Part shown: piece by piece, positions 1-63,394 of the stretch | How the letters are laid out: the number at the start of each line of letters is the position of its first letter | Position numbering within the stretch: the first letter of the stretch is position 1 | Virus record (IMG/VR): IMGVR_UViG_3300030060_002858 | Coordinates: 1 to 63,394 of that record | Length of the DNA: 63,394 nucleotides | Source of the DNA: a virus | Lineage: Duplodnaviria; Caudoviricetes | Reading direction: 5' to 3' (one strand) | Translations under genes and position numbers: made by a program | The notes under the pieces: generated by a model | The model's database searches: none | Told to the model about the DNA's origin: nothing | The model's input: the letters and a program-made list of their open reading frames with translations, nothing else

Positions 1-2
1 CT

Positions 3-245
3 GTCTCTATTATATCTACTAAGATTAGAAAACCTAATCAGATTATTCAACCTTGGCAATTTGGCCACGGTGAAACTAAAGCTACTTGTCTCTGGCTTAA
101 GAATCTTCCTAAGTTAAAGCCTACGGATATTGTAGACGGACGGGAAGCTCGTATACATAATATACCTCCTAGCAAAGACCGATGGAAGATTAGGTCTACT
201 ACATATTTAGGTATTGCCAATGCAATGGCAGAACAGTGGGGATAA
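3..245 (+). CDS. DNA cytosine methyltransferase-like protein, C-terminal part (runs off the window start)
   Basis: Own translation of frame 3: VSIISTKIRKPNQIIQPWQFGHGETKATCLWLKNLP...RSTTYLGIANAMAEQWG*. This is the typical C-terminus of a common phage C5-MTase-like family. Not in the ORF track. Confidence 0.75.
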   Translation, partial: VSIISTKIRKPNQIIQPWQFGHGETKATCLWLKNLPKLKPTDIVDGREARIHNIPPSKDRWKIRSTTYLGIANAMAEQWG

Positions 246-455
246 ATGGAACGTACTTATCAAGGTAGTAAAAAAATTTCTTATCTTAATGCTTTGGCTA
301 AACTGAAAGCGTTGAAAGCGTCTTACGAATCTAAATCAGATGGATCTTCTGTGGTTTCTATGTTAACTAGGGAGATCGAAGAACTTAATTTTATAATTAT
401 TAACTGGGATACTTTAAGTAGCAAGGATACAGATGAACAAGAGAACACTAATTGA
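246..455 (+). CDS. hypothetical protein
   Basis: ORF abuts the previous stop codon and is tightly packed with its neighbours. Confidence 0.55.
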   Translation: MERTYQGSKKISYLNALAKLKALKASYESKSDGSSVVSMLTREIEELNFIIINWDTLSSKDTDEQENTN

Positions 456-642
456 TCCGGGCCAACATTGGCACAAGGATAATCTAGGCGACGAAGATTA
501 CATAGAAGTACCAGGTATTGATTACCCTAACTACGACGAACACTCTGAAGATAAAACTACATACAACGAACTTAATTGGAAACCTTTGACCTATGACTCA
601 AGCGCTCAATCGTGGGATGAGGATACCGAAATCCCTTTCTAA
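433..642 (+). CDS. small acidic protein with SSB-like C-terminal tail (DEDTEIPF)
   Basis: AAGGA RBS upstream; D/E-rich; ends in IPF. Confidence 0.55.
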   Translation: MNKRTLIDPGQHWHKDNLGDEDYIEVPGIDYPNYDEHSEDKTTYNELNWKPLTYDSSAQSWDEDTEIPF

Positions 643-1000
643 TTTTGTAGAAGGCGCTTGGGAAATAGCAAAAAAATCTAATCAAAGAAAAAGACATGTG
701 TCTGTTATAACAAGGCAAGGTCTTATTCTTTCTGCAGAAGGCAACGCTTTTGAAGTACCTGACGCATATTCTTATAGAGGATATCGAAGTCTTCACAGTG
801 AAATCCACGCTTTTATGAAAGTAAATCAACGAGATAATCTTAGTTTGTACAACTTTAGATTTAATAATCAAGGTAAACTACGTATGGCTAAGCCTTGTGA
901 GATCTGCATGCCTTGGTGTACTGCGGTCTTTGATAACATTTACTATTCTAATGACGAAGGTAATCTTGTTAAACTAATTAAGGAACCTAATGATGTATGA
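617..1000 (+). CDS. zinc-dependent cytidine/dCMP deaminase-fold protein 1
   Basis: HSE and KPCEIC give the HxE...PCxxC signature. Start placed at ATG 617 by alignment with the paralogue at 3912. Confidence 0.8.
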   Translation: MRIPKSLSNFVEGAWEIAKKSNQRKRHVSVITRQGLILSAEGNAFEVPDAYSYRGYRSLHSEIHAFMKVNQRDNLSLYNFRFNNQGKLRMAKPCEICMPWCTAVFDNIYYSNDEGNLVKLIKEPNDV

Positions 1001-1202
1001 TAATCTATACGAAATTACTCGTAGAGAGTATGAAGTTAGATTGCCTGATGAAACTCTATTGGAGATTACTGTTGATGAGCATAACTTCACTGCGTTTTAT
1101 CAAAACAAAGAACATGGAGTTTTTTGGGATGAAGTAGTACCCGCTTCTCCTTTGGAAGTACTAGCTAAGCTTATTCTTAAGGAGACTGAAAATGGAAGAT
1201 AG
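990..1202 (+). CDS. hypothetical protein
   Basis: AAGGA RBS; overlapping gene packing. Confidence 0.55.
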   Translation: MMYDNLYEITRREYEVRLPDETLLEITVDEHNFTAFYQNKEHGVFWDEVVPASPLEVLAKLILKETENGR

Positions 1203-1395
1203 GTTTGATGTCTACGGTCCTTACACTATTTCTAATGATAAAGTATACGTAAAGACATACTACTACCCGCTTGAGTTTGGGTCTGCTGATTTGAGAGATA
1301 TTATTACTAAGAAGAAGAACGAACTAACTAAAGAACTTTCTTCTTGGTGTCAACTAGAACACGATAATGAAAGAGCTATGAATGCGACAGACTGA
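1192..1395 (+). CDS. hypothetical protein, paralogue of 16268..16489
   Basis: AGGAG RBS; DVYGPYTIS..FGSADL matches DPYGPYSIS..LGSLEL. Confidence 0.65.
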   Translation: MEDRFDVYGPYTISNDKVYVKTYYYPLEFGSADLRDIITKKKNELTKELSSWCQLEHDNERAMNATD

Positions 1396-2065
1396 TGGAT
1401 GGGTTGTAGAACCTTTTGATCCTGTGGTTTATGTGGATAAGATGGGCGATGATTATGCTGTATGTGATGCAGCTCGTGTATCTTTTGATAAGACAGCTGA
1501 TACATATACGCCAGAAAATAATCAGAAACTACTTAATTATCTAGCCAAGCATAAACACTGGTCTCCTTTTGCTCATGCTCATATTAAGTTTAAGTTTCAA
1601 GCTCCTATGTTTATTGCTCGTCAGTTTGTAAAGCATCAAATTGGTTTTGCTTGGAACGAAGTAAGTCGTCGTTATGTTTCTACAGAACCTAAGTTTTTTG
1701 TTCCAACTTTATGGCGAAAACGTCCTGATAACATGAAGCAGGGTTCTGTATTTGATGGAGCGGTTCCTGTTGAAGGCGACTCTCTTACTAAGTATGTTGA
1801 TCAAATGCGTGAACATAGTAAAGACTATCGTTCTATGATTGCTGGGGGTATTTGTCCCGAACAAGTTCGTATGCTTATGCCTCAGTGCATGTTGACTGAA
1901 TGGATTTGGACAGGTTCTCTACAGGCGTGGTGGCGTTTCTTTGAACTAAGAAGCGACTCTCATGCACAAGCTGAGTGTTGGCCTTATGCTCATGCTGTTA
2001 AAGAAGAAATATCTAATCACTTTCCTATGTCATGGAAAGCTTTACAAGGAACTAACAATGCCTAA
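1382..2065 (+). CDS. thyX: FAD-dependent thymidylate synthase
   Basis: AARVSF, HWSPFAH and ARQFVKH..WNEVSRRY (ThyX signature region), followed by RSDSHAQAE. Confidence 0.95.
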   Translation: MRQTDGWVVEPFDPVVYVDKMGDDYAVCDAARVSFDKTADTYTPENNQKLLNYLAKHKHWSPFAHAHIKFKFQAPMFIARQFVKHQIGFAWNEVSRRYVSTEPKFFVPTLWRKRPDNMKQGSVFDGAVPVEGDSLTKYVDQMREHSKDYRSMIAGGICPEQVRMLMPQCMLTEWIWTGSLQAWWRFFELRSDSHAQAECWPYAHAVKEEISNHFPMSWKALQGTNNA

Positions 2066-2471
2066 TTGGTGTGAAAATAGAGTGACAATTTATTTCGATA
2101 CTTTGGATGACAAAGTTCTTTTTATTGATAGATGTCTTACAAAGTCTAGTGAAAATCTTGATTCTTATTTCCTAGATTTTCATAAGATCCGACCTTTGGG
2201 TTTGGGTGAAGATGAAAATGGTGAGCCAAATTGGGATTACAATGTAGCGGTAGATCTTTGGGGAACTAAGTGGGCAGTTGAAGAAATAGTAGCTGATCAA
2301 ACTTGGGTAGACGATAAAGAAGATCTTTGGCTTCAAATGTACTTTGAAACAGCTTGGGCTCCTCCCGATGGAATCTACAATGAGCTTAATGCAATGTTTG
2401 ACGATGCTGATATCTCTTGGTTTTATGACGAACCTGGTATGCAATTTGCTGGATATCTAGGTAACGATTAA
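2058..2471 (+). CDS. YubB/DUF1281-like ferredoxin-fold protein
   Basis: MPNWCEN start with AAGGA RBS; WGTKW, FETAWAPP and YDEPGMQFAG motifs. Confidence 0.75.
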   Translation: MPNWCENRVTIYFDTLDDKVLFIDRCLTKSSENLDSYFLDFHKIRPLGLGEDENGEPNWDYNVAVDLWGTKWAVEEIVADQTWVDDKEDLWLQMYFETAWAPPDGIYNELNAMFDDADISWFYDEPGMQFAGYLGND

Positions 2472-2477
2472 GGTGTA

Positions 2478-2550
<73 letters not shown>

Positions 2551-2553
2551 TTA

Positions 2554-2633
2554 GCACTGGCAAGCTGCGTTGGCGTGTAGCGGGTGACTTATAATCGCCG
2601 TCATTTTCGTAGGTTCGAATCCTGCCCGGTGCA
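2554..2633 (+). tRNA. tRNA-Ile(UAU), atypical D arm and variable region
   Basis: Acceptor GCACTGG/CCGGTGC; anticodon arm GGTGA-CT-TAT-AA-TCGCC; T loop GGTTCGAATCC. Confidence 0.8.
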
Positions 2634-2635
2634 TT

Positions 2636-2709
2636 GGGCTGGTAGCTTAGCGGTCTAAAGCTGTCGACTCATAATCGATAGATCGTCGGTTCGAATCCGA
2701 CCCGGCCCA
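2636..2709 (+). tRNA. tRNA with CAU anticodon (probably Ile2/lysidine type, otherwise Met)
   Basis: Acceptor GGGCTGG/CCGGCCC. The anticodon arm GTCGA-CTCATAA-TCGAT resembles bacterial ileX-type arms and lacks the initiator GGG/CCC pairs. Confidence 0.85.
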
Positions 2710-2721
2710 TTGGAGAATATT

Positions 2722-2850
2722 ATGTCTAAGTTCTGGGAAGATTTAGCTGAGTATGTAATAGAGCAATTAGAAAAACAAAAGATTGAAAAGAATGAATCTC
2801 TCATAAAAAAGTTAAAAAGTTTTCTTGGTAATAAAGAAAAGGATTCGTAA
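2722..2850 (+). CDS. small hypothetical protein (42 aa)
   Basis: GGAG RBS; own translation MSKFWEDLAEYVIEQLEKQ... Confidence 0.5.
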   Translation: MSKFWEDLAEYVIEQLEKQKIEKNESLIKKLKSFLGNKEKDS

Positions 2851-2987
2851 TGGCATCAAAGACAAACGTAGGTAATAAAGGTATGATCCGTGGTCTAAAG
2901 CCCGGTCGTCCTCGTAGATCAAAGAAGAGCAAGGGTAATACTCCTGCTCGTACTTCTCGTTCAGGTAATGGAAAGAGGATTAGATGA
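2850..2987 (+). CDS. small basic protein (45 aa)
   Basis: TAATG coupling; MASKTNVGNKGMIRGLKPGRPRRSKKSKGNTPARTSRSGNGKRIR. Confidence 0.55.
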   Translation: MASKTNVGNKGMIRGLKPGRPRRSKKSKGNTPARTSRSGNGKRIR

Positions 2988-3235
2988 GCGCACTTTCAGA
3001 AATTGAATACTTAGTCGGTAGATGGGTTCAAGATTGTATCCCACATCATTACAACGCTGAGAATAAATCAGATGCTTGGGAAGATAATTTAGAAAACTTC
3101 ATTGAGGATATAGCTTCAGAAATTGAAGGTGACTTAGAACCTATGATAGATACGTGGTTAGATAATCATTTTGAGTATCGTATTGAGACTTGGGTTGATA
3201 GTCTCCCTGAAAACGAGGAAGAAGATGAAGACTGA
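2984..3235 (+). CDS. acidic hypothetical protein
   Basis: GAGG RBS; ATGA overlap with the upstream gene. Confidence 0.6.
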   Translation: MSALSEIEYLVGRWVQDCIPHHYNAENKSDAWEDNLENFIEDIASEIEGDLEPMIDTWLDNHFEYRIETWVDSLPENEEEDED

Positions 3236-3452
3236 ATACTTTGGTATTAATGACAGCGGTGAGCTCCATAATCTAGGAGAATGGGATTGTTGGGACGATA
3301 TAGAATACGAAGGAATCCCAAATCATTATTCTTGGATTTGGACTAGAGAATCTTTTACTCACTTTCTTTCTTATGGTGTAATGCTATTAGGAAGTAAAGA
3401 AGAAGGTGACGCTAACAACGAACTTTTTAGAAATGGAAAAATTAATGACTAA
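3225..3452 (+). CDS. hypothetical protein
   Basis: ATG 3225 (MKTEYFG) with GAGG upstream. Confidence 0.5.
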   Translation: MKTEYFGINDSGELHNLGEWDCWDDIEYEGIPNHYSWIWTRESFTHFLSYGVMLLGSKEEGDANNELFRNGKIND

Positions 3453-3678
3453 GCAACTTTATGATATTATTATTGACGTATGTGAGACTACTTGGTCTGC
3501 TGCTGAAGTTGTTATTGAAGCTGAAAGCATGGAAGAGGCTATTGCTAAGTTTGAACAAGATCCTTGGAAGAACGAGTGGGATCATTGGTCAACCTATGAC
3601 AGCGAGGTTCAAGACTGGAGTGTTAATGTAGACGAAACTGAAAGAACTAATCTTTGCCATTTGGATGAAGACTGCTAA
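3445..3678 (+). CDS. acidic hypothetical protein
   Basis: ATG 3445 overlaps the end of the previous gene. Confidence 0.5.
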   Translation: MTKQLYDIIIDVCETTWSAAEVVIEAESMEEAIAKFEQDPWKNEWDHWSTYDSEVQDWSVNVDETERTNLCHLDEDC

Positions 3679-3830
3679 TGAATGATGTACAAGATATTGA
3701 TTGGTTTGAAGTAGCATCCTGTTTTTACTATGCTTCTGGCGGCGAAAGTGGTCTGCCTGATGATGACGGGCTAGACTATCTTTGCAACAAGTATGGTAAG
3801 TATTTTTCATACGATGAAGAGGAAGAATAA
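3678..3830 (+). CDS. small acidic hypothetical protein (50 aa)
   Basis: TAATG coupling; MNDVQDIDWFEVASCFYY...DEEEE. Confidence 0.45.
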   Translation: MNDVQDIDWFEVASCFYYASGGESGLPDDDGLDYLCNKYGKYFSYDEEEE

Positions 3831-3835
3831 ATCCT

Positions 3836-3909
3836 GCCCCGGTAGCTCAGCTGGACAGAGCAGCTGACTTCTAATCAGCAGGTCGTAGGTTCGAGTCCTA
3901 CTCGGGGTG
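3836..3909 (+). tRNA. tRNA-Arg(UCU)
   Basis: Acceptor GCCCCGG/TCGGGGT; anticodon arm GCTGA-CT-TCT-AA-TCAGC; GGTTCGAGTCC. Confidence 0.95.
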
Positions 3910-3911
3910 CT

Positions 3912-4271
3912 ATGAAACTAGATAAATATATTAATACAGCATTGCCTATTGCTGTAGATAACAAAAGAAAAAAGAAGCATGTGTCTTTGATTGTTCGAAA
4001 GGGTGATATTGTTTCTGTGGGTATTAATAAAATGAAGACCCACCCCCTTGCAAAACAATACGGATACAGGTATAATGAAATACATTCGGAGCTAGACGCA
4101 TTGCTTAAGTACAAGGGACCAAAAGATAAACTTGTTCTTGTTAACTTTAGGTTTAATCGTTTTGGTGATATGAGAATGAGTAAACCATGTAAGTTGTGTT
4201 TGCCGTGGTGTTCTGCGGTATTCGATAAAATTATTTATTCCACTGTTGATGGGATGGTCACGGCTCCGTAG
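3912..4271 (+). CDS. zinc-dependent cytidine/dCMP deaminase-fold protein 2
   Basis: HSE and KPCKLC motifs; clear paralogue of 617..1000. Confidence 0.8.
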   Translation: MKLDKYINTALPIAVDNKRKKKHVSLIVRKGDIVSVGINKMKTHPLAKQYGYRYNEIHSELDALLKYKGPKDKLVLVNFRFNRFGDMRMSKPCKLCLPWCSAVFDKIIYSTVDGMVTAP

Positions 4272-4335
4272 CCCAATCGGCAGAGGCAATAGACTTAAAA
4301 TCTATACAGTGTGGGTTCGAGTCCCACCGGAGCTA
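4262..4335 (+). tRNA. tRNA-Leu(UAA) with a short variable loop
   Basis: Acceptor GGCTCCG/CGGAGCT; anticodon arm ATAGA-CT-TAA-AA-TCTAT; GGTTCGAGTCC. Confidence 0.9.
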
Positions 4336-4351
4336 TTTCAAGGAGACTATT

Positions 4352-4540
4352 GTGGGTCAGTTTAAGAACAAAGCTTATAGTTGTTGGGAAATGTGGAGAT
4401 CAAATGTTGCTAAACCAGATTGGGATAAGATTGGCAAGGCCAATGGAGTCAGTCCAAGTATTGCCGAAGACATGGCAAAAGGATGGGAAGCAGAGATGTC
4501 TCGACAAGAAGTGGAACACGAACCTGATTGGATTGGGTAA
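4352..4540 (+). CDS. hypothetical protein (possible small HTH)
   Basis: AGGAG RBS before GTG; WDKIGKANGVSPSIA is HTH-like. Confidence 0.55.
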   Translation: MGQFKNKAYSCWEMWRSNVAKPDWDKIGKANGVSPSIAEDMAKGWEAEMSRQEVEHEPDWIG

Positions 4541-4641
4541 TGGCAAAGATTAAACAACACCATCCCGGATCTAAAAAGGGTAAGCCCCGTCGATCAAAGA
4601 AAAACAAATACGGAGTACGGCGTAGAGGCCGAAAGAACTAA
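4540..4641 (+). CDS. small basic protein (33 aa)
   Basis: TAATG coupling at both ends; MAKIKQHHPGSKKGKPRRSKKNKYGVRRRGRKN. Confidence 0.5.
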   Translation: MAKIKQHHPGSKKGKPRRSKKNKYGVRRRGRKN

Positions 4642-4811
4642 TGCATGGTAATAAAAAGCGAAGGGATTATAATCATAAAGATGATAGACCTAAGCAAAAG
4701 AAAGTAAAAGAAAGAGGCCGATCAACTATCAAATCTAGGTTGCGTAATCTAGAAGATAATTGGGAAATGGTTTCAGAAAAGTTTATTAAGGAAAAAAATA
4801 ATGAGTCATGA
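4641..4811 (+). CDS. small basic hypothetical protein (56 aa)
   Basis: TAATG coupling; MHGNKKRRDYNHKDDRPKQ... Confidence 0.4.
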   Translation: MHGNKKRRDYNHKDDRPKQKKVKERGRSTIKSRLRNLEDNWEMVSEKFIKEKNNES

Positions 4812-5784
4812 AATGATGGAAAACGACTCAGCTGTTTACTTTAAGAACCCCGCATGGCATGGTCTTGGTAAGACAGTTGAAGATGCAATCACTGTAAGTG
4901 AAGCAATGGATATGGCCGAGCTTAATTGGGAAGTTGATAAGTGGCCGCTGTTTACTTCTCATGGAGTACAAGCATTTGACTATCGAGGTGTAATGCGAAG
5001 CGACACCAAGGAAATCATTGGTGTTGTGTCTCCTCGTTATCAGCCTGTGCAGAACTGGGAAGCGTTCAATCTTGCTAGGTACTTTGGCAGCGATGTAAAG
5101 GTTGAGTCTGCTGGTTCTATTCGTAATGGTCGTAATGTCTATCTCCTTCTTAGGGGCGAAACATTTGATGCGGTCCCAAATGATACGGTACACAAGTACA
5201 TGGCACTGTTTTGGGGACATGATGGCACTGCGTCCTTGACAGTGCTTCCTACTTCTGTTAGAGTAGTGTGTAAGAACACTCTTGCTATGGTCATGGGACA
5301 AGCCAGAGGTACTTCTAACAAGATCTCGATTAGCCACAATGGTGACATCGCAGAAAAGATGCGGGCTGCTGAAGAGGCAGTCAAGAAGTTCAAGGAAACA
5401 GGCAAGCTATTTGAAAGCAAGGTTAAGCATATGGCAGCTTCTAACCCACGAAGAGAAAACATTAGTCAGTTCTTCTTGAACGTCTATGCTAATCTTAATA
5501 AGGTTGCTGTTGTTACTAACCCTTCTACTGAAAAGGAAGAAGAGGTTTACACAAAGGCACTTACTACTGTCAGTAAGTGGACTGAGACTTTTGAACTTGA
5601 GTCTCAGGATTTCGGTAACTGGAGTTATTGGACTGCTGCTAACGCAGTAACCAACGACATCCAGCATCGAGTTGCTGCAAGAGGAAAGAAGAAGTCCCCC
5701 GCTTCTTCAGCTTACAGCAATCTCATCGGTCAGAATGCTACAGATACCAACAAGGTATTTGCAATGGCACTGGCTGAAGTCTGA
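4801..5784 (+). CDS. DUF932 / phage-plasmid LGT (TIGR03299-like) protein
   Basis: PAWHGLG, YQPVQN, ESAGSIRNG, GHDG and TSVRVVCKNTL motifs. Confidence 0.9.
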   Translation: MSHEMMENDSAVYFKNPAWHGLGKTVEDAITVSEAMDMAELNWEVDKWPLFTSHGVQAFDYRGVMRSDTKEIIGVVSPRYQPVQNWEAFNLARYFGSDVKVESAGSIRNGRNVYLLLRGETFDAVPNDTVHKYMALFWGHDGTASLTVLPTSVRVVCKNTLAMVMGQARGTSNKISISHNGDIAEKMRAAEEAVKKFKETGKLFESKVKHMAASNPRRENISQFFLNVYANLNKVAVVTNPSTEKEEEVYTKALTTVSKWTETFELESQDFGNWSYWTAANAVTNDIQHRVAARGKKKSPASSAYSNLIGQNATDTNKVFAMALAEV

Positions 5785-5792
5785 TCAGACTA

Positions 5793-5839
5793 GGGATCCC
5801 CCTCTGGCTAGTATTCGCTCTACCAGAGGGGGTCATCCC
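5793..5839 (+). other. long intergenic hairpin (RNase III site or terminator candidate)
   Basis: Stem CCCCCTCTGG (5798-5807) / CCAGAGGGGG (5823-5832), extended by GGGAT/ATCCC. Confidence 0.6.
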
Positions 5840-5852
5840 GTTTGGAGGTTTC

Positions 5853-6140
5853 ATGGAACAAAAACACGATCAGTTAGCAGGTGGTAATTGGAATGCACAT
5901 AAACCACAAGTATGGAAAAAATTAAGAGAGAAGCATAAAAAACATAAAGCATCAGGCAAAGGTGGTCCTTCAATGCCTGAAAAACATGTGCCGTATGGCG
6001 GTGCAGGCAAGGGTGACATGAATAGAATTACTAACCAAACCAAATATTCTTTGGGCCTAGATCTTATACGCCTTGCAAAAGATAAGGGTAAAGATTCTGA
6101 AGAATATAAAGAAGCCCTTGAGGCTTGGAGGAACGCTTGA
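5853..6140 (+). CDS. hypothetical protein (GKGDxxR motif)
   Basis: GGAGG RBS; GAGKGDMNR. Confidence 0.6.
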   Translation: MEQKHDQLAGGNWNAHKPQVWKKLREKHKKHKASGKGGPSMPEKHVPYGGAGKGDMNRITNQTKYSLGLDLIRLAKDKGKDSEEYKEALEAWRNA

Positions 6141-8581
6141 TCTGGCACAAACTAACAGAAGAAGAAAAGGACATTAGAATACAATCACAAATATCCTTTG
6201 AAGAAAGTATGTTAGACTATGGAAGATCAAAGTATTGGCGTGAATATGACCGTGCTCCAGACGAAGGAATACCTGAACAAGAGCTAATTGATTCTTCTGT
6301 TCGTGAATTACAAGACTCTTATCAAGAATGGATAGATAAGGTTTGCTCTTCTGCACGCTGCCCTAAATGGTTGTACCCTCTAATTGAACTGGGTGCTAAA
6401 AAAATGGCTGACGTAACAATGCGAGCTATTGTAAGGAACTGGTTCTCTTCTTCTTATTGGGGATACAACTGGCAGAGCAATCAAATTGTACCTCCTCTTG
6501 CTCAATCTGTTGCCAGTCAAATAGCACAGGATGCTTTAGATATTATTGGATTCCAAAGAGCAAAAGATAACAACAGAGATGAGTGGCTCAAGCAATCTAA
6601 GTTTATAAAAAACTGGACAACAAAAAGATGCAAAGCATTCTCACTTAAACTAGAAGAGAATGTAAAGCTTTCAGTAAAAAACAAACATGACTTTGGTCAT
6701 AACATGTTGCGCATTGCTGCCGCATCTAATGTAATTAAATTAGTTACGCACCGAACAAGAAGAGGAAAAACATTTAGAAACTTATTGACTGTTGAGTTTC
6801 ACGCTTCTGTACTAAAAGAGTTACACAAGAGACATGAATTTTTACAGAACAGTGCCTTAATATATAGGCCAATGTTATCTCGTCCTGTACACCACAAGCT
6901 AGAATACTCTGGGGGCTACGTAAATTCAAAACTTAGAAAGCCTGTAGTACAAAGATACAAGTCAAACTTCTTTGGAGAAAAACCAAAGGATCAAAAGTTT
7001 TCTGTTCCTTCTCAGCTGGTGTTAGATGGGCTTAATTCTATGATGGATACAGAGTGGTCTATCAATACAAGAGTTTATGATGTAATGAAAACTTTGTTTG
7101 AGAATAATTCAGGGGTAGCTAACTTGCCCTACTATTCTTTTGAAGAGTTTATGTATAATGAGGAGTACCCTAAAGATGGGACTAAAGAACAACAGGCTTT
7201 GTGGTGCCAGAAAAAAGAAGAAGCTTGGGGCAAATGGTATAAGCAAGAGCAGTCAAGAGGTAGGATGCTTGTTCGGCTTGAGCTTGCAAAGGATCTTATC
7301 GAGTGCGGTTGGTTCTACCATGTATACACTTGCGACTTTAGGGGCAGAGCCTACACTGTTTGCGAGCTTTTGTCTCCTCAATCTTCCGACACTGATCGTG
7401 GATTGATACAATTCCACACGCCACAAAAACTAACAGAACGTGGAAGGTATTGGCAGAAAGTAAACATCGCCAATCTTTTTGATCAAGATAAAGTATCTTT
7501 AGATGAAAGAGTTAAGTGGGCTGATGATAACTTTGAAATGTTTACACGCATTGCTAATGATCCCTATACAAATAAAGAATGGTTAGATAGTTCGCCAAAG
7601 AAAAACAAATCATTCCAAAGACTGGCTGCAATCTTTGATATTGTTAGAGAAGATGGCTACAGTAGTATCCCAGTAAACATTGATGGCAAATGTAATGGCA
7701 ACCAGCATTGGTCTGCTATCATGGGCGATCCGGTCATAGCAAAGCTAACAGGAGTTAGTCCCGAAGATGAGCCTCATGATCTATATCAACACGTTGCTGA
7801 TAACACAACTGAATACTGTGTAAGACATAAAAAAGAAAACCAATGGTTTGAAAACTTTCTTTCATACTGGAATCATAAGATTGAAAGAGGGGTTACCAAA
7901 AGAAGTACAATGTGTGAGCCTTATGGTATAACTTTTTATGGCATTCAAAGATACATAAAAGAAGAAGGCCACTTAGATTGGGTGTCTAGAGATAAAAGAG
8001 GAGGTGCTATTGTTGAACTGGCAAGAGCAATAAAAGCAAGCCTTGATCTTTCTTTGCAAGAACCAAACAAAGGTAAAGAATATCTTAAGTCTTCTGTAGA
8101 AGAAGCAAACAAAAAGAATGTTCATGTTAAATGGACTACACCCAGCGGATTTAAAGTTGTTCATTACTATAATAAACAACAAAGAAAGAGATCATTGGCT
8201 GCGTTGTTTAATAAAAAAGAGCTTGTGTTTTATGTAAGAACAAATGACGTAAGCCCAAGAGAAGCAACGCAAGCTATCTCGCCTAACTTCATTCATAGTT
8301 TAGATGCAGCTCATATGTTTTTAACTATTGATATGATTATCAAGACTCATGGACCTATAGATTTTTGCATGATACATGATTCTTATGGTAGTCATGCGAA
8401 TGATGTTGATATAATGAGAGACTGTCTCAGAAAAACATTTGCAGATATACATTCAGAAAACCAACTGGAAATTTTCAAGAATCAACTTGAAGAACAACTC
8501 GGTGTAGAGTTGCCACCAGTCCCAGCAAGAGGCAATTTTGATATTACATCAGTCTTAGAATCAGATTACTTCTTTGCATGA
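6125..8581 (+). CDS. T7-type single-subunit DNA-directed RNA polymerase (RNAP1)
   Basis: DFRGR; motif A DGKCNG; DLY; motif B RGVTKRSTMCEPYG; SPNFIHSLD; motif C IHDSY; C-terminal YFFA. The TTG start is uncertain. Confidence 0.97.
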   Translation: MEERLIWHKLTEEEKDIRIQSQISFEESMLDYGRSKYWREYDRAPDEGIPEQELIDSSVRELQDSYQEWIDKVCSSARCPKWLYPLIELGAKKMADVTMRAIVRNWFSSSYWGYNWQSNQIVPPLAQSVASQIAQDALDIIGFQRAKDNNRDEWLKQSKFIKNWTTKRCKAFSLKLEENVKLSVKNKHDFGHNMLRIAAASNVIKLVTHRTRRGKTFRNLLTVEFHASVLKELHKRHEFLQNSALIYRPMLSRPVHHKLEYSGGYVNSKLRKPVVQRYKSNFFGEKPKDQKFSVPSQLVLDGLNSMMDTEWSINTRVYDVMKTLFENNSGVANLPYYSFEEFMYNEEYPKDGTKEQQALWCQKKEEAWGKWYKQEQSRGRMLVRLELAKDLIECGWFYHVYTCDFRGRAYTVCELLSPQSSDTDRGLIQFHTPQKLTERGRYWQKVNIANLFDQDKVSLDERVKWADDNFEMFTRIANDPYTNKEWLDSSPKKNKSFQRLAAIFDIVREDGYSSIPVNIDGKCNGNQHWSAIMGDPVIAKLTGVSPEDEPHDLYQHVADNTTEYCVRHKKENQWFENFLSYWNHKIERGVTKRSTMCEPYGITFYGIQRYIKEEGHLDWVSRDKRGGAIVELARAIKASLDLSLQEPNKGKEYLKSSVEEANKKNVHVKWTTPSGFKVVHYYNKQQRKRSLAALFNKKELVFYVRTNDVSPREATQAISPNFIHSLDAAHMFLTIDMIIKTHGPIDFCMIHDSYGSHANDVDIMRDCLRKTFADIHSENQLEIFKNQLEEQLGVELPPVPARGNFDITSVLESDYFFA

Positions 8582-8590
8582 GGTACAAAC

Positions 8591-8821
8591 ATGGCATACA
8601 TCGGGGTTCATAGCGAGTGCGACATGGAACTTGCAATCGATCACACAATTGAGGTTGCTCAAGGAAGCAGCCCAACAAAAGTAGTTACTTTAGTTTTCAA
8701 TACTGAAGGAATGATGGAAATTTTTATGAACAATTTATTTGAAGAATTCGAAGTACAACAAGTTACCAAAAACAGCGGACTACATTTAGATATACACATA
8801 GCGGAGGAATCAAATGAGTAG
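8591..8821 (+). CDS. hypothetical protein
   Basis: GAGGT RBS; tight packing. Confidence 0.55.
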   Translation: MAYIGVHSECDMELAIDHTIEVAQGSSPTKVVTLVFNTEGMMEIFMNNLFEEFEVQQVTKNSGLHLDIHIAEESNE

Positions 8822-9479
8822 GGTATTAGTTATTGGTGATTTGCACCTACCGGCAGAACGTCCCGACTATTTAGACTTTTGCCGCAACCTTAGAAAAAAA
8901 TATAAAACAAACAAGACAGTCTTTATCGGTGATGTTATTGATCACCACAGTATTTCTTTTCACAACAAACACCCTGAAGAAGACTCAGCTGTTGCTGAAT
9001 ACCATAGGGTTCAAGAAGCTATGAAAGCATGGAAGAAAAGTTTCCCTGCTGCTTTAGTTTGTATCGGTAACCATGATGAAAGAATACAAAGACTAGGAGC
9101 AAGTGTAGGCATTCCCTCAATGTACATGAAACCTTATAAGGAAATTTATGATACACCAAATTGGGAATGGGAATATACTCATGTTATTGACGGGGTTATG
9201 TATACCCACGGAACGGGTCACTCTTCTGCTGCTGTAGTGCCTGCGTTAAACACCGCCAAGGCATCAATGACAAGTACGGTCAGCGGTCATATTCACTCTT
9301 CCGCTGCAATAGCATGGTCCAAAGGGCCAAACAACTCTAAGATTTTTGGATTTAATGTACCCAATGGGGTTGACGAGCATCACAAGATGATGTATTATGG
9401 TAAGAACTTCTTACGCAAACCAGTCAACGGGGCTGGCGTAGTAATTGATGGACATCCTTTTATGGAGATAATGGACTAA
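8814..9479 (+). CDS. calcineurin-like metallophosphoesterase
   Basis: GDLH, GDVID, GNHD, HG and GHIH motifs. Confidence 0.9.
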   Translation: MSRVLVIGDLHLPAERPDYLDFCRNLRKKYKTNKTVFIGDVIDHHSISFHNKHPEEDSAVAEYHRVQEAMKAWKKSFPAALVCIGNHDERIQRLGASVGIPSMYMKPYKEIYDTPNWEWEYTHVIDGVMYTHGTGHSSAAVVPALNTAKASMTSTVSGHIHSSAAIAWSKGPNNSKIFGFNVPNGVDEHHKMMYYGKNFLRKPVNGAGVVIDGHPFMEIMD

Positions 9480-9658
9480 TGGAAACTGTCGAACAACCAA
9501 CCGATAGCGAAGATAAGATCTGGATTCCTTATGAAGAGATCAAGAAGTATCTTGGTTCTTTACAGGAAACTCTAGAACAAATGTCAAACAGCATTGTTGT
9601 TTCGTTGGAAATGATTGAAACAAATGCAAAACAAATTAAGGAAAATGATAATGAATAA
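9479..9658 (+). CDS. small hypothetical protein (59 aa)
   Basis: TAATG coupling with GGAG upstream; fills the gap before ssb. Confidence 0.5.
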   Translation: METVEQPTDSEDKIWIPYEEIKKYLGSLQETLEQMSNSIVVSLEMIETNAKQIKENDNE

Positions 9659-10184
9659 GATTCAAGCTTTCACTACTGATACTGTTAATGTAGTCTGGTC
9701 TCACCTACACGCACCCGATGATAAGTTTGGTGCTGATTCCGCAAACCACAACATCACGATTCAAGTCGATGATGATCTTAAAGAGCAGCTTGACAATATG
9801 GTCAGCTCTGCTAACGCAACTAAGATCAATGGCTTTAAGGTTGATGACGAAGGACGTACTCTTCTTAAGGTAAAGTCTAAGGCTTTCGTAAAGAAGGGTG
9901 TTCACACTTTCCCTTGCCGTGATGCAAGCACTAACAGGACTGACGCAGTTCCGTTTGGCGGAGATACCGTAAGGCTTCGCCTCTCGCCCGCAGTTCTGTC
10001 TAGGGATAACTCGCTTAGTTTCTATCTTAATGGTGTTCAGATTATCACCAAGGAGATTCGAGACACCGGGGGCTTCGAACAGACTGACGGATTTGATGGG
10101 TCGAACTTTGTTCAGCCTGTTGAAAAGTCTAACGAAGATCAGGAGGCACCAGCTGAACCCGCTGGTTCCGATATCCCCTTCTGA
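9651..10184 (+). CDS. T7 gp2.5-like single-stranded DNA-binding protein
   Basis: HLHAPDDKF, GGDTVRL and SFYLNGVQI; acidic tail ending DIPF; position in the replication module. Confidence 0.8.
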   Translation: MNKIQAFTTDTVNVVWSHLHAPDDKFGADSANHNITIQVDDDLKEQLDNMVSSANATKINGFKVDDEGRTLLKVKSKAFVKKGVHTFPCRDASTNRTDAVPFGGDTVRLRLSPAVLSRDNSLSFYLNGVQIITKEIRDTGGFEQTDGFDGSNFVQPVEKSNEDQEAPAEPAGSDIPF

Positions 10185-10561
10185 TGCCTGAGTGGTTGTT
10201 CCCAATTAGTCCAGTAGCAGCAAGTAGGCCCCGCGTGTCGAGGCGTGGGGCCTACTTCGCTGGTCCTTACAAAAGATTTAGGAAAGACATGCAAACCCTA
10301 GTGTCTACGGTTATCGGAGAAGATTTTATTCCGTTAGAATCTAAACTAAAAGTAGACTTAGAATTATTTGTAACACAACCTAAAACAACTAAACTTTCTT
10401 TACCAAGAGCTGACATTGACAACTACATTAAATCTATTTTCGATTGTTGCAACGGCAGAGTTTGGGTAGACGATGCCCAGATTAAATCTGTTTACGCAGT
10501 TAAACAATGGCAAGACAAAGGTAAAGATGGTTATTTTATTCTAGGAGTAGATGAACTATGA
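10184..10561 (+). CDS. rusA: RusA-family Holliday junction resolvase
   Basis: RPRV, DIDNYIKSIFD and WVDDAQI motifs. Confidence 0.9.
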   Translation: MPEWLFPISPVAASRPRVSRRGAYFAGPYKRFRKDMQTLVSTVIGEDFIPLESKLKVDLELFVTQPKTTKLSLPRADIDNYIKSIFDCCNGRVWVDDAQIKSVYAVKQWQDKGKDGYFILGVDEL

Positions 10562-10935
10562 AACATATATGGGTATTGCTTTTGTTGGCAGGATGTACTA
10601 CAATCCCAAAAGTACCGGGCAGCACAGAGCTGCTGACAACAGCCTTGGATCAGGAGTCTTCATCTTGCAACCCAATGCTGGGACTACTGGGGGGATTGTG
10701 TTGTCTGGGCGGAATGATTATGTTGGTGATAACTCAGGGCAAAGTAGGATGGAGGCCCATCATAGGTGGTATAGTATTTATTATGATAAACTACGCATTG
10801 GCAATGTACGCTCACTGGTTCTTTATTCCAGTAGCGATCTCAACAGGAGTCATCGGCCTAGCCTACACCTCTCGAATAGTTATCAAAATTCTAAAGAACA
10901 AAGAACTCAAGGAGCTAAAACTATGGAACTCTTAG
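10558..10935 (+). CDS. putative membrane lipoprotein
   Basis: AGGAG RBS; lipobox LLLAGC; two to three hydrophobic segments. Confidence 0.65.
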   Translation: MKHIWVLLLLAGCTTIPKVPGSTELLTTALDQESSSCNPMLGLLGGLCCLGGMIMLVITQGKVGWRPIIGGIVFIMINYALAMYAHWFFIPVAISTGVIGLAYTSRIVIKILKNKELKELKLWNS

Positions 10936-11051
10936 CGTCAAACATTCTCGGTACAATCTTTTATACCTTAGTAGTCTTCGGGCTTGGTGCTCTAAGCGGT
11001 AAGAAAATCTGGCACTGGGTAAGAGCCTTCTTCCCTTGGAATAGAAAGTAG
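10923..11051 (+). CDS. small membrane protein (42 aa)
   Basis: AAGGAG RBS; MELLASNILGTIFYTLVVFGLGALSG.. is a single TM segment. Confidence 0.55.
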   Translation: MELLASNILGTIFYTLVVFGLGALSGKKIWHWVRAFFPWNRK

Positions 11052-11056
11052 AATAA

Positions 11057-12772
11057 ATGTCTAATGTAATTTCTAGAGAACAGTGTCCCTCTTGTGCTAA
11101 ACACGGGAGGGATACTTCTTGTGACAATCTTGTTGTCTTTGCTGACAATCACAAGCATTGTTTTAGTTGTGGATATCATAAACGAGGAGACTCCAGCGTG
11201 ACTCAAACATACAACCAACAAACTGTAAGTAATTTTGTAACCGGATCTGTAGTAGGTCTACCAGATAGAAAGATCAATGAAAAGACTGCACGTTTCTACG
11301 GATACCAGTGCATTGAAAAGGATGGCGGTCGCATTGAGATTGCTTCATTCTACAACAAGGATGGCAAGGTCGTAGGCCAAAAGCTTCGTGGTCCCAACAA
11401 GGCATTCCAGTGGAGGGGTCAGGCATCTAAGTCTCCGCTATGGGGACAGCATCTGTGGAAGTCTGCTGGCGGCAAGCGTCTGGTTATTACAGAGGGCGAA
11501 GTAGACTGTATGACTGTAGGTCAGTTGCTTGATTGCAAGTGGCCTGTTGTTTCTCTTCCAAGTGGTGCAGCAGGTGCGGCAAGAGCAGTCAAAGATAACC
11601 TAGAGTTTGTCACAAGCTATGATGAAATCGTACTTATGTTTGATATGGATGAAGCAGGACAAGATGCAGTCAAGGCTGTCGCTGACATCTTGCCTCCGGG
11701 TAAGTGTAAGGTAGCTACCCTGCCATACAAAGATCCAAATGAATGTCTTCTAAATGGTCAGGGCAAGTCAATTGTTCAGGCTATGTGGGAAGCACAGATG
11801 TACTCTCCAGATGAGATTGTACACGTATCAAACATTCAGAACGACAATAGTATTGATGACGTTCGAGTTTATCCTTTCCCCTTTGACGGACTATCAGAGT
11901 TCCTGCTAGGCCAACGAAGTGGGGAGATTACTCTATGGGCTTCTGGTACTGGATCTGGCAAGTCTACTCTGCTACGTGAAGTAATCTATCATCACCTTGA
12001 TGAAGGACGTAGTGTGGGTGCCATTATGCTCGAGGAATCTCCTCAAGAAACTATTGATGACATTATCTCTCTTATGCTCAACAAACCAGTGCGTGCAATC
12101 AGGGCAAAGAAAATGATGAACAAGCTTCGAGAAGAACTAGGCAAAGCTCCTATTGATATCTCTGTAATTGACGATCTTACTGACGAAGAGTATGCTAAGG
12201 CTCGTAAGCATCTTGAGGCTACTAACCTGTATATCTATGACCATCTAGGTAACAATGGTTTACAGAACCTATGTGCTCGCATTGAGTTTATGGCTGTATC
12301 TCTGGGCGTAGATGTTATTGTACTTGATCACATTACCGCAGCAGCCGCAGGTCTGTTGACTACCGATAATGACTTTGATGGTGGCAGTTCTGAACGATTG
12401 CTTATTGACAACATCATGAAGGAACTGCGTGGCCTAGTATCTAGAACAGGAGTGCGTATCGATGTCGTATCGCAACTTAAGAAAACTCAAAAGGCTTACG
12501 AAGAAGGAGATAGAATTACCCTGCAAGATCTTCGTGGCTCTGGTTCTCTTGCTTCAGTTCCTAATACTGTTATTGCTTTGGAAAGAGATCGACAGAATCC
12601 TGATCCCCGTATTGCAAACACAACAATTGTTCGCGTGCTAAAGAATCGATTGACTGGTAAGTCTGGCATTGCCTCTTGCTTGTTCTACGATCACGGCACA
12701 GGACGAATGCGTGAGTTAGATTTCGGTATTGATGACGAAGGTAATGTTGTCAATGACTGGGATGCAGTATGA
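11057..12772 (+). CDS. T7 gp4-like primase-helicase
   Basis: Zn finger CPSC..CFSC; TOPRIM TEGEVD and FDMDEAG; Walker A GTGSGKST; LDHI; DLRGSG; LKNR. Confidence 0.96.
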   Translation: MSNVISREQCPSCAKHGRDTSCDNLVVFADNHKHCFSCGYHKRGDSSVTQTYNQQTVSNFVTGSVVGLPDRKINEKTARFYGYQCIEKDGGRIEIASFYNKDGKVVGQKLRGPNKAFQWRGQASKSPLWGQHLWKSAGGKRLVITEGEVDCMTVGQLLDCKWPVVSLPSGAAGAARAVKDNLEFVTSYDEIVLMFDMDEAGQDAVKAVADILPPGKCKVATLPYKDPNECLLNGQGKSIVQAMWEAQMYSPDEIVHVSNIQNDNSIDDVRVYPFPFDGLSEFLLGQRSGEITLWASGTGSGKSTLLREVIYHHLDEGRSVGAIMLEESPQETIDDIISLMLNKPVRAIRAKKMMNKLREELGKAPIDISVIDDLTDEEYAKARKHLEATNLYIYDHLGNNGLQNLCARIEFMAVSLGVDVIVLDHITAAAAGLLTTDNDFDGGSSERLLIDNIMKELRGLVSRTGVRIDVVSQLKKTQKAYEEGDRITLQDLRGSGSLASVPNTVIALERDRQNPDPRIANTTIVRVLKNRLTGKSGIASCLFYDHGTGRMRELDFGIDDEGNVVNDWDAV

Positions 12773-13413
12773 TAGTAGTCGCAGGATCTGGTAGATGTGG
12801 CACCAGCCTAATGATGCAGACCCTCAACCTTCTGGGTGTTCCTTTAGTGGAAAACCCAGAGGGTTGGGGGAAACATCAACTATGGCTTGGTTACGAAGAG
12901 ACTAACAACTTAAATCTCTCAAGCCTTCCTACAAATAAAAACCCAAAAGGGTACTTTGAACTTTCATACAATAAAATATTTGATATAATACACAACAAAG
13001 ACACCGATAGGTATACTGGCAAAGCTATTAAGTTTACAACTCCAGAACTTATACATCTAGATCCAGATAAAATAGATCAGATAATTTTCTGCGAGAGAAG
13101 AAATATAAGGAAGGCCGCAAAGAGCATGGCTTTACTAGCTAGGCAAGATTATGATTACGCTGTAGAACATTGCCTTGAGTTTTGTTTTGCATCTATCTAT
13201 CCTTCTGTAAAGATTAGAGACTGGGAGAAACACATGAAAATGTTTAACGAAACAACAAAAGCTTGGATGAAAGCTATTAAAAAACCTAATCTACATGTTT
13301 GGTTTGAAGACTTAGTAAATACTCCAGAGCCAATAATACAACACCTAGGAGATTTTCTTAACTTAGATAACCCCGATACGTCAGAAGCCCTGAAGAATGT
13401 GGACAAAAAATGA
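12769..13413 (+). CDS. sulfotransferase-family P-loop protein
   Basis: IVVAGSGRCGTSLMMQTL (PAPS-binding-like loop), NPKGYFE and VWFEDLVNTP. Confidence 0.7.
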   Translation: MIVVAGSGRCGTSLMMQTLNLLGVPLVENPEGWGKHQLWLGYEETNNLNLSSLPTNKNPKGYFELSYNKIFDIIHNKDTDRYTGKAIKFTTPELIHLDPDKIDQIIFCERRNIRKAAKSMALLARQDYDYAVEHCLEFCFASIYPSVKIRDWEKHMKMFNETTKAWMKAIKKPNLHVWFEDLVNTPEPIIQHLGDFLNLDNPDTSEALKNVDKK

Positions 13414-15107
13414 GACTTGTATTCGACATTGAAGCCAATGGTTTAACCGAAGTAACTATTGCAAAGAATAAAGTACATCAAGAAGCTGATACTGTTTGGT
13501 GTATTTGTTTGTACGATTTAGATACAAACGAATCATACAGCTTTGGCCCCCATCAAATTGAAGATGGCGTAAAGATGTTAAGAGAAGCTACTTTGGTTAT
13601 TGGACACAATATTATTTCTTATGATATTCCTATGCTTGAAAGACTCTACGGGCCTATCAATCCGCCAAATGTATTTGATACCCTAATTGCATCAAGACTA
13701 AAGTATCCTGACAGAGACAACCATCCTTTTGGTAGCAACTCTCTCAGAAGCTGGGGTATTCATTTGGGTTGCTTTAAGGATGATTATAACGAAGGCTTTG
13801 ATTCCTATTGTGCAACAATGCTAGAGTACTGCAAGCAAGATGTAGAAGTAACTCGCAGAGTATATGAAGAGTTAAAAAGTGTAGAAAAGAATATGGAGCT
13901 TCCATTTAAAATTGAACAAGCTATTGCAAAGATCATTGCAGAGCAAACCGATAATGGCATGGGCTTTGATTTGCATGGTGCTAATGAACTAGAGCAAGAG
14001 CTACTTATGGAAAAGGTCACAATTGAAGATGAGTTCAATGAAATCTTCCCTCCAATTGTAGAAAAAAGGTTTCATAAAACAACGGGCAAGCCGCTTAAAG
14101 ACAAGGTAACTTACTTTAATCCCGGCTCTAGAAAAATGATTGCAGAAAGATTGAATGAAAAGTATGGTTGGAATCCTCCTCAAACAGAAAAGGGTAATCC
14201 CAAAGTAGATGAAGCTGTTCTAAAGGGACTAAAATATCCTGAGTCAGAAAAACTAATCGAATACTTTTATACAATAAAGCTGCTTGGTTTTATTCACGAT
14301 TGGATTACTCGTTCCGTAAATAGTCGTGACAGTAGAATTCATTCTAGTACCAACACTCAGGGTGCTGTGTCAGGACGAATGACATGTAGCCAACCAAACT
14401 TGCAACAAGTATCTAGTGATCCTCGTGCTCGGTCTTTGTTCAGGCCAAGAGATGGGTGGGTACAAGTGGGTATTGATGCTTCAGGTTTAGAAGCTAGGCT
14501 GTTAGCAAACAGAATGGCTAAGTATGATGACGGTGCCTTTGGGGATGTAGTTCTTAATGGAGACATCCACTCAGAAAATCAAAAGGCTGCTGGACTACCT
14601 ACTAGAGACAACGCAAAGACATTCTTCTTTGGTTTAATCTACGGTGCTGGAGACAAAAAGATTGGTAAGATAATTAATCGAGACGCAAAAGCGGGTAAGG
14701 AAGTAAAGGATAGATTCTTCCATAAAATGCCTGCATTAAAGAAGGTTCTCGATAACTGCCATTTTCAAATTGCAAAGAAAGGAACTATCACTTTGCTAGA
14801 TGGAAGAGAAGTCCCTTGCCGTGCTAAGCACAAAGCATTGAACGTACAAATTCAAGGTGATGGGGCTATACTAATGAAAGTTGCCCAAGCTATTCTTTAT
14901 AAGAAACTAGAACAACAATATCCAGATGATTATTCTTTTATGATTACTGTTCACGATGAATGGCAAATTGAGTGCAGCCCAGACATCGCATCAAAAGTTG
15001 GTCAAATGGGATGTGACTCTATTCAAGAAGCAGCCAAGTTTCTTTCTTGCAAAGTACAGATGGATGGTGAATATAAAATTGGAAATAACTGGAAGGAGTG
15101 CCATTGA
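13410..15107 (+). CDS. family A DNA polymerase with 3'-5' exonuclease
   Basis: FDIEA; GHNIISYD; YCKQD; motif A DASGLEAR; motif B RDNAKTFFFGLIYG; motif C VHDE. Confidence 0.97.
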   Translation: MRLVFDIEANGLTEVTIAKNKVHQEADTVWCICLYDLDTNESYSFGPHQIEDGVKMLREATLVIGHNIISYDIPMLERLYGPINPPNVFDTLIASRLKYPDRDNHPFGSNSLRSWGIHLGCFKDDYNEGFDSYCATMLEYCKQDVEVTRRVYEELKSVEKNMELPFKIEQAIAKIIAEQTDNGMGFDLHGANELEQELLMEKVTIEDEFNEIFPPIVEKRFHKTTGKPLKDKVTYFNPGSRKMIAERLNEKYGWNPPQTEKGNPKVDEAVLKGLKYPESEKLIEYFYTIKLLGFIHDWITRSVNSRDSRIHSSTNTQGAVSGRMTCSQPNLQQVSSDPRARSLFRPRDGWVQVGIDASGLEARLLANRMAKYDDGAFGDVVLNGDIHSENQKAAGLPTRDNAKTFFFGLIYGAGDKKIGKIINRDAKAGKEVKDRFFHKMPALKKVLDNCHFQIAKKGTITLLDGREVPCRAKHKALNVQIQGDGAILMKVAQAILYKKLEQQYPDDYSFMITVHDEWQIECSPDIASKVGQMGCDSIQEAAKFLSCKVQMDGEYKIGNNWKECH

Positions 15108-15613
15108 AATCTAGGATACAGGTGTGCTTTTATTCTTCAGAAGTCTCAGAGAGAGATCGCTTTGTTCAGTGGGCTACTGGGTCTGACGTTATTCATTGTG
15201 GTATAATGATTGACTATGAAGATATGAGCATTGTACTTTGTTCAGATAAATTTTTTAACGCAAGATTTATTAACTCAAAAGCATTTCATGAAAGGTACTT
15301 GACACCAAAATATATTGTAGACCTTGGTGAAAAAGATATCTCTGTTCAACAATTAGTAAATTATATTGACTGTAGTTACAGAGGAGACTTTAGGTCTATT
15401 GCATTCTGGTGGTTTGGTGGACGTTATTTATTTCCCACTCTCATACCAAAGACTTGCACTCTATTAACAACACAACTTCTTAGAATATGTGGGTACAAGA
15501 TAAAAGATTTTGTAAGCCCTCATCAACTATTAAAGGAATTTAAAGATGCAACTAATTATCCTATCCGGTCAAGCGGGAGTGGGCAAAACAACAATAGCTC
15601 ACATGATTGCTAA
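15098..15613 (+). CDS. putative permuted papain-like (NlpC/P60, YiiX-type) hydrolase
   Basis: The N-terminal His (VIHCGI) precedes the Cys (KTCTLL), with a terminal SPxxL. Start uncertain. Confidence 0.45.
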   Translation: MPLKSRIQVCFYSSEVSERDRFVQWATGSDVIHCGIMIDYEDMSIVLCSDKFFNARFINSKAFHERYLTPKYIVDLGEKDISVQQLVNYIDCSYRGDFRSIAFWWFGGRYLFPTLIPKTCTLLTTQLLRICGYKIKDFVSPHQLLKEFKDATNYPIRSSGSGQNNNSSHDC

Positions 15614-16268
15614 AGAAGCTTTTGAACTTGGGTTTATTCCTGTTATTGGTTCTTTTGCTAAAGCACTAAAAGAAGAAGCTGCTGAAAGAGGCTGCTCAAA
15701 AGAAGAAAACCCAGAAGGCTATCGAAAGTTTTGTCAAACTTTAGGAGCAGAAAAAAGACTAGAAGATCCTATGTATTGGGTTAATAAGTTTAATGAAGGC
15801 TTAGATAAACTAGAGAAAAAAGAACAAAGAGATCTTAAGAATAAAGAAAAGTATTGGGAGCGTTGTGTTATTGTAGATGACTGTAGATACGCAAATGAAC
15901 TTAAGTATGCAAGGGAGAAAAAAGCTACGACAGTCTTTATTATGTATGGTGAACGAGATAACCCTAACAAAACAAAAGGCTGGACTAATCATGAATCAGA
16001 AGAGATGGCTAACACAGTAGCAAACTCACCAGATCAATTTAATAATGTCTTTGAATACTTTCTTTACAATGACGCTGATATTAAGTCATTAGAAGAAAAG
16101 GTTAAAATAGCTACTCCCTTTTGGTGTAAGATACAAGCAGATGAAAATGCACCGGAAAGAATGAAAGAAATTTCTAGATGTATTTCTAATTTAATTGACT
16201 TGTTACTTCTTAGTTCTCTTGAAGAAGAAGAAAAGAAAGGCAACAATTTTAAGGAAGGCGCAGACTAA
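15546..16268 (+). CDS. deoxynucleoside monophosphate kinase-like protein
   Basis: LSGQAGVGKTT, FAKALKE, YWV and IVDDCRYANE motifs. Confidence 0.8.
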   Translation: MQLIILSGQAGVGKTTIAHMIAKEAFELGFIPVIGSFAKALKEEAAERGCSKEENPEGYRKFCQTLGAEKRLEDPMYWVNKFNEGLDKLEKKEQRDLKNKEKYWERCVIVDDCRYANELKYAREKKATTVFIMYGERDNPNKTKGWTNHESEEMANTVANSPDQFNNVFEYFLYNDADIKSLEEKVKIATPFWCKIQADENAPERMKEISRCISNLIDLLLLSSLEEEEKKGNNFKEGAD

Positions 16269-16489
16269 TGAGCAGATGGCAGACAAGATCAGACCCCTAT
16301 GGACCTTACAGTATTTCTCAAGGAAAGGCTTTTATAAAGTATAGCTATGTCCCTTTTGATTTGGGTAGTTTAGAACTAAACACCGTAGTAAATAATAAAA
16401 TACAAAAGCTAACAGAAGAACTTGATAAGTGGAATGAGCTTTTAAAAGAAAACAAAAAACTATTGGAGATGCGAAATGAACCAACCTGA
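16268..16489 (+). CDS. hypothetical protein, paralogue of 1192..1395
   Basis: Shares the YGPYxIS motif and a coiled-coil tail with 1192..1395. Confidence 0.65.
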   Translation: MSRWQTRSDPYGPYSISQGKAFIKYSYVPFDLGSLELNTVVNNKIQKLTEELDKWNELLKENKKLLEMRNEPT

Positions 16490-17213
16490 CTCTGCTATTC
16501 TTGATGGAGATATATTAGCTTATCAGACTGCGTTCTGGGCAGAAGCTCACGATCCTTCTGAGTTTCCTAAGAAACTAAAGGAGTTAGTAAAGAAATGGAC
16601 TCCTAGTAATGTGTCTTCCATTAGAGTAGCATTGTCTTGTAGTCGTAGCGATAACTTTAGAAGAGATGAATGGCCTAACTATAAAATTAGCAGAGAGGAT
16701 ACTTATACTCCTGAGTATTTAAAAGATATCAAAGATTACATTCACCACAATTACTTCACAGAAACGATTGACAAGCTAGAGGCAGACGATATAATGGGAA
16801 TCAATGCCCCAGAATCAATTGCTGTTACAATCGACAAGGATCTTAAAGGCGTTTCTGGTTGGCACTTTAATCCAGATAAAGACAAAGAGCCAAAGTTTGT
16901 TGACAAAGATTCTGCTTATAGATTCTTTTGCAAGCAGTGGATGACGGGCGATGCTACTGATTGTATCCCCGGATTGTGGAGAGTCGGTCCAAAAAGAGCC
17001 GACAAGTTCCTAGATGAATGGGAACAAGCAGACTGGGAAGATAGTATTCTTAATTTATATTTAGAAGAGAAGTATATGGTTAAAGATCCTTGCGGACTAG
17101 AGCCAGAACAAGTAGCGATTGCAATGGCACGCTGCGTAAAAATCCTAGATCATACTCAATATGATTATAACACCTTAGAACACACACTTTGGAACCCTAA
17201 AAATGGGTCATAA
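16476..17213 (+). CDS. T7 gp6-like 5'-3' exonuclease
   Basis: LDGDILAY, NFR..YK, LEADD, DKD and GDATDCIPG motifs. Confidence 0.92.
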   Translation: MNQPDSAILDGDILAYQTAFWAEAHDPSEFPKKLKELVKKWTPSNVSSIRVALSCSRSDNFRRDEWPNYKISREDTYTPEYLKDIKDYIHHNYFTETIDKLEADDIMGINAPESIAVTIDKDLKGVSGWHFNPDKDKEPKFVDKDSAYRFFCKQWMTGDATDCIPGLWRVGPKRADKFLDEWEQADWEDSILNLYLEEKYMVKDPCGLEPEQVAIAMARCVKILDHTQYDYNTLEHTLWNPKNGS

Positions 17214-19149
17214 AGACAAATTGGAGAATTACATGGACAACTTCCAGCAGTTTATTGTCACCAGCAAGTATTGCAGGTGGATTGAAGAGGCCAACAGAAG
17301 AGAAACTTGGGCAGAGTGTGTGGACAGATACTTTAATTATATGATGAAAAGAACAGGGGCTGAATTTAATGCCAAACTTAGAGCGGCTTTTTCCGAAGCT
17401 AAGGATATGGTATATAACAGAGAGATTTTCCCTTCTATGCGGGGTCTAATGACTGCTGGCCCTGCTGCTGACGTAGATGACACCTGTCTTTATAACTGTT
17501 CTTATGTAGGCATTAACAGAATCAGAGCATTTAGTGACGTAATGTACATTTTATGCTGTGGTACTGGCGTTGGATTCTCTTGTGAGTCTGAAGAAATTAA
17601 CAACCTACCAGTTATCCCGGAGTCTATCGAACGAAAAGAAGGCATTGTTATTCAAGTTCCTGATAGTCGTGTAGGGTGGGCTGACTCCTTCAAAGAACTT
17701 CTTAATTACCTGTATGAGGGCGTGCATCCTACATGGGACACGTCTTTGATCAGGCCTTCCGGTGCTAGGCTCAAGACCTTTGGAGGCCGGGCATCAGGAC
17801 CAGAGCCTCTTGAACGACTGTTTAGGTATGTAGTTAACCTATTTAACAAAGCAAAAGGCCGCAAGCTAACTAGCCTAGAGGTCCATGATATTGTCTGCCT
17901 TACTGGCGAGATCGTTATTGCGGGTGCCGTTAGGCGTTCAGCCCTTATTTCTTTGTCTGATCTCCATGATGACGAGATGGCTAGGGCTAAGTCAGGCCCT
18001 TGGTGGGAAACTAGTGGACACAGAAGCCTTGCAAACAACTCAGCTGTATACGAAAGCAAGCCAACTATGAGCACTTTCCTAAAGGAGTGGTCTACTATCT
18101 TTGACTCTAGGTCAGGCGAGCGAGGCATTTGCAATAGAGAATCCTTGAAGTGGCTTGCTGGTAGAGTTGGCAGAGATACTGACTATCGATTTGGAACTAA
18201 CCCTTGCAGCGAGATTATCCTAAGACCAAATCAATTCTGCAACCTAACAGAAATTGTTATCAGACCAGAAGATACAGAAGAAACCTTAGCTAAGAAAGTT
18301 AAGTACGCTACTTTCTTGGGTACAGTACAATCATCTTGCACTAACTTTACCTATCTAGATGAAGAATGGAAAAAGAATTGCGAAGAAGAAAGATTACTAG
18401 GAGTTTCTTTTACTGGCGTATATGATAACAAGCTTATGTCGGGTCAGCTAGGAATGCCCAAGTTAAGGTGGGCCTTAAAGAATCTAAGAGACACAGCCCA
18501 GCTTGAAAATTATGCATGGGCAAAAGAACTAGGAATTAATTCAAGCTTATCTATTACATGTTGTAAACCAAGTGGAACCACAAGTTGTGTCGCTGGCACT
18601 GCTTCTGGTATGCATCCTAGATATAGCGAATTCTATATTCGAAGGGTAAGAATTGATGTAAAAGATCCTATCTGTGAGTTTATGGTTGAAAAAGGATTCC
18701 CTCATGAGAAGTGTACAATGAGGCCAGACACAACTATGGTGTTTGCTTTTCCTATGAAGTCTCCAACAGAATCTATTGTTCAAAAGGATTTATGTCCTAT
18801 TGATCACTTAGATCTTTGGTTAGAATATCAAACAACTTGGTGCGATCACAAACCTTCTGTAACTATCTCTTATTCAGATGATAAGTTTCTTGCAATTGGG
18901 GACTGGGTATGGAAGAACTGGAATATGGTTTCCGGAATTTCTTTCCTGCCTTACAATGACCATATCTATGAGCAAGCACCGTTTGAACCCATTGACGCAA
19001 GAACTTTTAATTTAATGAGAGCTACTATGCCTACCGATGTGGACTGGACTGAGCTTTCTAATTACGAAACAGAAGACAACACATCACAAGAAAAAACACT
19101 AGCTTGTTCTGGTGGTTCTTGTGAAGTTGTTGATCTAATAAAGGAGTAA
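17203..19149 (+). CDS. nrdJ: class II (adenosylcobalamin-dependent) ribonucleotide reductase
   Basis: PSMR, YNC, GGRASGP, VRRSA, TNPCSEI, CNLTE, KPSGT and C-terminal CSGGSC; no beta-subunit gene nearby. Confidence 0.92.
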   Translation: MGHKDKLENYMDNFQQFIVTSKYCRWIEEANRRETWAECVDRYFNYMMKRTGAEFNAKLRAAFSEAKDMVYNREIFPSMRGLMTAGPAADVDDTCLYNCSYVGINRIRAFSDVMYILCCGTGVGFSCESEEINNLPVIPESIERKEGIVIQVPDSRVGWADSFKELLNYLYEGVHPTWDTSLIRPSGARLKTFGGRASGPEPLERLFRYVVNLFNKAKGRKLTSLEVHDIVCLTGEIVIAGAVRRSALISLSDLHDDEMARAKSGPWWETSGHRSLANNSAVYESKPTMSTFLKEWSTIFDSRSGERGICNRESLKWLAGRVGRDTDYRFGTNPCSEIILRPNQFCNLTEIVIRPEDTEETLAKKVKYATFLGTVQSSCTNFTYLDEEWKKNCEEERLLGVSFTGVYDNKLMSGQLGMPKLRWALKNLRDTAQLENYAWAKELGINSSLSITCCKPSGTTSCVAGTASGMHPRYSEFYIRRVRIDVKDPICEFMVEKGFPHEKCTMRPDTTMVFAFPMKSPTESIVQKDLCPIDHLDLWLEYQTTWCDHKPSVTISYSDDKFLAIGDWVWKNWNMVSGISFLPYNDHIYEQAPFEPIDARTFNLMRATMPTDVDWTELSNYETEDNTSQEKTLACSGGSCEVVDLIKE

Positions 19150-19151
19150 GC

Positions 19152-19385
19152 ATGAGTATACATGGTTTAGACATGATCTACCGTAAAATGAAACTTCGTA
19201 GTGAAATTTTACCAGCAGAAATTATCCTTGTTGTTAAGGATTTCATGGTACGAATTGAAGCTTTAGAAGAACAACTAAAGAAAATGCAGGAGGAATGCAA
19301 TGCCTGTCGAACCGGAATGGAAGAAGCTCCCAAGACTGGACGTAGAACTGGTGGAGTTTCTAAGAAAAAAGTATCCTCCGATTGA
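19152..19385 (+). CDS. hypothetical protein
   Basis: AAGGAG RBS. Confidence 0.5.
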   Translation: MSIHGLDMIYRKMKLRSEILPAEIILVVKDFMVRIEALEEQLKKMQEECNACRTGMEEAPKTGRRTGGVSKKKVSSD

Positions 19386-19500
19386 GTTTAAAAACCAAAG
19401 CAAGGAAGAATTTTTAAAGCAAGCTATAATGCAAGCTGGTGCTGCTGAAGTTATTGCTAGTATCGACCGTATTATAGAACTTCAAAATAAAAAGGGGTAA
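19300..19500 (+). CDS. hypothetical protein (small gene at the replication/structural boundary)
   Basis: AGGAGG RBS; LVEFLRKKYPP motif. Confidence 0.6.
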   Translation: MPVEPEWKKLPRLDVELVEFLRKKYPPIEFKNQSKEEFLKQAIMQAGAAEVIASIDRIIELQNKKG

Positions 19501-19503
19501 GTC

Positions 19504-20355
19504 ATGACCGCAGGACAATTCGTAGATGCAGCAACTAGTTATAAAAAAACTAGGGGTATTGCTTCTAATAACCACAGAAACGAATATATTGGATCGTTTG
19601 AGGTTAGGAAGGATACAAGAACACAACTTTGGTATCTCAAAGTAAACGAAGATCGTTTAATTGGAACTAAATACCCTAGCCAAAAAGAAACGCTAGCTGT
19701 TCTTCATGGGTTGTTTACTGGTATGGATGCAAAAAAAGAAGGCATGAATGCTGTCATTGCAAAGATGGTTTCTGAAGGTCGTGGTATTATAGATGCTTCT
19801 ACTGCTCTTGTTGACGATGCTATTGTATGGGCAAAGATGCAAGAAGATACGGCTACTGATGATACAAGTGGTTTAGGAAGTGCTCCAAAGAATCAAATGA
19901 CTATAGAGGCAGATACTACTACGTATGCTGATCAAGTTGGGTGGTACAGAGATAATAGCGAAACAGCCCAGTCTTTTATAGGTGGATCAGATGGAGATAA
20001 CGGTTGGGTTAAGCTTGATGACAATACCACACAAAATTACTTTGAAGGCAATGGAGATCATGGAGTAAAACTTAGTATAGCTACAAGTGCTAGTGATGGA
20101 ACACAAATTGTAGCTGATTGGTTCGCCACTGATGCTGCGGATAAAGTTTTAATTTTAAAAGAATTAACTGGTGGTGACATTACTGAGTGGGACTTTAGTG
20201 ACGCAGACTTTAGTGAATCCTCTGGTTCTCTTAATAGAGTAAGGCTAGACTTATCAACCAATGGCACACAAGCTACTGCTATTAATAACTATCTTGCAAG
20301 TAAGTGGACCGGCTCTGGTTCGTGGTACATTCAATTAGGCAAGAACCAATTCTAG
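19504..20355 (+). CDS. putative virion accessory protein sharing an N-terminal domain with the next gene
   Basis: The first ~95 aa align with 20365..22107. Confidence 0.6.
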   Translation: MTAGQFVDAATSYKKTRGIASNNHRNEYIGSFEVRKDTRTQLWYLKVNEDRLIGTKYPSQKETLAVLHGLFTGMDAKKEGMNAVIAKMVSEGRGIIDASTALVDDAIVWAKMQEDTATDDTSGLGSAPKNQMTIEADTTTYADQVGWYRDNSETAQSFIGGSDGDNGWVKLDDNTTQNYFEGNGDHGVKLSIATSASDGTQIVADWFATDAADKVLILKELTGGDITEWDFSDADFSESSGSLNRVRLDLSTNGTQATAINNYLASKWTGSGSWYIQLGKNQF

Positions 20356-20364
20356 GAGTAGCAT

Positions 20365-22107
20365 ATGACTGGTCAATTTAATGCTGCTGACAACAAAATC
20401 TCCAGAGGAATTGCTGGCGGTATTTATAGAAATACAAGAATAGGCTCCTTTAAAATAGGAAAGAATGAAGCTACAGATCTTTGGTATCTTCTTATTAATC
20501 AGCAAAGATTGATTGGTACAGAATACCCTAGTCAAGATCACGCATTGTCTGTACTGCATGGTATCTTTACTTCTAATGACGGCAGCACTGCGGGAATGAA
20601 TGCAGTTATTGCACAGATGGTTGCAAGAGGTACAGGGATTATAGAGGCCGATGCCACAATTGGAACAGTCACTATTAGCGGTGATGCTAGTATGGATGCT
20701 GGTCAAACTAAAACTTATACAGCTGCGTTTGATGGTACAGCAACCGATGCTACATATAGCTGGTCTTCTCTCCAGACAGGTACAGCAAGTACGTCTTTCT
20801 CTACTACAACAGCAGCTTCTACAAATGTTACATTAACAGGAAACGGTTCAGTTACTTTAACTTGCACCGTAAGCTCTGCGTCTTCTTCAGATAGCCCTTC
20901 GGTTGATACACATGCCGTAAGCGTTACCGCAAACTCTCAAACAAACATTAACCCAAGTGGTATTCCCGGAGCAGTGGGAGTCTTATCTACTTCTAACCTT
21001 AGCGTAGGTGACAACGGATACGATGATATTGGTTTACTTCAAATTAACACTGTTAATAATGCTAGTGCTACATTCTATTTCTGGTCTCCTAGATCTAGAG
21101 ATAGATTTAAAGAGATGACATATTTTGATTTAGAAGGTACGTCTATAGATCCATCATCTAAAACATTTACAGAACTAGCCGCGTCATCTTCCCTTGGTTT
21201 TGGTTTGCTTCTTAGTGACGCTACTTTAGGGACAACTTGGACTACTGCACTAAACGCAGGAAGCAATGTAGACATTGAATACTCTACTACAAACGACTCT
21301 ATGCAAACTATTCAGATCGTGAAGTGGGCTAGTATTAACACCTCTGCTAAAACTGCTACGGTTACTACTGAAGTTCCTGACGTACTTCCTTCTACAGAAG
21401 TGATTGAAGATAGCCAAGCTACTTCACTTCTCGTAGGCAAGAGTAATAAAGAACCAATATTGTTTAATGGGTCTGCTGCTGATGCTTATGGAGCATCTTC
21501 AGGAACATTCCCTCAAGGAGGTCACAGTCTTTCCGACAATACTCAATGTGACTATTATTGGTCTAAGTTCCAAATCCAAATGTCTACTCCAGCTAATCCT
21601 TTAAGTTCTGTATATCAATGGGATGAAACAGAATTCCCATTAGCTGCTAACGCTCAACAAAATAAAAATCAATGGACCGCAGGTTCGTGGAAACATATAA
21701 GTAACGGAGACTCGGTTCGTTTTAAGGTGTATCACGCCTCTCCCTTAAATAATAGGCAATTATTATTTACTGTAGGCTCCAATCTACAAGATGCTTTTAC
21801 TAGTGTTATTCCTTTAGCAGGGCCTCATGAGCTTGCACCGGGTAGTGGCTTTGGATACACTAGCGGTGGTCCTCATGATCATAAGTTTACTTTGGATTTT
21901 ACTTTCTCAAAAAATAGTGAAGGTTTGTTAGAATGGATGACCAATAACCAAATAAGTTCTGGAGCAGATGCTCAACTTTGGTTTAATGGATCTAAAGAAA
22001 GTGACTTAACGGCAGCTATTGGTGCTGCTTCAGATGAAATTATTTTTACAAGAACTGACGGAGAAGCGTTAGTTGCTGGAAGAACTTATGAACTTAGACA
22101 TGTTTAG
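20365..22107 (+). CDS. putative virion accessory protein with an Ig-like domain
   Basis: Shared N-terminal domain; VTISG..TYTA..TYSWS..VTLTCTV is an Ig/PKD-like pattern; S/T-rich. Confidence 0.65.
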   Translation: MTGQFNAADNKISRGIAGGIYRNTRIGSFKIGKNEATDLWYLLINQQRLIGTEYPSQDHALSVLHGIFTSNDGSTAGMNAVIAQMVARGTGIIEADATIGTVTISGDASMDAGQTKTYTAAFDGTATDATYSWSSLQTGTASTSFSTTTAASTNVTLTGNGSVTLTCTVSSASSSDSPSVDTHAVSVTANSQTNINPSGIPGAVGVLSTSNLSVGDNGYDDIGLLQINTVNNASATFYFWSPRSRDRFKEMTYFDLEGTSIDPSSKTFTELAASSSLGFGLLLSDATLGTTWTTALNAGSNVDIEYSTTNDSMQTIQIVKWASINTSAKTATVTTEVPDVLPSTEVIEDSQATSLLVGKSNKEPILFNGSAADAYGASSGTFPQGGHSLSDNTQCDYYWSKFQIQMSTPANPLSSVYQWDETEFPLAANAQQNKNQWTAGSWKHISNGDSVRFKVYHASPLNNRQLLFTVGSNLQDAFTSVIPLAGPHELAPGSGFGYTSGGPHDHKFTLDFTFSKNSEGLLEWMTNNQISSGADAQLWFNGSKESDLTAAIGAASDEIIFTRTDGEALVAGRTYELRHV

Positions 22108-22116
22108 GAGAAAACA

Positions 22117-22308
22117 ATGACAAGCATTCAATTACCTAGTGTACCACTACCAGTAGTAGGTAATATTATTACAGACTCTATCTGTCCTATTGTATGGTCA
22201 GAGACTAATACACGATTTGAATTTGCAACTAAAGAACAAATGGCTGAGCTTATCATAGCTACCTTAGTTGAACAGGGTTACATTACTGCTCAGGAGGAGT
22301 CCCCATGA
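22117..22308 (+). CDS. hypothetical protein
   Basis: AGGAG RBS. Confidence 0.55.
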   Translation: MTSIQLPSVPLPVVGNIITDSICPIVWSETNTRFEFATKEQMAELIIATLVEQGYITAQEESP

Positions 22309-23102
22309 CAGCATCTCAAGAACAAATGATGGCAGCAATGCAAAAAGGTATGGCCCCTAAAGCCCCAAGCCCTGAAATTAAAGGTGACGAAAGTGCAGAG
22401 GCCAAGGAAGGAAGAGCTACTGATACAGTATTAGCTCACCTAACAGCAGGAGAAGTCGTAGTTCCCGTAGAGTTTCTTCAGAATAACAGAGACAAACTTA
22501 TTCTTTCTAGGTTATTTGAAAAATTTGATACCAATATTGACGAATATACTGTAGGTAATGAAGCAAATAAAGTAAACCCAGAAACAGGAAACCCTGAATT
22601 TTTCTTTCGTAAGCTGGTTAGTAAAATTACCGACGACGTTCTTGGGTTTGATCCCGGTGGTGGTGGTATTTTTGATGTTCCTGTTATTGGTGATGCTTTT
22701 ACTTATTTAGGTGCTGGTTCTCCTTTCTCCGGATTTATGCCCAGTTTTATGACAGGCCCAGCTCAAACTAAAGTAGCAAGGGAATATCTACAAAAAGATA
22801 TTGAAGAATCAGAAAAAAGAATGAAGGCTAGATTAGATGAATACTCTGCGAATATAGATGCAAAGGTTAAACAAGCAAAAGAAGAAGGCAAGAAACAAGT
22901 AGAAGAAATGAAAAATGTATCTGTTAGAAGTAAAAAAGATTTTGAAAGCGTAGTTAAGGGCAGAATCAAAGCTGAAATGGGACAGTCATTAGCCGGTGAA
23001 GGAGCAGCTGCTGGCGGTGGAGTAGAAAAATCTGCTGCTAAATTTAGTAAACGTAAACGGCGTGTAAAACGTGCTGTTACTAAATCTTCACGACCAAGAT
23101 AA
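22305..23102 (+). CDS. putative virion protein with GRxxDTxLAH...NPETGxPEF motif
   Basis: GRATDTVLAHLTAGE and VNPETGNPEFFF; AGGAGG RBS. Confidence 0.6.
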   Translation: MTASQEQMMAAMQKGMAPKAPSPEIKGDESAEAKEGRATDTVLAHLTAGEVVVPVEFLQNNRDKLILSRLFEKFDTNIDEYTVGNEANKVNPETGNPEFFFRKLVSKITDDVLGFDPGGGGIFDVPVIGDAFTYLGAGSPFSGFMPSFMTGPAQTKVAREYLQKDIEESEKRMKARLDEYSANIDAKVKQAKEEGKKQVEEMKNVSVRSKKDFESVVKGRIKAEMGQSLAGEGAAAGGGVEKSAAKFSKRKRRVKRAVTKSSRPR

Positions 23103-23113
23103 GGAGATTACTT

Positions 23114-23470
23114 ATGGCTTTTGGAGATATGAGCGTACCCATGCTTTCTGGCGAAGAACAAGAAAAACTTCTTGAAAAAGAAGCCGAGCTTGCTAAGGTT
23201 CGAGATGAAGAAGCAAGAGCTTTTACTGAAGAACAAGAAAGAATGCGGGAAGGAAGAGAGCGTGCTCAAAGAATGCTCTTAGAACAAGAAGAAAAAGCTA
23301 GGCAAACAGAATTGCGTCAGCAAGAATCAGAAGCAGCAGAAGTAACACAAGAACTAGAGGAAGAAGTAGACTCAGACTCTGCTGTAGCTTCTATGTTTTC
23401 TGCCTTAGCTTATGGTACTGAAGGTCTTCCTGAAGATATGGAAGATACTACGGATCAACGCCCTGAATAG
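23114..23470 (+). CDS. coiled-coil protein preceding portal
   Basis: AAGGAG RBS; E/R/Q-rich helical sequence. Confidence 0.6.
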   Translation: MAFGDMSVPMLSGEEQEKLLEKEAELAKVRDEEARAFTEEQERMREGRERAQRMLLEQEEKARQTELRQQESEAAEVTQELEEEVDSDSAVASMFSALAYGTEGLPEDMEDTTDQRPE

Positions 23471-23479
23471 GAGAGTTAA

Positions 23480-25066
23480 ATGGAAACTTTAGCGGATAAA
23501 TTTAGAGTGCTCGATAGTCTTAGGTGGAACAAGCTTGAACGCTCTCGCTATTGTTCTTCTTTAACTATTCCATCAATTTTGCCACCAGAAGGTTATACCG
23601 AACAACAACAACTTCCACAACCTTTTAGTTCAGTAGCCTCTAGAGGGGTAACCTCTATGGCTTCACGAATGCTTAGTGCTTTGCTTCCTTTAAACGACAT
23701 GCCTTTCTTTAAGTTTGAACTTGATTCAGGAGATACAGGAGACACCGAAGTACAACAGTATTTAGAAACACTAAGCTACCAAGTCTTTAATAAAATTTCA
23801 AGCGGCAATATTAGAGAAATTATTTATCAGGCTCTTCAGCATTTGATTGTGGTAGGAGATGTCATGATTATTATTGAAGATGACATGAACTTTAGGATTG
23901 TAAGATTAGATCGTTACGTATGCAAAAGAGACGTTTACGGAGATGTTGAAGAAGTAATTTATATTGAGTATGAAACAGTAGAAGAAGAAAATGAAATGGC
24001 AGTTCTAAATACATCTATGACAGCTATGGAAAATAAACATGGGTATAAAGAAATATTCACCCAGATTAAGAAAACAGAAGATGGTTGGTCCGTTAAAAAA
24101 GAAGACATGGATGGTGTTTCTTTAGGCGGAGGAGATTACAAAGTAGCTCCTTATATATTCTTAAGATTTTCTGGCATTCCCGGAGAAAACTACGGTCGTT
24201 CTCATTGTGAGGATGTTATTGGAGATATAAAAACCCTTGAAGGATTTACAGAAGGAATGATTAACGGTGTAGCAGCTGCTTCATTGTTTTGGATGGGAGT
24301 AGATCCAACTAGCATTACAGATGTTGACGACATTGCTGGGTCTCCAAGCGGATCTTTTGTTTCTTCTAGGATGAACGAAGTGTTTACAATATCCCCTGCG
24401 GCTACAATGAACCCACAGATTCAAGCAACGCAACAAGGAGTCCAAATACTTAGGCAAGAAGTTGGAAAAGCTTTCTTAATGGACTCGGCTAGTATGCCTA
24501 GAGGGGAACGAGTAACAGCTACCGCAGTAAGAATGGTAGGACAAGAATTAGAAAATGTTTTAGGCGGGGCTTTCTCTTCTATTGCTAGAGAGCTTATGGT
24601 TCCTATTGTTTCAAGGGCTGTATTTGTTATGATTAATGAGGGTGAGATTGACGAAAGACTTAAAGAAATGTTTGTAGACGAGGAAGGTCTTTTGTCTGTT
24701 GCTGTAGTAACAGGTCTTCAAGCTCTAAGTAGAGATAGTGACTTGCAAAAACTTATGCAAATGGGTGAGATGGTACGAAACTTACCAGAACAAGCCGCCA
24801 TGATGTTTAGATGGGATGAGTATGGCAAAGCACTTGTTACTTCTCTTGGATTTAAAGCTAGCAATTGGATTAAGTCTGAAGATAATGTTCGACAAGAACA
24901 AATGGAAATGGCTCAAGCTCAAGCTCAAATTCAAGGCCAAGCTCAGTCTACTCAAATGGCTAATCAAGCTGTTACGCAAGGTATGTTACAAGCAGCCATG
25001 CAAGATCTCGATCAAACCGGCGGCAGAAATATTCAACAAGCCGTACAACAAGCTCAAGGAGGCTAA
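23480..25066 (+). CDS. portal (T7 gp8-like head-tail connector)
   Basis: LTIPSILP, SVASRGV, GENYGRS, ERVTATAVR and GLQALSR motifs; Q-rich tail. Confidence 0.95.
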   Translation: METLADKFRVLDSLRWNKLERSRYCSSLTIPSILPPEGYTEQQQLPQPFSSVASRGVTSMASRMLSALLPLNDMPFFKFELDSGDTGDTEVQQYLETLSYQVFNKISSGNIREIIYQALQHLIVVGDVMIIIEDDMNFRIVRLDRYVCKRDVYGDVEEVIYIEYETVEEENEMAVLNTSMTAMENKHGYKEIFTQIKKTEDGWSVKKEDMDGVSLGGGDYKVAPYIFLRFSGIPGENYGRSHCEDVIGDIKTLEGFTEGMINGVAAASLFWMGVDPTSITDVDDIAGSPSGSFVSSRMNEVFTISPAATMNPQIQATQQGVQILRQEVGKAFLMDSASMPRGERVTATAVRMVGQELENVLGGAFSSIARELMVPIVSRAVFVMINEGEIDERLKEMFVDEEGLLSVAVVTGLQALSRDSDLQKLMQMGEMVRNLPEQAAMMFRWDEYGKALVTSLGFKASNWIKSEDNVRQEQMEMAQAQAQIQGQAQSTQMANQAVTQGMLQAAMQDLDQTGGRNIQQAVQQAQGG

Positions 25067-25068
25067 TA

Positions 25069-25479
25069 ATGGCAACTCTATCATCGTTATCTTTTGCATC
25101 AGCATCAGTTGCAGGATATACAGTAAAAACAACCCCTACTACAAGCGTATTATCAACGGGAACTGACACACTTGTTAGTTCTAATATTGAAAGCAATACT
25201 GATACTATTGAAGACAAAAAAATTATCATGGGTATGGATGTTAAAGTTGCTTTTTCTGATGTCAATGCAGTGCTAAAGCTTCAAGCTTCTCACAACGGAA
25301 CAGACTGGGCTGATGTATCTACATTAAGTTCTGATACTACCCCAAATGTTACTGGAGTTAAGACTTTTGTTGTTGATCTCACTAATGTATTTGCGCCTTA
25401 CTTTAGAATTATTTTTAATGATACGGGTCTTGCGGTAGGAACATCTGGCACAGCCGAGTTTTTCTTTGCTTATAAATGA
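25069..25479 (+). CDS. hypothetical beta-rich protein (probably structural)
   Basis: GGAGG RBS; LQASHNGTDW..PYFRI pattern. Confidence 0.55.
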   Translation: MATLSSLSFASASVAGYTVKTTPTTSVLSTGTDTLVSSNIESNTDTIEDKKIIMGMDVKVAFSDVNAVLKLQASHNGTDWADVSTLSSDTTPNVTGVKTFVVDLTNVFAPYFRIIFNDTGLAVGTSGTAEFFFAYK

Positions 25480-26162
25480 TTTCTTTTATTATCCCTGCGT
25501 ATAACGAAGAGAAATATATTAAGTCTTGCATAAGTTCAATTCAAATTGCATCCCGTAACTATGAGTACGAAACTATAGTTGTAAACGATAACTCATCAGA
25601 TAAAACAAAAGAGATTGCTCTAAAAAACGGAGCAGTTGTTATTGACGTAAACTATCGACATATAGGTAAGGTAAGGAATGCAGGTGCAAGATCTGCAAAA
25701 GGTAACCTTTTAGTTTTTATTGACGCAGATACCTGTATATTGTCTACTGTACTGACTGAAATAGTAAACAACAAAAATAAGTACAAAGCAGGGTGTGCAT
25801 TTGGAAAATACTACGACTTGTATTCAAATAAGTATTGTTTATTTTGCATGAATTTATACACTTGGGTAATGAAAAACCTGTGGAGAACAGGATTTGGTTA
25901 CTTTATGTGGTGCAATGCTAAGGATTTTAACAAGGGATTTAGTGAGGATCTTTACATCTTTGAAGACAAACATTTTGTTCGGTCTTTTAAAAGTAAAGAA
26001 TTCTATTTTGGTAAACAACGAGTTCTAACATCAGGCAGAAAAGTAAGAACTCACAACTTTTTAAACAAACTAGTGCCTTTCTTCATCAAATATTGTTTTA
26101 AAGGAAAGAAATTACTGAAAGATAAAAACGAACTAGATATCTGGTATGATGGAGTGCGTTAG
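25476..26162 (+). CDS. glycosyltransferase family 2
   Basis: ISFIIPAYNEE, VVNDNSSDKT, RNAGA, FIDAD, ED and TSGR motifs. Confidence 0.92.
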   Translation: MISFIIPAYNEEKYIKSCISSIQIASRNYEYETIVVNDNSSDKTKEIALKNGAVVIDVNYRHIGKVRNAGARSAKGNLLVFIDADTCILSTVLTEIVNNKNKYKAGCAFGKYYDLYSNKYCLFCMNLYTWVMKNLWRTGFGYFMWCNAKDFNKGFSEDLYIFEDKHFVRSFKSKEFYFGKQRVLTSGRKVRTHNFLNKLVPFFIKYCFKGKKLLKDKNELDIWYDGVR

Positions 26163-26177
26163 TCAAGGGAGAATAAA

Positions 26178-26381
26178 ATGACTGACGACGATTGGAAACA
26201 GTACAAAAATTTAGTACTAAAAGAATTAGACAGAAACCATGATAAGCTAGATAGAATTGAAAAAAGATTAGGGCATATCGAAGAAAGGCTAACAATTATT
26301 AATACAAAAATTTACGTAGCTGCGTTTATTGCAAGCGCAGTAATTACGAGTATGGTACAGTATACGTTAGGAACGATCTGA
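26178..26381 (+). CDS. small coiled-coil protein with a C-terminal TM segment (XhlA/holin-like)
   Basis: LDRIEKRLGHIEERL followed by a hydrophobic C-terminus. Confidence 0.5.
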   Translation: MTDDDWKQYKNLVLKELDRNHDKLDRIEKRLGHIEERLTIINTKIYVAAFIASAVITSMVQYTLGTI

Positions 26382-26428
26382 ATCAGACTCTCCAGAGAGG
26401 GGAATAATCTGTAAGGAGCATAAAACAC

Positions 26429-27319
26429 ATGGATCCAGAAAGACCACTAGGTAAAGAAGGCGAGACTGCTATTGAATCTCAACCAACTCCAACGGCTGAA
26501 CAAATTCAATACGAGCATGAAAAGGAAGCCTTCAAAACCCACATGGCAACAAGCGGCGAACAAGTTCCAGAAAACTTTAAAGATGCTGGGGCGTACTTCG
26601 ATAGCCTTAAAGAGGCTCAGAAACAATACACCCAGACTAGACAAGAGCTTTCTGAATTACGCAATTCTATGGAACAACAGCCAGAACAACCTATTGTTAC
26701 GCCAGAAGCAGAAGCTTTGATTACTAATGAGTTAAGAATTCCTGCACCCGAAGAAAAGAAAGAAGAAACAAAGGCAGAAACTCTTGGGGTTGATGAAACA
26801 ACTTACGAAAAGTGGGGCTATGAATTTGCTACACAAGGAGATCTTAGTCCAGAAACAAGAGAAGAAATTAAGAAGACTACTGGATTTACTGATAGAATGG
26901 TTTCTGATTACATTGCAGGACAAAAAGCTAAGCTTAGAGAAGGATTTGATAAAGCCGCTACAGTTGTAGGTGGCAGAGATAATCTAAATAAGCTTTTTAA
27001 ATGGGCTTCAAATAATTTAAATAAAGAACAAATGGAAAATATTAACCTCGGGCTTTCTTCGCCCACCTATGAGGTTACTTTAAGAGGACTCAATGAGATG
27101 TACAAGGAACAGGTTACTAAAGAAAAACAAAAAGAACCTGCACCAAATCCCAATTTAACACAAGTGGCAGCAAGCCAAACAGGGATTCTTCCTTTTAATA
27201 GTCAAGTTGAGTTTAAGGAAGCGCGTAGCAATCCGCAGTTTCAATTTGATCCAAAGTATAGAGACGTAGTACAGAAAAGAATGGCTATAACGGATTGGAA
27301 CACACTTCCTCTAGTGTGA
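26429..27319 (+). CDS. capsid assembly scaffold (T7 gp9-like)
   Basis: Lies between portal and capsid; acidic N-terminus; VVGG..LFKWASNNL and DPKYRDVVQKR motifs. Confidence 0.85.
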   Translation: MDPERPLGKEGETAIESQPTPTAEQIQYEHEKEAFKTHMATSGEQVPENFKDAGAYFDSLKEAQKQYTQTRQELSELRNSMEQQPEQPIVTPEAEALITNELRIPAPEEKKEETKAETLGVDETTYEKWGYEFATQGDLSPETREEIKKTTGFTDRMVSDYIAGQKAKLREGFDKAATVVGGRDNLNKLFKWASNNLNKEQMENINLGLSSPTYEVTLRGLNEMYKEQVTKEKQKEPAPNPNLTQVAASQTGILPFNSQVEFKEARSNPQFQFDPKYRDVVQKRMAITDWNTLPLV

Positions 27320-27494
27320 GGGGTTTAAGCGGACCCCATAAAGGATAGTTATCTGACAAGTCAAATCCCCCTGCGGGCAATGGATGGGCTAACGAGATAA
27401 TTACGCTTGACGAATGGACTCCTATGGAACAATCCAGACCGAGAGAATACGTAATCCGCGTTAATAGTTTTACGTTTTTATAGGAGAATTAATC
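27320..27494 (+). promoter_or_regulatory. structured leader of the major capsid gene
   Basis: 175-nt non-coding stretch with several complementary segments and an AGGAG RBS; see findings. Confidence 0.5.
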
Positions 27495-28799
27495 ATGGCT
27501 GATAGCCTAACAGAAGCACAATTAGCATATAGACAGGACGTAGCCGCAGAAGTTTCGGGTGCAGATTATAGTGACGGCGTTACCGCTGGTAAACTTTGGC
27601 TACCTATTTGGTCAGGCGAAGTTATCCACGCATATGACGAGTACAACCAATTCGAGGGTATGGTTCAGTCCAAGACTATCCCAAGTGGTACTACCGTAGA
27701 GATTCCAATCACTGGTACTGTCGGGCTTACTCCCGCTTGGAACGCTGGTGTTGAGCTACAGGGTGGAGCTGACTCGATCACTGATAGCTTCCAACTCAAG
27801 CTCGACAAGCGACCAATGGCCGCTCACTTCGAGATTGACAATGTAGACCTTATGCTTACTCAGTGGGAGTTCCGTGCAGAGCTAGCCCGTCAGGCTGCCC
27901 TCACCCTCGCTAACACTAGAGATAAGCAAATCTACTCGTATCTTGTTAGAGCTGCTGTTACTAGCCAGCTGGCTACTGATAAGGCAGAAGTTCGTGGTGA
28001 TCTTAATCTAGATTCCGCACTCTTTGGTTCTGACGGTTCTGATACTGGTAAGCTAAAGGCTGTAGGCACAACTGGTGGTTCTGCGGCTGATCGAGCTACT
28101 GGTGCTCTTTCGATGCTTGAGAAGATTGAAAAGTATGTTGTTTATCTACAAGAGAACAACATTCCTTACGGTCAGCTCTACTTATCGGTAAGTCCACGTA
28201 CTTTCATGGACATCCGTTCTCTAGGTGTTGCTCGAAGCAGTGCTGATCTCGGTGGCGCATTTAGTGCTAACTACAACACCGACGCAGTTCAAACCGATCA
28301 AAGTGGTGGTGCTCGTAATCCATACTTTGCTGGTAACTTCGGTCTTGGTGGCCCCCTTACTAGTTCGTATGGTCAGCTTGCTGATACTCTTGAGTACATG
28401 GGTTGCACCATTATCAAGACCAACCACGGTTCTGATAGCTTAAGAAACACAAAGGCTGGTACTACTCTTGGTGAAGCTAAGTACAATCTTGACTTTACTA
28501 TGGGTGCATCAGGCAGTGATAACAATGCTGGAGGCGTTCTTAACGGTGTCCGTGGTCTTATGTTTACCCCAGAGGCTGTTGGAGCAATTCGACTTCAAGG
28601 CCTTAAGGTTGATACGGTTGATGATGTTCGCCGTAACACCGTCTTTACCGTTGCATCTATGATGAGCGGTACTGGTGTTCTTAAGCCTGAATGCGCAGCA
28701 ATTATCCATACTCTTAATGGAACCAACGCTGCTCTCGATACAAGAGCTGAACTTGCTGCTGAAGCATATCTTGCTGTAGATGCTGATGGTTACGCTTGA
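27495..28799 (+). CDS. major capsid protein (T7 gp10-like)
   Basis: LWLPIWSGEV, LANTRDKQI and GTGVLKPECA motifs; position; followed by a terminator. Confidence 0.92.
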   Translation: MADSLTEAQLAYRQDVAAEVSGADYSDGVTAGKLWLPIWSGEVIHAYDEYNQFEGMVQSKTIPSGTTVEIPITGTVGLTPAWNAGVELQGGADSITDSFQLKLDKRPMAAHFEIDNVDLMLTQWEFRAELARQAALTLANTRDKQIYSYLVRAAVTSQLATDKAEVRGDLNLDSALFGSDGSDTGKLKAVGTTGGSAADRATGALSMLEKIEKYVVYLQENNIPYGQLYLSVSPRTFMDIRSLGVARSSADLGGAFSANYNTDAVQTDQSGGARNPYFAGNFGLGGPLTSSYGQLADTLEYMGCTIIKTNHGSDSLRNTKAGTTLGEAKYNLDFTMGASGSDNNAGGVLNGVRGLMFTPEAVGAIRLQGLKVDTVDDVRRNTVFTVASMMSGTGVLKPECAAIIHTLNGTNAALDTRAELAAEAYLAVDADGYA

Positions 28800-28827
28800 T
28801 ATTAAAGTTTGATTGATAGACAACTTA

Positions 28828-28867
28828 TCCCCTCCTCTGCCCTAACGGGTGGAGGGGGGCTTTCTTT
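28828..28867 (+). terminator. intrinsic terminator after the capsid gene (T-phi position)
   Basis: CCTCCTCTGCCC-TAAC-GGGTGGAGGGGG followed by TTTCTTT. Confidence 0.85.
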
Positions 28868-28885
28868 ATTTATAGGAGGATCCTC

Positions 28886-29545
28886 ATGGGAGATATTAGC
28901 AAACTAGACGCAGTAAACCACATGCTTCTGATGGCAGGAGAATCCTTGGTTTCTGATCTTGATGACAATTCTGGTCTTGATACAGAAACAGCTTTGTTTT
29001 GTTTAGAACAGTTTACTAAGGATTTTCAACTTAGGGGCGTAGCTAACAACCAGCAAATTAAAAAAATTACTTTAACAGAAGACGGTAAAATACCCATCGA
29101 TGCCACTGCTATTTCGGCAGAACTAATTAGCCACCATACTAATGCAGATAGGTATAATATTATTGGCACTTTAAAAGGAACTGGAACTGACAAGAGGTTG
29201 TTTAATACAACTGACCAAACAGATATATGGGAAAAAGACAAAGAATATAAATACCTTTTAATTAAAAGTCTTCCTTGGGAGGACATGGACACTCCTATTC
29301 AAAGAGGAATCCTAGCTTCAGCAGCAAGGCAGTATCAGTTTATTACTCAAGGTGACGGAGATGCCGATATTTATTTGCAAGAATTAGAACTACTTCATCA
29401 AGGCAAAGCAAAGGGTGCTGATTTAGACGACAAAAGAAGATCTGTATTTACTTCTGGTAGTGCAAAGCTAGAGCAAGCAAGAACTAGAACAAACTACCAT
29501 AGATCATCTACAGAATTAAGATACTGGAAGACAAACAATGGCTAA
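28886..29545 (+). CDS. tail tubular protein A (T7 gp11-like)
   Basis: KLDAVNHMLLMAGE N-terminus; LPWEDM..AARQYQ. Confidence 0.9.
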   Translation: MGDISKLDAVNHMLLMAGESLVSDLDDNSGLDTETALFCLEQFTKDFQLRGVANNQQIKKITLTEDGKIPIDATAISAELISHHTNADRYNIIGTLKGTGTDKRLFNTTDQTDIWEKDKEYKYLLIKSLPWEDMDTPIQRGILASAARQYQFITQGDGDADIYLQELELLHQGKAKGADLDDKRRSVFTSGSAKLEQARTRTNYHRSSTELRYWKTNNG

Positions 29546-32312
29546 AAAGAAAAGAAAAAGATCATCTTATTTTCCTGTTAAGATACCTATTAGCAGTCTA
29601 TCAGGAGGAGTAGGAAGACAAGCACCAAATAAAAGATTACCTAACGAAGCAGAAAATTTAAATAATGTTTTTTGTACCACAGAAAGATCTATTGATAAAA
29701 GAAATGGATTCAAACTTCCGTCTACTGGATCTAAACTAGATATTCCGGGAGGCAACGATGTGTGGTTTTACTGGTACGACGCTGGAGATGATAGAAGATT
29801 TCTTATAGGTATTAATTTTAATCAAAATGTTTCAGCAACCGAAGAAGATGTCCTATATGTTTTTAAAGTAGAAGACGATGATACTTTAATTAAACAAGAT
29901 GTAAATCCTAATATAGATCAAGACATAATTAATTATTTAACCTTTGGTAATAAAAGCTCAAAAGAAACTCTTAAGGCGTGTGCTGTTGGATCTTCTGTTT
30001 TGGTTTTAAATACTCAAGTTAAAGCTGGATTTACGAGTGACGGAAGTTTAATAACTTTTGATAACGGAACAGACGAAGGAATACAAGGTGCTGTTTTAAA
30101 AGAGCTAGATGGAACTGACTTTGAAGATCCTAGTTTAATTCATGAAGATAAAAAGGGTCCTCCTTTAGAATACGAAACTGCTGCCAGTGTCGATCCTCTC
30201 GGAAGAGCAGAGGTGTTTACTGAGTTTACTGACTTTGTTCAAGGCCAAAGAACAATTGATTTAACAGACAAAAAAAGCGAGTGGGCTGGATCAGGAACAA
30301 CCGATACTGATGATAGTAGAGATGACCAAAGGTTCGGTGTTTGGCAAGTTAAATCTTCTGTAGATACTAATAATCTTCCCGGACCTAATTACTCTAATGG
30401 AACAATTACTGCTCCTAGTGCAACATCTAGCAGATGGGAAAGAGTTAAGATAGAAGGAGCCACAGGAACAAGCATAACAGATTATTTATGGACAGACTTT
30501 ATTGATCCAGAGGATTATGTATATCCTGATCCTACCAAACTTTATTTAGGTCAGGCAGTGTCTCAATTTTCTCAATTAAAGTTTCCTTTAAGTAATTTAG
30601 ATATTGTTGCAAACAACGGAAATGATTTAGTTAACCGAGCTTTTCAAGAGTTATACCCAAACGATGGAGATGAGAGTGGCGGAGGCAAGCTATTCTTTCT
30701 CTCGCAAGCATATCTATCAAGCACTCCGGGATACTATAGGTCAGTATCTACAAAATCTCCTTATCTTTCAAAGGTAAGAACTCCAGATAAAATGAGTGTT
30801 ATTGATAATAGAAGAATGCCCATGCAAGTTTTCTTAGACACAAGTGTTGACCCAGCAACCGAGCAACCTAGAAATTTTTGGTCTATTAGAAAAGTTGATT
30901 GGGATCCAAGAGATAGCGGAAGTGTAACTTCAAACCCCGGTCCTTCTGTTTTTAGAGATGAAAAAGGAAATGCAAAAGAAGTACAGCTAAAGGCTATTTC
31001 TTTTTATAGAGATAGACTATTTCTAGCTACCGAGGATACACTATTCTCTTCTAGGCTAGGTGATTTTTCTAACTTCTTTTTAGCAAACCCAGCTAATATT
31101 ATATTCTCAGATCCTATTGATATTAAAGTATCTTCTAATGTTTTTACGCCCATTACATTCTTAAAACCATTTAAAGACTTTCTGTTTTTAGGTACATCTG
31201 GAAATACTCAATATGAATTAATTGGATCAGAAAACCAAATCTCTCCTCTTAGTGCTGAGATAGCTCCAACTTCTTTCTTTCCTATGACAGAAGATGTTGA
31301 GCCTTTAGTTATGAATAATAATTTATTTTTCTTTTCAAAGAATAGATTGTTTATTTATTTCCAAAGATTTGAAGCTGCGGGTCAACAAGCATTTGAACTA
31401 TCAAGACATGTTCCTGATTTTCTTCCTGATAATTTTTGGAATACAACAGTTTCTTCCGCACATAATATGATTTTTGCTGTCGCGGGATCTAGTCCTACTA
31501 ATACAATTTTAGTATATCGGAATCAAATAACAGGAGAACAGATTACTCAAAACGCCTTCTTTACTTTTACAATGTCTGACGACACACAAATATATAGTAT
31601 TAAAGCATTAGAAGATAGCTTGTATGCGGTTACCAGTGTAGAGTCAAAAGAAGGAAGAGTTTATGAAGTTCAAGTATTAAACTTACTACAAGATGATCCA
31701 GAAATTGCTAGATTAGATTCTAGAACACAAATAGATATTAGCAGCGTAGTATATGATCCTGAAACAAACAAAACTAAAATTAGGTTTATTCCTAATAATT
31801 TTGTTGTCGCCAGCTCTATGAATGCAGTTGTTATAAATAATACAATATATAAAAAGTTTATTTTTGAAGGAGTAGAAGACGGTGAACATGAGATATCAGT
31901 TGAGGGAGCTGTTGTAGGAATAAACAATATTGTAATAGGAACAACTTATAATACAGAAATTGAACTATCAACTTTATTTGTTAGAGACGAAAGAAATAAC
32001 ATTACTCCGGGTACGTTAAACTTAAGATACGGAGTATTTAGACACCGGAATACAGGAAACTATGATGTAGAAGTAAAAAGAAAAAATAGAGAGGGTCGAG
32101 TTTACAATTTTGCCCCAGTGCATTTAAATGAGACTGATAGTTTAGAAGAAGGAAAAACATTTGAAAAAGACGGTATCTTTAAAATACCTTTACTAGGTTT
32201 TTCAGACGACATCGTTATTAAAATATCCTCGGACTATCCCAATCCTATGAATTTAACAGACATAGAGATTACGGGCAAGTTTAAAAGAGTACCAAAGTTC
32301 TTAACAACATAG
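29538..32312 (+). CDS. tail tubular protein B (T7 gp12-like)
   Basis: LSGGVGRQAP, KRNG, FYRDRLFL, SRLGDFSNFF and DPID motifs. Confidence 0.92.
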   Translation: MAKKKRKRSSYFPVKIPISSLSGGVGRQAPNKRLPNEAENLNNVFCTTERSIDKRNGFKLPSTGSKLDIPGGNDVWFYWYDAGDDRRFLIGINFNQNVSATEEDVLYVFKVEDDDTLIKQDVNPNIDQDIINYLTFGNKSSKETLKACAVGSSVLVLNTQVKAGFTSDGSLITFDNGTDEGIQGAVLKELDGTDFEDPSLIHEDKKGPPLEYETAASVDPLGRAEVFTEFTDFVQGQRTIDLTDKKSEWAGSGTTDTDDSRDDQRFGVWQVKSSVDTNNLPGPNYSNGTITAPSATSSRWERVKIEGATGTSITDYLWTDFIDPEDYVYPDPTKLYLGQAVSQFSQLKFPLSNLDIVANNGNDLVNRAFQELYPNDGDESGGGKLFFLSQAYLSSTPGYYRSVSTKSPYLSKVRTPDKMSVIDNRRMPMQVFLDTSVDPATEQPRNFWSIRKVDWDPRDSGSVTSNPGPSVFRDEKGNAKEVQLKAISFYRDRLFLATEDTLFSSRLGDFSNFFLANPANIIFSDPIDIKVSSNVFTPITFLKPFKDFLFLGTSGNTQYELIGSENQISPLSAEIAPTSFFPMTEDVEPLVMNNNLFFFSKNRLFIYFQRFEAAGQQAFELSRHVPDFLPDNFWNTTVSSAHNMIFAVAGSSPTNTILVYRNQITGEQITQNAFFTFTMSDDTQIYSIKALEDSLYAVTSVESKEGRVYEVQVLNLLQDDPEIARLDSRTQIDISSVVYDPETNKTKIRFIPNNFVVASSMNAVVINNTIYKKFIFEGVEDGEHEISVEGAVVGINNIVIGTTYNTEIELSTLFVRDERNNITPGTLNLRYGVFRHRNTGNYDVEVKRKNREGRVYNFAPVHLNETDSLEEGKTFEKDGIFKIPLLGFSDDIVIKISSDYPNPMNLTDIEITGKFKRVPKFLTT

Positions 32313-32321
32313 GAGAAAGCC

Positions 32322-35300
32322 GTGGCTTCATATAGTAACAATAAAGAAAAAACAACCTTTATTAAAAAAACAGGGTTAGAGATTAAAAATAACAACTACA
32401 AAGTAGATGTATCGTCTCTCTTGCCTAACTCAGGGGATCTAGATGTAACCTTAAGTGATAACGATGAGCTGCTTGTTATTAGGCAGTTTGATACTAGTAG
32501 CATTACCCCTGCTATTACCGCTGATGAAGCTTGGAATGCGTACACTCTACCTAATGATACTACAAGCGGAAGTACAATGTATTCTTTGGTGTCAGGAGAA
32601 ATTGTATTTTCTCAAACAGCTTCAGATTACACTTGGACAATTTTTCAATCAGGCAGAGCTGCTGATGTAGCCTTGCCTGTGCTTGCAGACTCAGATACTA
32701 TTTACATTATTAGAAAAGTATTTATTGAAGACACTTTAGTTACTTGGGCATCCGGCTCTAAAATTACCACGTCAAATCTTAATATCAACTCAAAACAATT
32801 ACTAAACCATACCCAAGAACTTTACACTTATTTTAAAAACTTCCATACTATGAATCCTAGCATTGGAAGGCCTAACGGCATTGCTCCTTTAAACTCTGAC
32901 GGAACAATTGATTCTGCGTATGTTGATGGAAGTACGATTAACCTTCAATCTACTAACGGAGTAAGTGGTCAAGGAACAGCATCGTCTCCTCTTACTTTAA
33001 ATCTTGATGGAGATTCTTTAACCCAATCTTCTTCTGGCGTTAAGGTACAAACTCAAGATAGCCTGACTAGCTCTTCTGCAACACAACCTTTATCTGCAAA
33101 TCAAGGCAAGCTACTTAATGAGTCAATTCAAACCTTAGGTACGGGTATTGTTTATAAAGGTGCCTTCGATATGCTCGGTACAACTGAATCGGTTGTAGGT
33201 ACTTTAGCAGCTGGACTTACTGTTGCACATACAGGTAGTGGAGGAACTGCTTCGGGCTGGTCTGGAACTCCTACTGTAGCCAATGGAAATCTTGTAAGAT
33301 ACAGTGGATCCGTTTGGCAGGTTGCTGCCTCGGCTAACTCGGTATTAGCTGACGGAAGTGTAGAGTTAGCTGACGGTCAAAAGATTGCGGCTACCCCCGC
33401 TGCTAATGTTGGAAATAACTCTGACGGAACAGAACGAGAAGCTGCAACTTGTGAGTATGTAGAAGATGCAATCATTAACACAGAGCTAGATGAACTAAAA
33501 GACTGTTACGTAGATGATACATCCCCAGCAAGTAATGACATGATCTACTATGACGGTAACTCTTGGGAACCTATTCAACTTGAAAATTCATTCGGTTCGG
33601 GTGAAAAAGTTATTACCACAGGTTCTAGTATTGAAGCTTTAGGTAATGTTAATTCAGGGGCTAGTAATAACCAAGTACTTCAATGGAATGGTTCAGCTTG
33701 GGTTCCCCAAACTATTGACAGTACGGCAACCGATACAATCTTAGGGGGTAACGGTAACGGTACAACAGATGATAGGGCTACTATTCAAAGTGGATTAGAC
33801 AGTAGTGGATTTGGGTACAATGCAACTACTGCTTCAGGCACAGGGCAAGTATCATTCCTAAACTTAACAGGTAGAAGATTTGCTGTTGATGGAGAGCTTG
33901 AGTTACCGTTTAAAAAACAAATTAGAATTGGTAACGGAACCTTTGAACTTAATGTAAATGATGCTGTAGACAAAACTCTACTTAAACCAGCTACTAGTCA
34001 AAGTTCTCTGTCTACTACATTAAGTGAGGATACATTAGCAGATAGATGTGATCTTACTGTAGCAGACTCTAGTTCTTTTAGTGCTGGCGATATTATTAGA
34101 ATTGTTAGCACAACTGGTATAGATCTGCAAACAGGTAGTGATGGGGGCGTGCAAAATCTTGTTTCTTCTATGCATATTACTAGAGTAGTAAGAATTGAAA
34201 ATAATTCTTCTGCGGATAAAATTATAATTGAAGATCCCTTGCCTCATAAATTCTTTACTAATTCTGTTATTAAACGAGAAGGCGGAGGAACAAACGGAGC
34301 AGATCAATTAGAAAATGTAGTGTTTGAAAACATGAGTTTTATTGATAAAAATAGCAAGGTAATTTATCTAAACGAAGTAGACTCTCCAGTAGGAGGGACT
34401 ACACCATTTACTGTTGTTGCGGGTAATGATAATGTAACTGTAACTCTCCCTTCGGATCACGGACTAGCAGTAAATGCTGGAGTACTTATTCAAGATGCAG
34501 ATCTTGGTGGCGGGGGTTCAGGATTTATTGTAGATGAAACCCAAGATATCAATAGATGGATGATTGCGGATGTTATTGACGGATCTAGTCACTTATTCAC
34601 TTTTACAGATGGAATGGGATCCAATACTAATACAGGTAAGAGTGGATCTTACGGTAGCGATAAAGCTTATGTAGTTCTTTCTCGTCACAACGGTGTACAC
34701 TTAAAAAATGCTACTAATGTTTTATTTAAAAAATGTATCTTTAAAGGATTTAATGGTGACTTTGCTGTTATGCTAGAGCAGTGCAAGGACGTAACATTTG
34801 AAGATTGCATTTTTACAGAATGTCGAGGCCCTAACTATACAGTAGACGGGCAGTCTAATGCTGCATTAAGAATTAAAGGAAGTGTTGGAGTTACTGTAAA
34901 AAATTGTAAATTTACTAACTGCACTAGAGGAATCGTAACGGAATTTGGAACTGAAACAGTAGATAGTGCCGCTAGAAAAGTACCTTCTAGTACACTTAAA
35001 GTATTAGATTCTGAATTTATTTGTTCTGCTCCTATTGAAAGTCCTTATGAACAACAGGGTGACGATAGTTGTTTAGGATTTTTATTAGGTAGAAACGAAA
35101 TTATTAATTGTAGACTGCTTCCTTTTAGTCCTAATCCTAATAGATTAGGTTTCCGTTATTACCACGTTGGATACGAAGACGGATCTTACGTTAAAAACGG
35201 AATCAATCTTGGAGCAGAAGAGCTAATTATTAAAGGATGCAATATAGAAGCTAAAAAAGAAGATGATTTCACTTTTGATGCAGATGCTTATTGGGGCAAG

Positions 35301-36191
35301 GGAGATGGTTATACGTTCTTCACTGCTGTAGTTGGGGAACCGTCTGAAAACAGTGGGAGAATGTTTGGATTTTACAACGGTGTTTATGTAAAAAGCTATC
35401 CAAATAATTGGAGAAACTATAGAGCAGGCAAAAGAATAGGAGTAGATGTAAGAGAAACAGCAGTTACAAGCCTTGAATGCAGGGAGAATAACATTTGGTC
35501 TTTCCATGGTAATGTATTGTGGGCATGGTACGCAACACAACCTCTTGGGGAGGGATTTATAATACAACCCTCATGTAAAATCGCAGACAACACCATGAAT
35601 GGTGCTTTATATGGAGCATACCTATATAATCCTTACGATAAATCTAGCTCAGCTAACTATGCGGCCTCTAATGTACGTGTAGATAGAAATAGTATCAATG
35701 TTACATATTCTGCTAATAGAATAATTGGCTTATTTAATGGCGCAACTGGCAAAGGAGGTACTACAGCTACTTATGAGAAAGACTGGTCTGCTAATTCTTT
35801 CAAAGGAATATGGCTTAAGGCGAAGCATAGTGCAAACAATGTAGGAGGAAAGTATAGGTTGTTTTCAATTGATGATAATATATTAATTTCTCCAAACAGA
35901 GGCTCTAGTAATATAAAAGGGCAAGGAATATTAATAGGCGACTCCAGCGGGCGTTTAAAAAACAACACTTTTCATACTGGATCCATGAGAGGAAATACAA
36001 TACAAAGCTGGCAGGTTGGTGGGTATTCTTATATAGCATATAATGCAGGGGTTCCTGCAAAAGCTGTATTTAGAAAATTTACTTGCAAAAATAATACTTT
36101 ATATGATTGCGTCACTGCATTTAATTCTGCGTTTAATAGCGGATTTAATGCTGACTCAACTAACTTTGCTACTGGAAATGATAATGCTTAG
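32322..36191 (+). CDS. tail fibre/spike with a pectin-lyase-like beta-helix region
   Basis: gp17-like N-terminus (IYIIR..W.SGSKIT.SNLN..QLL..QE); YDGNSW and WNGSAW repeats; NGTTDD; repeated NVxFxxCxF beta-helix turns. Confidence 0.85.
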   Translation: MASYSNNKEKTTFIKKTGLEIKNNNYKVDVSSLLPNSGDLDVTLSDNDELLVIRQFDTSSITPAITADEAWNAYTLPNDTTSGSTMYSLVSGEIVFSQTASDYTWTIFQSGRAADVALPVLADSDTIYIIRKVFIEDTLVTWASGSKITTSNLNINSKQLLNHTQELYTYFKNFHTMNPSIGRPNGIAPLNSDGTIDSAYVDGSTINLQSTNGVSGQGTASSPLTLNLDGDSLTQSSSGVKVQTQDSLTSSSATQPLSANQGKLLNESIQTLGTGIVYKGAFDMLGTTESVVGTLAAGLTVAHTGSGGTASGWSGTPTVANGNLVRYSGSVWQVAASANSVLADGSVELADGQKIAATPAANVGNNSDGTEREAATCEYVEDAIINTELDELKDCYVDDTSPASNDMIYYDGNSWEPIQLENSFGSGEKVITTGSSIEALGNVNSGASNNQVLQWNGSAWVPQTIDSTATDTILGGNGNGTTDDRATIQSGLDSSGFGYNATTASGTGQVSFLNLTGRRFAVDGELELPFKKQIRIGNGTFELNVNDAVDKTLLKPATSQSSLSTTLSEDTLADRCDLTVADSSSFSAGDIIRIVSTTGIDLQTGSDGGVQNLVSSMHITRVVRIENNSSADKIIIEDPLPHKFFTNSVIKREGGGTNGADQLENVVFENMSFIDKNSKVIYLNEVDSPVGGTTPFTVVAGNDNVTVTLPSDHGLAVNAGVLIQDADLGGGGSGFIVDETQDINRWMIADVIDGSSHLFTFTDGMGSNTNTGKSGSYGSDKAYVVLSRHNGVHLKNATNVLFKKCIFKGFNGDFAVMLEQCKDVTFEDCIFTECRGPNYTVDGQSNAALRIKGSVGVTVKNCKFTNCTRGIVTEFGTETVDSAARKVPSSTLKVLDSEFICSAPIESPYEQQGDDSCLGFLLGRNEIINCRLLPFSPNPNRLGFRYYHVGYEDGSYVKNGINLGAEELIIKGCNIEAKKEDDFTFDADAYWGKGDGYTFFTAVVGEPSENSGRMFGFYNGVYVKSYPNNWRNYRAGKRIGVDVRETAVTSLECRENNIWSFHGNVLWAWYATQPLGEGFIIQPSCKIADNTMNGALYGAYLYNPYDKSSSANYAASNVRVDRNSINVTYSANRIIGLFNGATGKGGTTATYEKDWSANSFKGIWLKAKHSANNVGGKYRLFSIDDNILISPNRGSSNIKGQGILIGDSSGRLKNNTFHTGSMRGNTIQSWQVGGYSYIAYNAGVPAKAVFRKFTCKNNTLYDCVTAFNSAFNSGFNADSTNFATGNDNA

Positions 36192-36201
36192 GAGAAAATA
36201 G

Positions 36202-36411
36202 ATGAGTAAAATTGATAAATTAAATGACTTGCTTTTGCAATGTCTTCTAGAAGATTTAAATGATCCAACTAAATGTACTCCCGGACTTTACCAAGTTATC
36301 CGAGGAGTTATTAGCGACAATAAACAAGAGCTTGAAAATATTCCAAAGGAAGCTTTAGACTTTTTAGAAAACAAATTTACAGATGCTATTCCATTTAGAA
36401 AGGAAGCATAA
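36202..36411 (+). CDS. putative terminase small subunit (T7 gp18-like)
   Basis: Size, position upstream of terL, and L..LLEDL..TPGLY..DN..IPF pattern. Confidence 0.6.
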   Translation: MSKIDKLNDLLLQCLLEDLNDPTKCTPGLYQVIRGVISDNKQELENIPKEALDFLENKFTDAIPFRKEA

Positions 36412-36998
36412 TGAACTTAGATGATGTTAAACAAGACATGGAAAATTGGATTACAAATTACTTAGATATCCCTAATGAATATTATAACGGAATTAAACCA
36501 TGTCCATTTGCTAAAAAGGCTTGGTTCGATAATAAAGTAAAAGTAATATTGGGTCATAAAGAAGAAGTTCTTATGGAGTTAGATGATTGGGATGATAAGC
36601 ACCAGTTAGTAGCAGTTATTTTTAAAGATTTTGAAGGATTAGATGACTGGTGTCAAAGCTTAAACCCTGAATTATCAAAAGAAGATCTTTATCTTATGGC
36701 TCACGAACCTTTAGATGAAGACGAATATGAGGAAGGGGATCCTACTTTAACCTCGGAAAGTTGGGGGAAAGTTACAGACGAAGTGTATGGTTGGGTATTT
36801 ATTCAAAGACTATCGGAAGTCTGTAAATACTCGGACATATTAAGTAAGCAGGACTATTACAAAGATCTTCCTGCGGATTTTTTAGCTTATGTAGACTCAA
36901 GGAGGTCTTACTATGAAGGGTTCAAAGAAAAAGGCTGGAATGCGTGCGCCAAAGAAGGAAAAGAAAAACGGAACCACCGCAAGAATGGGTGGTGCTAA
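36411..36998 (+). CDS. DUF1415-like hypothetical protein
   Basis: PCPFAKKAW, HEP and FIQRLS motifs. Confidence 0.55.
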   Translation: MNLDDVKQDMENWITNYLDIPNEYYNGIKPCPFAKKAWFDNKVKVILGHKEEVLMELDDWDDKHQLVAVIFKDFEGLDDWCQSLNPELSKEDLYLMAHEPLDEDEYEEGDPTLTSESWGKVTDEVYGWVFIQRLSEVCKYSDILSKQDYYKDLPADFLAYVDSRRSYYEGFKEKGWNACAKEGKEKRNHRKNGWC

Positions 36999-37047
36999 GG
37001 GTGCGAGAAAAGCTGCAATGAAGCGAATGAAGAAGGGTGCAAGATAA
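36913..37047 (+). CDS. small basic protein (44 aa)
   Basis: AGGAGG RBS; MKGSKKKAGMRAPKKEKK... Confidence 0.6.
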   Translation: MKGSKKKAGMRAPKKEKKNGTTARMGGAKGARKAAMKRMKKGAR

Positions 37048-37062
37048 TATAGGAGATTAGTC

Positions 37063-37329
37063 ATGGCTAAGAAAAAGGGCGGGATGAAAGGATGTACCAT
37101 CAAGAATGGATGCAAATCCAAGAAGGGTGGACTCACTGCCAAAGGTCGTAGCATGATTAATCGCAAGACGGGATCAAAATTAAAAGCCCCCCAGCCGGGG
37201 GGTGGTCCCCGTAAGCGATCTTTTTGTGCTAGAAATAAAGGGCAGATTAAGAAGTTTAATATTAACTGCCAAAAAACTCCAAAAAAGAGAGCCTGCTTGG
37301 CTCGCAAGAGGTGGAAGTGTAGTAACTAA
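37063..37329 (+). CDS. small basic Cys-containing protein
   Basis: AGGAG RBS; GGLTAKGR..GSKLKAP..RKRSFCAR..RWKC, a common phage family. Confidence 0.75.
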   Translation: MAKKKGGMKGCTIKNGCKSKKGGLTAKGRSMINRKTGSKLKAPQPGGGPRKRSFCARNKGQIKKFNINCQKTPKKRACLARKRWKCSN

Positions 37330-37484
37330 TGGCAAAGAAAAAGAAAGCAAAACGAGATGCGTGTTATCATAAAGTTAAAAGCCGATATACTAAATGGCCT
37401 AGTGCCTATGCTTCTGGTGCTTTAGTTAAGTGCAGAAAGGTTGGTGCAAAAAACTGGGGCAATAAGTCTAAGGGGAAGAAGTAA
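37329..37484 (+). CDS. small basic protein (51 aa)
   Basis: TAATG coupling; DACYHKVKSRYTKWPSAYASGALVKCRK. Confidence 0.7.
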   Translation: MAKKKKAKRDACYHKVKSRYTKWPSAYASGALVKCRKVGAKNWGNKSKGKK

Positions 37485-37708
37485 TGGCTAAAAAAGAAGG
37501 TCTTAAGAAATGGTTCGGCAGAAACAAAGGCAAAGGCTGGGTTGACTGCAAGACTGGGAAGCCTTGTGGCAGAAAGTCTGCTAAGGGCGGAAGCAAAAGA
37601 CCTTATCCAGCCTGCCGTCCAACAAAGGCACAGTGTACATCGGCTAAAAATAGAAAGAAGGGTCCAGCTAGAATTAGTTGGAAGAAGAAAAAGAAAGGAG
37701 CAAGATAA
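37484..37708 (+). CDS. small basic protein
   Basis: TAATG coupling; LKKWF..WVD..TGKPCGR..YPACRP. Confidence 0.75.
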   Translation: MAKKEGLKKWFGRNKGKGWVDCKTGKPCGRKSAKGGSKRPYPACRPTKAQCTSAKNRKKGPARISWKKKKKGAR

Positions 37709-37842
37709 TGGCACATAAATTTAAGTGCGCGTGCGGAACTACAACTAGGATGGAGGGAAAGGAAGCAAAAGCGGTAGGGAAACATAATAACTACAAGCTA
37801 TCTCCTAAGTATAACCCAACACCTAATAGGAAAAAGAAATGA
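37708..37842 (+). CDS. small basic protein (44 aa)
   Basis: AAGGAG RBS; TAATG coupling; ATGA overlap with terL. Confidence 0.55.
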   Translation: MAHKFKCACGTTTRMEGKEAKAVGKHNNYKLSPKYNPTPNRKKK

Positions 37843-39533
37843 AAGTACCCCAAGAAATGCTTGAAGATTTTAGGAATCACCTTTGGGCTTGTTTCAAGTA
37901 CCTAGGAATTGGTGAGCCTACTCCTGCCCAATACGCAATGGCAGAAGCTCTTCAGCATTTTGGTACAGACATGCAGCTTCAGGCTGGTAGAGGGTTTGGT
38001 AAGTCTGTTATTACTTCTTGCCTTGCTTCTTGGTTTCTTTTAAAAAATCCAAATACCACAATCATGGTTGTTTCTGCAACTAGTAATAAAGCAGCTGAGT
38101 TTATCTCCATGACTAGGCGAATTTTAGATCTAGTCCCTTATTGTGAGCACCTAAGACCGGGAGATCATACGTCAGATAATGCATTTGCGTTTAATGTAGA
38201 GTGTAGAACAAAAATTGGACAGGACAAATCTTGTTTTGCTAGGGGCATAACTTCTCAGCTAACAGGATCGCACGCCGATTACGTCATTGCAGATGATGTA
38301 GAAATTGAAGGCAACTGCGAAACGGCTGCTGCAAGAGACAAGCTAATGAATAAGATTAGTGAGTTTGAGCAAATTAGAAATGTAGGTGGTCGAGTCATTT
38401 TCTTAGGTACTCCTCAGATTAAAGACTCTATCTACAACCAATTAAAAGGCGGATACAAGGTAACAAAGTTCCCTGCTGTAATGCCAGCAAAAAATGAAGT
38501 CGATCTAGAAGATGTAAATGAATTTTTATTAGAGAATGGATTTGAAGAGGGCGATCCCATACAACCTGAAAGGTTTCCTATGGAACTATTAATGGAACGG
38601 CAGGCAAAAATTGGACCTAAGTTATTCGCTCTTCACTATAAGCTAGATACATCTCTTGCTGACTTCGAAAAGTTCCCTTTAAGATTGTCTGATCTAGTTG
38701 TTATCGATGTCGATCCTAACATTTGTCCAGAAAAAATTGTATGGGCTAACTCTGTTAAGATGAAAGGTATGCCTAATCATGGATTAAGTGGAGATTTTAT
38801 TTACGAACCTATGTGGGTATCTAATAATTATATAGAATACACACAAAGAGTGCTTTGCGTAGACCCCAGCGGAAGAGGAGACGACGAAACGGCTGTCTGT
38901 ATTGGATCTTTTTCTAATGGATACATCTATATTCACGAATTACTAGGGTATCCGGGAGGATATGAAACAAATATTCTAAAGAAAATAGCAAAACTTGCCA
39001 GAGAATATAGAGTTAGTCAAGTAAAGGTAGAGGCTAACTTTGGCGATGGCATGTTTACGCAATTATTAAGACCTATAATGTTTGATATATGTGGTCCAAT
39101 TGCTCTTGATGAATACAAAGTTTCAGGGCGCAAAGAAACTCGGATAATAAATTCGCTAGAACCTGTAATGTCACAGCACAGATTAGTTTTAGATCGTAGA
39201 GTTGCAGCTCAAGAAGAAAACCAAAAACAAATAACTCGAATATTTGACAAAAGGGGAGCACTTCCTCACGATGATAGGATTGATTGCCTTTCAGCTGTTG
39301 TGAACCACTGGGAAAACTTACTATCTATTGATGTCGATGAAGTTATTCAAACAAATAAACAACGAGAGTATCAGCAAATGGTGGCTAGCTGGGCTGATGA
39401 CGACAGGAGAGGTAATTTGGTTATCGGAGCTACCTCGGGAGCAGCCAGAATAGTTAGGCCTGAGCCTAAAAAACCTTACGATATGAACCGATCTAAATGG
39501 ACAGGCTACAGAAGGACGAGAAATCGTTTCTAA
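37839..39533 (+). CDS. terminase large subunit (T7 gp19-like)
   Basis: AGRGFGKS, LTGSHAD, IADDVE, LGTP, VDPSGRGDDE, EANFG and HDDRID motifs. Confidence 0.96.
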   Translation: MKVPQEMLEDFRNHLWACFKYLGIGEPTPAQYAMAEALQHFGTDMQLQAGRGFGKSVITSCLASWFLLKNPNTTIMVVSATSNKAAEFISMTRRILDLVPYCEHLRPGDHTSDNAFAFNVECRTKIGQDKSCFARGITSQLTGSHADYVIADDVEIEGNCETAAARDKLMNKISEFEQIRNVGGRVIFLGTPQIKDSIYNQLKGGYKVTKFPAVMPAKNEVDLEDVNEFLLENGFEEGDPIQPERFPMELLMERQAKIGPKLFALHYKLDTSLADFEKFPLRLSDLVVIDVDPNICPEKIVWANSVKMKGMPNHGLSGDFIYEPMWVSNNYIEYTQRVLCVDPSGRGDDETAVCIGSFSNGYIYIHELLGYPGGYETNILKKIAKLAREYRVSQVKVEANFGDGMFTQLLRPIMFDICGPIALDEYKVSGRKETRIINSLEPVMSQHRLVLDRRVAAQEENQKQITRIFDKRGALPHDDRIDCLSAVVNHWENLLSIDVDEVIQTNKQREYQQMVASWADDDRRGNLVIGATSGAARIVRPEPKKPYDMNRSKWTGYRRTRNRF

Positions 39534-39610
39534 GCCATTACATGACGTACCCTACTGGGGGTATGCTTAATCTAATAGAAAGCCTTAGACGGGCTTTGAG
39601 GAGGTGTACG

Positions 39611-40318
39611 ATGCCTTTAGTACTTGGCGGCATAGCTATAGCCGGTGCAGTAATGGGCGGAATGCAGCAATCGCAGCAAGCAGCCCAGCAAAGAGCACAA
39701 CAAGCTCATCAAGAGTTTCAACGAAAAATGGAAACTCAAAGACAAAACAGAGCTATAGCCAAACAAAACGCTCTTAGATGGCAACAAAATAAATTCATCG
39801 CAGAAGCCGCAAACAAAGCCAGAGCCGAAAGAGATTACTACCTACGGTTAAACTACAATAATGAAACCGGGGAGTTTTCTAGAAACATGTCAAGTACAAA
39901 TAGTCGTATGCTCGGTTATTTAAATGGCCGAAATATTAAAGGTCAAACCGCCAAACAACTTATGAGACAATCTTTAGAGTCTGCAAAAAGTGCTCAAGTC
40001 AACCGGAGGTTGGCTCAAGAAAATAGATTGCTTGCTTCTGAAAGACAGCAACAAAGAGATCTATCGCAAAGAGACTTTTCTTATAACGACGCTATTTCTT
40101 TTATGCCTAATCCTCCTATGCCAGATCAAACAGGGGCTATTATGGGGGCCGCAATAACACAAGGTATCTTATCTGGAGCAGCTACTGCTTATGGGGCTAG
40201 CCAACAACAGGGATTCCAAAACGATCAGGTAGCTGCTATAAATAGACAAAATGAACTAATGACCCAATCTCTTGTTAATCAAGGTCAATATGTTCCCGGA
40301 GCAGGACCAAGAATATGA
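39611..40318 (+). CDS. putative internal virion protein (gp14-like)
   Basis: GAGGAGG RBS before ATG 39611; G/A-rich hydrophobic N-terminus followed by Q/A-rich helix. Confidence 0.6.
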   Translation: MPLVLGGIAIAGAVMGGMQQSQQAAQQRAQQAHQEFQRKMETQRQNRAIAKQNALRWQQNKFIAEAANKARAERDYYLRLNYNNETGEFSRNMSSTNSRMLGYLNGRNIKGQTAKQLMRQSLESAKSAQVNRRLAQENRLLASERQQQRDLSQRDFSYNDAISFMPNPPMPDQTGAIMGAAITQGILSGAATAYGASQQQGFQNDQVAAINRQNELMTQSLVNQGQYVPGAGPRI

Positions 40319-41325
40319 GCGCAGTAAATAAACTAAAAGAAATCATTGGCAGTAACTCACAGCCCAAGATTGAGCGAGATGATTCTTATGGACAGTCTTT
40401 AATCAATCGATCTGAAAACTGGCTAGCTACCCATGAATCATACGATAGTAAAACAAAACTAGAGGCTTGGGAAACAGAATTTAAAGATTGGGGTTTTACT
40501 TCTAACAATACTGAGTACTACTGGGAAACTCTAAAATCTCTCAGTCCTTTAGAAGGTCAAAAATTTCAAGAGTTTACAACTAATGATATTAGAACTAAAA
40601 TTGACTCAATGAGTTCCTTAGAAGAAAAGGAAAACTTCTTTAGAGACAACGCATATACGTGGCCTTCGTATGTTTTAAAAGATTTAGAAGGATACTTTAC
40701 TAATATTCGAGGAGCAAACGCGGGAAAAGAATTAGAAAGAAACAGATTAAATCAAATTATTGAATTAAAATCTTTTCTAAACGGTAAAACTTTTGACTTG
40801 AATCCTAATGTAAGTATTGAAGCACATACAGAAGATATGATTAAAGCCTATGACATGGGTTATAAAGAAGAAATTATTATAGATTCTAACGGAAGGGTAG
40901 CAATCCCCCTTGACGGAAACGAGACACCTATGTATACTCTACCTAGTCCTAACTTAAGCATGGAAGAAGAGTTTATTTCTCTTAATGATTTAAGGGGGGT
41001 TGTTAAAACTAGGTTTAAACCTATGCTTGAAACTAGTAGAAAAAAACAAAATGATCTAGAAAAACAAACACAAAAAGCACTCTTATCTAGATTTAAAACG
41101 GGAGAGATTCCTCAAGAATTTAAATCCAATGTTCTTATTGACGGACTTGGGACTGAACCAAACTCAGGCCAAAGAGCAAATCAATACATTCTTGAAAGCA
41201 TGGATTATAAATTAAAAAATAATATGTACCTTTCAATAAAAGATATGTTTATCGACTACAAAGAACAACTTAAAGATTTACATAGCAAGTTATCTAGGAG
41301 GTTAGAGGATGGAAATTATTCCTGA
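40315..41325 (+). CDS. hypothetical protein (putative internal virion protein)
   Basis: Translationally coupled within the internal virion cluster. Confidence 0.55.
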   Translation: MSAVNKLKEIIGSNSQPKIERDDSYGQSLINRSENWLATHESYDSKTKLEAWETEFKDWGFTSNNTEYYWETLKSLSPLEGQKFQEFTTNDIRTKIDSMSSLEEKENFFRDNAYTWPSYVLKDLEGYFTNIRGANAGKELERNRLNQIIELKSFLNGKTFDLNPNVSIEAHTEDMIKAYDMGYKEEIIIDSNGRVAIPLDGNETPMYTLPSPNLSMEEEFISLNDLRGVVKTRFKPMLETSRKKQNDLEKQTQKALLSRFKTGEIPQEFKSNVLIDGLGTEPNSGQRANQYILESMDYKLKNNMYLSIKDMFIDYKEQLKDLHSKLSRRLEDGNYS

Positions 41326-41698
41326 TTACGATACTCAATTTCAATCAATAGAAGCCCCAGCTCCAGTTCCTGTTCAAAGGGCGACTCAAGTAACAATTGA
41401 AGGCGGTATTTCTTTTGGGCAGTATAACGCAAATAATCCCGGATTAGATGCTATGTATAACATGGTAGGTAACCTGTTAAATACAGGGGCTACTCTATAT
41501 GAAAATATGACAAACCTTGGGTTTAAAAAAGCTGCTTTTGAGGCAGAGGAAAGAAGTAGAGAATTAAAAATGCAATTAGAAGAGCAGTATATGCGAAGTC
41601 AACTTGGTTATGAGCTTTTACAAGATGGCTATGCAGATCTTTTTCAACTAGGTTCTGGTGGCTATACCGGATCTATCATGATGGGAGGGATACAATGA
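41309..41698 (+). CDS. hypothetical protein (putative internal virion protein)
   Basis: GGAGG upstream; position in the cluster. Confidence 0.5.
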   Translation: MEIIPDYDTQFQSIEAPAPVPVQRATQVTIEGGISFGQYNANNPGLDAMYNMVGNLLNTGATLYENMTNLGFKKAAFEAEERSRELKMQLEEQYMRSQLGYELLQDGYADLFQLGSGGYTGSIMMGGIQ

Positions 41699-44600
41699 CA
41701 TATTCATTTAGAACTCCAGAACAAGAACAACAATTGCAGATTGACCTTGCTAACGCTCAGGCAAGGGCTTCAGTCAACAGAAAAAATAAACAGTTGGAAG
41801 ATCGTAGAGGCTTTACTGCTAACATGGTAGAGCTTGAAAATAAAAAAACATTAAGAAAGAAGAAATTTGAAGAGGCTTTAGGAAAACCGCAAGGAAAAAG
41901 ATATAAGGATATAGAAGAGCTTTATACCTTTTTAGAATCAGAGTACACCTCCGAAGGCCCTGAAGATACTGTAGACATTGTGTCTCTAGATAATCTAAGA
42001 CCTCAATTAAATTCTACTATAAACGATTTAATTCCAACTACAGCTCCTTCTATTTTTAGTCCAACAGGTTTTAGAAGATATGAAAATGTTTCTTTTCCCG
42101 ATGCAATGTCTTTTGCAGGAGAAAACGCTAGAGCTTTAATTAGTAATCAAGCAATAGCCGAATTAGAGTTTGAAGAATTTATTTGGGAACAGGGTGTTAG
42201 TGAAAGAATTAAAAAGTTTAGATCTTGGGAAAAAACAAGTAGAGAAATTACAAGCAGTACTAAAAAAGGAAATCCCTTTGATATGAGTTTAGTTTTTGCT
42301 GATATGGTTCTTTCGTCTATTGTAGATGATCCTAGGGAGTTTACCGAAGAAGAGCTTCGAGCAGAAATTGAAACTAATCCAGTAACATATTCAGAACTAA
42401 ATTTGCTATTTAATAAAAAGATTATGGGATCTGATTTGCTTGATAGGAGTACAACCTTTAGAACAGCTAAAGATTCCACTTCAGTTTTAGCGGCTGTTGT
42501 TCTTAAAGAGTTTGCAGAAAAACAAAAAGATCAAAGACTAGAAGAAATATCATTTGGTCAACCATCAAGATCGGAAGATGTATTTGGCGGAAGAGATTAT
42601 GACCCTAAAACAGGAATGTTTTATGGAATGAATTCTTGGGTATGGTCTGGAGAAGATAACTTCTTTAAAACTTCTATTGCAGACTTTGAAAGAAGACAAG
42701 ATACCTTTAGGCGCAATATGAGTCAAGTAGCTATAGATGGAATGATTGAAGAAGAAATGTTTTTAGAAACATTAGAAACAAATTACAAAAGAGCAAAAGA
42801 ATTTATTGCAGGCACCGCAAGAAGAGTGGCAACAGTTTTTGAAGACTCCAATAAAAAACAAAAAGCAAGAGAATTAAGCAGGGTCATGCAAGGCAATTTA
42901 TTTGAAATAGCTACAGATGCAGCAACAATTAAACCCGGAGAGACTGGACCAGAAGTTCAACTTAAATTAGGAAGTATTGAAGCAACCTTTGATTTTCTAA
43001 TCGAGCAAGAAAAATCAGGAGTTCAGACCAAGGAAGAACATCCTAAAGTTTATGAGCTTTTTGAAAAAGAAGGAATACTAGCTGCCAGCGAGGAAAATCT
43101 TACCCTAATAGAAAGATTAGAACGAAGTAAAAAATTCTTTGTAGATAATGTGGTATTTAAATTTAATCGTATGATGGAAACAATGACTACTCCTGAGGGT
43201 AGATACAAAGTCACTATGATTAATCAGTTTAAAGAGTTTGTAGATCCTAGCATAAATACTTTCCAAGGTGTTATGAAAAAGGTATATACTGCAATATACG
43301 ATAGCGATCCAAACCTTAACTATTATGAAAAGATAAAAATTATGAAATTGTATTCTACAGGTCGGTCTGCTTTTAAAAAAATGTCTTCGGTTGATGAAAA
43401 CCGATCAGCAATGGAAAAACGAATATTAGAAATTACTTCACCGCCTACAGGAACTCCTCCAGCTTCTAGTGTAACACCGCTATCTGTATTTGAAAGAGCA
43501 ACTAAAGTTGAACTAGGAGATCCAGCAAGGGCAGCCGAATTTAGACTAGGAATTATTACCGACTATAAGAATAGGATGATTAAGAACTTTGTAAATAGAT
43601 CCGGAGTAACAGAAAATCAAGCGGTTGCTGCAATTAACAACGCGGTTAAAATAGACACAACTGGAGGAGTACCAACAGCTTATATAGACTACGATGCAGT
43701 ATCTCCTTTAGAGCTTCCTTCTATTGTTGAGGTTATTTTAAATGAAATGGAAACATATAATGTTGTTGGTATTCCGCCAATTTTAGCTGGTCTTGGACAA
43801 CAAGTAAGAGAAGGGCTTGCTATATTTGGTACAGAAATTGATGTTAATACTGAAGAAGGAAAAGCAGCAGCACTCAAGGGCTTTAGAACAGTTACTGCTT
43901 TACATATTCTTTTTGGAGAAAGCGGACAACTAAGAGAAGATGTTGTAAAACAAATTCTAGGAGTTAGCGATCAAAAATACAAAGGAATTAGAAACGTAAT
44001 GGCAATCATTAAATCTATTCACGGAGATACAGCCTTTGGAGATCTGTCAAACTTCTATAATCTTCAAGATGAAAACCAACAGTTAGTTACTTCTGAAAGA
44101 TTTCAAATTGAATTCCAAAGTATTGCTAGGCAAATGCTAGCAGGCTTAGCATACGCTGGTTCTGATTTTAATTTGGTAGATGGTCAAGTATCTTCAGCTA
44201 TTCAAGACCTAGCAAATGGATCTGCTTTTCTAGGACTTGGAACTGGTTTAGATGAAGAGTCTGCTTTAACAGATAGCATAAATAAAACGGTCGGCAATAC
44301 TGGTAGAACTATAAGACAAAACATTAGAAGAAAAATGCAAATGGTTTTCGGTTTGCCTGAAATGGCAACTACAGAAGAATCTGAAGAAGTTTTTAGACCC
44401 ATTGCAACTAGGCTAGGAACAATATTAGGTTTAGATGTAGCTGCTATAGAAGAAGCAAACTATGAATATATAAACGATAGCGAGTATCCTATGGAAGATT
44501 TAACATATATTTTATTTAGAGAGCTTACTTCTAACGGGCATGTGCAACAAAAGCTAGCTAACTACATGAGTGCTCGAATGTCTGTTAGGACTGCAATTCC

Positions 44601-45465
44601 TCTTAGTATTGAAGAGACTCTTGCTATGGCAGAAACTTTTGCTACTCAGTACGGAGAAATTACGCCAAGCACAGTTATGCAAACAGGAGATTCCTCTGCA
44701 AGATTAGTCTTTGCTTCAAATTCTATGGACTCAGACTTCCTTAGAAAATTAAATAATGTAGAAATTCCCTCTACAAGTTACTCGCAAAATAAAACTTCTG
44801 TTGCTATAACCGAAAAACTTAAACGATCTAAACCTAAGTATAGCTCCGCAAGTACGCTTCCTCATTTAGAAGAAACCTTCTTAATCCAAACAGACTCACA
44901 CGAAAACGGTTTTAAAATTAGAATGGCTCAGGATTGGGGAATGGATCAAGAAAGATACAATGATATTATGCAAGAAGCTATTGAGAGAGCAAAAGAAAAT
45001 AAACACGCATCTTTGCCTGATTTTCACTTTGATGTAATATACCAAGCATTAAGTTTAGCTGAAGGTCAAGAAACAGCAGTAGATATGGAGGTAAGACAGA
45101 AAAGAGGTTATTCTTATGGGGGATTGAACTTAGATATTATGGGAAGGAAATCTCTTGAAGAAAAATATACAGTAAGGGTAGCACCTGATATTGGACAGCT
45201 TGCTGGAATGGGATACGGTTCTAACTTTGCTTCTCAAGATATTAGTGTTGAAGAAACAAGAACAAGAGAGGTAGTATCTTTTCCAAAACTAATGGAAGCA
45301 TATAAAATATTTTCCCCAGATCTTTCTACCATGAGTCCTATGGGTCAAGCATCTCAATCTCACTCTGTAGGTTTCGACCTACAAGCAGGAACTTCTAGCG
45401 GAAAAAAAGCAGGTTTTAGAATTTCCTTACCTAACATCACCTTTAAAGGAGACATCATTAAATGA
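41695..45465 (+). CDS. large putative internal virion protein (1256 aa)
   Basis: GGAGG RBS; large helical protein directly before the giant gene. Confidence 0.6.
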   Translation: MTYSFRTPEQEQQLQIDLANAQARASVNRKNKQLEDRRGFTANMVELENKKTLRKKKFEEALGKPQGKRYKDIEELYTFLESEYTSEGPEDTVDIVSLDNLRPQLNSTINDLIPTTAPSIFSPTGFRRYENVSFPDAMSFAGENARALISNQAIAELEFEEFIWEQGVSERIKKFRSWEKTSREITSSTKKGNPFDMSLVFADMVLSSIVDDPREFTEEELRAEIETNPVTYSELNLLFNKKIMGSDLLDRSTTFRTAKDSTSVLAAVVLKEFAEKQKDQRLEEISFGQPSRSEDVFGGRDYDPKTGMFYGMNSWVWSGEDNFFKTSIADFERRQDTFRRNMSQVAIDGMIEEEMFLETLETNYKRAKEFIAGTARRVATVFEDSNKKQKARELSRVMQGNLFEIATDAATIKPGETGPEVQLKLGSIEATFDFLIEQEKSGVQTKEEHPKVYELFEKEGILAASEENLTLIERLERSKKFFVDNVVFKFNRMMETMTTPEGRYKVTMINQFKEFVDPSINTFQGVMKKVYTAIYDSDPNLNYYEKIKIMKLYSTGRSAFKKMSSVDENRSAMEKRILEITSPPTGTPPASSVTPLSVFERATKVELGDPARAAEFRLGIITDYKNRMIKNFVNRSGVTENQAVAAINNAVKIDTTGGVPTAYIDYDAVSPLELPSIVEVILNEMETYNVVGIPPILAGLGQQVREGLAIFGTEIDVNTEEGKAAALKGFRTVTALHILFGESGQLREDVVKQILGVSDQKYKGIRNVMAIIKSIHGDTAFGDLSNFYNLQDENQQLVTSERFQIEFQSIARQMLAGLAYAGSDFNLVDGQVSSAIQDLANGSAFLGLGTGLDEESALTDSINKTVGNTGRTIRQNIRRKMQMVFGLPEMATTEESEEVFRPIATRLGTILGLDVAAIEEANYEYINDSEYPMEDLTYILFRELTSNGHVQQKLANYMSARMSVRTAIPLSIEETLAMAETFATQYGEITPSTVMQTGDSSARLVFASNSMDSDFLRKLNNVEIPSTSYSQNKTSVAITEKLKRSKPKYSSASTLPHLEETFLIQTDSHENGFKIRMAQDWGMDQERYNDIMQEAIERAKENKHASLPDFHFDVIYQALSLAEGQETAVDMEVRQKRGYSYGGLNLDIMGRKSLEEKYTVRVAPDIGQLAGMGYGSNFASQDISVEETRTREVVSFPKLMEAYKIFSPDLSTMSPMGQASQSHSVGFDLQAGTSSGKKAGFRISLPNITFKGDIIK

Positions 45466-48400
45466 CAACTCAGGGTATTAATAAGTGGGCAACAGAACCA
45501 CTTCCTTTTTATATGGATAATCAAGAGGAGATGAGAGAATCAGTAGGGCAGTATAACGATTTTGTTCAAGGTTTAAACCCTTTAACAGACGGCGATAATG
45601 CTCTAAATGTTCCTGATCAATTAGTTGTTGACTTAAATACCCAAGAACTAGTTAGAGGTAATTACGGTATTACAGAAGCTATGGCTCTTATGTCAGCTAG
45701 AGGATACTTTGGTGGTATGTTTGAAGACAATCAATATCAACAAAAGTATTCTGCTAATATGCAGCTAGGCATGTACAGGGGTGACAAGTATAAAGAAGGG
45801 GATCTTTTAAAGTTTGGAGCAGACGAAGAAAAACTACTAAGATACTACGCTAAAAAAAGTCCTTGGAACCTTTCAAGACTTTCGGATCCTTTTATAGACG
45901 AGACATTAGATGGCGTAGAAGATATGTGGGACGCTCCTATTTTAAATAACCTTAATGATTCTCCTAATGATTTAATGGAAGCAGAAGCTCCTCCCGATTG
46001 GTCTCCCCAAGAAGCATTAAAGGTTTTGCAATTAAGAGATCCAGAAATGTATGCCGTATATGCTAATAGTTTAGGTGCTTCAAACTTAGAGCAAATTGTA
46101 GGTGAGGCTAAAAACCCATATGATTTTTTCTATACATTAACTGATACGATTCAAACAGCAGCTTTAAATACTACCATTGCAAAGTGGTACGAAGATGCTT
46201 CTAATACAGAGATTGCTTTAGAGTACGCTAGAAACTTTATTATAGAAGGAATTGTTAATGATCCAGACCTCGCAGCAAGCTTAGGAATAACAGCAGGACT
46301 TACTACTATCGGTAGTATTGCCGGTTTAAAGGCTGGTGTTATTGCAACTCTAGCCTATAAAATACCTAAAACTTTATACCAAGGTGTTAAGTATGTTAAG
46401 TTTATAAACATGATTCGCAAAGCAGCTACCACCACCATTAGGTACATGCCTGAAAATATCGGACCTACCTTGATTCAAAAAATCCCAGCCATGAAAAATT
46501 TCAGTAGAGGAGGATTTGTACAAAAGCATTTAATTGCTAATAGAATCGGTGACGCAGGAGAAGGACTTGTAACTGGTGGTTTAGCTGAAGCAGGAAACCA
46601 GTGGAGACAGTCTACTGCTGGAGTAATTGATGAGTTTTCTTATGGCGGCATTTTTAAAGAGGCACTATTTGAAGCAGCCCTATCTCCGGCAATTAACCCT
46701 GCTATTGGGGGTATTTATAGTTTAGGCGGAGGTGCAGTAAACCTTTCCTATATGGTTTCAGATAGTGTTGCTGCAAAGGTTATTGGAGAAAAAGGACACA
46801 AAGCATTTAGTAGATTTATTGATACTACCAAGAAATACCTTAATGCAGATGACGCAATAAAAAGATTAGAAAATGCACAACTATCTTTAGAGTTATCTTC
46901 TCAAGTAAATGATCTTACTTTAGAAGGAACAGAAGTAGAAATTCAAGACGATGAGGCTAAACCAGATAGACCAGATGGAATCCTTAGCATTATACTTGGT
47001 GCTATTTGGGATCAAACTGGACTAAGTAAAGGAGACTTCCTTACTACGGTAAAAGAAATACTAGCAGATTTCCAAGCAGAAGCAGCCGATCCTAGCCACC
47101 CAAGAAATAAACTAGGAGTAGATCAAGAAATTTTACTTTCAGAGATTGCACAAGAAGTTGTTAATAGAAATAGAGATGTAATTTTAGAAGCCAATGACGG
47201 AGATACTTCGTCCTTTGAAAAGATTTTGGGATGGACTCAACATCACTTAAGACTGGCTAGCGATGCTAAAAAAGAAGGAAAGACTTATAAAGAGTATACA
47301 GAAAAAATTATTGCTGATAATGAAGAGTGGAAACTTCTTGCGCCTCAAGTATTAGAAGCAGTCAAAGAAAAGATGGGCGATAAGTTTGACTCTAGTACTA
47401 CAGAAGAAAAACTAGACGTAGCCTTAGAATACATGCAAGAAACAATTCTTAAACAACAACAAGCTATTCGAGATTTAGATACATCTACTAAAGATAAAGA
47501 AGAAACAGCTGATGGTTTAGAAGAAGAACTAGAGGCAGCAGAACCTAAACCTGATCCTAAACCAGAAGACGCTCCTACTGGAGGAGAGCCAAAGGGAGAG
47601 GATGATAAACCAAAAAGAAAACCACCTCCGGGTGACGGTCCTATCGAAAGAAGAGCAGAATTAATTGAAAGATTAAAAAGAATGAAAGAAAGAGCTGAGA
47701 AGGCAAAGGCAGAAATTCAAGAAAAACTAGATAAGGGATTCAAGGGAGTAAATAGAAAAACAAAAGAAAATATTGTAGAGCTTGGTAGAAAGATTGATGA
47801 GGAGCTAGCTTTTGTTGAAGGAGAACTAGAGTCTTTCTTAGAAACTCATGGATTAGAAGACGGTGAAGTTAAAGACTCAATTCAACTTATGAAAACTTTA
47901 GAGACTGAGTTAAATGTTCTAAAAGAAACTCTTTCTAAGGATATTACTGATACAAAGGATGGTATACTATTTGGTTTTGTTCGGTTAAATAAACTAAGGG
48001 CTGCTAGAGAAAAAGCGGGTCTTCTTTTATTCAGAGATCTTAATCTAGAAAATTCTAAAAGAACAGAAGAAGGTAAGCCTGAGCTATCAAAATTACCTTG
48101 GGATAAAACACAAGAAGATACTAGAGAAGCTTGGAAAGAGCTAGCTGAACTAACAAAGGGAGATGAAAGTAAAGCAGCACAGAGAATTAGGCAGTTTGTA
48201 AATGACTTAGAAAGCGGAAAAGAAGAAGGTATTACAATGGGCGGTGTTAAAAATACTTTTACAAACTATATGAATATGCTCGGTACAGTTATGAAAAAAC
48301 ATGAGGAAAGATATAATAAGAGAGAAGATTACAAGAAACATGTGAGTCTATTTAAACAGTACAAAGCAGCTAGAAAGAACTATCAAAGGCTAATGTCTTC

Positions 48401-51400
48401 TATCTATAGATCAGAAACATTAAAAGATATTCAACAGTTTAATGCTATTCAATTACAACAAACAGGGCTAAGAGAAAAGAAAGAGCAAGAGTCTGTATTA
48501 AATGCTAGAAGGGCTTTATTCAATGAGTTCATTGCAGAAAAAGAAGCTAGTGGCGAAGATATTACGATGGAAGAATTTTTAAACTTTTTACATCCTTATT
48601 CAGAACAAGCTCAAACAGAAGCAGCGGCTATTGAACGAGATGCTAGCAAAGGAAAAGAAACTCTTACCATTGAAGAAGCGAAAAGAATTGAAGGCAAGGA
48701 ATATCAATCTGTAAAAGATCAACTTAAGTATTTGTCTATTGGTAAACTTTCCGGAATTAATAAGGGTGGTAGGTTTAAATATGTTCGGGGTAATTGGGAA
48801 CACCAGCATAGTGATTCTGATATTCTAGGAACATCTTATGATCCTGAGTTTGTTCTTAATGAATCAAACTACGGTAAAGAATTAGATACTGATGTAGTAT
48901 TTACCAGAGATTTAAGATCCGATCTAGAAGCTTGGATTGAACTAGAGCAAAAGATTTTAGCTATTGCAAGTCATACAGATCCATCTAAAGGTATTGCTGC
49001 TTGGAGAATTCACGCTGCATTGCCTCCTTACTTTAGAGATTTCTTGGGATTAGGTCCTTATGTGGTGTTTGGTAGAGGAAATATCCTTGGTGCTGAAAAC
49101 TCTGCTTTGATGCCTACTGAAGCTTTAGACCATAACTCGTTAGACCTTACCGATGAAAAAAGTATATCAGAACTTCAAAGATATCAACATCTATTAAGAT
49201 ACGATCCTCAAAAAATCTTGGCTATTATTAGAGCATGGAAAGACCGTGGACTAGCTAAAATTGATGGATGGGAAGCTAGAGAAACATCTTTTATTTTAGA
49301 CGAGCTTTCAAAAGAAATGCAAAACGAAGGAGACCCTAACTCTGCTGCTAACTTATTCTATACTCAAAAACTTTTAGAAAGAGTTCACAATCAATCTAGA
49401 GCTATTAATATGGCGAACTGGACAAAACGCCAAGGAGAAGGTGGCGGTTATATTATAGCCGTTGATCCAGATACTGGATTCCCTACGGAGTTTACCAACA
49501 GTGCTGGAACTTATAAAAGAGAAGCTCTATACCACGCAAAAGAAAGACTACAGTTTCTATTTGGCACCAGAAGATTTACAGAGCTACAACAAGTAGCTAA
49601 ATCTCTAGGGTTACTAACAGAAATTAGTCGAACAAAAGAAGACGGAAGAACAGAAATTATTATACGAGATAGAGAAGGCAATGTAAGAGCAGATGTAGTT
49701 GAGTATCTTACAGAACAAATTGGAGAGCAAACTGATATTAACATTACTGATTTAGGAAATGGTAACGAAGACTATGCATCAGCTCAAATCGCAGGCTACG
49801 GTATAGTAGACTTTATGAGTCAAAAACCAATGCCAGCTGTCCAACAAAGAAGTGTTGTTCTAGATAAAGATGGTAATACTGTTCCTACTGAAAGCAATGA
49901 AGATAGTGAAACCGCTTCTTTACCTACTGATATCCGCCTTCCTCAAGAAGGAGAAACAAACGCAGCTATGCCCATTCCTGTAATGAAACTAGCTGAGTTA
50001 ATTCAAAACTTTAAGGCTAGAGAAAGAATGCGGTATATCTTAAGTAAGGATACTTTTACGGACGCAGAAAGAGCTGCCTATAAAGAATGGGTAGAAGCTA
50101 AATGGTCTGATGTTTTAGCTGGAATGGATCCTGATCCTACCGGAGAAAACGCACAGATCTTTGTAGTTCCCCAAATAGTAGGCGGATCTCTACATGAAGC
50201 TGTAATGTCCCGAGCCGAGGCAAAAGAATTCTTACTAGAACTTATGTTAGATATCCCAAGAAACGCAGAAGCATTTATTCACGACCAAGTTACAAGAAAA
50301 CGCGGAAGTGCTTTAATGTTTAACGAGGGTCAGGGAGAGAAGGAAATTAATGTTTTAGACAAAGAAGGAAACATTGTAACAAAGAAAATTAAAGACCTCA
50401 ATGTTGAGGGTGGTCTTATGTTTGACCTCAGCCACGGGGATCACATGCTTGTTCCTCTAGGACGAATTGGTGAAATCATGGCAATTGAAGCAATGGGTCC
50501 ACAGTTTGCTGGGCTTACCGATATTGTAATAGACAAGGTTGTGCAATACTCAGATGCAGCAAGAAAAGAAGGAACACTAGATGAACTGCTAGCTTTTGAA
50601 AACTGGAGTGACAGAACAGCTAGCGGTGTATTTGAAATGAAACTACTTTCTTTAGCAGGAGATGCAGACTCTACTATTGAAATTGAAGTAGATGGTAAAA
50701 CTAAAAAAGTAAATGCACCTAAACTTTTAGATATGATTAGAGATGGAGTTATAGAACCGGGAACAAAAGCAGAGTCAGATTTTTATCTATCAACAGCAAT
50801 TATTGCGGCACCTTTATTTGCTATGGGTAAGAAAGGCGGACTACAAACTCTATTTGATGTTATTAATAAAAACGATATTCGTAGTGTAAAAGATCTTCAA
50901 GAAAAAGAAGCTGGTCTATCTGAAGGGGATAAAAAGAAGTTAAAACTATTGCGAGAAATATTTAAAGTTCCTGTTATGAGAAGAATTTATGGCGGATCTA
51001 AACCAAACTTTGATGTAGAATTTTCAGAGGGAGGCAAGGGATACGAGGCTTTAAAGAAAGCAGGCATGACTTCTGAAGAAGATATTGCTGCTCTTAAAAA
51101 AGTTTTATTCTCTGGAAACGGAGGAGCTACGCACATCTCTAAGACTATTCTTATTGACTATGCATTGGGAGTTAACGATAGAACTAAATATCTTGTACAA
51201 AAGTATTTGGGTATTGATCAAACCAGAAGCGTACCATTGTTAGACACATGGAAAGAATTAGTTAAACTAGATAATAAAGCCTTGTCTGCTGAGTTAGAAA
51301 GATCTCAAACCCACATCAGACTATTAGAAGATTCTTTAAGACAGAAATATGAGATTGATAATCCTGCTGACTTAACATTTGAACAATGGAAAAAAACAAA

Positions 51401-54400
51401 AGGATATAACAAGAGGTTTGAAAAAGCCAAGGCTTACCTAGAAGAACAAGAAAAAGCAAGTAATCCTATTCACCCCGGTACTGTAGCCTATGAAACATTT
51501 AAAAAAATACTTCAAACCACAGATCAACTAAGTGCTGAAAGTATTGGATACTTTAGAGCACTAAATATTCTTAACTCGCAAGAGTATAGGTTAAACGTAG
51601 ATCGACTACAGTTTGTAGCTCAAAGAGTATTGGGGTTAACAGACTTTAGTGTGCAAGACTTTATGGGATTTGAGCAGCACGCCTTGTATCAGCTTATGTT
51701 GCCCACAGCAACTTCAGGAAGAACATATCCGTTAAACACAACCGGACTAAATCCTTTAGGCATCTCTTTAGAAAGAGTAGCAAGAATGCAACCCTTTGTA
51801 AAGGATGGAGTTAGGTACAATGACTTTATTGATTATGTAGAAAGAAACCCCGGACTAGATGAAGCTGAGTTTAAAAAGGATCTAGAAGATTACCTAACCA
51901 ATCACGACGGAGCAGATGCTTTCGGTGCTTTTGATCTTGAAGATCCATCTCTTAGGAAGTTTGAAACTAGAGAAGAGGCTGAAGCTGCTCTTGAAGATCT
52001 AATGATTAAACAAGAGATGATGCTATGGTCTAGTTATGATAAGCCACCTAAGGAAGTATTTAAAGACTATACCGCAGAAGACAGTGATGAAGGATTCTTT
52101 AATAATCTTCTTACACAGTGGCATCAGCACTCAGAGCAAAGGCACTTGACGCTAAAAGAAGAAATAGCTTTCGAACAAGCCGAAGCAGATAGAATGATAG
52201 CAGACGGCAAGAGACCCACAGATAGTCCAGTTCTACAATTAAAAAATAAAGCTGGTGGGTTGGTCAATAAGAAACTAGTTGAAGCATCTGAAGGAGAGTT
52301 TAGATATCTTCCTTATCATGTTTCTGAAAGAAATCCTTCTTCGGTAATGATTCACACAGCAGGTCAAAGAGGACCACTATCTATGCGTCCTCGATTTAAA
52401 GAAAGACAGTACTATGATATGGGACTATTAAGTTTACAGAAGAGGCACGTTCAAGATAGGATTACTAAAGCAATGGGGCCTATTGAAACTATTAGAACAA
52501 ACGCAGATTCTCTAACAGAAGAAGATGCTATGATTAGCGGAGTTAACATAGGACACGCTCCAGCTTGGGATTCTAACAAACTGCCTCAGGTACTTCCTAC
52601 GCTTCCTAGAGCCATTGCCGCAGATCTTAGAACAGACATGGGTCAGAGAGCAGCTAAGATTTATTATGAAGTTTCTATCTGGGCTGAAGAAAGAGGACTC
52701 GCAGATAAACTAAAAGAAGATCCAGAAAACTTTGTACGTTTTTATATTATTAGAGAAATTGAAGAAGAGCGCAAGAGACAACTTAGAAGGACCAGAGAGA
52801 GTAATATTACAAATGAGAATGATATTATTGCAGCAAGAAATAAATGGATTGGAGGACTGCACGATATTAGTAGATACTCTAGAGATTTGAAAGATCCAGA
52901 AGGTAGGCGAGGTCTTCAATTGTTTACAGAAAGACAATCCTTTGCCGCTGTAAATCCAGCTGAAGAAGGCGAACTATACATGGATCTTCTAGTTAATGTA
53001 GCCGACGAAAACAATCCAGATGGTTTCTTGTTTACTAGAAGTCTTTTAGATGACGCATTTAAATTAGGGCCAGTACCTACGGGTGAAAGAATTATTATCA
53101 CGCCAGAAAATGTATCAGATGAAAAGACAATGGAAGAGATATTTGAATTTAAGGATCTTAACTTAGAATCTTGGGCAGTACAAAATGCTGACTTTAATAA
53201 ATTCTTAGCGGCTCAGTTATTTACAGAAGCAATCGGCAAAGCCATGCTAGAGTTTGAAGGCGGTAAGTATAAGAGTGTAGCGTTTACTCCAGATCAATGG
53301 GAATTTGCAATAGATCCAGAAGACCGCAAACCTTTAATTGCACTAGCAAAACAAATGGTCATGGAAATGCCTTCGTTTGAACTTACAGTAGGAATTGAAG
53401 AGTCGCTATACAACGACGATAGTAAGATTTCAACTTATAGGATGACCATTAACAGAGAAGGCGTTGCTCCTGAAAAAGGAAAGGAACGAGATAAGAAGGC
53501 CGTACCAACTCAACAAAGAAATGTGTTTGGGGCAGCAACGGGCTTTGGTATGCAGGTGATGACTAGAACTAAGTTAAAATCTAAAAAGGCAAAGCTTGCT
53601 CTTACACCAGAGCACAGAATGCAGTTATTCTCAATACTAGAAAACGCTCAAACCATGCAGGGAATTACTTTAAGCAATTGGTTAAATAAAGGATTAGGCG
53701 TGAAGTTAACAGAGGACGGTCAGATTGTTAGAGCGGTTCCTATCCAAGATAGAGTAGCAGATGCAATGGGCTATACTGCTCGTCCTATTAGAGACGCAGC
53801 TATTAACGAAGCTGAGGCCCTAAGAAGAGTTAGTTCGGTAGACGGTGAAAGTAGTGTTAGAATGATTGACGACCCTCTTACCAGCGTAAGGGGAGCTAGA
53901 GTTAATGTAGTAGATTTAGATTACTACGCTAGGGATAACTCTTCTTGGGGAGACGGGTCTATTAATACTGCTTGGCTTGAGTCTTACGTTAGTCCTATTA
54001 CTAAACTAATTCATATGCTAGATAGATCGGGAATTCAAGCCGGTAGTGAATTGGCAGATCTTAAGTTAGAACTACAGTCTTTAATTGCTTTAACAAGAGA
54101 ACAGGACAATATGTCTAGTGTTGTTGTAAGATTAATTGCATTAAAACTAGAAGATCCTTCTTTAGATTTTAGAAAAAATAAAATCAAAATGTTTTTTACA
54201 GACGCAGAAAGAAACGGAGATGACTTTAATACTGCTATTAACAAAGCTGACTCAATTATTTTAAAAATTAAAAAACACACATCAGACTATGGAGTTACTA
54301 GAAAACTTCCCGGATATTACGAAGCTAGGCAGTTTATCACAACTCAAGAATATAGTCCTGCTAACTTTGAAGAAACACTTCTTGCTTTTAAAAAGTATCT

Positions 54401-57400
54401 AGGAGATCCTACATTTGTTGGAACAGATGATCAACTAGAAGATGCACTTAGATTTGCTTTTAGAGATTTAGACGAAGAAAGATTAGATATTGACGAAGCT
54501 ATGAGTTTCTTTGGAGGAGAAAGAATTGCTTCAGAATCTTTAGAATTATTTACTAAAGGAACTGAAGAAGAGCTTTTAACATCACTAGGGCCAGCAATTG
54601 AAGACAATCCTGAGTTAGGATTAATGGTCAGAGGTCCAATAAGAAACTTAAATAAATTAATTAGAGAACAAAAAGTTCTTTCAGAAGAAGCTGGGGTAGC
54701 TATTAAGGCTATGCTATTTAGAGCAAATCAGTTAAATCCAGATATACTTCTAAATCTAAAGTTTGAATTTATTACAGAGCGATTAGAGGGAGTAGCCCAA
54801 GCAGAAAGAAAGGGAGATAATTTTACAATTAGACTAGGCTCTAACTTTAAAACTATTACAAAAGATAATCCTTTAACTGCAATTCAAATAGTTGCTCACG
54901 AACTAGCTCACGTTGCTAGGCTAAAATTTATTGCAGATAACTCTAGAGAATATAATGGGTTATTAGGACTTTGGCAAAGCGACGAAGGCAGGGACATGTT
55001 ACGAAAGGCTGTTCAAGCTTTTCATGGTGGAGTATTTACTTCTGAAGCTAAAAAAGAATATGAAAGATATTTAAATAATCCTGAAGAATTTATCGCAGGA
55101 TTTATGTCATACTTTCTTTTAGGAGACACAAATGTTGAGATTAGAGATTTAACTAAAAAACAAAAGGGAATGTTTAATGAGTTAACTTCTATTGTAAAAA
55201 GAATGATGACTTATGTTTCTAATATTTTAAACAATCTTCAAAATGCGTTTTACACTGGAAATGAAAAGTTTGATAAAGAGGTAAGAGCACTTGCTCTTCG
55301 AGTATGGGGACATGATGCAGCGACAGGAAAGCCTGCCCTAAGACAACTTGATTCTGGTCAAGTTGCAGATGCTACATATGGATGGAGTCAAAGATTTAAA
55401 GATACTAAAGAATTTGTAGTAGACCCTGATAAAGATTTACAAATAATTAAAGGACACAAAGAATTAGCTAGACTAAACTCAAAGGCTGAACTTACAGAAG
55501 AAGAAATTCTTACTAAACATAAAATCAATGACTTCTTATACGCAGAAGGTACTTATGCTCAAGAAAACTTTGGTTTGAATGGCCTATCACGCTCTGATTA
55601 TTTAGCAACTCTTCAACAGTTAAAAGAAAAATATCCATCTAAAAAACGAAGTGATTTAGAAAATGATTCTAGAAATAACGATGAATCTATTATTGATATA
55701 CGAGAGATACTTGCTCAAGGTACTAATAAAGAAAAGGCCACTGCTTTAGCTTACCTTATGGATGCTGTATCAAAAACATACGGAGATCCTATAGCTAAAG
55801 GTCTAGGTGCCATTGGAAACAGTATAGCAGATAGCATTCCTAATGTTAAGCAAGCAGCGGCAAAACAAGCATTATTTAACTTACTACTAGGTGATACCGG
55901 ATCGGGAGAAACATTTGGTGCTGAGTTCTTACTGCCTATTCTTATTACGCAAATGCTAGATGATAATATTGTTACTGCTACGGGTAATTATCTAAACACA
56001 GCAGGAACTCCTTCTGTTAGAACAAATATTCAAAAGCTAGAGACGTTCTCAACAAGTATTAGAACCAGTAAAAATCAAATTGCAGCTGCTCTTAGAGGTA
56101 TTACAGATGTAGCAAAGAGAACAGTATTTGAGTCGTTTGTTAGTGACACCGATAAAAAAGTTATGGCTAAGTTAGACAAACAGCTTATTACAAGTGTAAC
56201 TAAATTAAACGAAGGAGAGGCAGAGTTTACTTTCGATCTTTCAGAAGATGCATTAGGGGTAGCACTAAATGATAAACAAAAAGCAGTTATTCTAAAAGCT
56301 CTTGGAGAAATTAAAAATACGTTTACTCAAATGGCAGAAGATAATATTAGAGACGGAATATCTATTGGTGAATTTGGCGAAGGTTTTACGCAAGTAGTTC
56401 CATATCGTTTAGGCAATTCATTGCGTGCCGAAGATGTAAGAGCACCAGAGTTTAAAGATACAATGACTAGCTTAATTCAAAAAAGATTATCTCAAGGAAT
56501 AGAAAGCGGTCTTCTAGATGGAACAGTAATGGCTGCGGTAGGACTTATCCCGCACTTTGGAAATAACACAGCAGCAAGAGCAGATCTAGAAAGACTTAAT
56601 GCTCAGTATCCTCAATTGGTAGATGCTATTTTAGCCGAAGCAGTTAAACAAGAGGGAGATACTGAAAGACAAACTAAAGAAAAAGTTAACCTATTAAAAG
56701 CAAAACTAAATGATACCGCTAATGTAGATTCTTTTGTAGAGTTACAAGTAGGTACTGGGCGTTTCTTAAACAAACTTGCACAGGGAACAATCACTTTAGA
56801 TAGCATATTTACTAGGGCTAGTCAACGTATTGCTTTTGTAACAGAGTATAAGACTGCTGTAGAAAATGCTAACAAAAGATCAGCAGATGCTCGAAATAGA
56901 TTAGATGCTTTAACAAAAGAAAGTGGAGACATTCGCTCTAATACATTCTTTAGTCCTACCACAAAAGATACTCCTGTAGCAGCCTTTGATAGAGCAGCTG
57001 ATAACCCAATTGAATTTATTTTTAGAAACTTTCACAAGAGAGCTTCTAGGGGAGCGTACTATCCTAACGATAACTGGGCAATCCCTAGTGTAAGAGAAGC
57101 ACTAGAAGCTAATGAAGATATCCAAAAATATTTTGTAACAGACATGGCAGCATTAGCTGAAAATGCAAAACAAGGTCTATTTAATGATATTGCTGAAAAG
57201 AAAATGTTTAGAGAGTTCGGAGTACACGGAAACATTGAGCATGTATTAACTCTTATTAGTAGCGTAGCCTTTAGCGATTATTCAGTAATGGCTCCAGACG
57301 GAACGTCAATAGAAGGTCAACGAGTAAAACAAGTTGTAGAAGTATTAAGAAACAAACATAATGCTTTAAGAAATATTATTGAAAAACCAGAAGGAACTAA

Positions 57401-59141
57401 TACGGGTTCAGTAGAAAGTTCTATTGTAGATTATGCTAATGCTGCAACAAGAATTGCATATGGAGGCAACCTATTCCTTGCTACTACTATTGTAGAAAAC
57501 GGATACAGTGCAGTAGACGAACTAATCGGAAGAGGAAATATTGTAGGATTTTTAAGAAGTGCTTTAGCTCCCTTTAGTCAACTTACAAATAGAACAGAAA
57601 GAGCAAGAGTATTAAAAGATTTTGCTTACCTAATTGAGTCAATGACACAAGGATTTTTACCTGAATACGAAAGACCGTTAGGTACAGAAGGAGATAGTAC
57701 GGTATTAAAAGCACTCAAGGGCTTGGGTTCTGCAAACATGAGGCTTGCTAAGTGGCAACTTAAAAACATTACCGCAGCCCGTGCAATAAATATTAGATCT
57801 TTTATTCAGTCATATTTAAAACCAAACAAAGATGGAACGTCTAAGTTAAGTGAATTAGCTAGATTGTTAGAAGAATCTAATCTTTCTAAATTACCAATTG
57901 AAGAACAAGAACCAGCTTTAAAAGGAATACTAAGAAAGGCAAAGATTGGAACAAACAACTTACCAATAATTTCTTACCTTATTAAAGCAGGATTATTAGA
58001 ACCTACTAGATTAAGTATGCTTTTAGAAATGATGCCTGCCGAAGGACGTTACAGTCCATTTGAAATGACTCAGGAATTGTTTACCACTAAATCTCCTAGA
58101 ACTAATGCAAAAGAGTTTCAACAAAAACTTGACATTATTACAGCCCTTAAAAATATTGAAAGAAGATATGTAGAAGAAGCTATTCTAGCTCCCAATGCAT
58201 TTGATACTGCTACTGGTCCTAGAGGAACATTTGAACAAATCTTTGAAATCTATCGTAGATATCCCGTTCTCTTTGCAAGCCAACAAGTAATTAGAAAGTC
58301 AAGCAGGGTTGGAGTAGTTAGAGCAGGTTTTAGTTTAACTTCCTTGATTCTTTTAGATATGCTTTATATGGCTGCTCTATCAATGGCAGCAGGTAAACCA
58401 CTTGAAGATGTTGTAAAGGATTATGAAGAAGCTCCTCTAGCTAGTGCAGGCAAGCTTCTTTTAAGAACTCCAATCTTTGGTAGATGGTTAGCTATGGTTG
58501 GTCCAGTTTTAGCTAAAGGTCTAGAAGCTATTGAAAAAGGTCGTATGCCATCTGGATATGAACTTACTCAAGCTTTCCAGTCTGGTTCTGGTTTTATTCC
58601 TGTAGCAGCTTTAGGAGCAGCAGCAGGTTCTCTTCTAACAACATTCCAAACTATAGGGGGCGTATTTGGACTTAATGAGATGCCTAGAGGACAAGAACTT
58701 GTTAACTCTTTACGATTAATTCCAGCAGGAGACGCAGCAATTAGACTGGCTATCTTCTCCTTAGCGGGAGATAGTATTGAAAGGAAGAAAAGACGAGGAC
58801 CAAGCGGAGCAGGATCTTATGGAGGACAGCAGCCAGTCACAGGGCTTCACTATGGAATGCACAGAAACGATGCTGCTTTTACTTGGGAAAGCATGTACAA
58901 GGACATGATGACTCCTATTCTAAATGGCGAGTTACCTCAGGTTGTAAAAGAGTATTATAAAGACATAGAACAAATGGATGCAATGCAAGAGCTGGGAGCC
59001 ACGCCCGCCTCTCCACAACCCGCCGCGCCGCCCGCAAAACCCGCGCCGTCGCAGCCAGAGATCACTACACCTAAAGTAGATCCTGTAGACTCTATACTAA
59101 ATCAAGGACCTACCAAGGCACCTGATACTTTACTCGAATAG
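45462..59141 (+). CDS. giant (4559 aa) polyvalent virion protein with T7/N4-like RNAP motifs and a zincin peptidase motif
   Basis: AAGGAG RBS; uninterrupted 13.7-kb ORF; DRTASG, SDFY, REIFKVPVMRRIYG, SGRTYPLNTTGLNPLG and HELAH..EEFIA motifs. Confidence 0.7.
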   Translation: MTTQGINKWATEPLPFYMDNQEEMRESVGQYNDFVQGLNPLTDGDNALNVPDQLVVDLNTQELVRGNYGITEAMALMSARGYFGGMFEDNQYQQKYSANMQLGMYRGDKYKEGDLLKFGADEEKLLRYYAKKSPWNLSRLSDPFIDETLDGVEDMWDAPILNNLNDSPNDLMEAEAPPDWSPQEALKVLQLRDPEMYAVYANSLGASNLEQIVGEAKNPYDFFYTLTDTIQTAALNTTIAKWYEDASNTEIALEYARNFIIEGIVNDPDLAASLGITAGLTTIGSIAGLKAGVIATLAYKIPKTLYQGVKYVKFINMIRKAATTTIRYMPENIGPTLIQKIPAMKNFSRGGFVQKHLIANRIGDAGEGLVTGGLAEAGNQWRQSTAGVIDEFSYGGIFKEALFEAALSPAINPAIGGIYSLGGGAVNLSYMVSDSVAAKVIGEKGHKAFSRFIDTTKKYLNADDAIKRLENAQLSLELSSQVNDLTLEGTEVEIQDDEAKPDRPDGILSIILGAIWDQTGLSKGDFLTTVKEILADFQAEAADPSHPRNKLGVDQEILLSEIAQEVVNRNRDVILEANDGDTSSFEKILGWTQHHLRLASDAKKEGKTYKEYTEKIIADNEEWKLLAPQVLEAVKEKMGDKFDSSTTEEKLDVALEYMQETILKQQQAIRDLDTSTKDKEETADGLEEELEAAEPKPDPKPEDAPTGGEPKGEDDKPKRKPPPGDGPIERRAELIERLKRMKERAEKAKAEIQEKLDKGFKGVNRKTKENIVELGRKIDEELAFVEGELESFLETHGLEDGEVKDSIQLMKTLETELNVLKETLSKDITDTKDGILFGFVRLNKLRAAREKAGLLLFRDLNLENSKRTEEGKPELSKLPWDKTQEDTREAWKELAELTKGDESKAAQRIRQFVNDLESGKEEGITMGGVKNTFTNYMNMLGTVMKKHEERYNKREDYKKHVSLFKQYKAARKNYQRLMSSIYRSETLKDIQQFNAIQLQQTGLREKKEQESVLNARRALFNEFIAEKEASGEDITMEEFLNFLHPYSEQAQTEAAAIERDASKGKETLTIEEAKRIEGKEYQSVKDQLKYLSIGKLSGINKGGRFKYVRGNWEHQHSDSDILGTSYDPEFVLNESNYGKELDTDVVFTRDLRSDLEAWIELEQKILAIASHTDPSKGIAAWRIHAALPPYFRDFLGLGPYVVFGRGNILGAENSALMPTEALDHNSLDLTDEKSISELQRYQHLLRYDPQKILAIIRAWKDRGLAKIDGWEARETSFILDELSKEMQNEGDPNSAANLFYTQKLLERVHNQSRAINMANWTKRQGEGGGYIIAVDPDTGFPTEFTNSAGTYKREALYHAKERLQFLFGTRRFTELQQVAKSLGLLTEISRTKEDGRTEIIIRDREGNVRADVVEYLTEQIGEQTDINITDLGNGNEDYASAQIAGYGIVDFMSQKPMPAVQQRSVVLDKDGNTVPTESNEDSETASLPTDIRLPQEGETNAAMPIPVMKLAELIQNFKARERMRYILSKDTFTDAERAAYKEWVEAKWSDVLAGMDPDPTGENAQIFVVPQIVGGSLHEAVMSRAEAKEFLLELMLDIPRNAEAFIHDQVTRKRGSALMFNEGQGEKEINVLDKEGNIVTKKIKDLNVEGGLMFDLSHGDHMLVPLGRIGEIMAIEAMGPQFAGLTDIVIDKVVQYSDAARKEGTLDELLAFENWSDRTASGVFEMKLLSLAGDADSTIEIEVDGKTKKVNAPKLLDMIRDGVIEPGTKAESDFYLSTAIIAAPLFAMGKKGGLQTLFDVINKNDIRSVKDLQEKEAGLSEGDKKKLKLLREIFKVPVMRRIYGGSKPNFDVEFSEGGKGYEALKKAGMTSEEDIAALKKVLFSGNGGATHISKTILIDYALGVNDRTKYLVQKYLGIDQTRSVPLLDTWKELVKLDNKALSAELERSQTHIRLLEDSLRQKYEIDNPADLTFEQWKKTKGYNKRFEKAKAYLEEQEKASNPIHPGTVAYETFKKILQTTDQLSAESIGYFRALNILNSQEYRLNVDRLQFVAQRVLGLTDFSVQDFMGFEQHALYQLMLPTATSGRTYPLNTTGLNPLGISLERVARMQPFVKDGVRYNDFIDYVERNPGLDEAEFKKDLEDYLTNHDGADAFGAFDLEDPSLRKFETREEAEAALEDLMIKQEMMLWSSYDKPPKEVFKDYTAEDSDEGFFNNLLTQWHQHSEQRHLTLKEEIAFEQAEADRMIADGKRPTDSPVLQLKNKAGGLVNKKLVEASEGEFRYLPYHVSERNPSSVMIHTAGQRGPLSMRPRFKERQYYDMGLLSLQKRHVQDRITKAMGPIETIRTNADSLTEEDAMISGVNIGHAPAWDSNKLPQVLPTLPRAIAADLRTDMGQRAAKIYYEVSIWAEERGLADKLKEDPENFVRFYIIREIEEERKRQLRRTRESNITNENDIIAARNKWIGGLHDISRYSRDLKDPEGRRGLQLFTERQSFAAVNPAEEGELYMDLLVNVADENNPDGFLFTRSLLDDAFKLGPVPTGERIIITPENVSDEKTMEEIFEFKDLNLESWAVQNADFNKFLAAQLFTEAIGKAMLEFEGGKYKSVAFTPDQWEFAIDPEDRKPLIALAKQMVMEMPSFELTVGIEESLYNDDSKISTYRMTINREGVAPEKGKERDKKAVPTQQRNVFGAATGFGMQVMTRTKLKSKKAKLALTPEHRMQLFSILENAQTMQGITLSNWLNKGLGVKLTEDGQIVRAVPIQDRVADAMGYTARPIRDAAINEAEALRRVSSVDGESSVRMIDDPLTSVRGARVNVVDLDYYARDNSSWGDGSINTAWLESYVSPITKLIHMLDRSGIQAGSELADLKLELQSLIALTREQDNMSSVVVRLIALKLEDPSLDFRKNKIKMFFTDAERNGDDFNTAINKADSIILKIKKHTSDYGVTRKLPGYYEARQFITTQEYSPANFEETLLAFKKYLGDPTFVGTDDQLEDALRFAFRDLDEERLDIDEAMSFFGGERIASESLELFTKGTEEELLTSLGPAIEDNPELGLMVRGPIRNLNKLIREQKVLSEEAGVAIKAMLFRANQLNPDILLNLKFEFITERLEGVAQAERKGDNFTIRLGSNFKTITKDNPLTAIQIVAHELAHVARLKFIADNSREYNGLLGLWQSDEGRDMLRKAVQAFHGGVFTSEAKKEYERYLNNPEEFIAGFMSYFLLGDTNVEIRDLTKKQKGMFNELTSIVKRMMTYVSNILNNLQNAFYTGNEKFDKEVRALALRVWGHDAATGKPALRQLDSGQVADATYGWSQRFKDTKEFVVDPDKDLQIIKGHKELARLNSKAELTEEEILTKHKINDFLYAEGTYAQENFGLNGLSRSDYLATLQQLKEKYPSKKRSDLENDSRNNDESIIDIREILAQGTNKEKATALAYLMDAVSKTYGDPIAKGLGAIGNSIADSIPNVKQAAAKQALFNLLLGDTGSGETFGAEFLLPILITQMLDDNIVTATGNYLNTAGTPSVRTNIQKLETFSTSIRTSKNQIAAALRGITDVAKRTVFESFVSDTDKKVMAKLDKQLITSVTKLNEGEAEFTFDLSEDALGVALNDKQKAVILKALGEIKNTFTQMAEDNIRDGISIGEFGEGFTQVVPYRLGNSLRAEDVRAPEFKDTMTSLIQKRLSQGIESGLLDGTVMAAVGLIPHFGNNTAARADLERLNAQYPQLVDAILAEAVKQEGDTERQTKEKVNLLKAKLNDTANVDSFVELQVGTGRFLNKLAQGTITLDSIFTRASQRIAFVTEYKTAVENANKRSADARNRLDALTKESGDIRSNTFFSPTTKDTPVAAFDRAADNPIEFIFRNFHKRASRGAYYPNDNWAIPSVREALEANEDIQKYFVTDMAALAENAKQGLFNDIAEKKMFREFGVHGNIEHVLTLISSVAFSDYSVMAPDGTSIEGQRVKQVVEVLRNKHNALRNIIEKPEGTNTGSVESSIVDYANAATRIAYGGNLFLATTIVENGYSAVDELIGRGNIVGFLRSALAPFSQLTNRTERARVLKDFAYLIESMTQGFLPEYERPLGTEGDSTVLKALKGLGSANMRLAKWQLKNITAARAINIRSFIQSYLKPNKDGTSKLSELARLLEESNLSKLPIEEQEPALKGILRKAKIGTNNLPIISYLIKAGLLEPTRLSMLLEMMPAEGRYSPFEMTQELFTTKSPRTNAKEFQQKLDIITALKNIERRYVEEAILAPNAFDTATGPRGTFEQIFEIYRRYPVLFASQQVIRKSSRVGVVRAGFSLTSLILLDMLYMAALSMAAGKPLEDVVKDYEEAPLASAGKLLLRTPIFGRWLAMVGPVLAKGLEAIEKGRMPSGYELTQAFQSGSGFIPVAALGAAAGSLLTTFQTIGGVFGLNEMPRGQELVNSLRLIPAGDAAIRLAIFSLAGDSIERKKRRGPSGAGSYGGQQPVTGLHYGMHRNDAAFTWESMYKDMMTPILNGELPQVVKEYYKDIEQMDAMQELGATPASPQPAAPPAKPAPSQPEITTPKVDPVDSILNQGPTKAPDTLLE

Positions 59142-59164
59142 CCTTTACATCCGGGGGACAGACA

Positions 59165-59425
59165 ATGGAAGCTATTGAAGGACACCTTATTGACATTTTA
59201 ATGACAGTAGTGAGCACAGCACTTTTTGGACTTATTGGTTTTGTCTGGAAGATTAGTCACAAAATTTCAAACCTAGAAAAAACCGTTGACACCTTACATA
59301 AAATGCAATCTAGAGATGTAACTGATTTAAGAAAAGATATTGATATGATATGTGCTAATATGGATAAAAACAGAGAGTGGACTACAAATAGAATGATGTC
59401 AATTGCCAAGGAGATGCCTAGATGA
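59165..59425 (+). CDS. small membrane protein (holin-like)
   Basis: One N-terminal TM segment followed by a coiled coil. Confidence 0.5.
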   Translation: MEAIEGHLIDILMTVVSTALFGLIGFVWKISHKISNLEKTVDTLHKMQSRDVTDLRKDIDMICANMDKNREWTTNRMMSIAKEMPR

Positions 59426-59970
59426 TACTATTAGATACTTGCATCCCACAGCTAAATCCTTTTGACGTACATCGATTAGAACTAGAAAATGGATACCTGC
59501 ATAGCACTGGAGGTGTAGCTACGGAAACCCGAGTAGTTGAAATAGATTATTTTGATAATAGGAGAATAGTCACAAACTTGTTTGATTCTCAAGGAACCGC
59601 AACACTTACTAACATAACTAACAATAATCATCAAGCAAGAAAAGTTAAATACCGACATCATGTAAAAATACCATATGGTGATTATGTAGTCACTCAACAC
59701 GATGACGATTACGAAGTATGTGCAATTGATGGAGAAGTTATTTTTTATGTAGAGGTTCCACTGGCTAACGGAGCAACACACGAAGTTGATTGGGTATACA
59801 CTATTGAGATTGAACCATACGGTGACTTAGACGGTGACGGTAGAATCCGAGGATATGATCTTGGTTTGTTTTTTGCTGGCTGGGGACTGCCCGGTGAAAC
59901 TGACTTTAACAATGACGGTATTACCGATGGAGAAGACATGGGTATTCTATTTGAGAACTGGACCGGATAA
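59422..59970 (+). CDS. protein with a C-terminal dockerin-like tandem Ca-binding repeat
   Basis: GDLDGDGRIRGYDLGLFFAGWG and TDFNNDGITDGEDMGILFENWTG; AAGGAG RBS. Confidence 0.75.
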   Translation: MILLDTCIPQLNPFDVHRLELENGYLHSTGGVATETRVVEIDYFDNRRIVTNLFDSQGTATLTNITNNNHQARKVKYRHHVKIPYGDYVVTQHDDDYEVCAIDGEVIFYVEVPLANGATHEVDWVYTIEIEPYGDLDGDGRIRGYDLGLFFAGWGLPGETDFNNDGITDGEDMGILFENWTG

Positions 59971-60090
59971 ATCGACTAGGGGGTCACGAATTTATCTGAG
60001 GTGATGTATAGTATTGCGCTGTTGCAGTACCCCCCGTAACCCTGTTCGAAAGGATTTGGAATTATTGTTCTTAGCTGGATACTGTTCGTC

Positions 60091-60210
60091 ATGATGGTTG
60101 TTGTCATGGTACTGGCAACCATCTCACCGTTGTTCTTTTCTTCTGAAGAGAACGATGAGGATTATCTGGAACCGGAAGAAGTAGACCCGGAGACTGGAAG
60201 GTACCACTAA
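60091..60210 (+). CDS. possible small membrane-anchored acidic peptide
   Basis: MMVVVMVLATISPLFFSSEENDEDYLEPEEVDPETGRYH; start uncertain. Confidence 0.3.
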   Translation: MMVVVMVLATISPLFFSSEENDEDYLEPEEVDPETGRYH

Positions 60211-60315
60211 CACACACCGCCTCACGCTCCCTTTACTGGGAGCATGAGGTATTCCGCAGGACTAACCCCGTCAAGGTGACGGACTAATCCTGTTACTCTA
60301 ATGGAGGGTATCCAT

Positions 60316-60702
60316 ATGGATGCTACCATTACCGTACATCGGCGTAACACTGGAACGCCGATTGAGTTCAGGACGAACGTCCTGTTCGCGTCTTCTTTCG
60401 AGAAGGCACTTCAGGATGGCAACGCCACGGAGCTGGAGCAGATGATCGTCAAGATCAAGAAGCTTCACGACTACGTGCCGGAGTCCGAAGACAGCTTCGT
60501 CTCGGAACCTCATGTCTTCGACACGATTCGTGCTGACGGACATCGATGGTACTGTGTCGCTCGTACCTGCGTCACGGCTCAGGAGTTTGAGCATCTTGAG
60601 AGAGGTCTGGAAATCATGTGGGTTCCCGAACCCTACCAGACCCTCACCGACTGGACCTTGGACATCAAGGAAGCGTCGAAGGATCTCAAGCTGTTCATCT
60701 GA
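60316..60702 (+). CDS. hypothetical early protein (GC-rich codons)
   Basis: GGAGG RBS at 60303-60307 favours ATG 60316; strong G/C third-position bias. Confidence 0.7.
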   Translation: MDATITVHRRNTGTPIEFRTNVLFASSFEKALQDGNATELEQMIVKIKKLHDYVPESEDSFVSEPHVFDTIRADGHRWYCVARTCVTAQEFEHLERGLEIMWVPEPYQTLTDWTLDIKEASKDLKLFI

Positions 60703-60972
60703 ACTCACCAGCCCTCACTGTTCCCGAAAGGGAATGGTGAGGCTTAAGGATTGTGGTTGCAAAGGATGCAACCAATAGAGATGTCTTCTCTAACACAAGG
60801 TAGTGTGGTGTAGAGAAGAGAGAATGTATGCAGACCCGTACTTGTTGTGCTGGGTCGAGGCCCTATTCGAAAGGATGTAATTTGGGCCTGTTCGTGTTTG
60901 TGGATCTAGCACGTATGCTAGGTTCGGTTCCTAACCCATCTGGTCTCAGAAGAGACAGAAAGAATTTACTCT
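60703..60972 (+). ncRNA. hairpin-dense intergenic element (candidate structured RNA, leader or promoter array)
   Basis: Seven consecutive inverted repeats; see findings. Confidence 0.45.
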
Positions 60973-62811
60973 ATGAGTAAGCTCAAGATGGCTAAGGACT
61001 TGAGGCACAGGATCCGCAGCTATGCGGACTCCCTCCTCCAGTCCAAGCTCAAGTGGTGGCTGGAGGACAAGAAGTCCGAAAGCTGGATCATGTCCGAGTT
61101 GTCCATCCCGGTGTTCATGCAGTTCCGGGATGACCTCACCCTCGATACCACTCCCATCAAGATCGATGGCAAGGAGTCTCGTCTCCTTGAGGTGGACGAT
61201 CTCAAGTCCGTTCAGCGAGAGATCTTCATCGCCCTCGATCAGAACATGGAGCGGTTGGAGTTGGACGGCTGGGAAGCTCCCCAGCGTCGTCTGGCTCATC
61301 GCACGCCTCCGACCCTCGATGGTCAGTTCGAGCCTGTGGTCGCTCGCAGGGGGGATCTCAAGATCTCCTCGGAGCAGAAGCAGGCCATGCAGCATCTCAC
61401 CAACACGCCTTGGGTCATCAACCAGAAGAACTGGGATGACATCAAGGAGTTCAGGGAGAGTCTGTCGGACGAGGATCGTAACAAGATCTTCTACGACTAC
61501 GAGGACGAAGAGGTCTCGGCTCTGATGACGGAAGAGGAACAGAGCGGCGACAAGCTCGCTTCTCTCTTCGACCGCATCGGAGACACGATCTTCTTCTTGG
61601 TCACCCGGAGGATGGATGAGGCGGGGCGTATGTATCCCTGTCCCATGCATCCGGTCTACAGCCGGTGGCTGCGGTGCGTCTTCCAGTTCCCCTCCCAAGA
61701 GTTGACGGAGGACGGCTGGAAGTTCCTGCGGAAGCACATCAAGGAGTCCTACGGACTCTGCAACGATGCCAAGCGGGATGCGTGGGCGAGGAACTGCGAC
61801 CGGGATCCCCAGAAGCTCTTCACCGAGAAGGGCAAGAAGGGTGCTGATGAGCTGGCTGCTGCACGTGGCTGGCTCGAGGCACGGGAAACCGGAGCCACTG
61901 GCTACACCGTCTCCAGAGACTTCGTGGCTCAGGGCATGGGACTGATCGCGGCAAGAGAAGGATGCCCGTGGCATCACGATCTCGTCAACGTCAATTCCGA
62001 CCAGTTCGTCTCGGCACACGATCGGTTCTCCGGTCGTATGCAGGACATGATCCGTAACTTCAGGATCCACAGCTTCGATGCTCTCAAGGGCATCTCCAAG
62101 AGCTGCATCACCCCCGGCATGTATGGGGGTGGCGGGAGTGCGATCTCCTGCAAGCTCACGGACATGTCCAAGGATGCCTTCGGTGAGTGGAACTTCGGCG
62201 AAGACGGGAAGAAGTTGCCCGAAATCGACCCGATCCTGCTCGACTACATCGGTAAGGACTTGTCCCCCGATGAGCAGATGGATGCTATCTTCAGCCTCTC
62301 GAAGAAGCTGACCCGCATCCTCCACTCGACCTTCCCGTTCCTCAGTCCCTATCAGGAAGCGGTTCGCCGCCACTGGAAGGGACACATCCAGAACGGCAAG
62401 TTCCCGGTCTTCACCGGAACCGATGGCTACGAGTACCACTCCTCTCCGTTCAACGTGAACAAGAAGTTGACCCGTTCGGTCAGGTTCTCTCGCTACCGCG
62501 ACGGCAAGAGGGTGGGGCAGCCCAGCGTTCAGTGCTGGCTGCACCAGCTGGAAGAGTCCGGCACGCCCATGTGTGCCAAGATCATCTTCATGCTGGACAG
62601 GTTGATCGCGATTCGGATCATCCTTGCACTCGCCAAGCGGGGCATTCATGTCTGCTCCATCCACGATGCGTTCCTCGTTCACCCGAACTACGGATACATC
62701 TTGGAGCAGGTGGCGACCGAGGCGTACAACTCCGTCATGTCGGAGAACGCCGATGTCATCGGTAGGATCTACCACGCCCTGCCGAACGATGCTGTCCTCC
62801 TGAGGGCCTAG
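60973..62811 (+). CDS. second, highly divergent T7-superfamily single-subunit RNA polymerase (RNAP2)
   Basis: Motifs in canonical order: AMQHLTNTPWVIN; MDEAGRMYP; motif A RDFVAQG; motif B KGISKSCITPGMYG; AKIIFMLD; motif C IHDAF. Confidence 0.85.
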   Translation: MSKLKMAKDLRHRIRSYADSLLQSKLKWWLEDKKSESWIMSELSIPVFMQFRDDLTLDTTPIKIDGKESRLLEVDDLKSVQREIFIALDQNMERLELDGWEAPQRRLAHRTPPTLDGQFEPVVARRGDLKISSEQKQAMQHLTNTPWVINQKNWDDIKEFRESLSDEDRNKIFYDYEDEEVSALMTEEEQSGDKLASLFDRIGDTIFFLVTRRMDEAGRMYPCPMHPVYSRWLRCVFQFPSQELTEDGWKFLRKHIKESYGLCNDAKRDAWARNCDRDPQKLFTEKGKKGADELAAARGWLEARETGATGYTVSRDFVAQGMGLIAAREGCPWHHDLVNVNSDQFVSAHDRFSGRMQDMIRNFRIHSFDALKGISKSCITPGMYGGGGSAISCKLTDMSKDAFGEWNFGEDGKKLPEIDPILLDYIGKDLSPDEQMDAIFSLSKKLTRILHSTFPFLSPYQEAVRRHWKGHIQNGKFPVFTGTDGYEYHSSPFNVNKKLTRSVRFSRYRDGKRVGQPSVQCWLHQLEESGTPMCAKIIFMLDRLIAIRIILALAKRGIHVCSIHDAFLVHPNYGYILEQVATEAYNSVMSENADVIGRIYHALPNDAVLLRA

Positions 62812-62834
62812 CCTCAAGTCCTACACACCACGAT

Positions 62835-62867
62835 CTCCCCTGCCCTTCGGGGTGGGGGAGTTTCTTT
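62835..62867 (+). terminator. intrinsic terminator after RNAP2
   Basis: CTCCCCTGCCC-TTCG-GGGTGGGGGAG followed by TTTCTTT. Confidence 0.88.
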
Positions 62868-63197
62868 CATTCCGGGGTTAATCACTAACGGTCAACACTG
62901 AGACCTGAGAGTGAGGGCAATACACTCCCGATACTGCGTCTCCTCCTTATCACTGTGCCGCCCACACGTCCCGCGCCCGCACGGCGGGGCGTGCGGGAGG
63001 GTTGATTTGGTTCGCGGCCCCCCGAGGCGGCGACCCAGAGTGGGTTTGACGTAAAAGTGGGTGTAAGAGTAGTTATCCCCTTAGGTCTGCCCTGATAGTC
63101 TGTTAATTAGGGTGTGATGATCGGGTAGGGTCACACCTAGACTGGATGCTAGGCCGTACACCTAGACAGTCCTTAGTACTACCCTTGGAGTAAAGTC

Positions 63198-63394
63198 ATG
63201 CCCCAGAGCATCGACATGACCCCACTTCCTCCCAAGGAGAAGAAGCCCCACTGGTCTCAGAGGGACTTGACTCCCAAAGAGGTGATCAACCTCGTCTCCA
63301 ACTGCCGTAAGGCGATGGGACAGAGCAACGACTGGTCTCCTGCCCACAAGCAGGCACTGGTTGCCAAGGCCGCAGAGCACGGCATCACCCTCAA
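63198..63394 (+). CDS. hypothetical protein, N-terminal part (runs off the window end)
   Basis: GGAG RBS; MPQSIDMTPLPPKEKKPHWSQRDLTPKEV... open to the window end; GC-rich codons. Confidence 0.6.
   Translation, partial: MPQSIDMTPLPPKEKKPHWSQRDLTPKEVINLVSNCRKAMGQSNDWSPAHKQALVAKAAEHGITL

What the first reader, a model, noticed from the sequence alone, without database searches (positions are those of the whole stretch)
6125..62811. Candidate three-polymerase transcription system in a T7-like phage
Seen: T7-superfamily RNAP motifs occur at three loci, namely 6125..8581 (canonical), 60973..62811 (divergent and short) and about 50200-51800 inside the 4559-aa virion protein. Established: T7-like phages normally encode one RNAP, while N4-like phages use a giant virion RNAP followed by a minimal RNAPII. 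Inference: this genome has T7-type portal, capsid, tails, terminase and primase but may run an N4-like relay. In that model the injected virion enzyme or host RNAP transcribes the GC-rich early block, RNAP2 transcribes the tRNA/accessory block, and RNAP1 transcribes replication and late genes. I do not know of a described phage with this combination.
Basis: partly seen in the sequence, partly recalled or inferred. Interest (0 to 1): 0.93.

Follow-up and report, generated by a model that had tools for sequence, protein, structure and literature searches.

The report
T7-like phage with extra RNA polymerases
An uncultured marine T7-like phage carries, besides its normal RNA polymerase, a second minimal polymerase of the phage-N4 type in a conserved GC-rich early block, and possibly a third inside a giant injected virion protein, which would be a way of running phage gene expression not described before.

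Summary

The GC-rich 60-63 kb block is not a chimera. The order giant protein, GC-rich island with RNAP2, AT-rich block, RNAP1 recurs in three other viral contigs, and a contig of a public run bridges the junction. Island genes almost never use the four A-ending codons (AAA, ATA, AGA, TTA) that the phage's own tRNAs read, which fits immediate-early expression.

The third polymerase is unproven. The 4559-aa protein has no cysteine, like N4 vRNAP. It has one significant N4-like motif B, and weaker motif A and TxxGR candidates in the right order. The AlphaFold model failed (pLDDT 35), profile comparisons are not significant, and no motif C was found. I put a polymerase core there at about 0.55.

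The relay model is inference. I found no described phage with this combination.

The parts
6125..8581 (+). RNAP1, a canonical T7-type single-subunit RNA polymerase (818 aa)
   Evidence: PF00940 E 6.9e-81. PHROG 414 E 3.9e-157. Homologues at 80% identity in G002, 67% in G003 and 51% in G001. At most 28% identity to any of 50,697 deposited phage records.
60973..62811 (+). RNAP2, a minimal 612-aa single-subunit RNAP and single-chain counterpart of N4 RNAPII gp15 plus gp16
45462..59141 (+). Giant 4559-aa cysteine-free protein, the last of the internal-virion-protein gene cluster; presumed ejected protein
   Evidence: 0 Cys in 4559 aa against about 56 expected. Relatives have 0/4719, 0/4763 and 2/4662. 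N4 vRNAP has 0/3500. Full-length homologues exist in G001, G002 and G003. No Pfam, PHROG or PDB sequence hit.
50007..51947 (+). Candidate polymerase core inside the giant protein (aa 1516-2162), unproven
   Evidence: The best collinear motif chain found automatically is R1522-D1717-K1835, and 0 of 300 shuffles reach its score, but motif B dominates that score. This is the best of 23 windows in hhalign scans against N4-like vRNAP and RNAP2-family profiles, with P 0.0035-0.0064 before correction. The ESM Atlas lists PF00940 and N4 vRNAP clusters first, at scores of only 0.76-0.79. The AlphaFold2 model failed.
50949..50999 (+). Motif-B-like segment LREIFKVPVMRRIYGGS (R1831, K1835, Y1843, G1844)
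   Evidence: Aligns with N4 vRNAP LKRGIAKNPLTITIYGS. R, FKVP, R and YGG are invariant in 4 giants. 17.1 bits, rank 1 of 4559, 0 of 500 shuffles.
50604..50639 (+). Motif-A candidate WSD1717RTASGVFEM
Evidence: D, A, S and G are invariant in 4 giants. It fits the DxxASG consensus of the RNAP2 family. It ranks only 8th of 4559 at -0.64 bits.
59971..63394 (+). GC-rich (50-62% GC) island holding a 39-aa ORF, a 133-aa ORF (60301-60702), RNAP2 and a cut ORF (63198-63392); runs off the contig end
   Evidence: GC profile. Equivalent islands occur in G001, G002 and G003. GC3 is 0.79 against 0.26, and AAA, ATA, AGA and TTA are nearly absent. An X1 contig continues 4.7 kb past 63394.
59968..59995 (+). Single-copy conserved element TAAATCGACTAGGGGGTCACGAATTTAT at the AT-to-GC boundary; candidate early promoter, 5' leader or genome end
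   Evidence: Found once per genome in the window, G001, G002 and G003, with at most 2 mismatches to the 15-mer, directly after the last late gene.
60219..60282 (+). Two hairpins upstream of the 133-aa island ORF; the second has a 6-bp stem and a 3-nt loop
   Evidence: z -3.89, 0 of 200 shuffles as stable. The stems differ but stay paired in G002 and G001.
62835..62860 (+). Terminator-like hairpin followed by a T run, just after RNAP2
   Evidence: 11-pair stem, 8 GC pairs.
2478..4335 (+). Five phage tRNA genes (Lys-UUU, Ile-UAU, Met-CAU, Arg-UCU, Leu-UAA)
   Evidence: ARAGORN. The four A-ending codons they read make up 19-64% of their codon families in AT-rich genes and 0-6% in island genes.
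39497..45465 (+). Genes for 273-, 336-, 129- and 1256-aa proteins between TerL and the giant; presumed internal virion or ejection proteins
   Evidence: No family hits. The 336-aa and 1256-aa proteins have 0 Cys. Conserved in order in G001, G002 and G003.

Best explanation
The window is most of the genome of an uncultured marine podovirus. It has a T7-type replication and structural layout and encodes more than one single-subunit RNA polymerase.

Shown:
- RNAP1 is a standard T7-type enzyme.
- RNAP2 is a complete but minimal polymerase with a reduced N-terminal domain. It corresponds in one chain to the two subunits of phage N4 RNAPII.
- RNAP2 sits in a short GC-rich island. In all four related genomes the island lies between the end of the late genes (giant protein, spanin-like gene) and the AT-rich tRNA and accessory block that precedes RNAP1.
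- The island genes avoid exactly the codons read by the phage's own tRNAs.

Inferred:
- The island is the immediate-early unit, translated with host tRNAs before the phage tRNAs exist.
- RNAP2, perhaps with island-encoded cofactors as in N4, then transcribes the tRNA and accessory block and RNAP1. RNAP1 transcribes the replication and late genes.
- The 4559-aa cysteine-free protein is ejected with the DNA like N4 gp50. It probably (about 0.55) carries a very divergent N4-vRNAP-like polymerase core (aa about 1516-2160) that makes the first transcripts, possibly from the single conserved element at 59968-59995. That would make the programme independent of host RNA polymerase.
For: - RNAP1.
- RNAP2 fold and motifs.
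- RNAP2 relation to N4 RNAPII: 6dt7_B is the only PDB sequence hit below E 0.001 among 20 listed, with two collinear stretches. hhalign gives 97.9% to gp16 and 64% to gp15. PHROG 2051.
- Conserved order and co-occurrence: 3 of 3 related contigs examined (G001, G002, G003) hold a giant homologue, a GC-rich island with an RNAP2-family gene, and a PF00940 RNAP.
- The junction is bridged in run X1, and partly in an independent study, X2.
- Codon partition: AAA 1/54, ATA 0/49, AGA 3/54 and TTA 0/70 in island genes, against 586/913, 159/850, 453/738 and 412/1215 elsewhere, with matching tRNAs.
- Giant protein: 0 Cys, as in N4 gp50, gp51 and gp52. Position at the end of an unannotated gene cluster after TerL.
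- Motif B at 17.1 bits, 0 of 500 shuffles; motif A and TxxGR candidates rank 8th and 3rd and lie in order.
- The motif A-B stretch is the best of 23 windows against two RNAP profiles. The Atlas lead points the same way.
- No sigma-70-like match on the + strand between 59491 and 62593, which covers the island's leader.
- Hardies et al. (PMC4819975, passages read) state that IVP-D homologues host cytoplasm-destined domains, including the N4 vRNAP.
Against: For the giant protein:
- The AlphaFold2 model of aa 1400-2599 is unusable (pLDDT 35, pTM 0.24, 4-row alignment).
- No Pfam, PHROG or PDB sequence hit for it or for two relatives.
- hmmsearch with a 46-sequence N4-like vRNAP profile gives only E 0.077, over motif B.
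- hhalign probabilities are 0.5-3%. The control, N4 vRNAP against the RNAP2 family, reaches 87.7%.
- The window-scan P values (0.0035-0.0064) do not survive correction for 23 windows.
- Motif A and TxxGR scores lie within the shuffled range, and no motif C is detectable.
- Three different motif-A candidates could be argued by eye (D1655, D1717, D1744).
- The Atlas scores of 0.76-0.79 are below the tool's 0.9 line.

For the relay:
- No promoter class could be defined.
- The genome ends are unknown. There is no terminal repeat, and both contig ends cut ORFs, so calling the island the first DNA in is an inference.
- G001 looks like a co-assembly of two related phages, so its right-hand link from island to RNAP1 counts for little.
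Confidence: 0.5

Rival explanations
1. A two-polymerase phage. The giant protein is only an ejection and channel protein (an enlarged T7 gp16 / IVP-D type protein with a zincin-like HExxH module) and has no polymerase activity. Host RNA polymerase transcribes the GC-rich island, whose host-like codon usage suits an early host-dependent phase. RNAP2 and RNAP1 then take over.
For: Every homology and fold test for a polymerase in the giant protein was negative or non-significant. Motif C was not found. T7 itself uses host RNAP for its early genes (established knowledge). A host-like composition of the island fits host-dependent expression. HExxH is invariant in 4 giants.
Against: The motif-B match is far beyond chance and is of the N4 type, with K-x-P and IYG. 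Motif A and TxxGR candidates lie in the right order and spacing. The Atlas lists ssRNAP and N4 vRNAP clusters first, and 9 of the 10 best hits that carry a family share a family or clan with the best of them. No sigma-70-like site lies ahead of the island on the + strand; this scan is crude and the host is unknown.
Confidence: 0.36
2. The GC-rich island is a horizontally acquired, exchangeable cassette. Its RNAP2 serves something other than the main temporal programme, for example transcription of a few cassette genes, priming, or a backup against host defences that target RNAP1.
For: Composition differs sharply from the rest of the genome. RNAP2 is only 35% identical between the window and G002, although the neighbouring 133-aa ORF is 89% identical and RNAP1 80%, which suggests exchange or fast evolution. 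The RNAP2 family has 32 representatives in a library of 1.84 billion cluster representatives, most of them about 600 aa and of unknown context.
Against: The island holds the same position in 4 of 4 genomes, including G003, whose proteins are 22-78% identical. The boundary element is conserved. The avoidance of phage-tRNA codons is too specific for a mere foreign origin.
Confidence: 0.12
3. The 60-63 kb block is an assembly chimera joined to a T7-like phage contig.
For: An abrupt GC jump from about 0.38 to 0.55-0.62 at about 60,000-60,100. The block lies at the contig end. There is no terminal repeat.
Against: The same junction, with the same boundary element, occurs in G001, G002 and G003, which are diverged sequences from other assemblies. 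X1 record 2 (1709 nt) spans 58697-60405 with 2 differences, and depth is 11.3-12.1 on both sides. X2, another study, has a contig starting at 59965 with AT-rich sequence before it.
Confidence: 0.01

Closest known systems
Coliphage N4 (Schitoviridae) transcription programme: injected vRNAP gp50, then RNAPII gp15/gp16, then host RNAP
   Same: A giant cysteine-free virion protein encoded next to other Cys-free proteins. A minimal second polymerase homologous to gp15 plus gp16. All enzymes are of the single-subunit family. An N4-type motif B in the giant protein.
   Different: The genome is of T7 type, not N4 type. RNAP2 is one chain, not a heterodimer. A full T7-type RNAP is present where N4 uses host RNAP for late genes. 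The giant's polymerase core is not detectable by sequence profiles built from 46 N4-like vRNAPs. N4-type hairpin promoters are not established: one 6-bp/3-nt hairpin was seen.
Phage T7 and Autographiviridae
   Same: One RNAP gene ahead of primase-helicase and DNAP. T7-type portal, scaffold, capsid, tail tube A and B, and TerL, all on one strand.
   Different: 63-71 kb rather than about 40 kb. Five tRNAs, RNR and thyX. A second polymerase. Internal virion protein genes after TerL, one of them 4559 aa. RNAP1 is at most 28% identical to any deposited phage RNAP.
N4 RNAPII (PDB 6dt7; gp15 269 aa plus gp16 404 aa)
   Same: Collinear homology: RNAP2 133-244 to gp15 158-268, including DxxGR, and RNAP2 249-588 to gp16 7-365, including motifs A, B and C. 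Similar total size (612 against 673 aa).
   Different: Fused into one polypeptide. Only 19% identity in the hhalign alignment. R627-equivalent is Lys372. Cofactor dependence is unknown.
T7 gp16 / IVP-D family of ejected internal virion proteins (Hardies et al., PMC4819975, passages read)
   Same: The last and largest gene of the internal-protein cluster, mostly helical in the low-confidence model, Cys-free. That paper reports IVP-D homologues hosting embedded cytoplasm-destined domains, N4 vRNAP among them.
   Different: No sequence match to T7 gp16 or any PHROG was obtained. The size is 3.5 times that of T7 gp16 (1318 aa, recalled).

Membership tests
T7-type single-subunit RNAP (Pfam PF00940), RNAP1 | Match above the Pfam gathering score over the polymerase domain | tested here: met
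   272.8 bits against a cut-off of 22. PHROG 414 matched end to end.
Single-subunit RNAP superfamily, RNAP2 | Palm, fingers and thumb fold shared with T7, mitochondrial and N4 RNAPs | tested here: met
Single-subunit RNAP superfamily, RNAP2 | Catalytic motifs T/DxxGR, A (Asp), B (K, Y, G) and C (Asp) | tested here: met
   R219 and D316 are invariant. K376, Y384, H564 and D565 are at least 90% conserved in 29 sequences. The T7 residue numbers are recalled.
Single-subunit RNAP superfamily, RNAP2 | Pfam PF00940 match at the curated threshold | tested here: not met
   0 families at E <= 0.1. Membership rests on fold and profile-profile evidence.
N4 RNAPII (gp15/gp16), RNAP2 | Sequence homology to both subunits, in order | tested here: met
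   hhalign to gp16 97.9%, E 4.4e-13. To gp15 64%, E 6.6e-5 (the weaker half). PHROG 2051 E 1.6e-8, C-terminal part only.
N4 RNAPII (gp15/gp16), RNAP2 | Heterodimer of two separately encoded subunits | tested here: not met
   One 612-aa ORF, and about 600-aa single chains across the family.
N4 RNAPII (gp15/gp16), RNAP2 | Dependence on gp2 and SSB cofactors, and activity on single-stranded templates | not testable with these tools
   Needs biochemistry. The island's small ORFs have no family hits.
N4-type virion RNAP (gp50), giant protein | Sequence homology of a central domain to mini-vRNAP | tested here: not met
   PDB phmmer and profile searches found no hit. hmmsearch with a 46-sequence profile gives E 0.077. 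hhalign gives at most 3%.
N4-type virion RNAP (gp50), giant protein | Polymerase fold of the central domain | tested here: inconclusive
   The AlphaFold2 model has pLDDT 35 from a 4-row alignment.
N4-type virion RNAP (gp50), giant protein | Motif B (R/K-x3-K-x7-YG) | tested here: met
   R1831, K1835, Y1843 and G1844. 17.1 bits, 0 of 500 shuffles. Invariant in 4 giants.
N4-type virion RNAP (gp50), giant protein | T/DxxGR, motif A Asp and motif C Asp | tested here: inconclusive
   R1522 ranks 3rd and D1717 8th, in the right order, but their scores are within noise. The motif C candidate D2158 ranks 67th.
N4-type virion RNAP (gp50), giant protein | Very large, cysteine-free, encoded with other ejection proteins | tested here: met
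   0 Cys in 4559 aa. N4 gp50 has 0/3500, gp51 0/644 and gp52 0/150.
N4-type virion RNAP (gp50), giant protein | Packaged in the virion and injected | not testable with these tools
   Needs virion proteomics.
T7-like (Autographiviridae-type) genome | Own RNAP plus T7-type primase-helicase, DNAP, portal, tail tube A and B, and TerL, in co-linear order on one strand | tested here: met
   PHROGs 414, 239, 17, 449, 446, 457 and 38. ORF map.

The most novel reading that the evidence does not exclude
A lineage of marine T7-like podoviruses runs a cascade of three single-subunit RNA polymerases and never needs the host enzyme. A 4559-aa cysteine-free ejected protein carries a polymerase core so diverged from N4 vRNAP that only motif B is recognisable, and it fires from one conserved promoter-like element at the head of a GC-rich island. 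The island is written in host-type codons and yields a fused N4-RNAPII-like enzyme. That enzyme switches on the phage tRNAs and the T7-type RNAP, which then expresses an AT-rich genome that is translated well only once the phage tRNAs are present. Codon usage together with the tRNAs would act as a translational timer layered on the polymerase relay.
Probability: 0.3. Interest if true: 0.92.

Novelty: new variant of a known kind. Interest (0 to 1): 0.74.

Why it matters
T7 and N4 are the two textbook ways in which podoviruses use single-subunit RNA polymerases, and they have been treated as separate designs. Here the T7 enzyme and an N4-RNAPII-type enzyme sit in one genome in a fixed arrangement, in four related genomes. 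This shows that the modules combine. It also gives a natural single-chain version of the N4 heterodimer.

If the giant protein also transcribes, the injected-polymerase strategy is older or more widespread than Schitoviridae. It could then be hidden in other giant virion proteins that escape profile searches.

The sharp split between island genes in host-type codons and the remaining genes in codons read by the phage's own tRNAs makes a long-standing idea directly testable: that phage tRNAs time late translation.

RNAP2 (612 aa) and its roughly 30 family representatives are compact new polymerases of possible use for in vitro transcription.

Tried and rejected
- **Assembly chimera:** rejected.
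- **Terminal repeat or circular overlap of the window:** none.
- **Promoter discovery:**
  - Genome-wide direct repeats and exact k-mers gave no repeated promoter-like motif.
  - An intergenic 9-mer search suggested GGGTKCAAGATAAT, but this gives 12 matches against 12.6 expected, so it was dropped.
  - TTCGAAAGGAT (2 copies in the island) is absent from G001 and G002.
- **Giant protein searches that found nothing usable:**
  - Pfam and PHROG on the window's giant, and Pfam on the G001 and G003 giants.
  - PDB sequence searches, single and profile.
  - tblastn of aa 1400-2599 against the phage collection: no match.
  - The Atlas with 1200 aa: no usable hit.
  - The two word-index searches returned, besides the window's own protein, three proteins: two are pieces of the G002 and G001 giants, and the third is a 561-aa fragment from elsewhere.
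  - The viral-contig scans recovered only G001 and G002.
  - The metagenome scan gave one 354-nt partial match. The genome-contig scan gave none.
- **hhalign of the giant region:** against N4 mini-vRNAP, a 46-sequence N4-like profile, the RNAP2 family and a merged profile, probabilities were 0.5-3%.
- **Motif A candidates:** my first candidate by eye (LMFD1655LSHGD) is not conserved in G003 and ranks 1326th. EVD1744G, which hhalign preferred, has indels after it.
- **PSSM control on other window proteins:** invalid, because the cysteine-free background inflates any Cys. It is not used.
- **RNAP2:** no tblastn match in 50,697 phage records. Viral scans with the single protein and with A8 found nothing.
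- **Sequencing runs:** no RNA holder listed. All runs laid were contigs, so no molecule ends could be seen. X3 and X4 hold only 150-300-nt pieces.
- **Papers:**
  - PMC4819975 and PMC3821669 were read as passages (find mode).
  - For the rest, I saw only the search listing and the start of each abstract.
  - The claim that the combination is not in print rests on those four searches of open-access text.
  - Supplements were not asked for.
Full report
**What the window is**

The window is the whole held record: one contig of 63,394 bp. It has no terminal repeat, and ORFs are cut at both ends. All large ORFs lie on the + strand.

PHROG and Pfam scans give a T7-type layout:
- thyX, 1382-2065
- five tRNAs, 2478-4335
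- a DUF932 protein
- RNAP, 6125-8581
- primase-helicase, 11057-12772
- DNA polymerase, 13410-15107
- ribonucleotide reductase
- portal, 23480-25066
- scaffold
- capsid, 27495-28799
- tail tube A and B, 28886-32312
- a beta-helix tail fibre, 32322-36191
- TerL, 37839-39533
- four unannotated genes, 39497-45465
- a 4559-aa ORF, 45462-59141
- a spanin-like gene

GC is about 0.35-0.44 up to about 60,000. It then jumps to 0.50-0.62 and stays there to the end of the contig.

RNAP1 is at most 28% identical to the RNAP of any of 50,697 deposited phage records. RNAP2 and the giant's central part have no tblastn match there at all. The runs that hold the sequence are marine metagenomes. This is therefore an uncultured marine lineage.

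**RNAP1**

RNAP1 is a canonical T7-type enzyme (PF00940 at 272.8 bits; PHROG 414 end to end).

**RNAP2**

Pfam finds nothing in RNAP2. Other searches do:
- PHROG 2051 matches its C-terminus (E 1.6e-8). I verified that PHROG 2051 is the family of N4 gp16 (E 5e-172) and that PHROG 2166 is the family of gp15.
- The only PDB sequence hit below E 0.001 is 6dt7_B, N4 RNAPII, in two collinear stretches over motif A and motif C.
- The word-index search found 5 close homologues. The exhaustive search found 32 cluster representatives at E <= 0.001, most of them about 600 aa.

In a 29-sequence alignment, R219 (DxxGR) and D316 (motif A) are invariant. K376 and Y384 (motif B) and H564 and D565 (motif C) are at least 90% conserved.

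Profile-profile comparison aligns RNAP2 249-588 with N4 gp16 7-365 (probability 97.9%, E 4.4e-13). It aligns RNAP2 133-244 with gp15 158-268, including DxxGR (probability 64%, E 6.6e-5).

RNAP2 is therefore a complete minimal polymerase that corresponds, in one chain, to the N4 RNAPII heterodimer.

**The GC-rich block is genuine**

I examined three related viral contigs. All three show the giant protein followed by a GC-rich island with an RNAP2-family gene; in G001 and G002, which run across the junction, an AT-rich block and RNAP1 follow.
- **G002** (57 kb) is collinear with the window. Its giant protein ends at 29,881, followed by the spanin-like and 182-aa genes. The island with a 133-aa ORF (89% identical) and RNAP2 (35%) follows, at 0.51-0.58 GC. 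Then come thyX and RNAP1 (80%) at 42.7-45.1 kb.
- **G003** (62.8 kb, 93% complete by CheckV) has RNAP1 at 67% identity, a 4662-aa giant at about 26%, and an RNAP2-family gene at 22%. It is GC-rich at both contig ends.
- **G001** (82 kb) shows giant, then island (RNAP2 65%), then an AT-rich block, then RNAP1 (51%). It also carries second, more diverged copies of tail A and B and TerL, so it is probably a co-assembly of two related phages. I count only its left junction.

Read evidence agrees. In run X1, which is possibly the source sample, a 1709-nt contig spans 58,697-60,405 with 2 differences, and depth is 11.3-12.1 on both sides. Another X1 contig runs 4.7 kb beyond the window's 3' end. In X2, from a different study, a contig covers 59,965-60,520 and continues upstream into AT-rich sequence.

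The identical giant protein is recorded on a 71,266-nt contig. The window therefore lacks roughly 5-8 kb between 63,394 and position 1.

**What distinguishes the island**

GC3 is 0.79 in the three island ORFs and 0.26 in 19 other genes. The five phage tRNAs are Lys-UUU, Ile-UAU, Met-CAU, Arg-UCU and Leu-UAA. Use of the four A-ending codons they read differs sharply:

| Codon | Island genes | Other genes |
|---|---|---|
| AAA (Lys) | 1/54 | 586/913 |
| ATA (Ile) | 0/49 | 159/850 |
| AGA (Arg) | 3/54 | 453/738 |
| TTA (Leu) | 0/70 | 412/1215 |

My inference is that the island is translated before the phage tRNAs are available, that is, immediately early, in a host that decodes these codons poorly.

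**Sequence features at the head of the island**
- At the AT-to-GC boundary lies a single-copy element, TAAATCGACTAGGGGGTCACGAATTT. It is present once in each of the four genomes, directly after the last late gene.
- About 45 nt later a C-run follows that can pair with the G-run. Then come a GAAAGGA Shine-Dalgarno-like site and a small hydrophobic ORF.
- Two hairpins precede the 133-aa ORF (z -3.9; 0 of 200 shuffles as stable). One has a 6-bp stem and a 3-nt loop. The stems change but stay paired in G002 and G001.
- The consensus scan finds no sigma-70-like site on the + strand between 59,491 and 62,593.

These features are compatible with a phage-polymerase promoter and leader, or with a genome end. 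I could not decide between them.

**The giant protein: evidence for an ejected, polymerase-bearing protein**
- **No cysteine.** It has none in 4559 residues, against about 56 expected from the rest of the proteome. The relatives have 0/4719, 0/4763 and 2/4662. The upstream 1256-aa and 336-aa proteins also have none. N4 gp50, gp51 and gp52 have none either. PMC3821669 (passages read) relates the lack of Cys in N4 vRNAP to its passage through the tail and the periplasm.
- **Gene position.** It sits at the end of the gene cluster after TerL.
- **Precedent.** Hardies et al. report that IVP-D homologues host cytoplasm-destined domains, including the N4 vRNAP (PMC4819975, passages read).
- **Motif B.**
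  - The segment LREIFKVPVMRRIYGGS (aa 1830-1846) aligns with N4's LKRGIAKNPLTITIYGS.
  - Its R, FKVP, R and YGG are invariant in four giants at about 26% overall identity.
  - It scores 17.1 bits against a matrix built from the N4-like vRNAP, RNAP2 and RNAP1 families. That is rank 1 of 4559, and 0 of 500 shuffles reach it.
- **Order of motifs.** An automatic search for the best collinear chain of four motifs picks R1522 (NFKARERM), D1717 (SDRTASG) and K1835. These rank 3rd, 8th and 1st for their motifs, and 0 of 300 shuffles reach the chain score.
- **Window scans.** The stretch around aa 1549-1938 is the best of 23 windows in hhalign scans against the N4-like vRNAP profile (P 0.0064), the RNAP2-family profile (P 0.065) and a merged profile (P 0.0035).
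- **ESM Atlas.** For aa 1500-2200 it lists PF00940 clusters (ranks 1, 2, 17) and N4 vRNAP-domain clusters (ranks 4, 12, 21) among named clusters, with scores of 0.76-0.79.

**The giant protein: evidence against**
- The AlphaFold2 model of aa 1400-2599 is unusable (pLDDT 35, pTM 0.24). Only four alignment rows were available, because the apparent extra homologues were pieces of G001 and G002.
- No Pfam, PHROG or PDB sequence hit was found for this giant. Pfam also finds nothing relevant in the G001 and G003 giants.
- hmmsearch with the 46-sequence vRNAP profile gives E 0.077.
- hhalign probabilities are 0.5-3%. The control, N4 vRNAP against the RNAP2 family, reaches 87.7%.
- The chain score is almost all motif B. 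The motif A and TxxGR scores (-0.64 and 0.90 bits) are within the shuffled range.
- No motif C is detectable. My candidate FD2158 is invariant but ranks 67th.
- The window-scan P values do not survive correction for 23 windows.

I therefore put the presence of a polymerase core at about 0.55. An invariant HExxH motif (H3146-H3150) shows that the protein carries other modules too.

**Mechanism**

Shown: two functional-looking polymerases of different families, in a fixed order relative to a compositionally distinct island, in four genomes.

Inferred:
- The island is the immediate-early unit.
- RNAP2 drives the next class, namely the tRNAs, the accessory genes and RNAP1.
- RNAP1 drives replication and late genes.
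- The giant ejected protein may supply the very first transcription.

No promoter classes could be defined, and no expression data exist. The assignment of templates to enzymes is therefore untested.

The main rival is a two-polymerase phage whose island is read by host RNAP and whose giant protein is only an ejection protein (0.36). A mobile-cassette reading is fed by the fast divergence of RNAP2: 35% identity against 80-89% for its neighbours in G002.

**Comparison and novelty**

The system works like N4 in using a minimal RNAPII-type enzyme and, possibly, an injected giant polymerase. It is not an N4-like phage, RNAP2 is not a heterodimer, and a T7-type RNAP replaces N4's use of host RNAP.

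Four full-text searches found no description of a T7-like phage with a second N4-type polymerase. The nearest discussions are the N4 reviews (search listing and start of abstract only) and the two papers I read in passages.

I class the finding as a new variant of a known kind. The scan's earlier notes on it all come from this same window.

Noticed in passing
window 59968-59995 (also G001 reverse strand 32198, G002 30781, G003 59355): A single-copy element, TAAATCGACTAGGGGGTCACGAATTT, sits directly after the last late gene. It is conserved in four genomes whose proteins are only 22-80% identical. A downstream C-run can pair with its G-run. It is a candidate early promoter and leader, or a genome end.
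   Followed up: partly
window 2478-4335 versus 60301-63392: The four A-ending codons read by the phage tRNAs (AAA, ATA, AGA, TTA) are nearly absent from the GC-rich island genes (4 of 227 codons in those families) and common elsewhere (19-64%). GC3 is 0.79 against 0.26. This suggests a translational timing device and a host that is poor in these tRNAs.
   Followed up: yes
window 45462-59141; also 40315-41325 and 41695-45465: There are no cysteines in the 4559-aa, 1256-aa and 336-aa proteins. The same holds for N4 gp50, gp51 and gp52. This looks like a signature of proteins ejected through the periplasm.
   Followed up: yes
window 54891-54914 (aa 3144-3151 of the giant): The zincin-like AHExxH motif is invariant in all four giant proteins. 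No family hit. Its function (self-processing, or attack on the cell wall or a host protein) is unknown.
   Followed up: partly
window 60219-60282: Two hairpins lie ahead of the 133-aa island ORF, one with a 6-bp stem and a 3-nt loop. The stems differ but stay paired in G002 and G001. This could be an RNA leader or an N4-style DNA hairpin promoter.
   Followed up: partly
window 60703-60972: A dense run of stable hairpins lies upstream of RNAP2 (z -4.75 and -3.18; 0 of 200 shuffles as stable). RNAP2 has no obvious Shine-Dalgarno sequence by eye.
   Followed up: partly
G001 (IMG/VR record of L001), whole 82 kb: The record carries two diverged copies of tail tube A and B, TerL and small genes (72-81% against 39-50% identity to the window). 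It is probably a co-assembly of two related phages, although CheckV rates it 100% complete. Its RNAP1 is split over two frames.
   Followed up: partly
window 37063-37708: Three small genes (88, 51 and 74 aa; one is DUF6321) are 73-100% identical in G001, and two of them 81-98% identical in G003, far above their neighbours. In the second half of G001 they sit between portal and scaffold. They look like a mobile or strongly constrained cassette.
   Followed up: no
window 60973-62811 versus G002 31987-33795: RNAP2 is only 35% identical between the window and G002, while the adjacent 133-aa ORF is 89% and RNAP1 80% identical. The second polymerase has either been exchanged between lineages or evolves much faster.
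   Followed up: partly
window 59422-59970: A 182-aa protein with two dockerin or EF-hand-like Ca-loop repeats at its C-terminus. No family hit. It is present in G002 (53%) and was not found in G001 or G003.
   Followed up: no

What the first reader, a model, noticed from the sequence alone, without database searches (positions are those of the whole stretch)
50250..51000. Virion RNAP-like core hidden in the 4559-aa protein
Seen: SD(1717)RTASGVFEM matches motif A (T7 FDGSCSGIQH), and SD(1773)FY matches the T7 DIY element. R1831-EIF-K1835-VPV-M1839-RRI-Y1843-G reproduces the exact R/K/M/Y/G spacing of T7 motif B and has the KxP seen in N4 virion RNAP. The three elements are in the correct order within ~130 aa. 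Established: N4-like phages inject a ~3500-aa single-subunit vRNAP. Inference: this gp16-position giant is or derives from a virion RNAP. Motif C is not securely identified; candidates are FIHD1608 (upstream), NHD2149, and GLHD or LDDAF (~52850-53060).
Basis: partly seen in the sequence, partly recalled or inferred. Interest (0 to 1): 0.85.

Follow-up and report, generated by a model that had tools for sequence, protein, structure and literature searches.

The report
Giant phage protein, polymerase-like core
A 4559-residue protein of an uncultured marine T7-like phage seems to carry a very diverged RNA-polymerase-type core followed by the same protease-like domain as the giant injected polymerase of phage N4, a protein so far described only in N4-like phages.

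Summary
The motifs are real and sit at the stated residues of ORF 45462-59141. The protein has no Pfam, PHROG, NCBIfam or PDB sequence match. It does have about 15 full-length relatives of 4650-5635 aa in metagenomes. Across these, at 25-40% identity, D1717, D1773, R1831, K1835 and Y1843 are invariant or nearly so.

A profile of Schitoviridae vRNAP cores picks motif B as the best match in the whole giant. The invariant HExxH...EFxA region (aa ~3060-3260) matches the zincin-like domain that follows the polymerase in N4-type vRNAPs (hhalign E 2e-6, probability 89%).

Against the reading:
- No conserved motif C was found. NHD2149, GLHD2468 and LDDAF fail; only FIHD1608 is invariant.
- The GR of T/DxxGR is absent.
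- The G of YG is not conserved.
- Profile comparison of the polymerase core is not significant.

The genome backbone is T7-like, not N4-like, and encodes two further single-subunit RNAPs.

Verdict: probably an N4-vRNAP-type ejected protein in a T7-like lineage. Catalytic activity and virion location are unproven.

The parts
45462..59141 (+). Giant ORF, 4559 aa (P0001)
   Evidence: 54 homologues at E<=0.001, about 15 of them full-length at 4650-5635 aa. The best-conserved blocks are aa 1500-2900, 3100-3300 and 4000-4300.
46269..46355 (+). N-terminal hydrophobic, Gly/Ala-rich segment (aa 270-298), candidate membrane-active part
   Evidence: Kyte-Doolittle scan. The function is inferred.
50268..50297 (+). 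Predicted beta-hairpin with invariant D1608 at its turn (FIHD). Either the positional counterpart of the T/DxxGR hairpin or a displaced motif C
   Evidence: D1608 23/23. DSSP strands at model residues 123-126 and 129-132. It lies 109 aa before D1717, against 116 aa in the window's own RNAP. The hairpin is lost, with pLDDT below 50, when aa 1501-1900 are folded alone.
50598..50660 (+). Motif A-like element: strand ending in invariant D1717, then a helix starting with S1721-G1722
   Evidence: VIA alignments start here: model 236 to T7 536 and model 213 to T7 534.
50676..50711 (+). Variable hairpin IEIEVDGKTKKV (aa 1739-1750), an insertion. It resembles vRNAP motif A (EVDGxT) but is deleted in at least 8 of 23 homologues
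50775..50786 (+). S-D1773-F-Y element
   Evidence: D 23/24, Y 21/24. hhalign pairs it with DLY of T7-like RNAPs and of N4 vRNAPs.
50940..51005 (+). Motif B / O-helix-like element: R1831-x3-K1835-V-P-x-M-x3-Y1843
   Evidence: It ends predicted helix H341-362. It is the best match of the whole giant to a Schitoviridae vRNAP core profile, score 27.4-27.9 against 12.6-19.6 elsewhere, with 41% identity over 22 aa to the N4 family.
51009..53156 (+). About 720-aa conserved, mostly helical block between motif B and the Q-x-x-D helix. It stands where T7 has about 145 aa; function unknown
53163..53261 (+). Long helix with invariant Q2574 and D/E2577 (Q-x-x-D), placed by VIA on the T7 RNAP helix that ends at residue 791
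   Evidence: Q 26/26; D 24/26 plus E 2/26. Model 1101 aligns to T7 791. The window RNAP has H724-S-L-D727 at the equivalent place.
54645..55235 (+). Zincin-like domain with invariant H3146-E-x-x-H3150 and E3209-F-x-A3212, homologous to the domain downstream of the polymerase in N4-type vRNAPs
   Evidence: for invariance. hhalign against a 7-sequence Schitoviridae profile gives score 51.4, E 2.1e-6, probability 89%, 197 columns; the other 27 slices score 20.4 or less.
58308..58649 (+). C-terminal hydrophobic segments (aa 4283-4311 and 4377-4396)
39497..45465 (+). Three unassigned late genes upstream (273, 336 and 1256 aa), candidate partners in an ejection operon
   Evidence: No PHROG hit for any of the three; one sub-threshold Pfam holin match for the 273-aa ORF. 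The role is inferred from the N4 gp52/gp51/gp50 and T7 gp14/15/16 arrangement (PMC13434306, passages).
6125..8581 (+). Canonical T7-type RNAP (818 aa) of the same phage
   Evidence: PF00940 E 6.9e-81. phrog_414 E 3.9e-157.
60973..62811 (+). Second, compact and divergent single-subunit RNAP (612 aa) in the GC-rich right-end module
   Evidence: phrog_2051 E 1.6e-8. hhalign against the T7-like family gives E 2.8e-4 and aligns DxxGR and motifs A and C. It is syntenic in relative G001.

Best explanation
The 4559-aa ORF is the giant member of the ejection-protein set of a deep-branching, uncultured marine T7-like podovirus. It is built like the N4 virion RNA polymerase:
- membrane-active ends;
- a central, extremely diverged single-subunit (T7/Pol A-type) polymerase module: a hairpin with D1608, motif A D1717-x3-SG, D1773-F-Y, an O-helix R1831-x3-K1835-x-P-x-M-x3-Y1843, then a ~720-aa insertion and a Q2574-x-x-D2577 helix;
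- downstream of that, a vRNAP-type zincin-like HExxH...EFxA domain.

Inferred mechanism: a few copies are packaged in the capsid and expelled ahead of the DNA. The hydrophobic ends engage the envelope. The polymerase module then transcribes, and perhaps pulls in, the first DNA to enter, before the phage's two conventional RNAPs are made. The zincin domain may process the protein.

Shown: motif conservation, a weak but specific fold match, and homology of the zincin-like domain to that of vRNAPs. Inferred: virion location, ejection, template and catalysis.

My odds: common ancestry with vRNAP-type proteins about 0.7; still an active polymerase about 0.45.
For: 1. Family and conservation. There are 54 homologues, about 15 of them full-length giants at 25-40% identity. 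The central block is the best conserved. D1608, D1717, D1773, R1831, K1835, Y1843, Q2574 and D/E2577 are among the 44 of 1097 columns that are at least 90% conserved. All but D/E2577 are also among the 120 columns at least 93% conserved in an 18-sequence full-length alignment.

2. Order and spacing. Motif A to DxY to motif B is 56 and 58 aa in the giant, 51 and 56 in N4, and 32 and 36 in the window RNAP. K-x-P is shared with the vRNAP family, 23/26 here. The composite pattern arose in 1 of 20,000 shuffles.

4. Language-model neighbours. For aa 1560-1900 the nearest clusters are PF00940 and N4-vRNAP clusters. Scores are 0.80-0.84, so this is a lead only.

5. Profile scan. Of 25 slices of the giant compared with a 10-sequence Schitoviridae vRNAP core profile, the two that hold motif B score 27.4 and 27.9. 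The other 23 score 12.6-19.6. The giant-to-vRNAP score (28.2, E 0.012) equals that of the known homologues, T7-like RNAP family against vRNAP family (28.7, E 0.024), in the same test.

6. Architecture. The HExxH region is homologous to the vRNAP zincin-like domain: E 2.1e-6, probability 89%, 197 columns. The overlapping slice next to it scores 40.8 and the other 27 of 29 slices score 20.4 or less. N4-like RNAPs are reported to be always fused to such a domain (PMC5512222, passages). Motif B to HExxH is 478-620 aa in 7 vRNAPs and 1315 aa here; the excess is about the size of the insertion.

7. Context. The gene is the last and largest of four unassigned late genes. In N4 the vRNAP takes the place of gp16 in the ejection operon (PMC13434306, passages). 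Hydrophobic segments lie at both ends. Synteny is kept in relative G001.
Against: - No Pfam, PHROG, NCBIfam or PDB sequence hit for the whole protein or for 10 overlapping pieces.
- hhalign of the core against the T7-like RNAP family gives probability 0.15%, E 0.4. Against the vRNAP family it gives probability 3.6%, E 0.012. The phage's divergent 612-aa RNAP reaches E 2.8e-4 in the same test.
- Against the T7-like profile, the motif B slices (score 17.3) are not the best. Other slices reach 26.6.
- Foldseek found nothing at E<=0.001 in three searches: PDB with both models and BFVD with model 1.
- No canonical motif C. There is no invariant Asp between aa 1845 and 3100 except D/E2577, which lies in a helix. 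The hairpin at aa 2642-2664 has no conserved acidic residue.
- The GR of T/DxxGR is absent, and the G after Y1843 is kept in only 10/27.
- hhalign puts polymerase motif A on the non-conserved D1744 hairpin rather than on D1717.
- The D1608 hairpin loses confidence when aa 1501-1900 are folded alone.
- No repeated promoter-like or hairpin motif was found.
- The phage already has two single-subunit RNAPs.
- The composite pattern was defined after seeing the motifs.
Confidence: 0.55

Rival explanations
1. Same ancestry, dead enzyme. The central block descends from a vRNAP-type polymerase but has lost motif C and no longer polymerises. The retained fingers and half-palm bind DNA or nucleotide, for example to hold the leading DNA end or to recruit or hand over to the phage's conventional RNAPs. 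The protein then acts mainly as an ejection channel or anchor, like T7 gp16.
For: No conserved motif C, no GR, and the YG glycine lost. The phage encodes two bona fide single-subunit RNAPs. A ~720-aa insertion sits inside the fingers.
Against: The residues that in T7-type enzymes bind metal, phosphates and the sugar (motif A Asp; the Arg, Lys and Tyr of the O-helix) stay invariant at 25-40% overall identity. That is hard to explain without a nucleotide-dependent activity. Invariant D1608 in a hairpin turn and acidic residue 2577 could supply the second carboxylate.
Confidence: 0.22
2. No polymerase at all. The protein is a giant ejection or polyvalent protein with a zincin domain and long helical spacers. 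The polymerase-like motifs are conserved for another reason, and the weak structural matches reflect generic helical packing.
Confidence: 0.18

Closest known systems
N4 gp50 virion RNA polymerase (Schitoviridae vRNAP; mini-vRNAP structures 2PO4/3C3L cited in PMC4496689)
   Same: Giant single polypeptide. The polymerase-type motifs lie centrally with near-identical A-to-DxY-to-B spacing and K-x-P in motif B. A homologous zincin-like HExxH...EFxA domain lies downstream. It is the largest gene of a run of late genes.
   Different: - 4559-5635 aa against 3068-3632 aa.
- About 720 extra residues between motif B and the rest.
- No recognisable TxxGR or motif C.
- Core similarity is not significant.
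- The genome backbone is T7-like, not Schitoviridae. Portal, capsid and RNAP best hits are ~40-kb T7-like phages at 25-33% identity.
- No hairpin promoters were found.
T7 RNAP / POLRMT single-subunit RNA polymerases (Pfam PF00940)
   Same: Motif A strand-Asp-helix with Ser-Gly, D-h-Y, an O-helix with R-x3-K-x3-M-x3-Y, and a [H/Q]-x-x-D helix, in the same order. They are the best structural matches.
   Different: No PF00940 hit. hhalign E 0.4. Motif C and GR are missing and the YG glycine is variable. The module is embedded in a 0.5-MDa protein.
T7 gp16 and other podovirus ejection (internal virion) proteins
   Same: It is the largest of a set of late genes with no other assigned function. It has hydrophobic segments and is the expected third ejection protein (PMC13434306 passages).
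   Different: No sequence or family match. The gene lies after the large terminase, not between tail tube and fibre. It is about 3.5 times longer than T7 gp16 (the T7 length is recalled, not from a call).
Polyvalent proteins of phages and conjugative elements (Iyer et al. 2017, PMC5512222)
   Same: A very large multidomain protein containing a zincin-like metallopeptidase domain, predicted to be delivered with the DNA (passages). One atlas neighbour cluster carries PF18838 LPD23 in 18% of its members (lead only).
   Different: That survey is reported to have found N4-like RNAP-zincin fusions (passages seen). This T7-like lineage did not come up in my text searches. Its supplements could not be read.

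Membership tests
Single-subunit T7-type RNA polymerase (PF00940) | Motif A: beta-strand ending in the catalytic Asp, followed by x3-[S/N]-G at the start of a helix | tested here: met
   D1717 23/23, S1721 21/23, G1722 17/23. Strand 235-237 then helix 241-253 in model 1. VIA aligns it to T7 534-537. Caveat: hhalign prefers the non-conserved D1744.
Single-subunit T7-type RNA polymerase (PF00940) | Motif B (O-helix): R-x3-K-x7-Y-G | tested here: inconclusive
   R 26/26, K 27/27, Y 26/27, at the end of a long helix. But G1844 is kept in only 10/27, while G/A1845 is kept in 27/27.
Single-subunit T7-type RNA polymerase (PF00940) | Motif C: beta-hairpin with the second catalytic Asp, C-terminal to the fingers | tested here: not met
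   No invariant Asp in a predicted hairpin downstream of motif B. Only the upstream FIHD1608 hairpin has an invariant Asp.
Single-subunit T7-type RNA polymerase (PF00940) | T/DxxGR motif about 110 aa before motif A | tested here: not met
   D1608 is invariant and lies 109 aa upstream, but no conserved G-R follows it.
Single-subunit T7-type RNA polymerase (PF00940) | Significant profile match | tested here: not met
   Pfam gives none. hhalign gives E 0.4, probability 0.15%.
Single-subunit T7-type RNA polymerase (PF00940) | Right-hand palm/fingers fold | tested here: inconclusive
N4-type virion RNA polymerase (polyvalent vRNAP) | Zincin-like HExxH domain fused downstream of the polymerase domain | tested here: met
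   hhalign against a 7-sequence Schitoviridae profile gives E 2.1e-6, probability 89%, 197 columns. Specific to slices 2851-3151 and 3001-3301 out of 29. H3146, E3147, H3150, E3209 and F3210 are invariant.
N4-type virion RNA polymerase (polyvalent vRNAP) | Polymerase domain related in sequence to vRNAP cores (K-x-P motif B, E-x-D-G-x-T-N-G motif A, TxxGR...NPQS) | tested here: inconclusive
   Motif B with K-x-P is the best match of the whole protein. Overall E is 0.012, equal to the T7-like against vRNAP control. TxxGR/NPQS are not found.
N4-type virion RNA polymerase (polyvalent vRNAP) | Packaged in the virion and injected; transcribes early genes from hairpin promoters | not testable with these tools
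   Uncultured phage. No repeated hairpins were seen at either genome end, which decides nothing.
N4-type virion RNA polymerase (polyvalent vRNAP) | Schitoviridae genome backbone | tested here: not met
   The listed best hits of portal, capsid protein and RNAP (10-12 rows each) are T7-like phages of about 37-46 kb at 24-33% identity, with no Schitoviridae among them.
T7 gp16-type ejection protein | Sequence or family match, and position between gp15 and the tail fibre gene | tested here: not met
   No PHROG or Pfam hit. The gene lies after the large terminase, and the fibre-like gene lies at 32322-36191.

The most novel reading that the evidence does not exclude
A lineage of marine T7-like podoviruses with 63-71-kb genomes injects a 0.5-MDa protein that is a working RNA polymerase with a rearranged active site. 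The second catalytic Asp would come from the invariant FIHD1608 hairpin upstream of motif A, a C-A-B order unknown in the Pol A/T7 superfamily. The fingers would carry a 720-residue insertion. With the canonical 818-aa RNAP and the compact 612-aa RNAP, the phage would run an N4-style cascade of three phage polymerases on a T7-type chassis. It would be a living link between T7 gp16 and N4 vRNAP.
Probability: 0.15. Interest if true: 0.9.

Novelty: new variant of a known kind. Interest (0 to 1): 0.72.

Why it matters
The giant virion RNA polymerase is treated as the hallmark of Schitoviridae. A 2026 structural paper calls it unique to that family (PMC13434306, passages). Metagenome surveys for N4-like viruses use it as a search handle at E 1e-10 (PMC10654107, passages). 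Such surveys would miss this family.

If the reading holds, injected polymerase-type proteins are older or more mobile than one family. T7-like and N4-like phages would share more than a terminase ancestry. An abundant uncultured marine lineage (328 RNAP relatives at E<=1e-10, some from Tara samples) would start infection independently of the host RNAP.

It would also give a natural example of how far the T7-type active site can drift. The family is well suited to structure determination and to a simple activity assay of the core.

Tried and rejected
- **Family and sequence searches of the giant.** Pfam (whole protein and 10 pieces), PHROGs, NCBIfam and PDB sequences gave nothing usable.
- **Phage-collection searches.** tblastn of aa 1400-2600 and megablast of 25 kb gave no match.
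- **Word-indexed protein search.** Only one homologue, P0002. The exhaustive search was needed.
- **hhalign of the core.** Not significant against the window RNAP alone, the T7-like family, N4 alone or the vRNAP family.
- **hhalign of the HExxH slice against N4 alone.** E 0.036-0.041 and not the top slice. Only the 7-sequence profile gave significance.
- **Motif C candidates rejected for lack of conservation.** NHD2149, GLHD2468, LDDAF2529-33, the YNDD hairpin at 2642-2664 and VVDLD2815-19.
- **D1744 as motif A.** Rejected because the hairpin is deleted in at least 8 of 23 homologues.
- **Promoters.** No repeated direct motif, 11-mer or short hairpin suggested T7-type or N4-type promoters.
- **Chimeric assembly of the GC-rich right end.** Considered and made unlikely by synteny in G001.
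- **Full-length hhalign of giant against vRNAPs.** The zincin domain was first (E 0.0045). Motif B, the Q-x-x-D helix and the C-terminus appeared as weak, colinear alternatives, mixed with three non-colinear ones. I do not count this as evidence.
- **Literature.** Searches for a description of such a protein in T7-like phages found none. Supplements are closed, so those of PMC5512222 and PMC10654107 may list relatives I could not see.
Full report
**What the window is.** The window is one IMG/VR virus record of 63,394 bp, estimated 94% complete. All large genes lie on the + strand. The gene content is that of a T7-like podovirus:
- T7-type RNAP at 6125-8581 (PF00940 E 6.9e-81; phrog_414);
- primase/helicase, DNA polymerase and ribonucleotide reductase;
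- portal at 23480, scaffold, capsid protein at 27495, tail tube B at 29538;
- a 1289-aa beta-helix/fibre-repeat protein;
- large terminase at 37839.

The closest cultured phages are T7-like phages of about 37-46 kb, at only 24-33% protein identity for RNAP, portal and capsid. No Schitoviridae are among the rows listed. There is no nucleotide match in the phage collection. After the terminase come four genes without assignment (273, 336, 1256 and 4559 aa), then an Rz-like spanin candidate.

**The observation.** ORF 45462-59141 encodes 4559 aa. The window's own RNAP has IDGKCNG (D520), DLY (D552), RGVTKRSTMCEPYG, HSLD (H724/D727) and IHDS (D752). N4 gp50, translated from NC_008720, has TRVGR, ADGVTNG, DLY, RGIAKNPLTITIYG and IFDG at the published positions. 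T7 and POLRMT residue numbers in this report (D537, R627, K631, Y639, H784, D787, D812; D922, D1151) are recalled, not from a call.

A composite A/DxY/B pattern hits the giant once and arose in 1 of 20,000 shuffles. It hits both reference polymerases and 120 of 120 T7-like relatives. The pattern was written after seeing the motifs.

**The family.** Standard annotation is blank:
- Pfam, PHROGs, NCBIfam and PDB sequences gave nothing, for the whole protein or for ten overlapping pieces.
- The phage collection gave nothing by tblastn.
- The word-indexed search found one relative.

The exhaustive HMMER search with aa 1401-2600 found 54 proteins at E<=0.001: 41 at 1e-10 and 23 at 1e-30. About 15 are full-length proteins of 4650-5635 aa at 25-40% identity; the rest are fragments. 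In an 18-sequence full-length alignment the best-conserved blocks are aa 1500-2900, 3100-3300 and 4000-4300.

**Are the motifs conserved?** Yes. Of 1097 columns of aa 1481-2680 with at least 15 sequences, 44 are at least 90% conserved. They include D1608 23/23, D1717 23/23, S1721 21/23, D1773 23/24, R1831 26/26, K1835 27/27, R1840 25/27, Y1843 26/27, Q2574 26/26 and D2577 24/26 (the other two are E) (alignments).

Less well kept are G1722 17/23, P1837 23/26, M1839 22/27 and G1844 10/27; G/A1845 is 27/27. FIHD1608 is. Only 2 of 20 homologues fit the strict composite pattern and 13 of 20 a relaxed one, mainly because of the variable glycine.

**Structure.** Model 1 (aa 1481-2680, 49-row alignment) has pLDDT 75.3 and pTM 0.70. 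Reading along the model:
- a long helical hairpin (aa 1507-1552);
- a beta-hairpin with D1608 at its turn;
- a short strand ending in D1717, followed by a helix;
- a variable hairpin (aa 1739-1750);
- helices with D1773;
- a long helix ending at Y1843;
- about 720 mostly helical residues;
- a long helix with Q2574/D2577;
- a low-confidence hairpin (aa 2642-2664).

**Sequence-profile tests with controls.** The giant's profile (aa 1560-1900) against a 59-sequence alignment of the window RNAP's relatives gives probability 0.15% and E 0.4. The path nevertheless pairs DFY with DLY and motif B with motif B.

I then built a 10-sequence profile of Schitoviridae vRNAP cores, from N4 plus nine phages at 23-58% identity:
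- Giant against vRNAP: score 28.2, E 0.012, probability 3.6%.
- Control of known homologues, T7-like family against vRNAP family: score 28.7, E 0.024, probability 2.0%.
- The phage's 612-aa RNAP against the vRNAP family: E 2.9e-4.

So non-significance here does not argue against homology. It does not prove it either.

A scan of 25 overlapping 341-aa slices of the whole giant against the vRNAP profile gave 27.4 and 27.9 for the two slices that contain motif B (aa 1827-1848 to N4 motif B). The other 23 gave 12.6-19.6. Against the T7-like profile the same slices scored 17.3 and were not the best. hhalign consistently places polymerase motif A on the IEVDGK hairpin (D1744). That hairpin resembles the vRNAP EVDGxT but is deleted in at least 8 of 23 homologues. 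I keep D1717.

The language-model atlas placed aa 1560-1900 nearest to PF00940 and N4-vRNAP clusters, at scores of 0.80-0.84.

**The second link to N4.** H3146-E-x-x-H3150, K3155 and E3209-F-x-A3212 are invariant in the giants. Iyer et al. 2017 report a zincin-like HExxH domain at aa 2130-2448 of N4 vRNAP. [quoted passage not shown]

In seven Schitoviridae vRNAPs, HExxH lies 478-620 aa after motif B. It is followed after 68-83 residues by NEFMAW-type helices in six of them. A profile of that region against 29 slices of the giant gave:
- score 51.4, E 2.1e-6, probability 89%, 197 columns, for aa 3001-3301;
- score 40.8, E 7.1e-5, for aa 2851-3151;
- 20.4 or less for the other 27.

With N4 alone the match was not significant. 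This is the one statistically solid homology between the giant and vRNAPs. It has the same order (polymerase motifs, then zincin). The extra distance (1315 aa) is about the size of the inserted block.

**What is missing.** No conserved Asp in a hairpin lies downstream of the fingers. The GR of T/DxxGR is absent. D1608 could be the counterpart of the T/DxxGR hairpin. That fits its position 109 aa before motif A, against 116 in the window RNAP, with a thumb-like helical hairpin before it. Or it could be a displaced motif C, since h-I-H-D in a hairpin turn resembles IHDS/IHDA of the phage's two RNAPs. I cannot decide between these.

No promoter-like repeats or hairpins were found.

**Context and mechanism.** In N4 and its relatives the ejection operon has a small outer-membrane protein, a mid-sized periplasmic tunnel protein and the vRNAP in the place of T7 gp16 (PMC13434306, passages). 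The N4 N-terminal region is proposed to act at the membrane (PMC13492108, abstract). Here the run of 273, 336, 1256 and 4559 aa, the hydrophobic segments at aa 270-298, 4283-4311 and 4377-4396, and the lack of any other candidate ejection genes fit the same plan.

A relative of 62,786 bp (G001) keeps the layout. It has an RNAP 67% identical at the same place, the giant gene, then a 602-aa RNAP-like gene in a GC-richer tail.

I therefore read the protein as an ejected, N4-vRNAP-type polyvalent protein on a T7-like chassis. Packaging, ejection and catalysis are inferred.

**Novelty.** Text searches found no description of a vRNAP-like protein in T7-like phages. The N4 literature calls the vRNAP unique to Schitoviridae. 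A survey of hidden N4-like viruses used HMMs at 1e-10 that would not reach this family, and it notes that T7-like phages are the nearest outgroup by terminase (PMC10654107, passages). Supplements were closed.

I rate it a new variant of a known kind. I do not file it as a member of PF00940 or of the N4 vRNAP family, because defining features were tested and not met.

Noticed in passing
window 60973-62811 (+): A third polymerase-type gene: a compact 612-aa, very divergent single-subunit RNAP with recognisable DxxGR-like (MDEAGR), motif A (RDFVAQG), K...YGGG and motif C (SIHDAF). phrog_2051 E 1.6e-8; hhalign against the T7-like family E 2.8e-4 and against the vRNAP family E 2.9e-4. A 24%-identical 602-aa counterpart sits at the same place in relative G001.
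   Followed up: partly
window ~60000-63394: The right end has 50-63% G+C against about 38% for the rest of the genome. Long ORFs are open on both strands (60946-62817 minus, 60973-62811 plus). The relative's tail is also GC-richer (0.48-0.52 against ~0.39), so this is probably a real module of different origin or constraint rather than a chimeric assembly.
   Followed up: partly
window 2478-4335 (+): Five tRNA genes in the early region: Lys-TTT, Ile-TAT, Met-CAT, Arg-TCT and Leu-TAA. All read A/T-ending codons.
   Followed up: no
window 50676-50711 (aa 1739-1750): The hairpin IEIEVDGKTKKV looks like the vRNAP motif A (EVDGxTNG), and hhalign aligns it so. It is present in only some family members. 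It could be a relic of a duplicated or displaced motif A.
   Followed up: partly
window 51009-53156 (aa 1850-2565): About 720 well-conserved residues with many invariant G, P, R, W, N and E positions (for example N2035, R2087, R2105, W2220, G2321, P2375). There is no family or fold match. The only repeated structural rows are generic helical bundles.
   Followed up: partly
window 32322-36191 (+): A 1289-aa protein directly after tail tube B, with a right-handed beta-helix and a phage fibre repeat (Pfam E 6.3e-9 and 4.6e-7). It is likely the tail spike or fibre, so the ejection genes are displaced to beyond the terminase.
   Followed up: no
window 59165-59425 (+) and 39497-40318 (+): Weak lysis-gene hints flank the giant operon: an 86-aa Rz-like spanin match (phrog_739 E 7.5e-4) and a sub-threshold holin match in the 273-aa ORF (PF16079 E 8.9e-4).
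   Followed up: no
window 17203-19149 (+): A ribonucleotide reductase (phrog_367 E 1e-171) lies in a T7-like replication module. RNAP relatives occur on contigs of 54-71 kb, so the lineage has genomes about 1.5 times the usual T7-like size.
   Followed up: no

What the first reader, a model, noticed from the sequence alone, without database searches (positions are those of the whole stretch)
51540..51765. RNAP motifs in the giant protein are out of canonical order (possible permutation or tandem relic)
Seen: FRALNILNSQEYRLN followed ~50 aa later by TATSGRTYPLNTTGLNPLG (G2086-R2087). These resemble the T7 AINIAQNTAWKIN helix and the DxxGR block (T7 DWRGRVYAVSMFNPQG; mitochondrial RNAP DFRGRTYP..NHLG). 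In every T7-family RNAP I know, this block lies before motifs A and B, but here it lies ~240 aa after motif B. An IHD also sits ~110 aa before motif A. Inference: a permuted polymerase architecture, or two fused partial RNAP domains. A chance match cannot be excluded.
Basis: partly seen in the sequence, partly recalled or inferred. Interest (0 to 1): 0.75.

Follow-up and report, generated by a model that had tools for sequence, protein, structure and literature searches.

The report
Rearranged polymerase-like core in giant phage protein
A 4559-residue protein that a marine T7-like phage probably injects into its host carries the hallmark residues of a T7/N4-type RNA polymerase, but in an order not seen in known members of that family.

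Summary
FRALNILNSQEYRLN (aa 2031-2045) and TATSGRTYPLN (G2086-R2087) lie in the 4559-aa ORF 45462-59141. They are conserved: N2035 in 39 of 40 and R2087 in 44 of 44 aligned homologues, but G2086 in only 6 of 44. Against a T7-like RNAP profile they align to T7 316-336 and 424-441 (R2087 on R425). Both scores exceed all 65 control windows taken from the rest of the protein. Upstream lie an invariant RxxxK-x7-Y motif B (aa 1831-1843), a motif-A-like Asp (D1717) and an IHD hairpin (D1608, aligned to T7 D812). The order is therefore C, A, B, then helix plus Arg block. It is shared by all 24 giant homologues. An AlphaFold model (pLDDT 80) places these residues in the expected kinds of secondary structure. 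Its best non-helical-bundle structural matches are T7 RNAP (Z 5.6) and human mitochondrial RNAP (Z 6.3). Those matches are weak. No Pfam, PHROG or PDB sequence hit exists, no coordinates were available, and packing could not be tested. The gene sits where T7 gp16 and N4 vRNAP sit. Best reading (about 50%): an N4-style virion RNA polymerase with a rearranged core. No second A/B/C set was found, so a tandem relic is unsupported.

The parts
45462..59141 (+). Giant ORF (4559 aa). It is the last and largest gene of a block of unannotated ORFs that follows the large terminase gene, in the position of T7 gp16 / N4 vRNAP.
   Evidence: ORF list. Phage context by PHROGs. No Pfam, PHROG or PDB sequence match for the whole protein. 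85 homologues found, 24 of them 3.3-5.7 kaa.
49023..52811 (+). Conserved central region, aa 1188-2450. aa 1556-2450 was modelled.
   Evidence: Profile search. AlphaFold2 with 54 sequences: pLDDT 80.4, pTM 0.74.
50271..50291 (+). Motif-C-like beta-hairpin, aa 1604-1610 (AFIHDQV), with invariant D1608.
   Evidence: D1608 in 43 of 43 rows and 24 of 24 giants. hhalign 1604-1610 to T7 808-814, with 0 of 200 shuffles reaching the score. D sits between strands 48-51 and 54-56 of the model. Not recovered with the N4-like profile.
50601..50660 (+). Motif-A-like element, aa 1714-1733 (NWSDRTASGVFEMKLLSLAG), with invariant D1717.
   Evidence: D1717 in 30 of 30 rows. S1721 is S in 26 and N in 4 of 30; G1722 in 22 of 30. 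This is the same D-x3-[S/N]-G pattern as T7 and N4 motif A. The model has a strand ending at D1717 followed by a helix. hhalign did not place it on motif A: score 13.8, reached by 37 of 200 shuffles.
50952..50999 (+). Motif B, aa 1831-1846 (REIFKVPVMRRIYGGS).
   Evidence: R1831 38 of 38, K1835 38 of 38, Y1843 39 of 40. Aligned residue for residue to T7 R627/K631/Y639 and to N4 R666/K670/Y678, and to the motif B stretch (aa 368-391) of the ORF612 family. Lies in the long helix 266-287 of the model.
51549..51611 (+). Helix aa 2030-2050 (YFRALNILNSQEYRLNVDRLQ), counterpart of T7 316-336.
   Evidence: N2035 in 39 of 40 rows. hhalign scores 23.0-24.0; 0 of 200 shuffles and 0 of 65 control windows reach them. 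The N4-like profile places it on 330-354. pLDDT 90-96.
51696..51782 (+). Arg block aa 2079-2107 (MLPTATSGRTYPLNTTGLNPLGISLERVA), counterpart of the T/DxxGR...NPQG block.
   Evidence: R2087 in 44 of 44 rows. hhalign 2086-2105 to T7 424-441; 0 of 200 shuffles and 0 of 65 control windows reach the score. R2087 lies just before strand 533-535 of the model.
6125..8581 (+). The phage's ordinary T7-like RNA polymerase (818 aa), in canonical motif order. Used as context.
   Evidence: PF00940 at 6.9e-81. phrog_414 at 3.9e-157.

Best explanation
Proposed function. The window is most of the genome of an uncultured marine T7-like podophage. Its giant protein occupies the place of the largest ejection protein (T7 gp16, N4 vRNAP). 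Its central region (about aa 1590-2110, within the conserved aa 1188-2450) is a very divergent derivative of the family-A / single-subunit RNA polymerase core. I propose that it is packaged in the capsid and ejected with the DNA. It would then act as a virion RNA polymerase for the first transcripts, and possibly for pulling the genome in, as N4 vRNAP does.

Inferred active site:
- Two invariant Asp residues: D1717 (end of a strand, motif A) and D1608 (tip of a hairpin, motif C type).
- The motif B helix: R1831, K1835, Y1843.
- An Arg hairpin (R2087), preceded by the conserved helix with N2035.

The finding's segment is this last module. In known family-A enzymes it lies N-terminal to motif A. 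Here it is encoded after the fingers, and the motif-C-type hairpin is encoded before motif A. This order needs more than one circular permutation to derive from the T7 order.

Shown: the residues, their invariance, their order, their motif-level alignment to T7-like and N4-like profiles, and their predicted secondary structure.

Inferred: that they meet in one active site, that the enzyme makes RNA, and that the protein is in the virion.
For: 1. Invariant residues match the family-A catalytic set. Among 24 giants of 3.3-5.7 kaa: D1608, D1717, R1831, K1835 and Y1843 are 24 of 24; R2087 is 23 of 24; N2035 is 22 of 24.
2. Segment hhalign against a T7-like profile puts D1608 on D812, R1831/K1835/Y1843 on R627/K631/Y639, R2087 on R425, and aa 2031-2050 on T7 317-336. 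Shuffles reaching the score: 0, 6, 0 and 0 of 200.
3. Of 65 real control windows from the rest of the protein, 0 pair a conserved residue with a catalytic residue, against 3 of 5 test segments.
4. An N4-like vRNAP profile built from 8 sequences repeats the motif B, helix and NP(Q) placements. The ORF612 family repeats the motif B placement.
5. Positive control: N4-like against T7-like, which are known structural relatives, gives separate helix and motif C hits of only 26.1 and 24.5. Scores of this size are therefore what a true distant relative gives.
6. AlphaFold2 model: pLDDT 80.4, pTM 0.74. D1608 sits at a hairpin tip, D1717 at a strand end followed by a helix, and motif B in a 22-residue helix.
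7. VIA-align against 48,161 chains: T7 RNAP 3e2e_A is rank 3 (Z 5.6, rmsd 3.7, 116 aligned, model 46..347 to T7 434..689). It is the first of the listed matches that does not fall mainly in the helical stretch, model residues 363-464.
8. Second look at 256 Foldseek candidates: human mitochondrial RNAP 9gzo_A is rank 1 (Z 6.3, rmsd 4.6, 117 aligned). Weaker matches are N4 RNAPII (Z 3.4-3.7) and Pol gamma (Z 3.4-3.5).
9. Position and build resemble N4 vRNAP. Passages of PMC13434306 call it analogous to T7 gp16 and describe a membrane-spanning NTD, an RNAP core and a large CTD.
10. D1717-x3-S-G has Gly where T7 and N4 have Gly. From my recollection this fits RNA rather than DNA synthesis.
Against: - No sequence-library support. 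Pfam, PHROGs and PDB gave 0 relevant hits for the whole protein, for segments, and for 7 of 7 homologues scanned.
- hhalign of the 7-sequence profile against the phage's own RNAP and against N4 mini-vRNAP gave probabilities of 2.5% and 0.4% on irrelevant stretches.
- Every motif hit has hhalign probability under 10%. Noise hits elsewhere in the giant reach 21-22.
- The top whole-region hit (aa 1433-1450 to T7 652-669, score 23.6-23.9) maps to no known motif.
- Motif A was not recovered by either profile.
- Motif C was not recovered with the N4-like profile.
- Putting the blocks into canonical order did not make hhalign chain them or raise any score.
- Foldseek against PDB and BFVD gave nothing at E <= 0.001.
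- The VIA Z values of 5.6 and 6.3 are below the level (about 8) that the tool itself calls more than a common arrangement.
- I had no coordinates, so the spatial meeting of D1608, D1717 and R2087 is untested.
- The phage already has a normal T7-like RNAP and a second compact one, so the need for a third is not obvious.
Confidence: 0.5

Rival explanations
1. The region is a non-polymerase domain of an ejection protein (channel, scaffold or another enzyme). Its resemblance to polymerase motifs is chance or convergence on a few short conserved patches.
For: All library searches are empty. Single hits are at noise level by hhalign's own statistics, and comparable scores of 21-22 occur elsewhere in the protein. 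Motif A is not detected. Structural Z values are only 5.6-6.3. The segments were chosen after the motifs had been seen.
Against: Four separate segments each place a family-invariant residue on the identical catalytic residue of T7 RNAP, whereas 0 of 65 control windows do so. Three unrelated templates (T7-like, N4-like, ORF612 family) agree on motif B, and two agree on the helix and Arg block. The only non-bundle structural matches are single-subunit RNAPs. The predicted secondary structure fits each motif.
Confidence: 0.22
2. The domain is polymerase-derived but is a relic or tandem remnant. Parts of two ancestral RNAP copies are fused, the enzyme is dead, and the block at aa 2030-2100 survives for a structural reason.
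For: The non-canonical order is what partial duplication and loss could leave. The thumb between the helix and the Arg block is short: about 35 aa, against about 78 in T7, judged from the aligned ranges. The phage has two other RNAP genes.
Against: No second motif A/B/C set was found in aa 2100-3100, and no second helix/Arg block upstream. The complete catalytic set, including R2087 (44 of 44) and both Asp residues, is invariant across homologues as low as about 20% identical. That points to selection on function. The observed order would need pieces of three copies.
Confidence: 0.12
3. The core is a polymerase in canonical topology and my assignments are wrong. The D1608 hairpin would be the positional homologue of the N-terminal Arg hairpin, and the R2087 hairpin the positional homologue of motif C. 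The key residues would have swapped between the two hairpins without any rearrangement of the chain.
For: The spacings fit the canonical layout. D1608 lies 109 aa before D1717 (T7 D421 to D537: 116). R2087 lies 252 aa after K1835 (N4 K670 to D951: 281). The sequential structural alignment to POLRMT runs from model 68 to 558, i.e. through the R2087 strand, against chain 856..1162.
Against: The local sequence of each hairpin matches the swapped motif, not the positional one. IHD matches T7 808-814. SxRxY...NPxG, preceded by the ALN-type helix, matches T7 316-336 plus 424-441 in the right internal order. The N4-like profile agrees for the helix and the NP(Q) part.
Confidence: 0.13

Closest known systems
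Bacteriophage N4 virion RNA polymerase (gp50, Schitoviridae), a 3500-aa ejected single-subunit RNAP
   Same: It is a giant protein in the gp16-like ejection position, with a polymerase-type core in the middle flanked by large N- and C-terminal regions (passages of PMC13434306). Motif B has the same R-x3-K-x-P-x5-Y-G form. An NPQ follows the Arg.
   Different: N4 has the canonical order: Arg block (R424), A (D559), B (K670), C (D951). The giant has C-like, A-like, B, helix, Arg block. There is no detectable overall sequence similarity. The host phage is T7-like, not N4-like, and also carries a full T7-like RNAP.
T7 RNA polymerase / PF00940 single-subunit RNAPs, including mitochondrial POLRMT
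   Same: The motif-level counterparts are T7 316-336, R425, R627/K631/Y639 and D812. These enzymes are the best non-bundle structural matches: Z 5.6 to T7 RNAP and Z 6.3 to POLRMT.
   Different: There is no PF00940 match. The motif order is different. The thumb is short. The domain is embedded in a 4559-aa protein.
Internally permuted palm of birnavirus and permutotetravirus RNA-dependent RNA polymerases (motif order C-A-B)
   Same: The motif-C-type hairpin is encoded upstream of motif A. This shows that such a rearrangement of a palm active site can work (PMC8310298 and PMC4666646; I saw only the search listing and the start of the abstracts).
   Different: That is an unrelated polymerase class: RdRp, RNA viruses, thumb C-terminal by default. 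This is an analogy only; no homology is claimed or tested.
T7 gp16 internal virion protein D (ejection protein)
   Same: It is likewise the largest ORF of a run of otherwise unannotated ORFs (39497-59141), and it follows a 1256-aa ORF. The analogy to the T7 gp14-16 block is by size and order only.
   Different: The giant is 3.5 times longer. No sequence match and no lytic transglycosylase domain were found.

Membership tests
T7-like single-subunit RNA polymerase (Pfam PF00940) | Match to the family HMM above its gathering score | tested here: not met
   0 families for the whole protein at E <= 10. 0 for aa 1556-2450. 0 of 7 homologues hit any RNAP family. The phage's own RNAP scores 6.9e-81 in the same library.
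T7-like single-subunit RNA polymerase (Pfam PF00940) | Motif B: R-x3-K-x7-Y-G on a long helix | tested here: met
   R1831 38 of 38, K1835 38 of 38, Y1843 39 of 40. Exact residue pairing with T7 and N4. Helix 266-287 of the model.
T7-like single-subunit RNA polymerase (Pfam PF00940) | Motif A: catalytic Asp at the end of a beta-strand, D-x3-[S/N]-G | tested here: inconclusive
   D1717 is 30 of 30. The pattern and the strand-then-helix geometry are present. Neither profile aligned it to motif A.
T7-like single-subunit RNA polymerase (Pfam PF00940) | Motif C: beta-hairpin with catalytic Asp, located after motif B | tested here: not met
   A motif-C-type hairpin exists (D1608 aligned to T7 D812), but it lies 109 aa before motif A. 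No invariant acidic residue in a hairpin follows motif B.
T7-like single-subunit RNA polymerase (Pfam PF00940) | Arg hairpin (T/DxxGR) and the preceding helix lie N-terminal to motif A | tested here: not met
   The block is present and conserved, but it lies 244-252 aa after motif B. No such block was found upstream.
T7-like single-subunit RNA polymerase (Pfam PF00940) | Shared fold of palm and fingers | tested here: inconclusive
   VIA Z 5.6 to 3e2e_A and Z 6.3 to 9gzo_A. Foldseek found nothing at E <= 0.001.
N4-like virion RNA polymerase (Schitoviridae gp50) | Sequence similarity to the mini-vRNAP core (phrog_2166 or tblastn) | tested here: not met
   No PHROG hit. tblastn against 50,697 phage records found no match. 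hhalign probability 0.4%. Only motif-level hits with an 8-sequence profile.
N4-like virion RNA polymerase (Schitoviridae gp50) | Giant ejection protein at the gp16-like position with a central polymerase core | tested here: inconclusive
   Size, position and a conserved central region fit. Presence in the virion and ejection cannot be tested here.
N4-like virion RNA polymerase (Schitoviridae gp50) | DNA-dependent RNA synthesis | not testable with these tools
   Needs a biochemical assay.
Permuted-palm RdRp (Birnaviridae, Permutotetraviridae) | Homology to viral RdRp motifs A-G | not tested
   Considered only as a functional analogy for C-A-B order (listing only).

The most novel reading that the evidence does not exclude
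An abundant, uncultured lineage of marine T7-like phages with about 57-82 kb contigs packages a 3.3-5.7 kaa ejection protein. Its core would be the first family-A (T7/N4/mitochondrial type) polymerase with an internally rearranged active site: motif C hairpin, then A, then B, then thumb helix and Arg hairpin. The same phages also carry two canonical single-subunit RNAP genes, which would make this a three-polymerase transcription programme that evolved independently of N4.
Probability: 0.4. Interest if true: 0.85.

Novelty: new variant of a known kind. Interest (0 to 1): 0.72.

Why it matters
If the reading holds, three things follow.

1. The family-A polymerase core tolerates a non-cyclic reordering of its modules. 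So far this is documented only for viral RdRps. It would bear on the proposal in PMC2579912 (passages seen) that thumb, Arg hairpin, palm and fingers began as separable units.
2. Virion-delivered transcription would extend from N4-like phages to a T7-like lineage.
3. A conserved domain of more than 1000 residues in many marine phage genomes would be shown to be invisible to standard annotation.

It would also offer a new, compact test case for how an ejected, unfolded polymerase refolds in the host.

Tried and rejected
Searches that found nothing:
- Whole-protein searches of PDB sequences, Pfam and PHROGs.
- The 7-sequence profile against PDB sequences.
- tblastn of aa 1501-2700 against 50,697 phage records.
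- Pfam on four segments: only sub-threshold noise, the best being Peptidase_M91 at E 0.096 at the HExxH site.
- Pfam and PHROGs on all 7 members of A2: no polymerase family.
- ESM Atlas, twice: no usable hit.

Structure:
- The first AlphaFold2 run (aa 1188-2350, 7 sequences) was unusable: pLDDT 49.7, pTM 0.27.
- Foldseek against PDB and BFVD found no match at E <= 0.001. Family-A polymerases and N4-like vRNAPs appeared only among rows with E 0.4-4.
- Complex prediction with aa 1590-1905 and aa 2020-2165 as two chains: no verdict, score 0.00. This says nothing either way.

Profile comparisons that did not help:
- hhalign of A2 against the phage's own RNAP and against N4 mini-vRNAP as single sequences: no meaningful hit.
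- Reordering the three blocks into all six orders, including the canonical one. hhalign never chained the motifs and the scores did not change, so this test gave no extra support.
- Search for a second motif set elsewhere in the giant: only unrelated noise hits of 14-22.

Collection scans and context:
- The single-sequence query in viral contigs and A2 in metagenome contigs found no relative. A2 in viral contigs gave the same three contigs again.
- Direct repeats over the whole window showed no promoter-like family.
- Sigma-70-like sites in 1-6300 were not enriched: 10 found against 15.9 +/- 4.3 expected.

Literature: four searches found no paper on a permuted single-subunit RNAP or on a polymerase-like giant protein in T7-like phages. 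Their terms were:
- 'virion RNA polymerase', 'T7-like', 'marine', 'giant'
- 'internal virion protein', 'single-subunit RNA polymerase', 'permuted'
- 'vRNAP', 'T7-like RNA polymerase', 'uncultured', 'ejection protein'
- 'permuted', 'palm', 'motif C', 'single-subunit RNA polymerase'
Subscription journals are not covered. No supplementary files were consulted.

Rejected idea: that D2149/D2152 (NHDGAD) is motif C. D2149 is D in only 23 of 32 rows and D2152 in 16 of 37.
Full report
THE LOCUS

The window carries almost only + strand genes at 35-43% G+C. PHROG and Pfam scans identify these genes:
- T7-like RNA polymerase, 6125-8581 (PF00940 at 6.9e-81; phrog_414 at 3.9e-157)
- primase/helicase
- family-A DNA polymerase
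- ribonucleotide reductase
- portal-type connector
- major capsid protein
- tail tube proteins
- a 1289-aa fibre / beta-helix protein
- large terminase, 37839-39533

After the terminase comes a run of unannotated ORFs of 273, 336, 129 and 1256 aa. The last ORF of the run is 45462-59141, at 4559 aa. This is the place and size order of the ejection proteins of podophages.

The phage's RNAP is at most 28.2% identical to that of any of 2728 matching cultured phage records. The lineage is therefore uncultured. Many of the closest proteins come from marine metagenome sources such as Tara.

THE OBSERVATION

The giant protein has no hit in Pfam, PHROGs or PDB sequences. It does have homologues:
- 4 full-length relatives at 37-53% identity in the word-indexed search.
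- 3 IMG/VR contigs.
- 85 representatives at E <= 0.001 in the exhaustive profile search. Together with the earlier hits, 24 of the proteins held are 3.3-5.7 kaa.

In the alignment of all of these, the finding's segment holds two of the most conserved residues of the whole protein: N2035 (39 of 40) and R2087 (44 of 44). G2086 is not conserved (6 of 44). S2085 (34 of 44), Y2089 (31 of 44), N2097 (24 of 42), Q2099 (25 of 42) and G2100 (37 of 43) are conserved to varying degrees. The family consensus is therefore lp...s.R.y.....g.n.qG..lerva. This compares with the T7 stretch MDWRGRVYAVSMFNPQG and the N4 stretch TRVGRMQMLGKYNPQS, both read from the records.

THE OTHER MOTIFS

The columns kept in at least 90% of rows across aa 1188-2350 include:
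- D1608 (43 of 43)
- D1717 (30 of 30)
- D1773 (33 of 34)
- R1831 (38 of 38)
- K1835 (38 of 38)
- Y1843 (39 of 40)
The rest are mostly Gly and Pro, plus E1676, E2289 and one Phe and one Arg.

In the 24 giants, D1608, D1717, R1831, K1835 and Y1843 are each 24 of 24.

R1831-x3-K1835-x7-Y1843-G has exactly the spacing of T7 R627/K631/Y639 and of N4 R666/K670/Y678. It also shares the Pro two residues after the Lys with N4. D1717-R-x-A-S-G repeats the D-x3-[S/N]-G of T7 (DGSCSG) and N4 (DGVTNG). D1608 sits in sfihDq, like the T7 stretch LIHDSFG.

IS THIS MORE THAN CHANCE?

Whole-region hhalign against a profile of T7 plus 40 marine T7-like RNAPs gave four weak local hits. Three of them were:
- aa 2030-2049 to T7 316-335
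- aa 2075-2106 to T7 414-442
- aa 1827-1851 to T7 623-647

Run segment by segment, the top hits were as follows:

| Segment | Aligned to T7 | Key pairing | Score |
|---|---|---|---|
| aa 1604-1610 | 808-814 | D1608 on D812 | 20.8 |
| aa 1831-1844 | 627-640 | R1831/K1835/Y1843 on R627/K631/Y639 | 17.8 |
| aa 2031-2050 | 317-336 | none | 23.0 |
| aa 2086-2105 | 424-441 | R2087 on R425 | 20.5 |
| motif A segment (aa 1700-1760) | wrong place | none | 13.8 |

Column shuffles reached these scores in 0, 6, 0, 0 and 37 of 200 trials respectively.

Column shuffling is a lenient control, so I also used 65 real 60-aa windows from the rest of the giant alignment:
- Their top scores had median 12.6 and maximum 21.4.
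- The two segments of the finding scored 24.0 and 22.7 on that alignment.
- None of the 65 windows paired a conserved residue with the identical catalytic residue of T7. Three of the five test segments did.

A second, independent profile of 8 N4-like vRNAP cores repeated three placements:
- Motif B: score 20.6, against a control maximum of 19.2, with three exact pairs.
- The helix, on N4 330-354.
- The NP(Q) part, on N4 432-442.

The ORF612 family repeated motif B.

As a positive control, N4-like against T7-like, which are proven structural relatives, gave only 26.1 for the helix and 24.5 for motif C when these stood alone. It gave 50.2 for the collinear Arg-A-B chain. The giant's scores are thus of the size expected for a true but very distant relative whose motifs cannot be chained.

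RESULTS AGAINST THIS READING
- Each hit is insignificant by hhalign's own probability.
- Noise hits of 21-22 occur elsewhere in the protein.
- The best whole-region hit (aa 1433-1450 to T7 652-669) corresponds to nothing known.
- Motif A was never recovered by either profile.
- Motif C was not recovered with the N4-like profile.
- Putting the blocks in canonical order did not produce a chained alignment.

STRUCTURE

With 54 sequences, AlphaFold2 gave a confident model of aa 1556-2450: pLDDT 80.4 and pTM 0.74. Its secondary structure fits each motif:
- D1608 lies between strands 48-51 and 54-56, at a hairpin tip.
- D1717 ends strand 160-162, which is followed by helix 166-178.
- Motif B lies in helix 266-287.
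- N2035 lies in helix 474-482 (pLDDT 90-96).
- R2087 precedes strand 533-535.

Foldseek found nothing significant in PDB or BFVD.

VIA-align against 48,161 chains ranked T7 RNAP (3e2e_A) third: Z 5.6, rmsd 3.7, 116 residues, model 46..347 on T7 434..689. The two matches above it, and most of those listed below, cover the helical stretch at model residues 363-464.

Among 256 Foldseek candidates, human mitochondrial RNAP (9gzo_A) ranked first: Z 6.3, rmsd 4.6, 117 residues, model 68..558 on chain 856..1162. N4 RNAPII (Z 3.4-3.7) and Pol gamma (Z 3.4-3.5) ranked lower.

These Z values are below the level the tool calls trustworthy. What counts is that the only non-bundle matches belong to the family the motifs point to.

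ORDER OF THE MODULES

The canonical order is helix, thumb, Arg hairpin, A, B, C (read for T7 and N4). The giant has C-type hairpin (1608), A (1717), B (1831-1843), helix (2030-2050), Arg hairpin (2087).

Treated as three blocks (X = helix plus Arg; AB; C), the canonical cyclic order is X-AB-C and the giant's is C-AB-X. That is the other cyclic order, so one circular permutation cannot produce it.

No second A/B/C set follows the Arg block and no second helix/Arg block precedes motif A. The tandem-relic reading therefore has no positive support.

Two papers give context. Passages of PMC2579912 describe the family-A core as a thumb, an Arg-bearing beta-hairpin, an RRM-like palm with two Asp residues, and inserted fingers. 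They suggest these were once separate units. A palm with motif C ahead of motif A is known from birnavirus and permutotetravirus RdRps (PMC8310298 and PMC4666646; listing and abstract starts only).

MECHANISM PROPOSED

By position, size and three-part build, the giant resembles N4 vRNAP. Passages of PMC13434306 describe N4 vRNAP as the gp16 analogue of N4, with a membrane-spanning NTD, an RNAP core and a large CTD. It is ejected to transcribe the early genes.

I therefore propose a virion-delivered RNA polymerase. The Gly at D1717+5 matches T7 and N4. From my recollection of the steric-gate literature, this favours ribonucleotides. This step, packaging in the virion, and catalysis itself are all inferred.

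VERDICT

The permuted-architecture interpretation is supported at motif level only. It still needs a non-sequential structural comparison and an activity assay.

My odds are:
- about 0.5 for a functional, rearranged polymerase core
- 0.22 for a non-polymerase domain
- about 0.13 for a canonical topology with swapped residues
- about 0.12 for a relic

Noticed in passing
window 60000-63394 (ORF 60973-62811, + strand): A high-G+C island (50-63% against about 38% elsewhere) encodes a 612-aa compact T7-like RNAP with motifs in canonical order. The helix is near aa 141, DEAGR at 215, the motif-A-like stretch at 314, motif B at 372 and IHD at 564. It hits phrog_2051 at 1.6e-8 and has no Pfam hit. Homologues of the ORF lie in L001 (65% identity) and L002 (35%), and a similar G+C rise is seen in all three related contigs, L001-L003. 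The antisense 623-aa ORF 60946-62817 is probably a by-product of the high G+C.
   Followed up: partly
window 54897-54911 (aa 3146-3150 of the giant) and aa 3209: An HExxH motif (HELAH) with a downstream Glu is nearly invariant in 24 giants: H3146 24 of 24, E3147 23 of 24, H3150 22 of 24, E3209 23 of 24. This suggests a zincin-type metallopeptidase domain in the C-terminal part. Pfam gives only a sub-threshold Peptidase_M91 hint at E 0.096.
   Followed up: partly
window 2478-4335: Five tRNA genes lie in the early region upstream of the RNAP gene: Lys-ttt, Ile-tat, Met-cat, Arg-tct and Leu-taa.
   Followed up: no
window 37839-45465: The large terminase gene (37839-39533) lies upstream of the putative ejection-protein run, unlike the T7 gene order (T7 order recalled, not from a call). 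The 1256-aa ORF 41695-45465 just before the giant has no family hit, but it is conserved at about 25% identity in L001 and L002 and may be the gp15-like tunnel protein.
   Followed up: partly
window 49758-49811 (aa 1433-1450 of the giant): The GNGxxxY...G.G.VD patch, with near-invariant G1432 and G1434, gave the single best whole-region hhalign hit to the T7-like profile (T7 652-669, score 23.6-23.9). It maps to no known polymerase motif and is unexplained.
   Followed up: no
proteins P0065, P0067, P0069 (about 4000 aa, from the profile search): This more distant subgroup of giant proteins matched the profile mainly over positions 107-404. In the full-length alignment it still keeps D1608, D1717, R1831, K1835 and Y1843. 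The two scanned (P0065, P0069) gave no meaningful PHROG hit, only one at E 0.0072 to a tape-measure family.
   Followed up: partly
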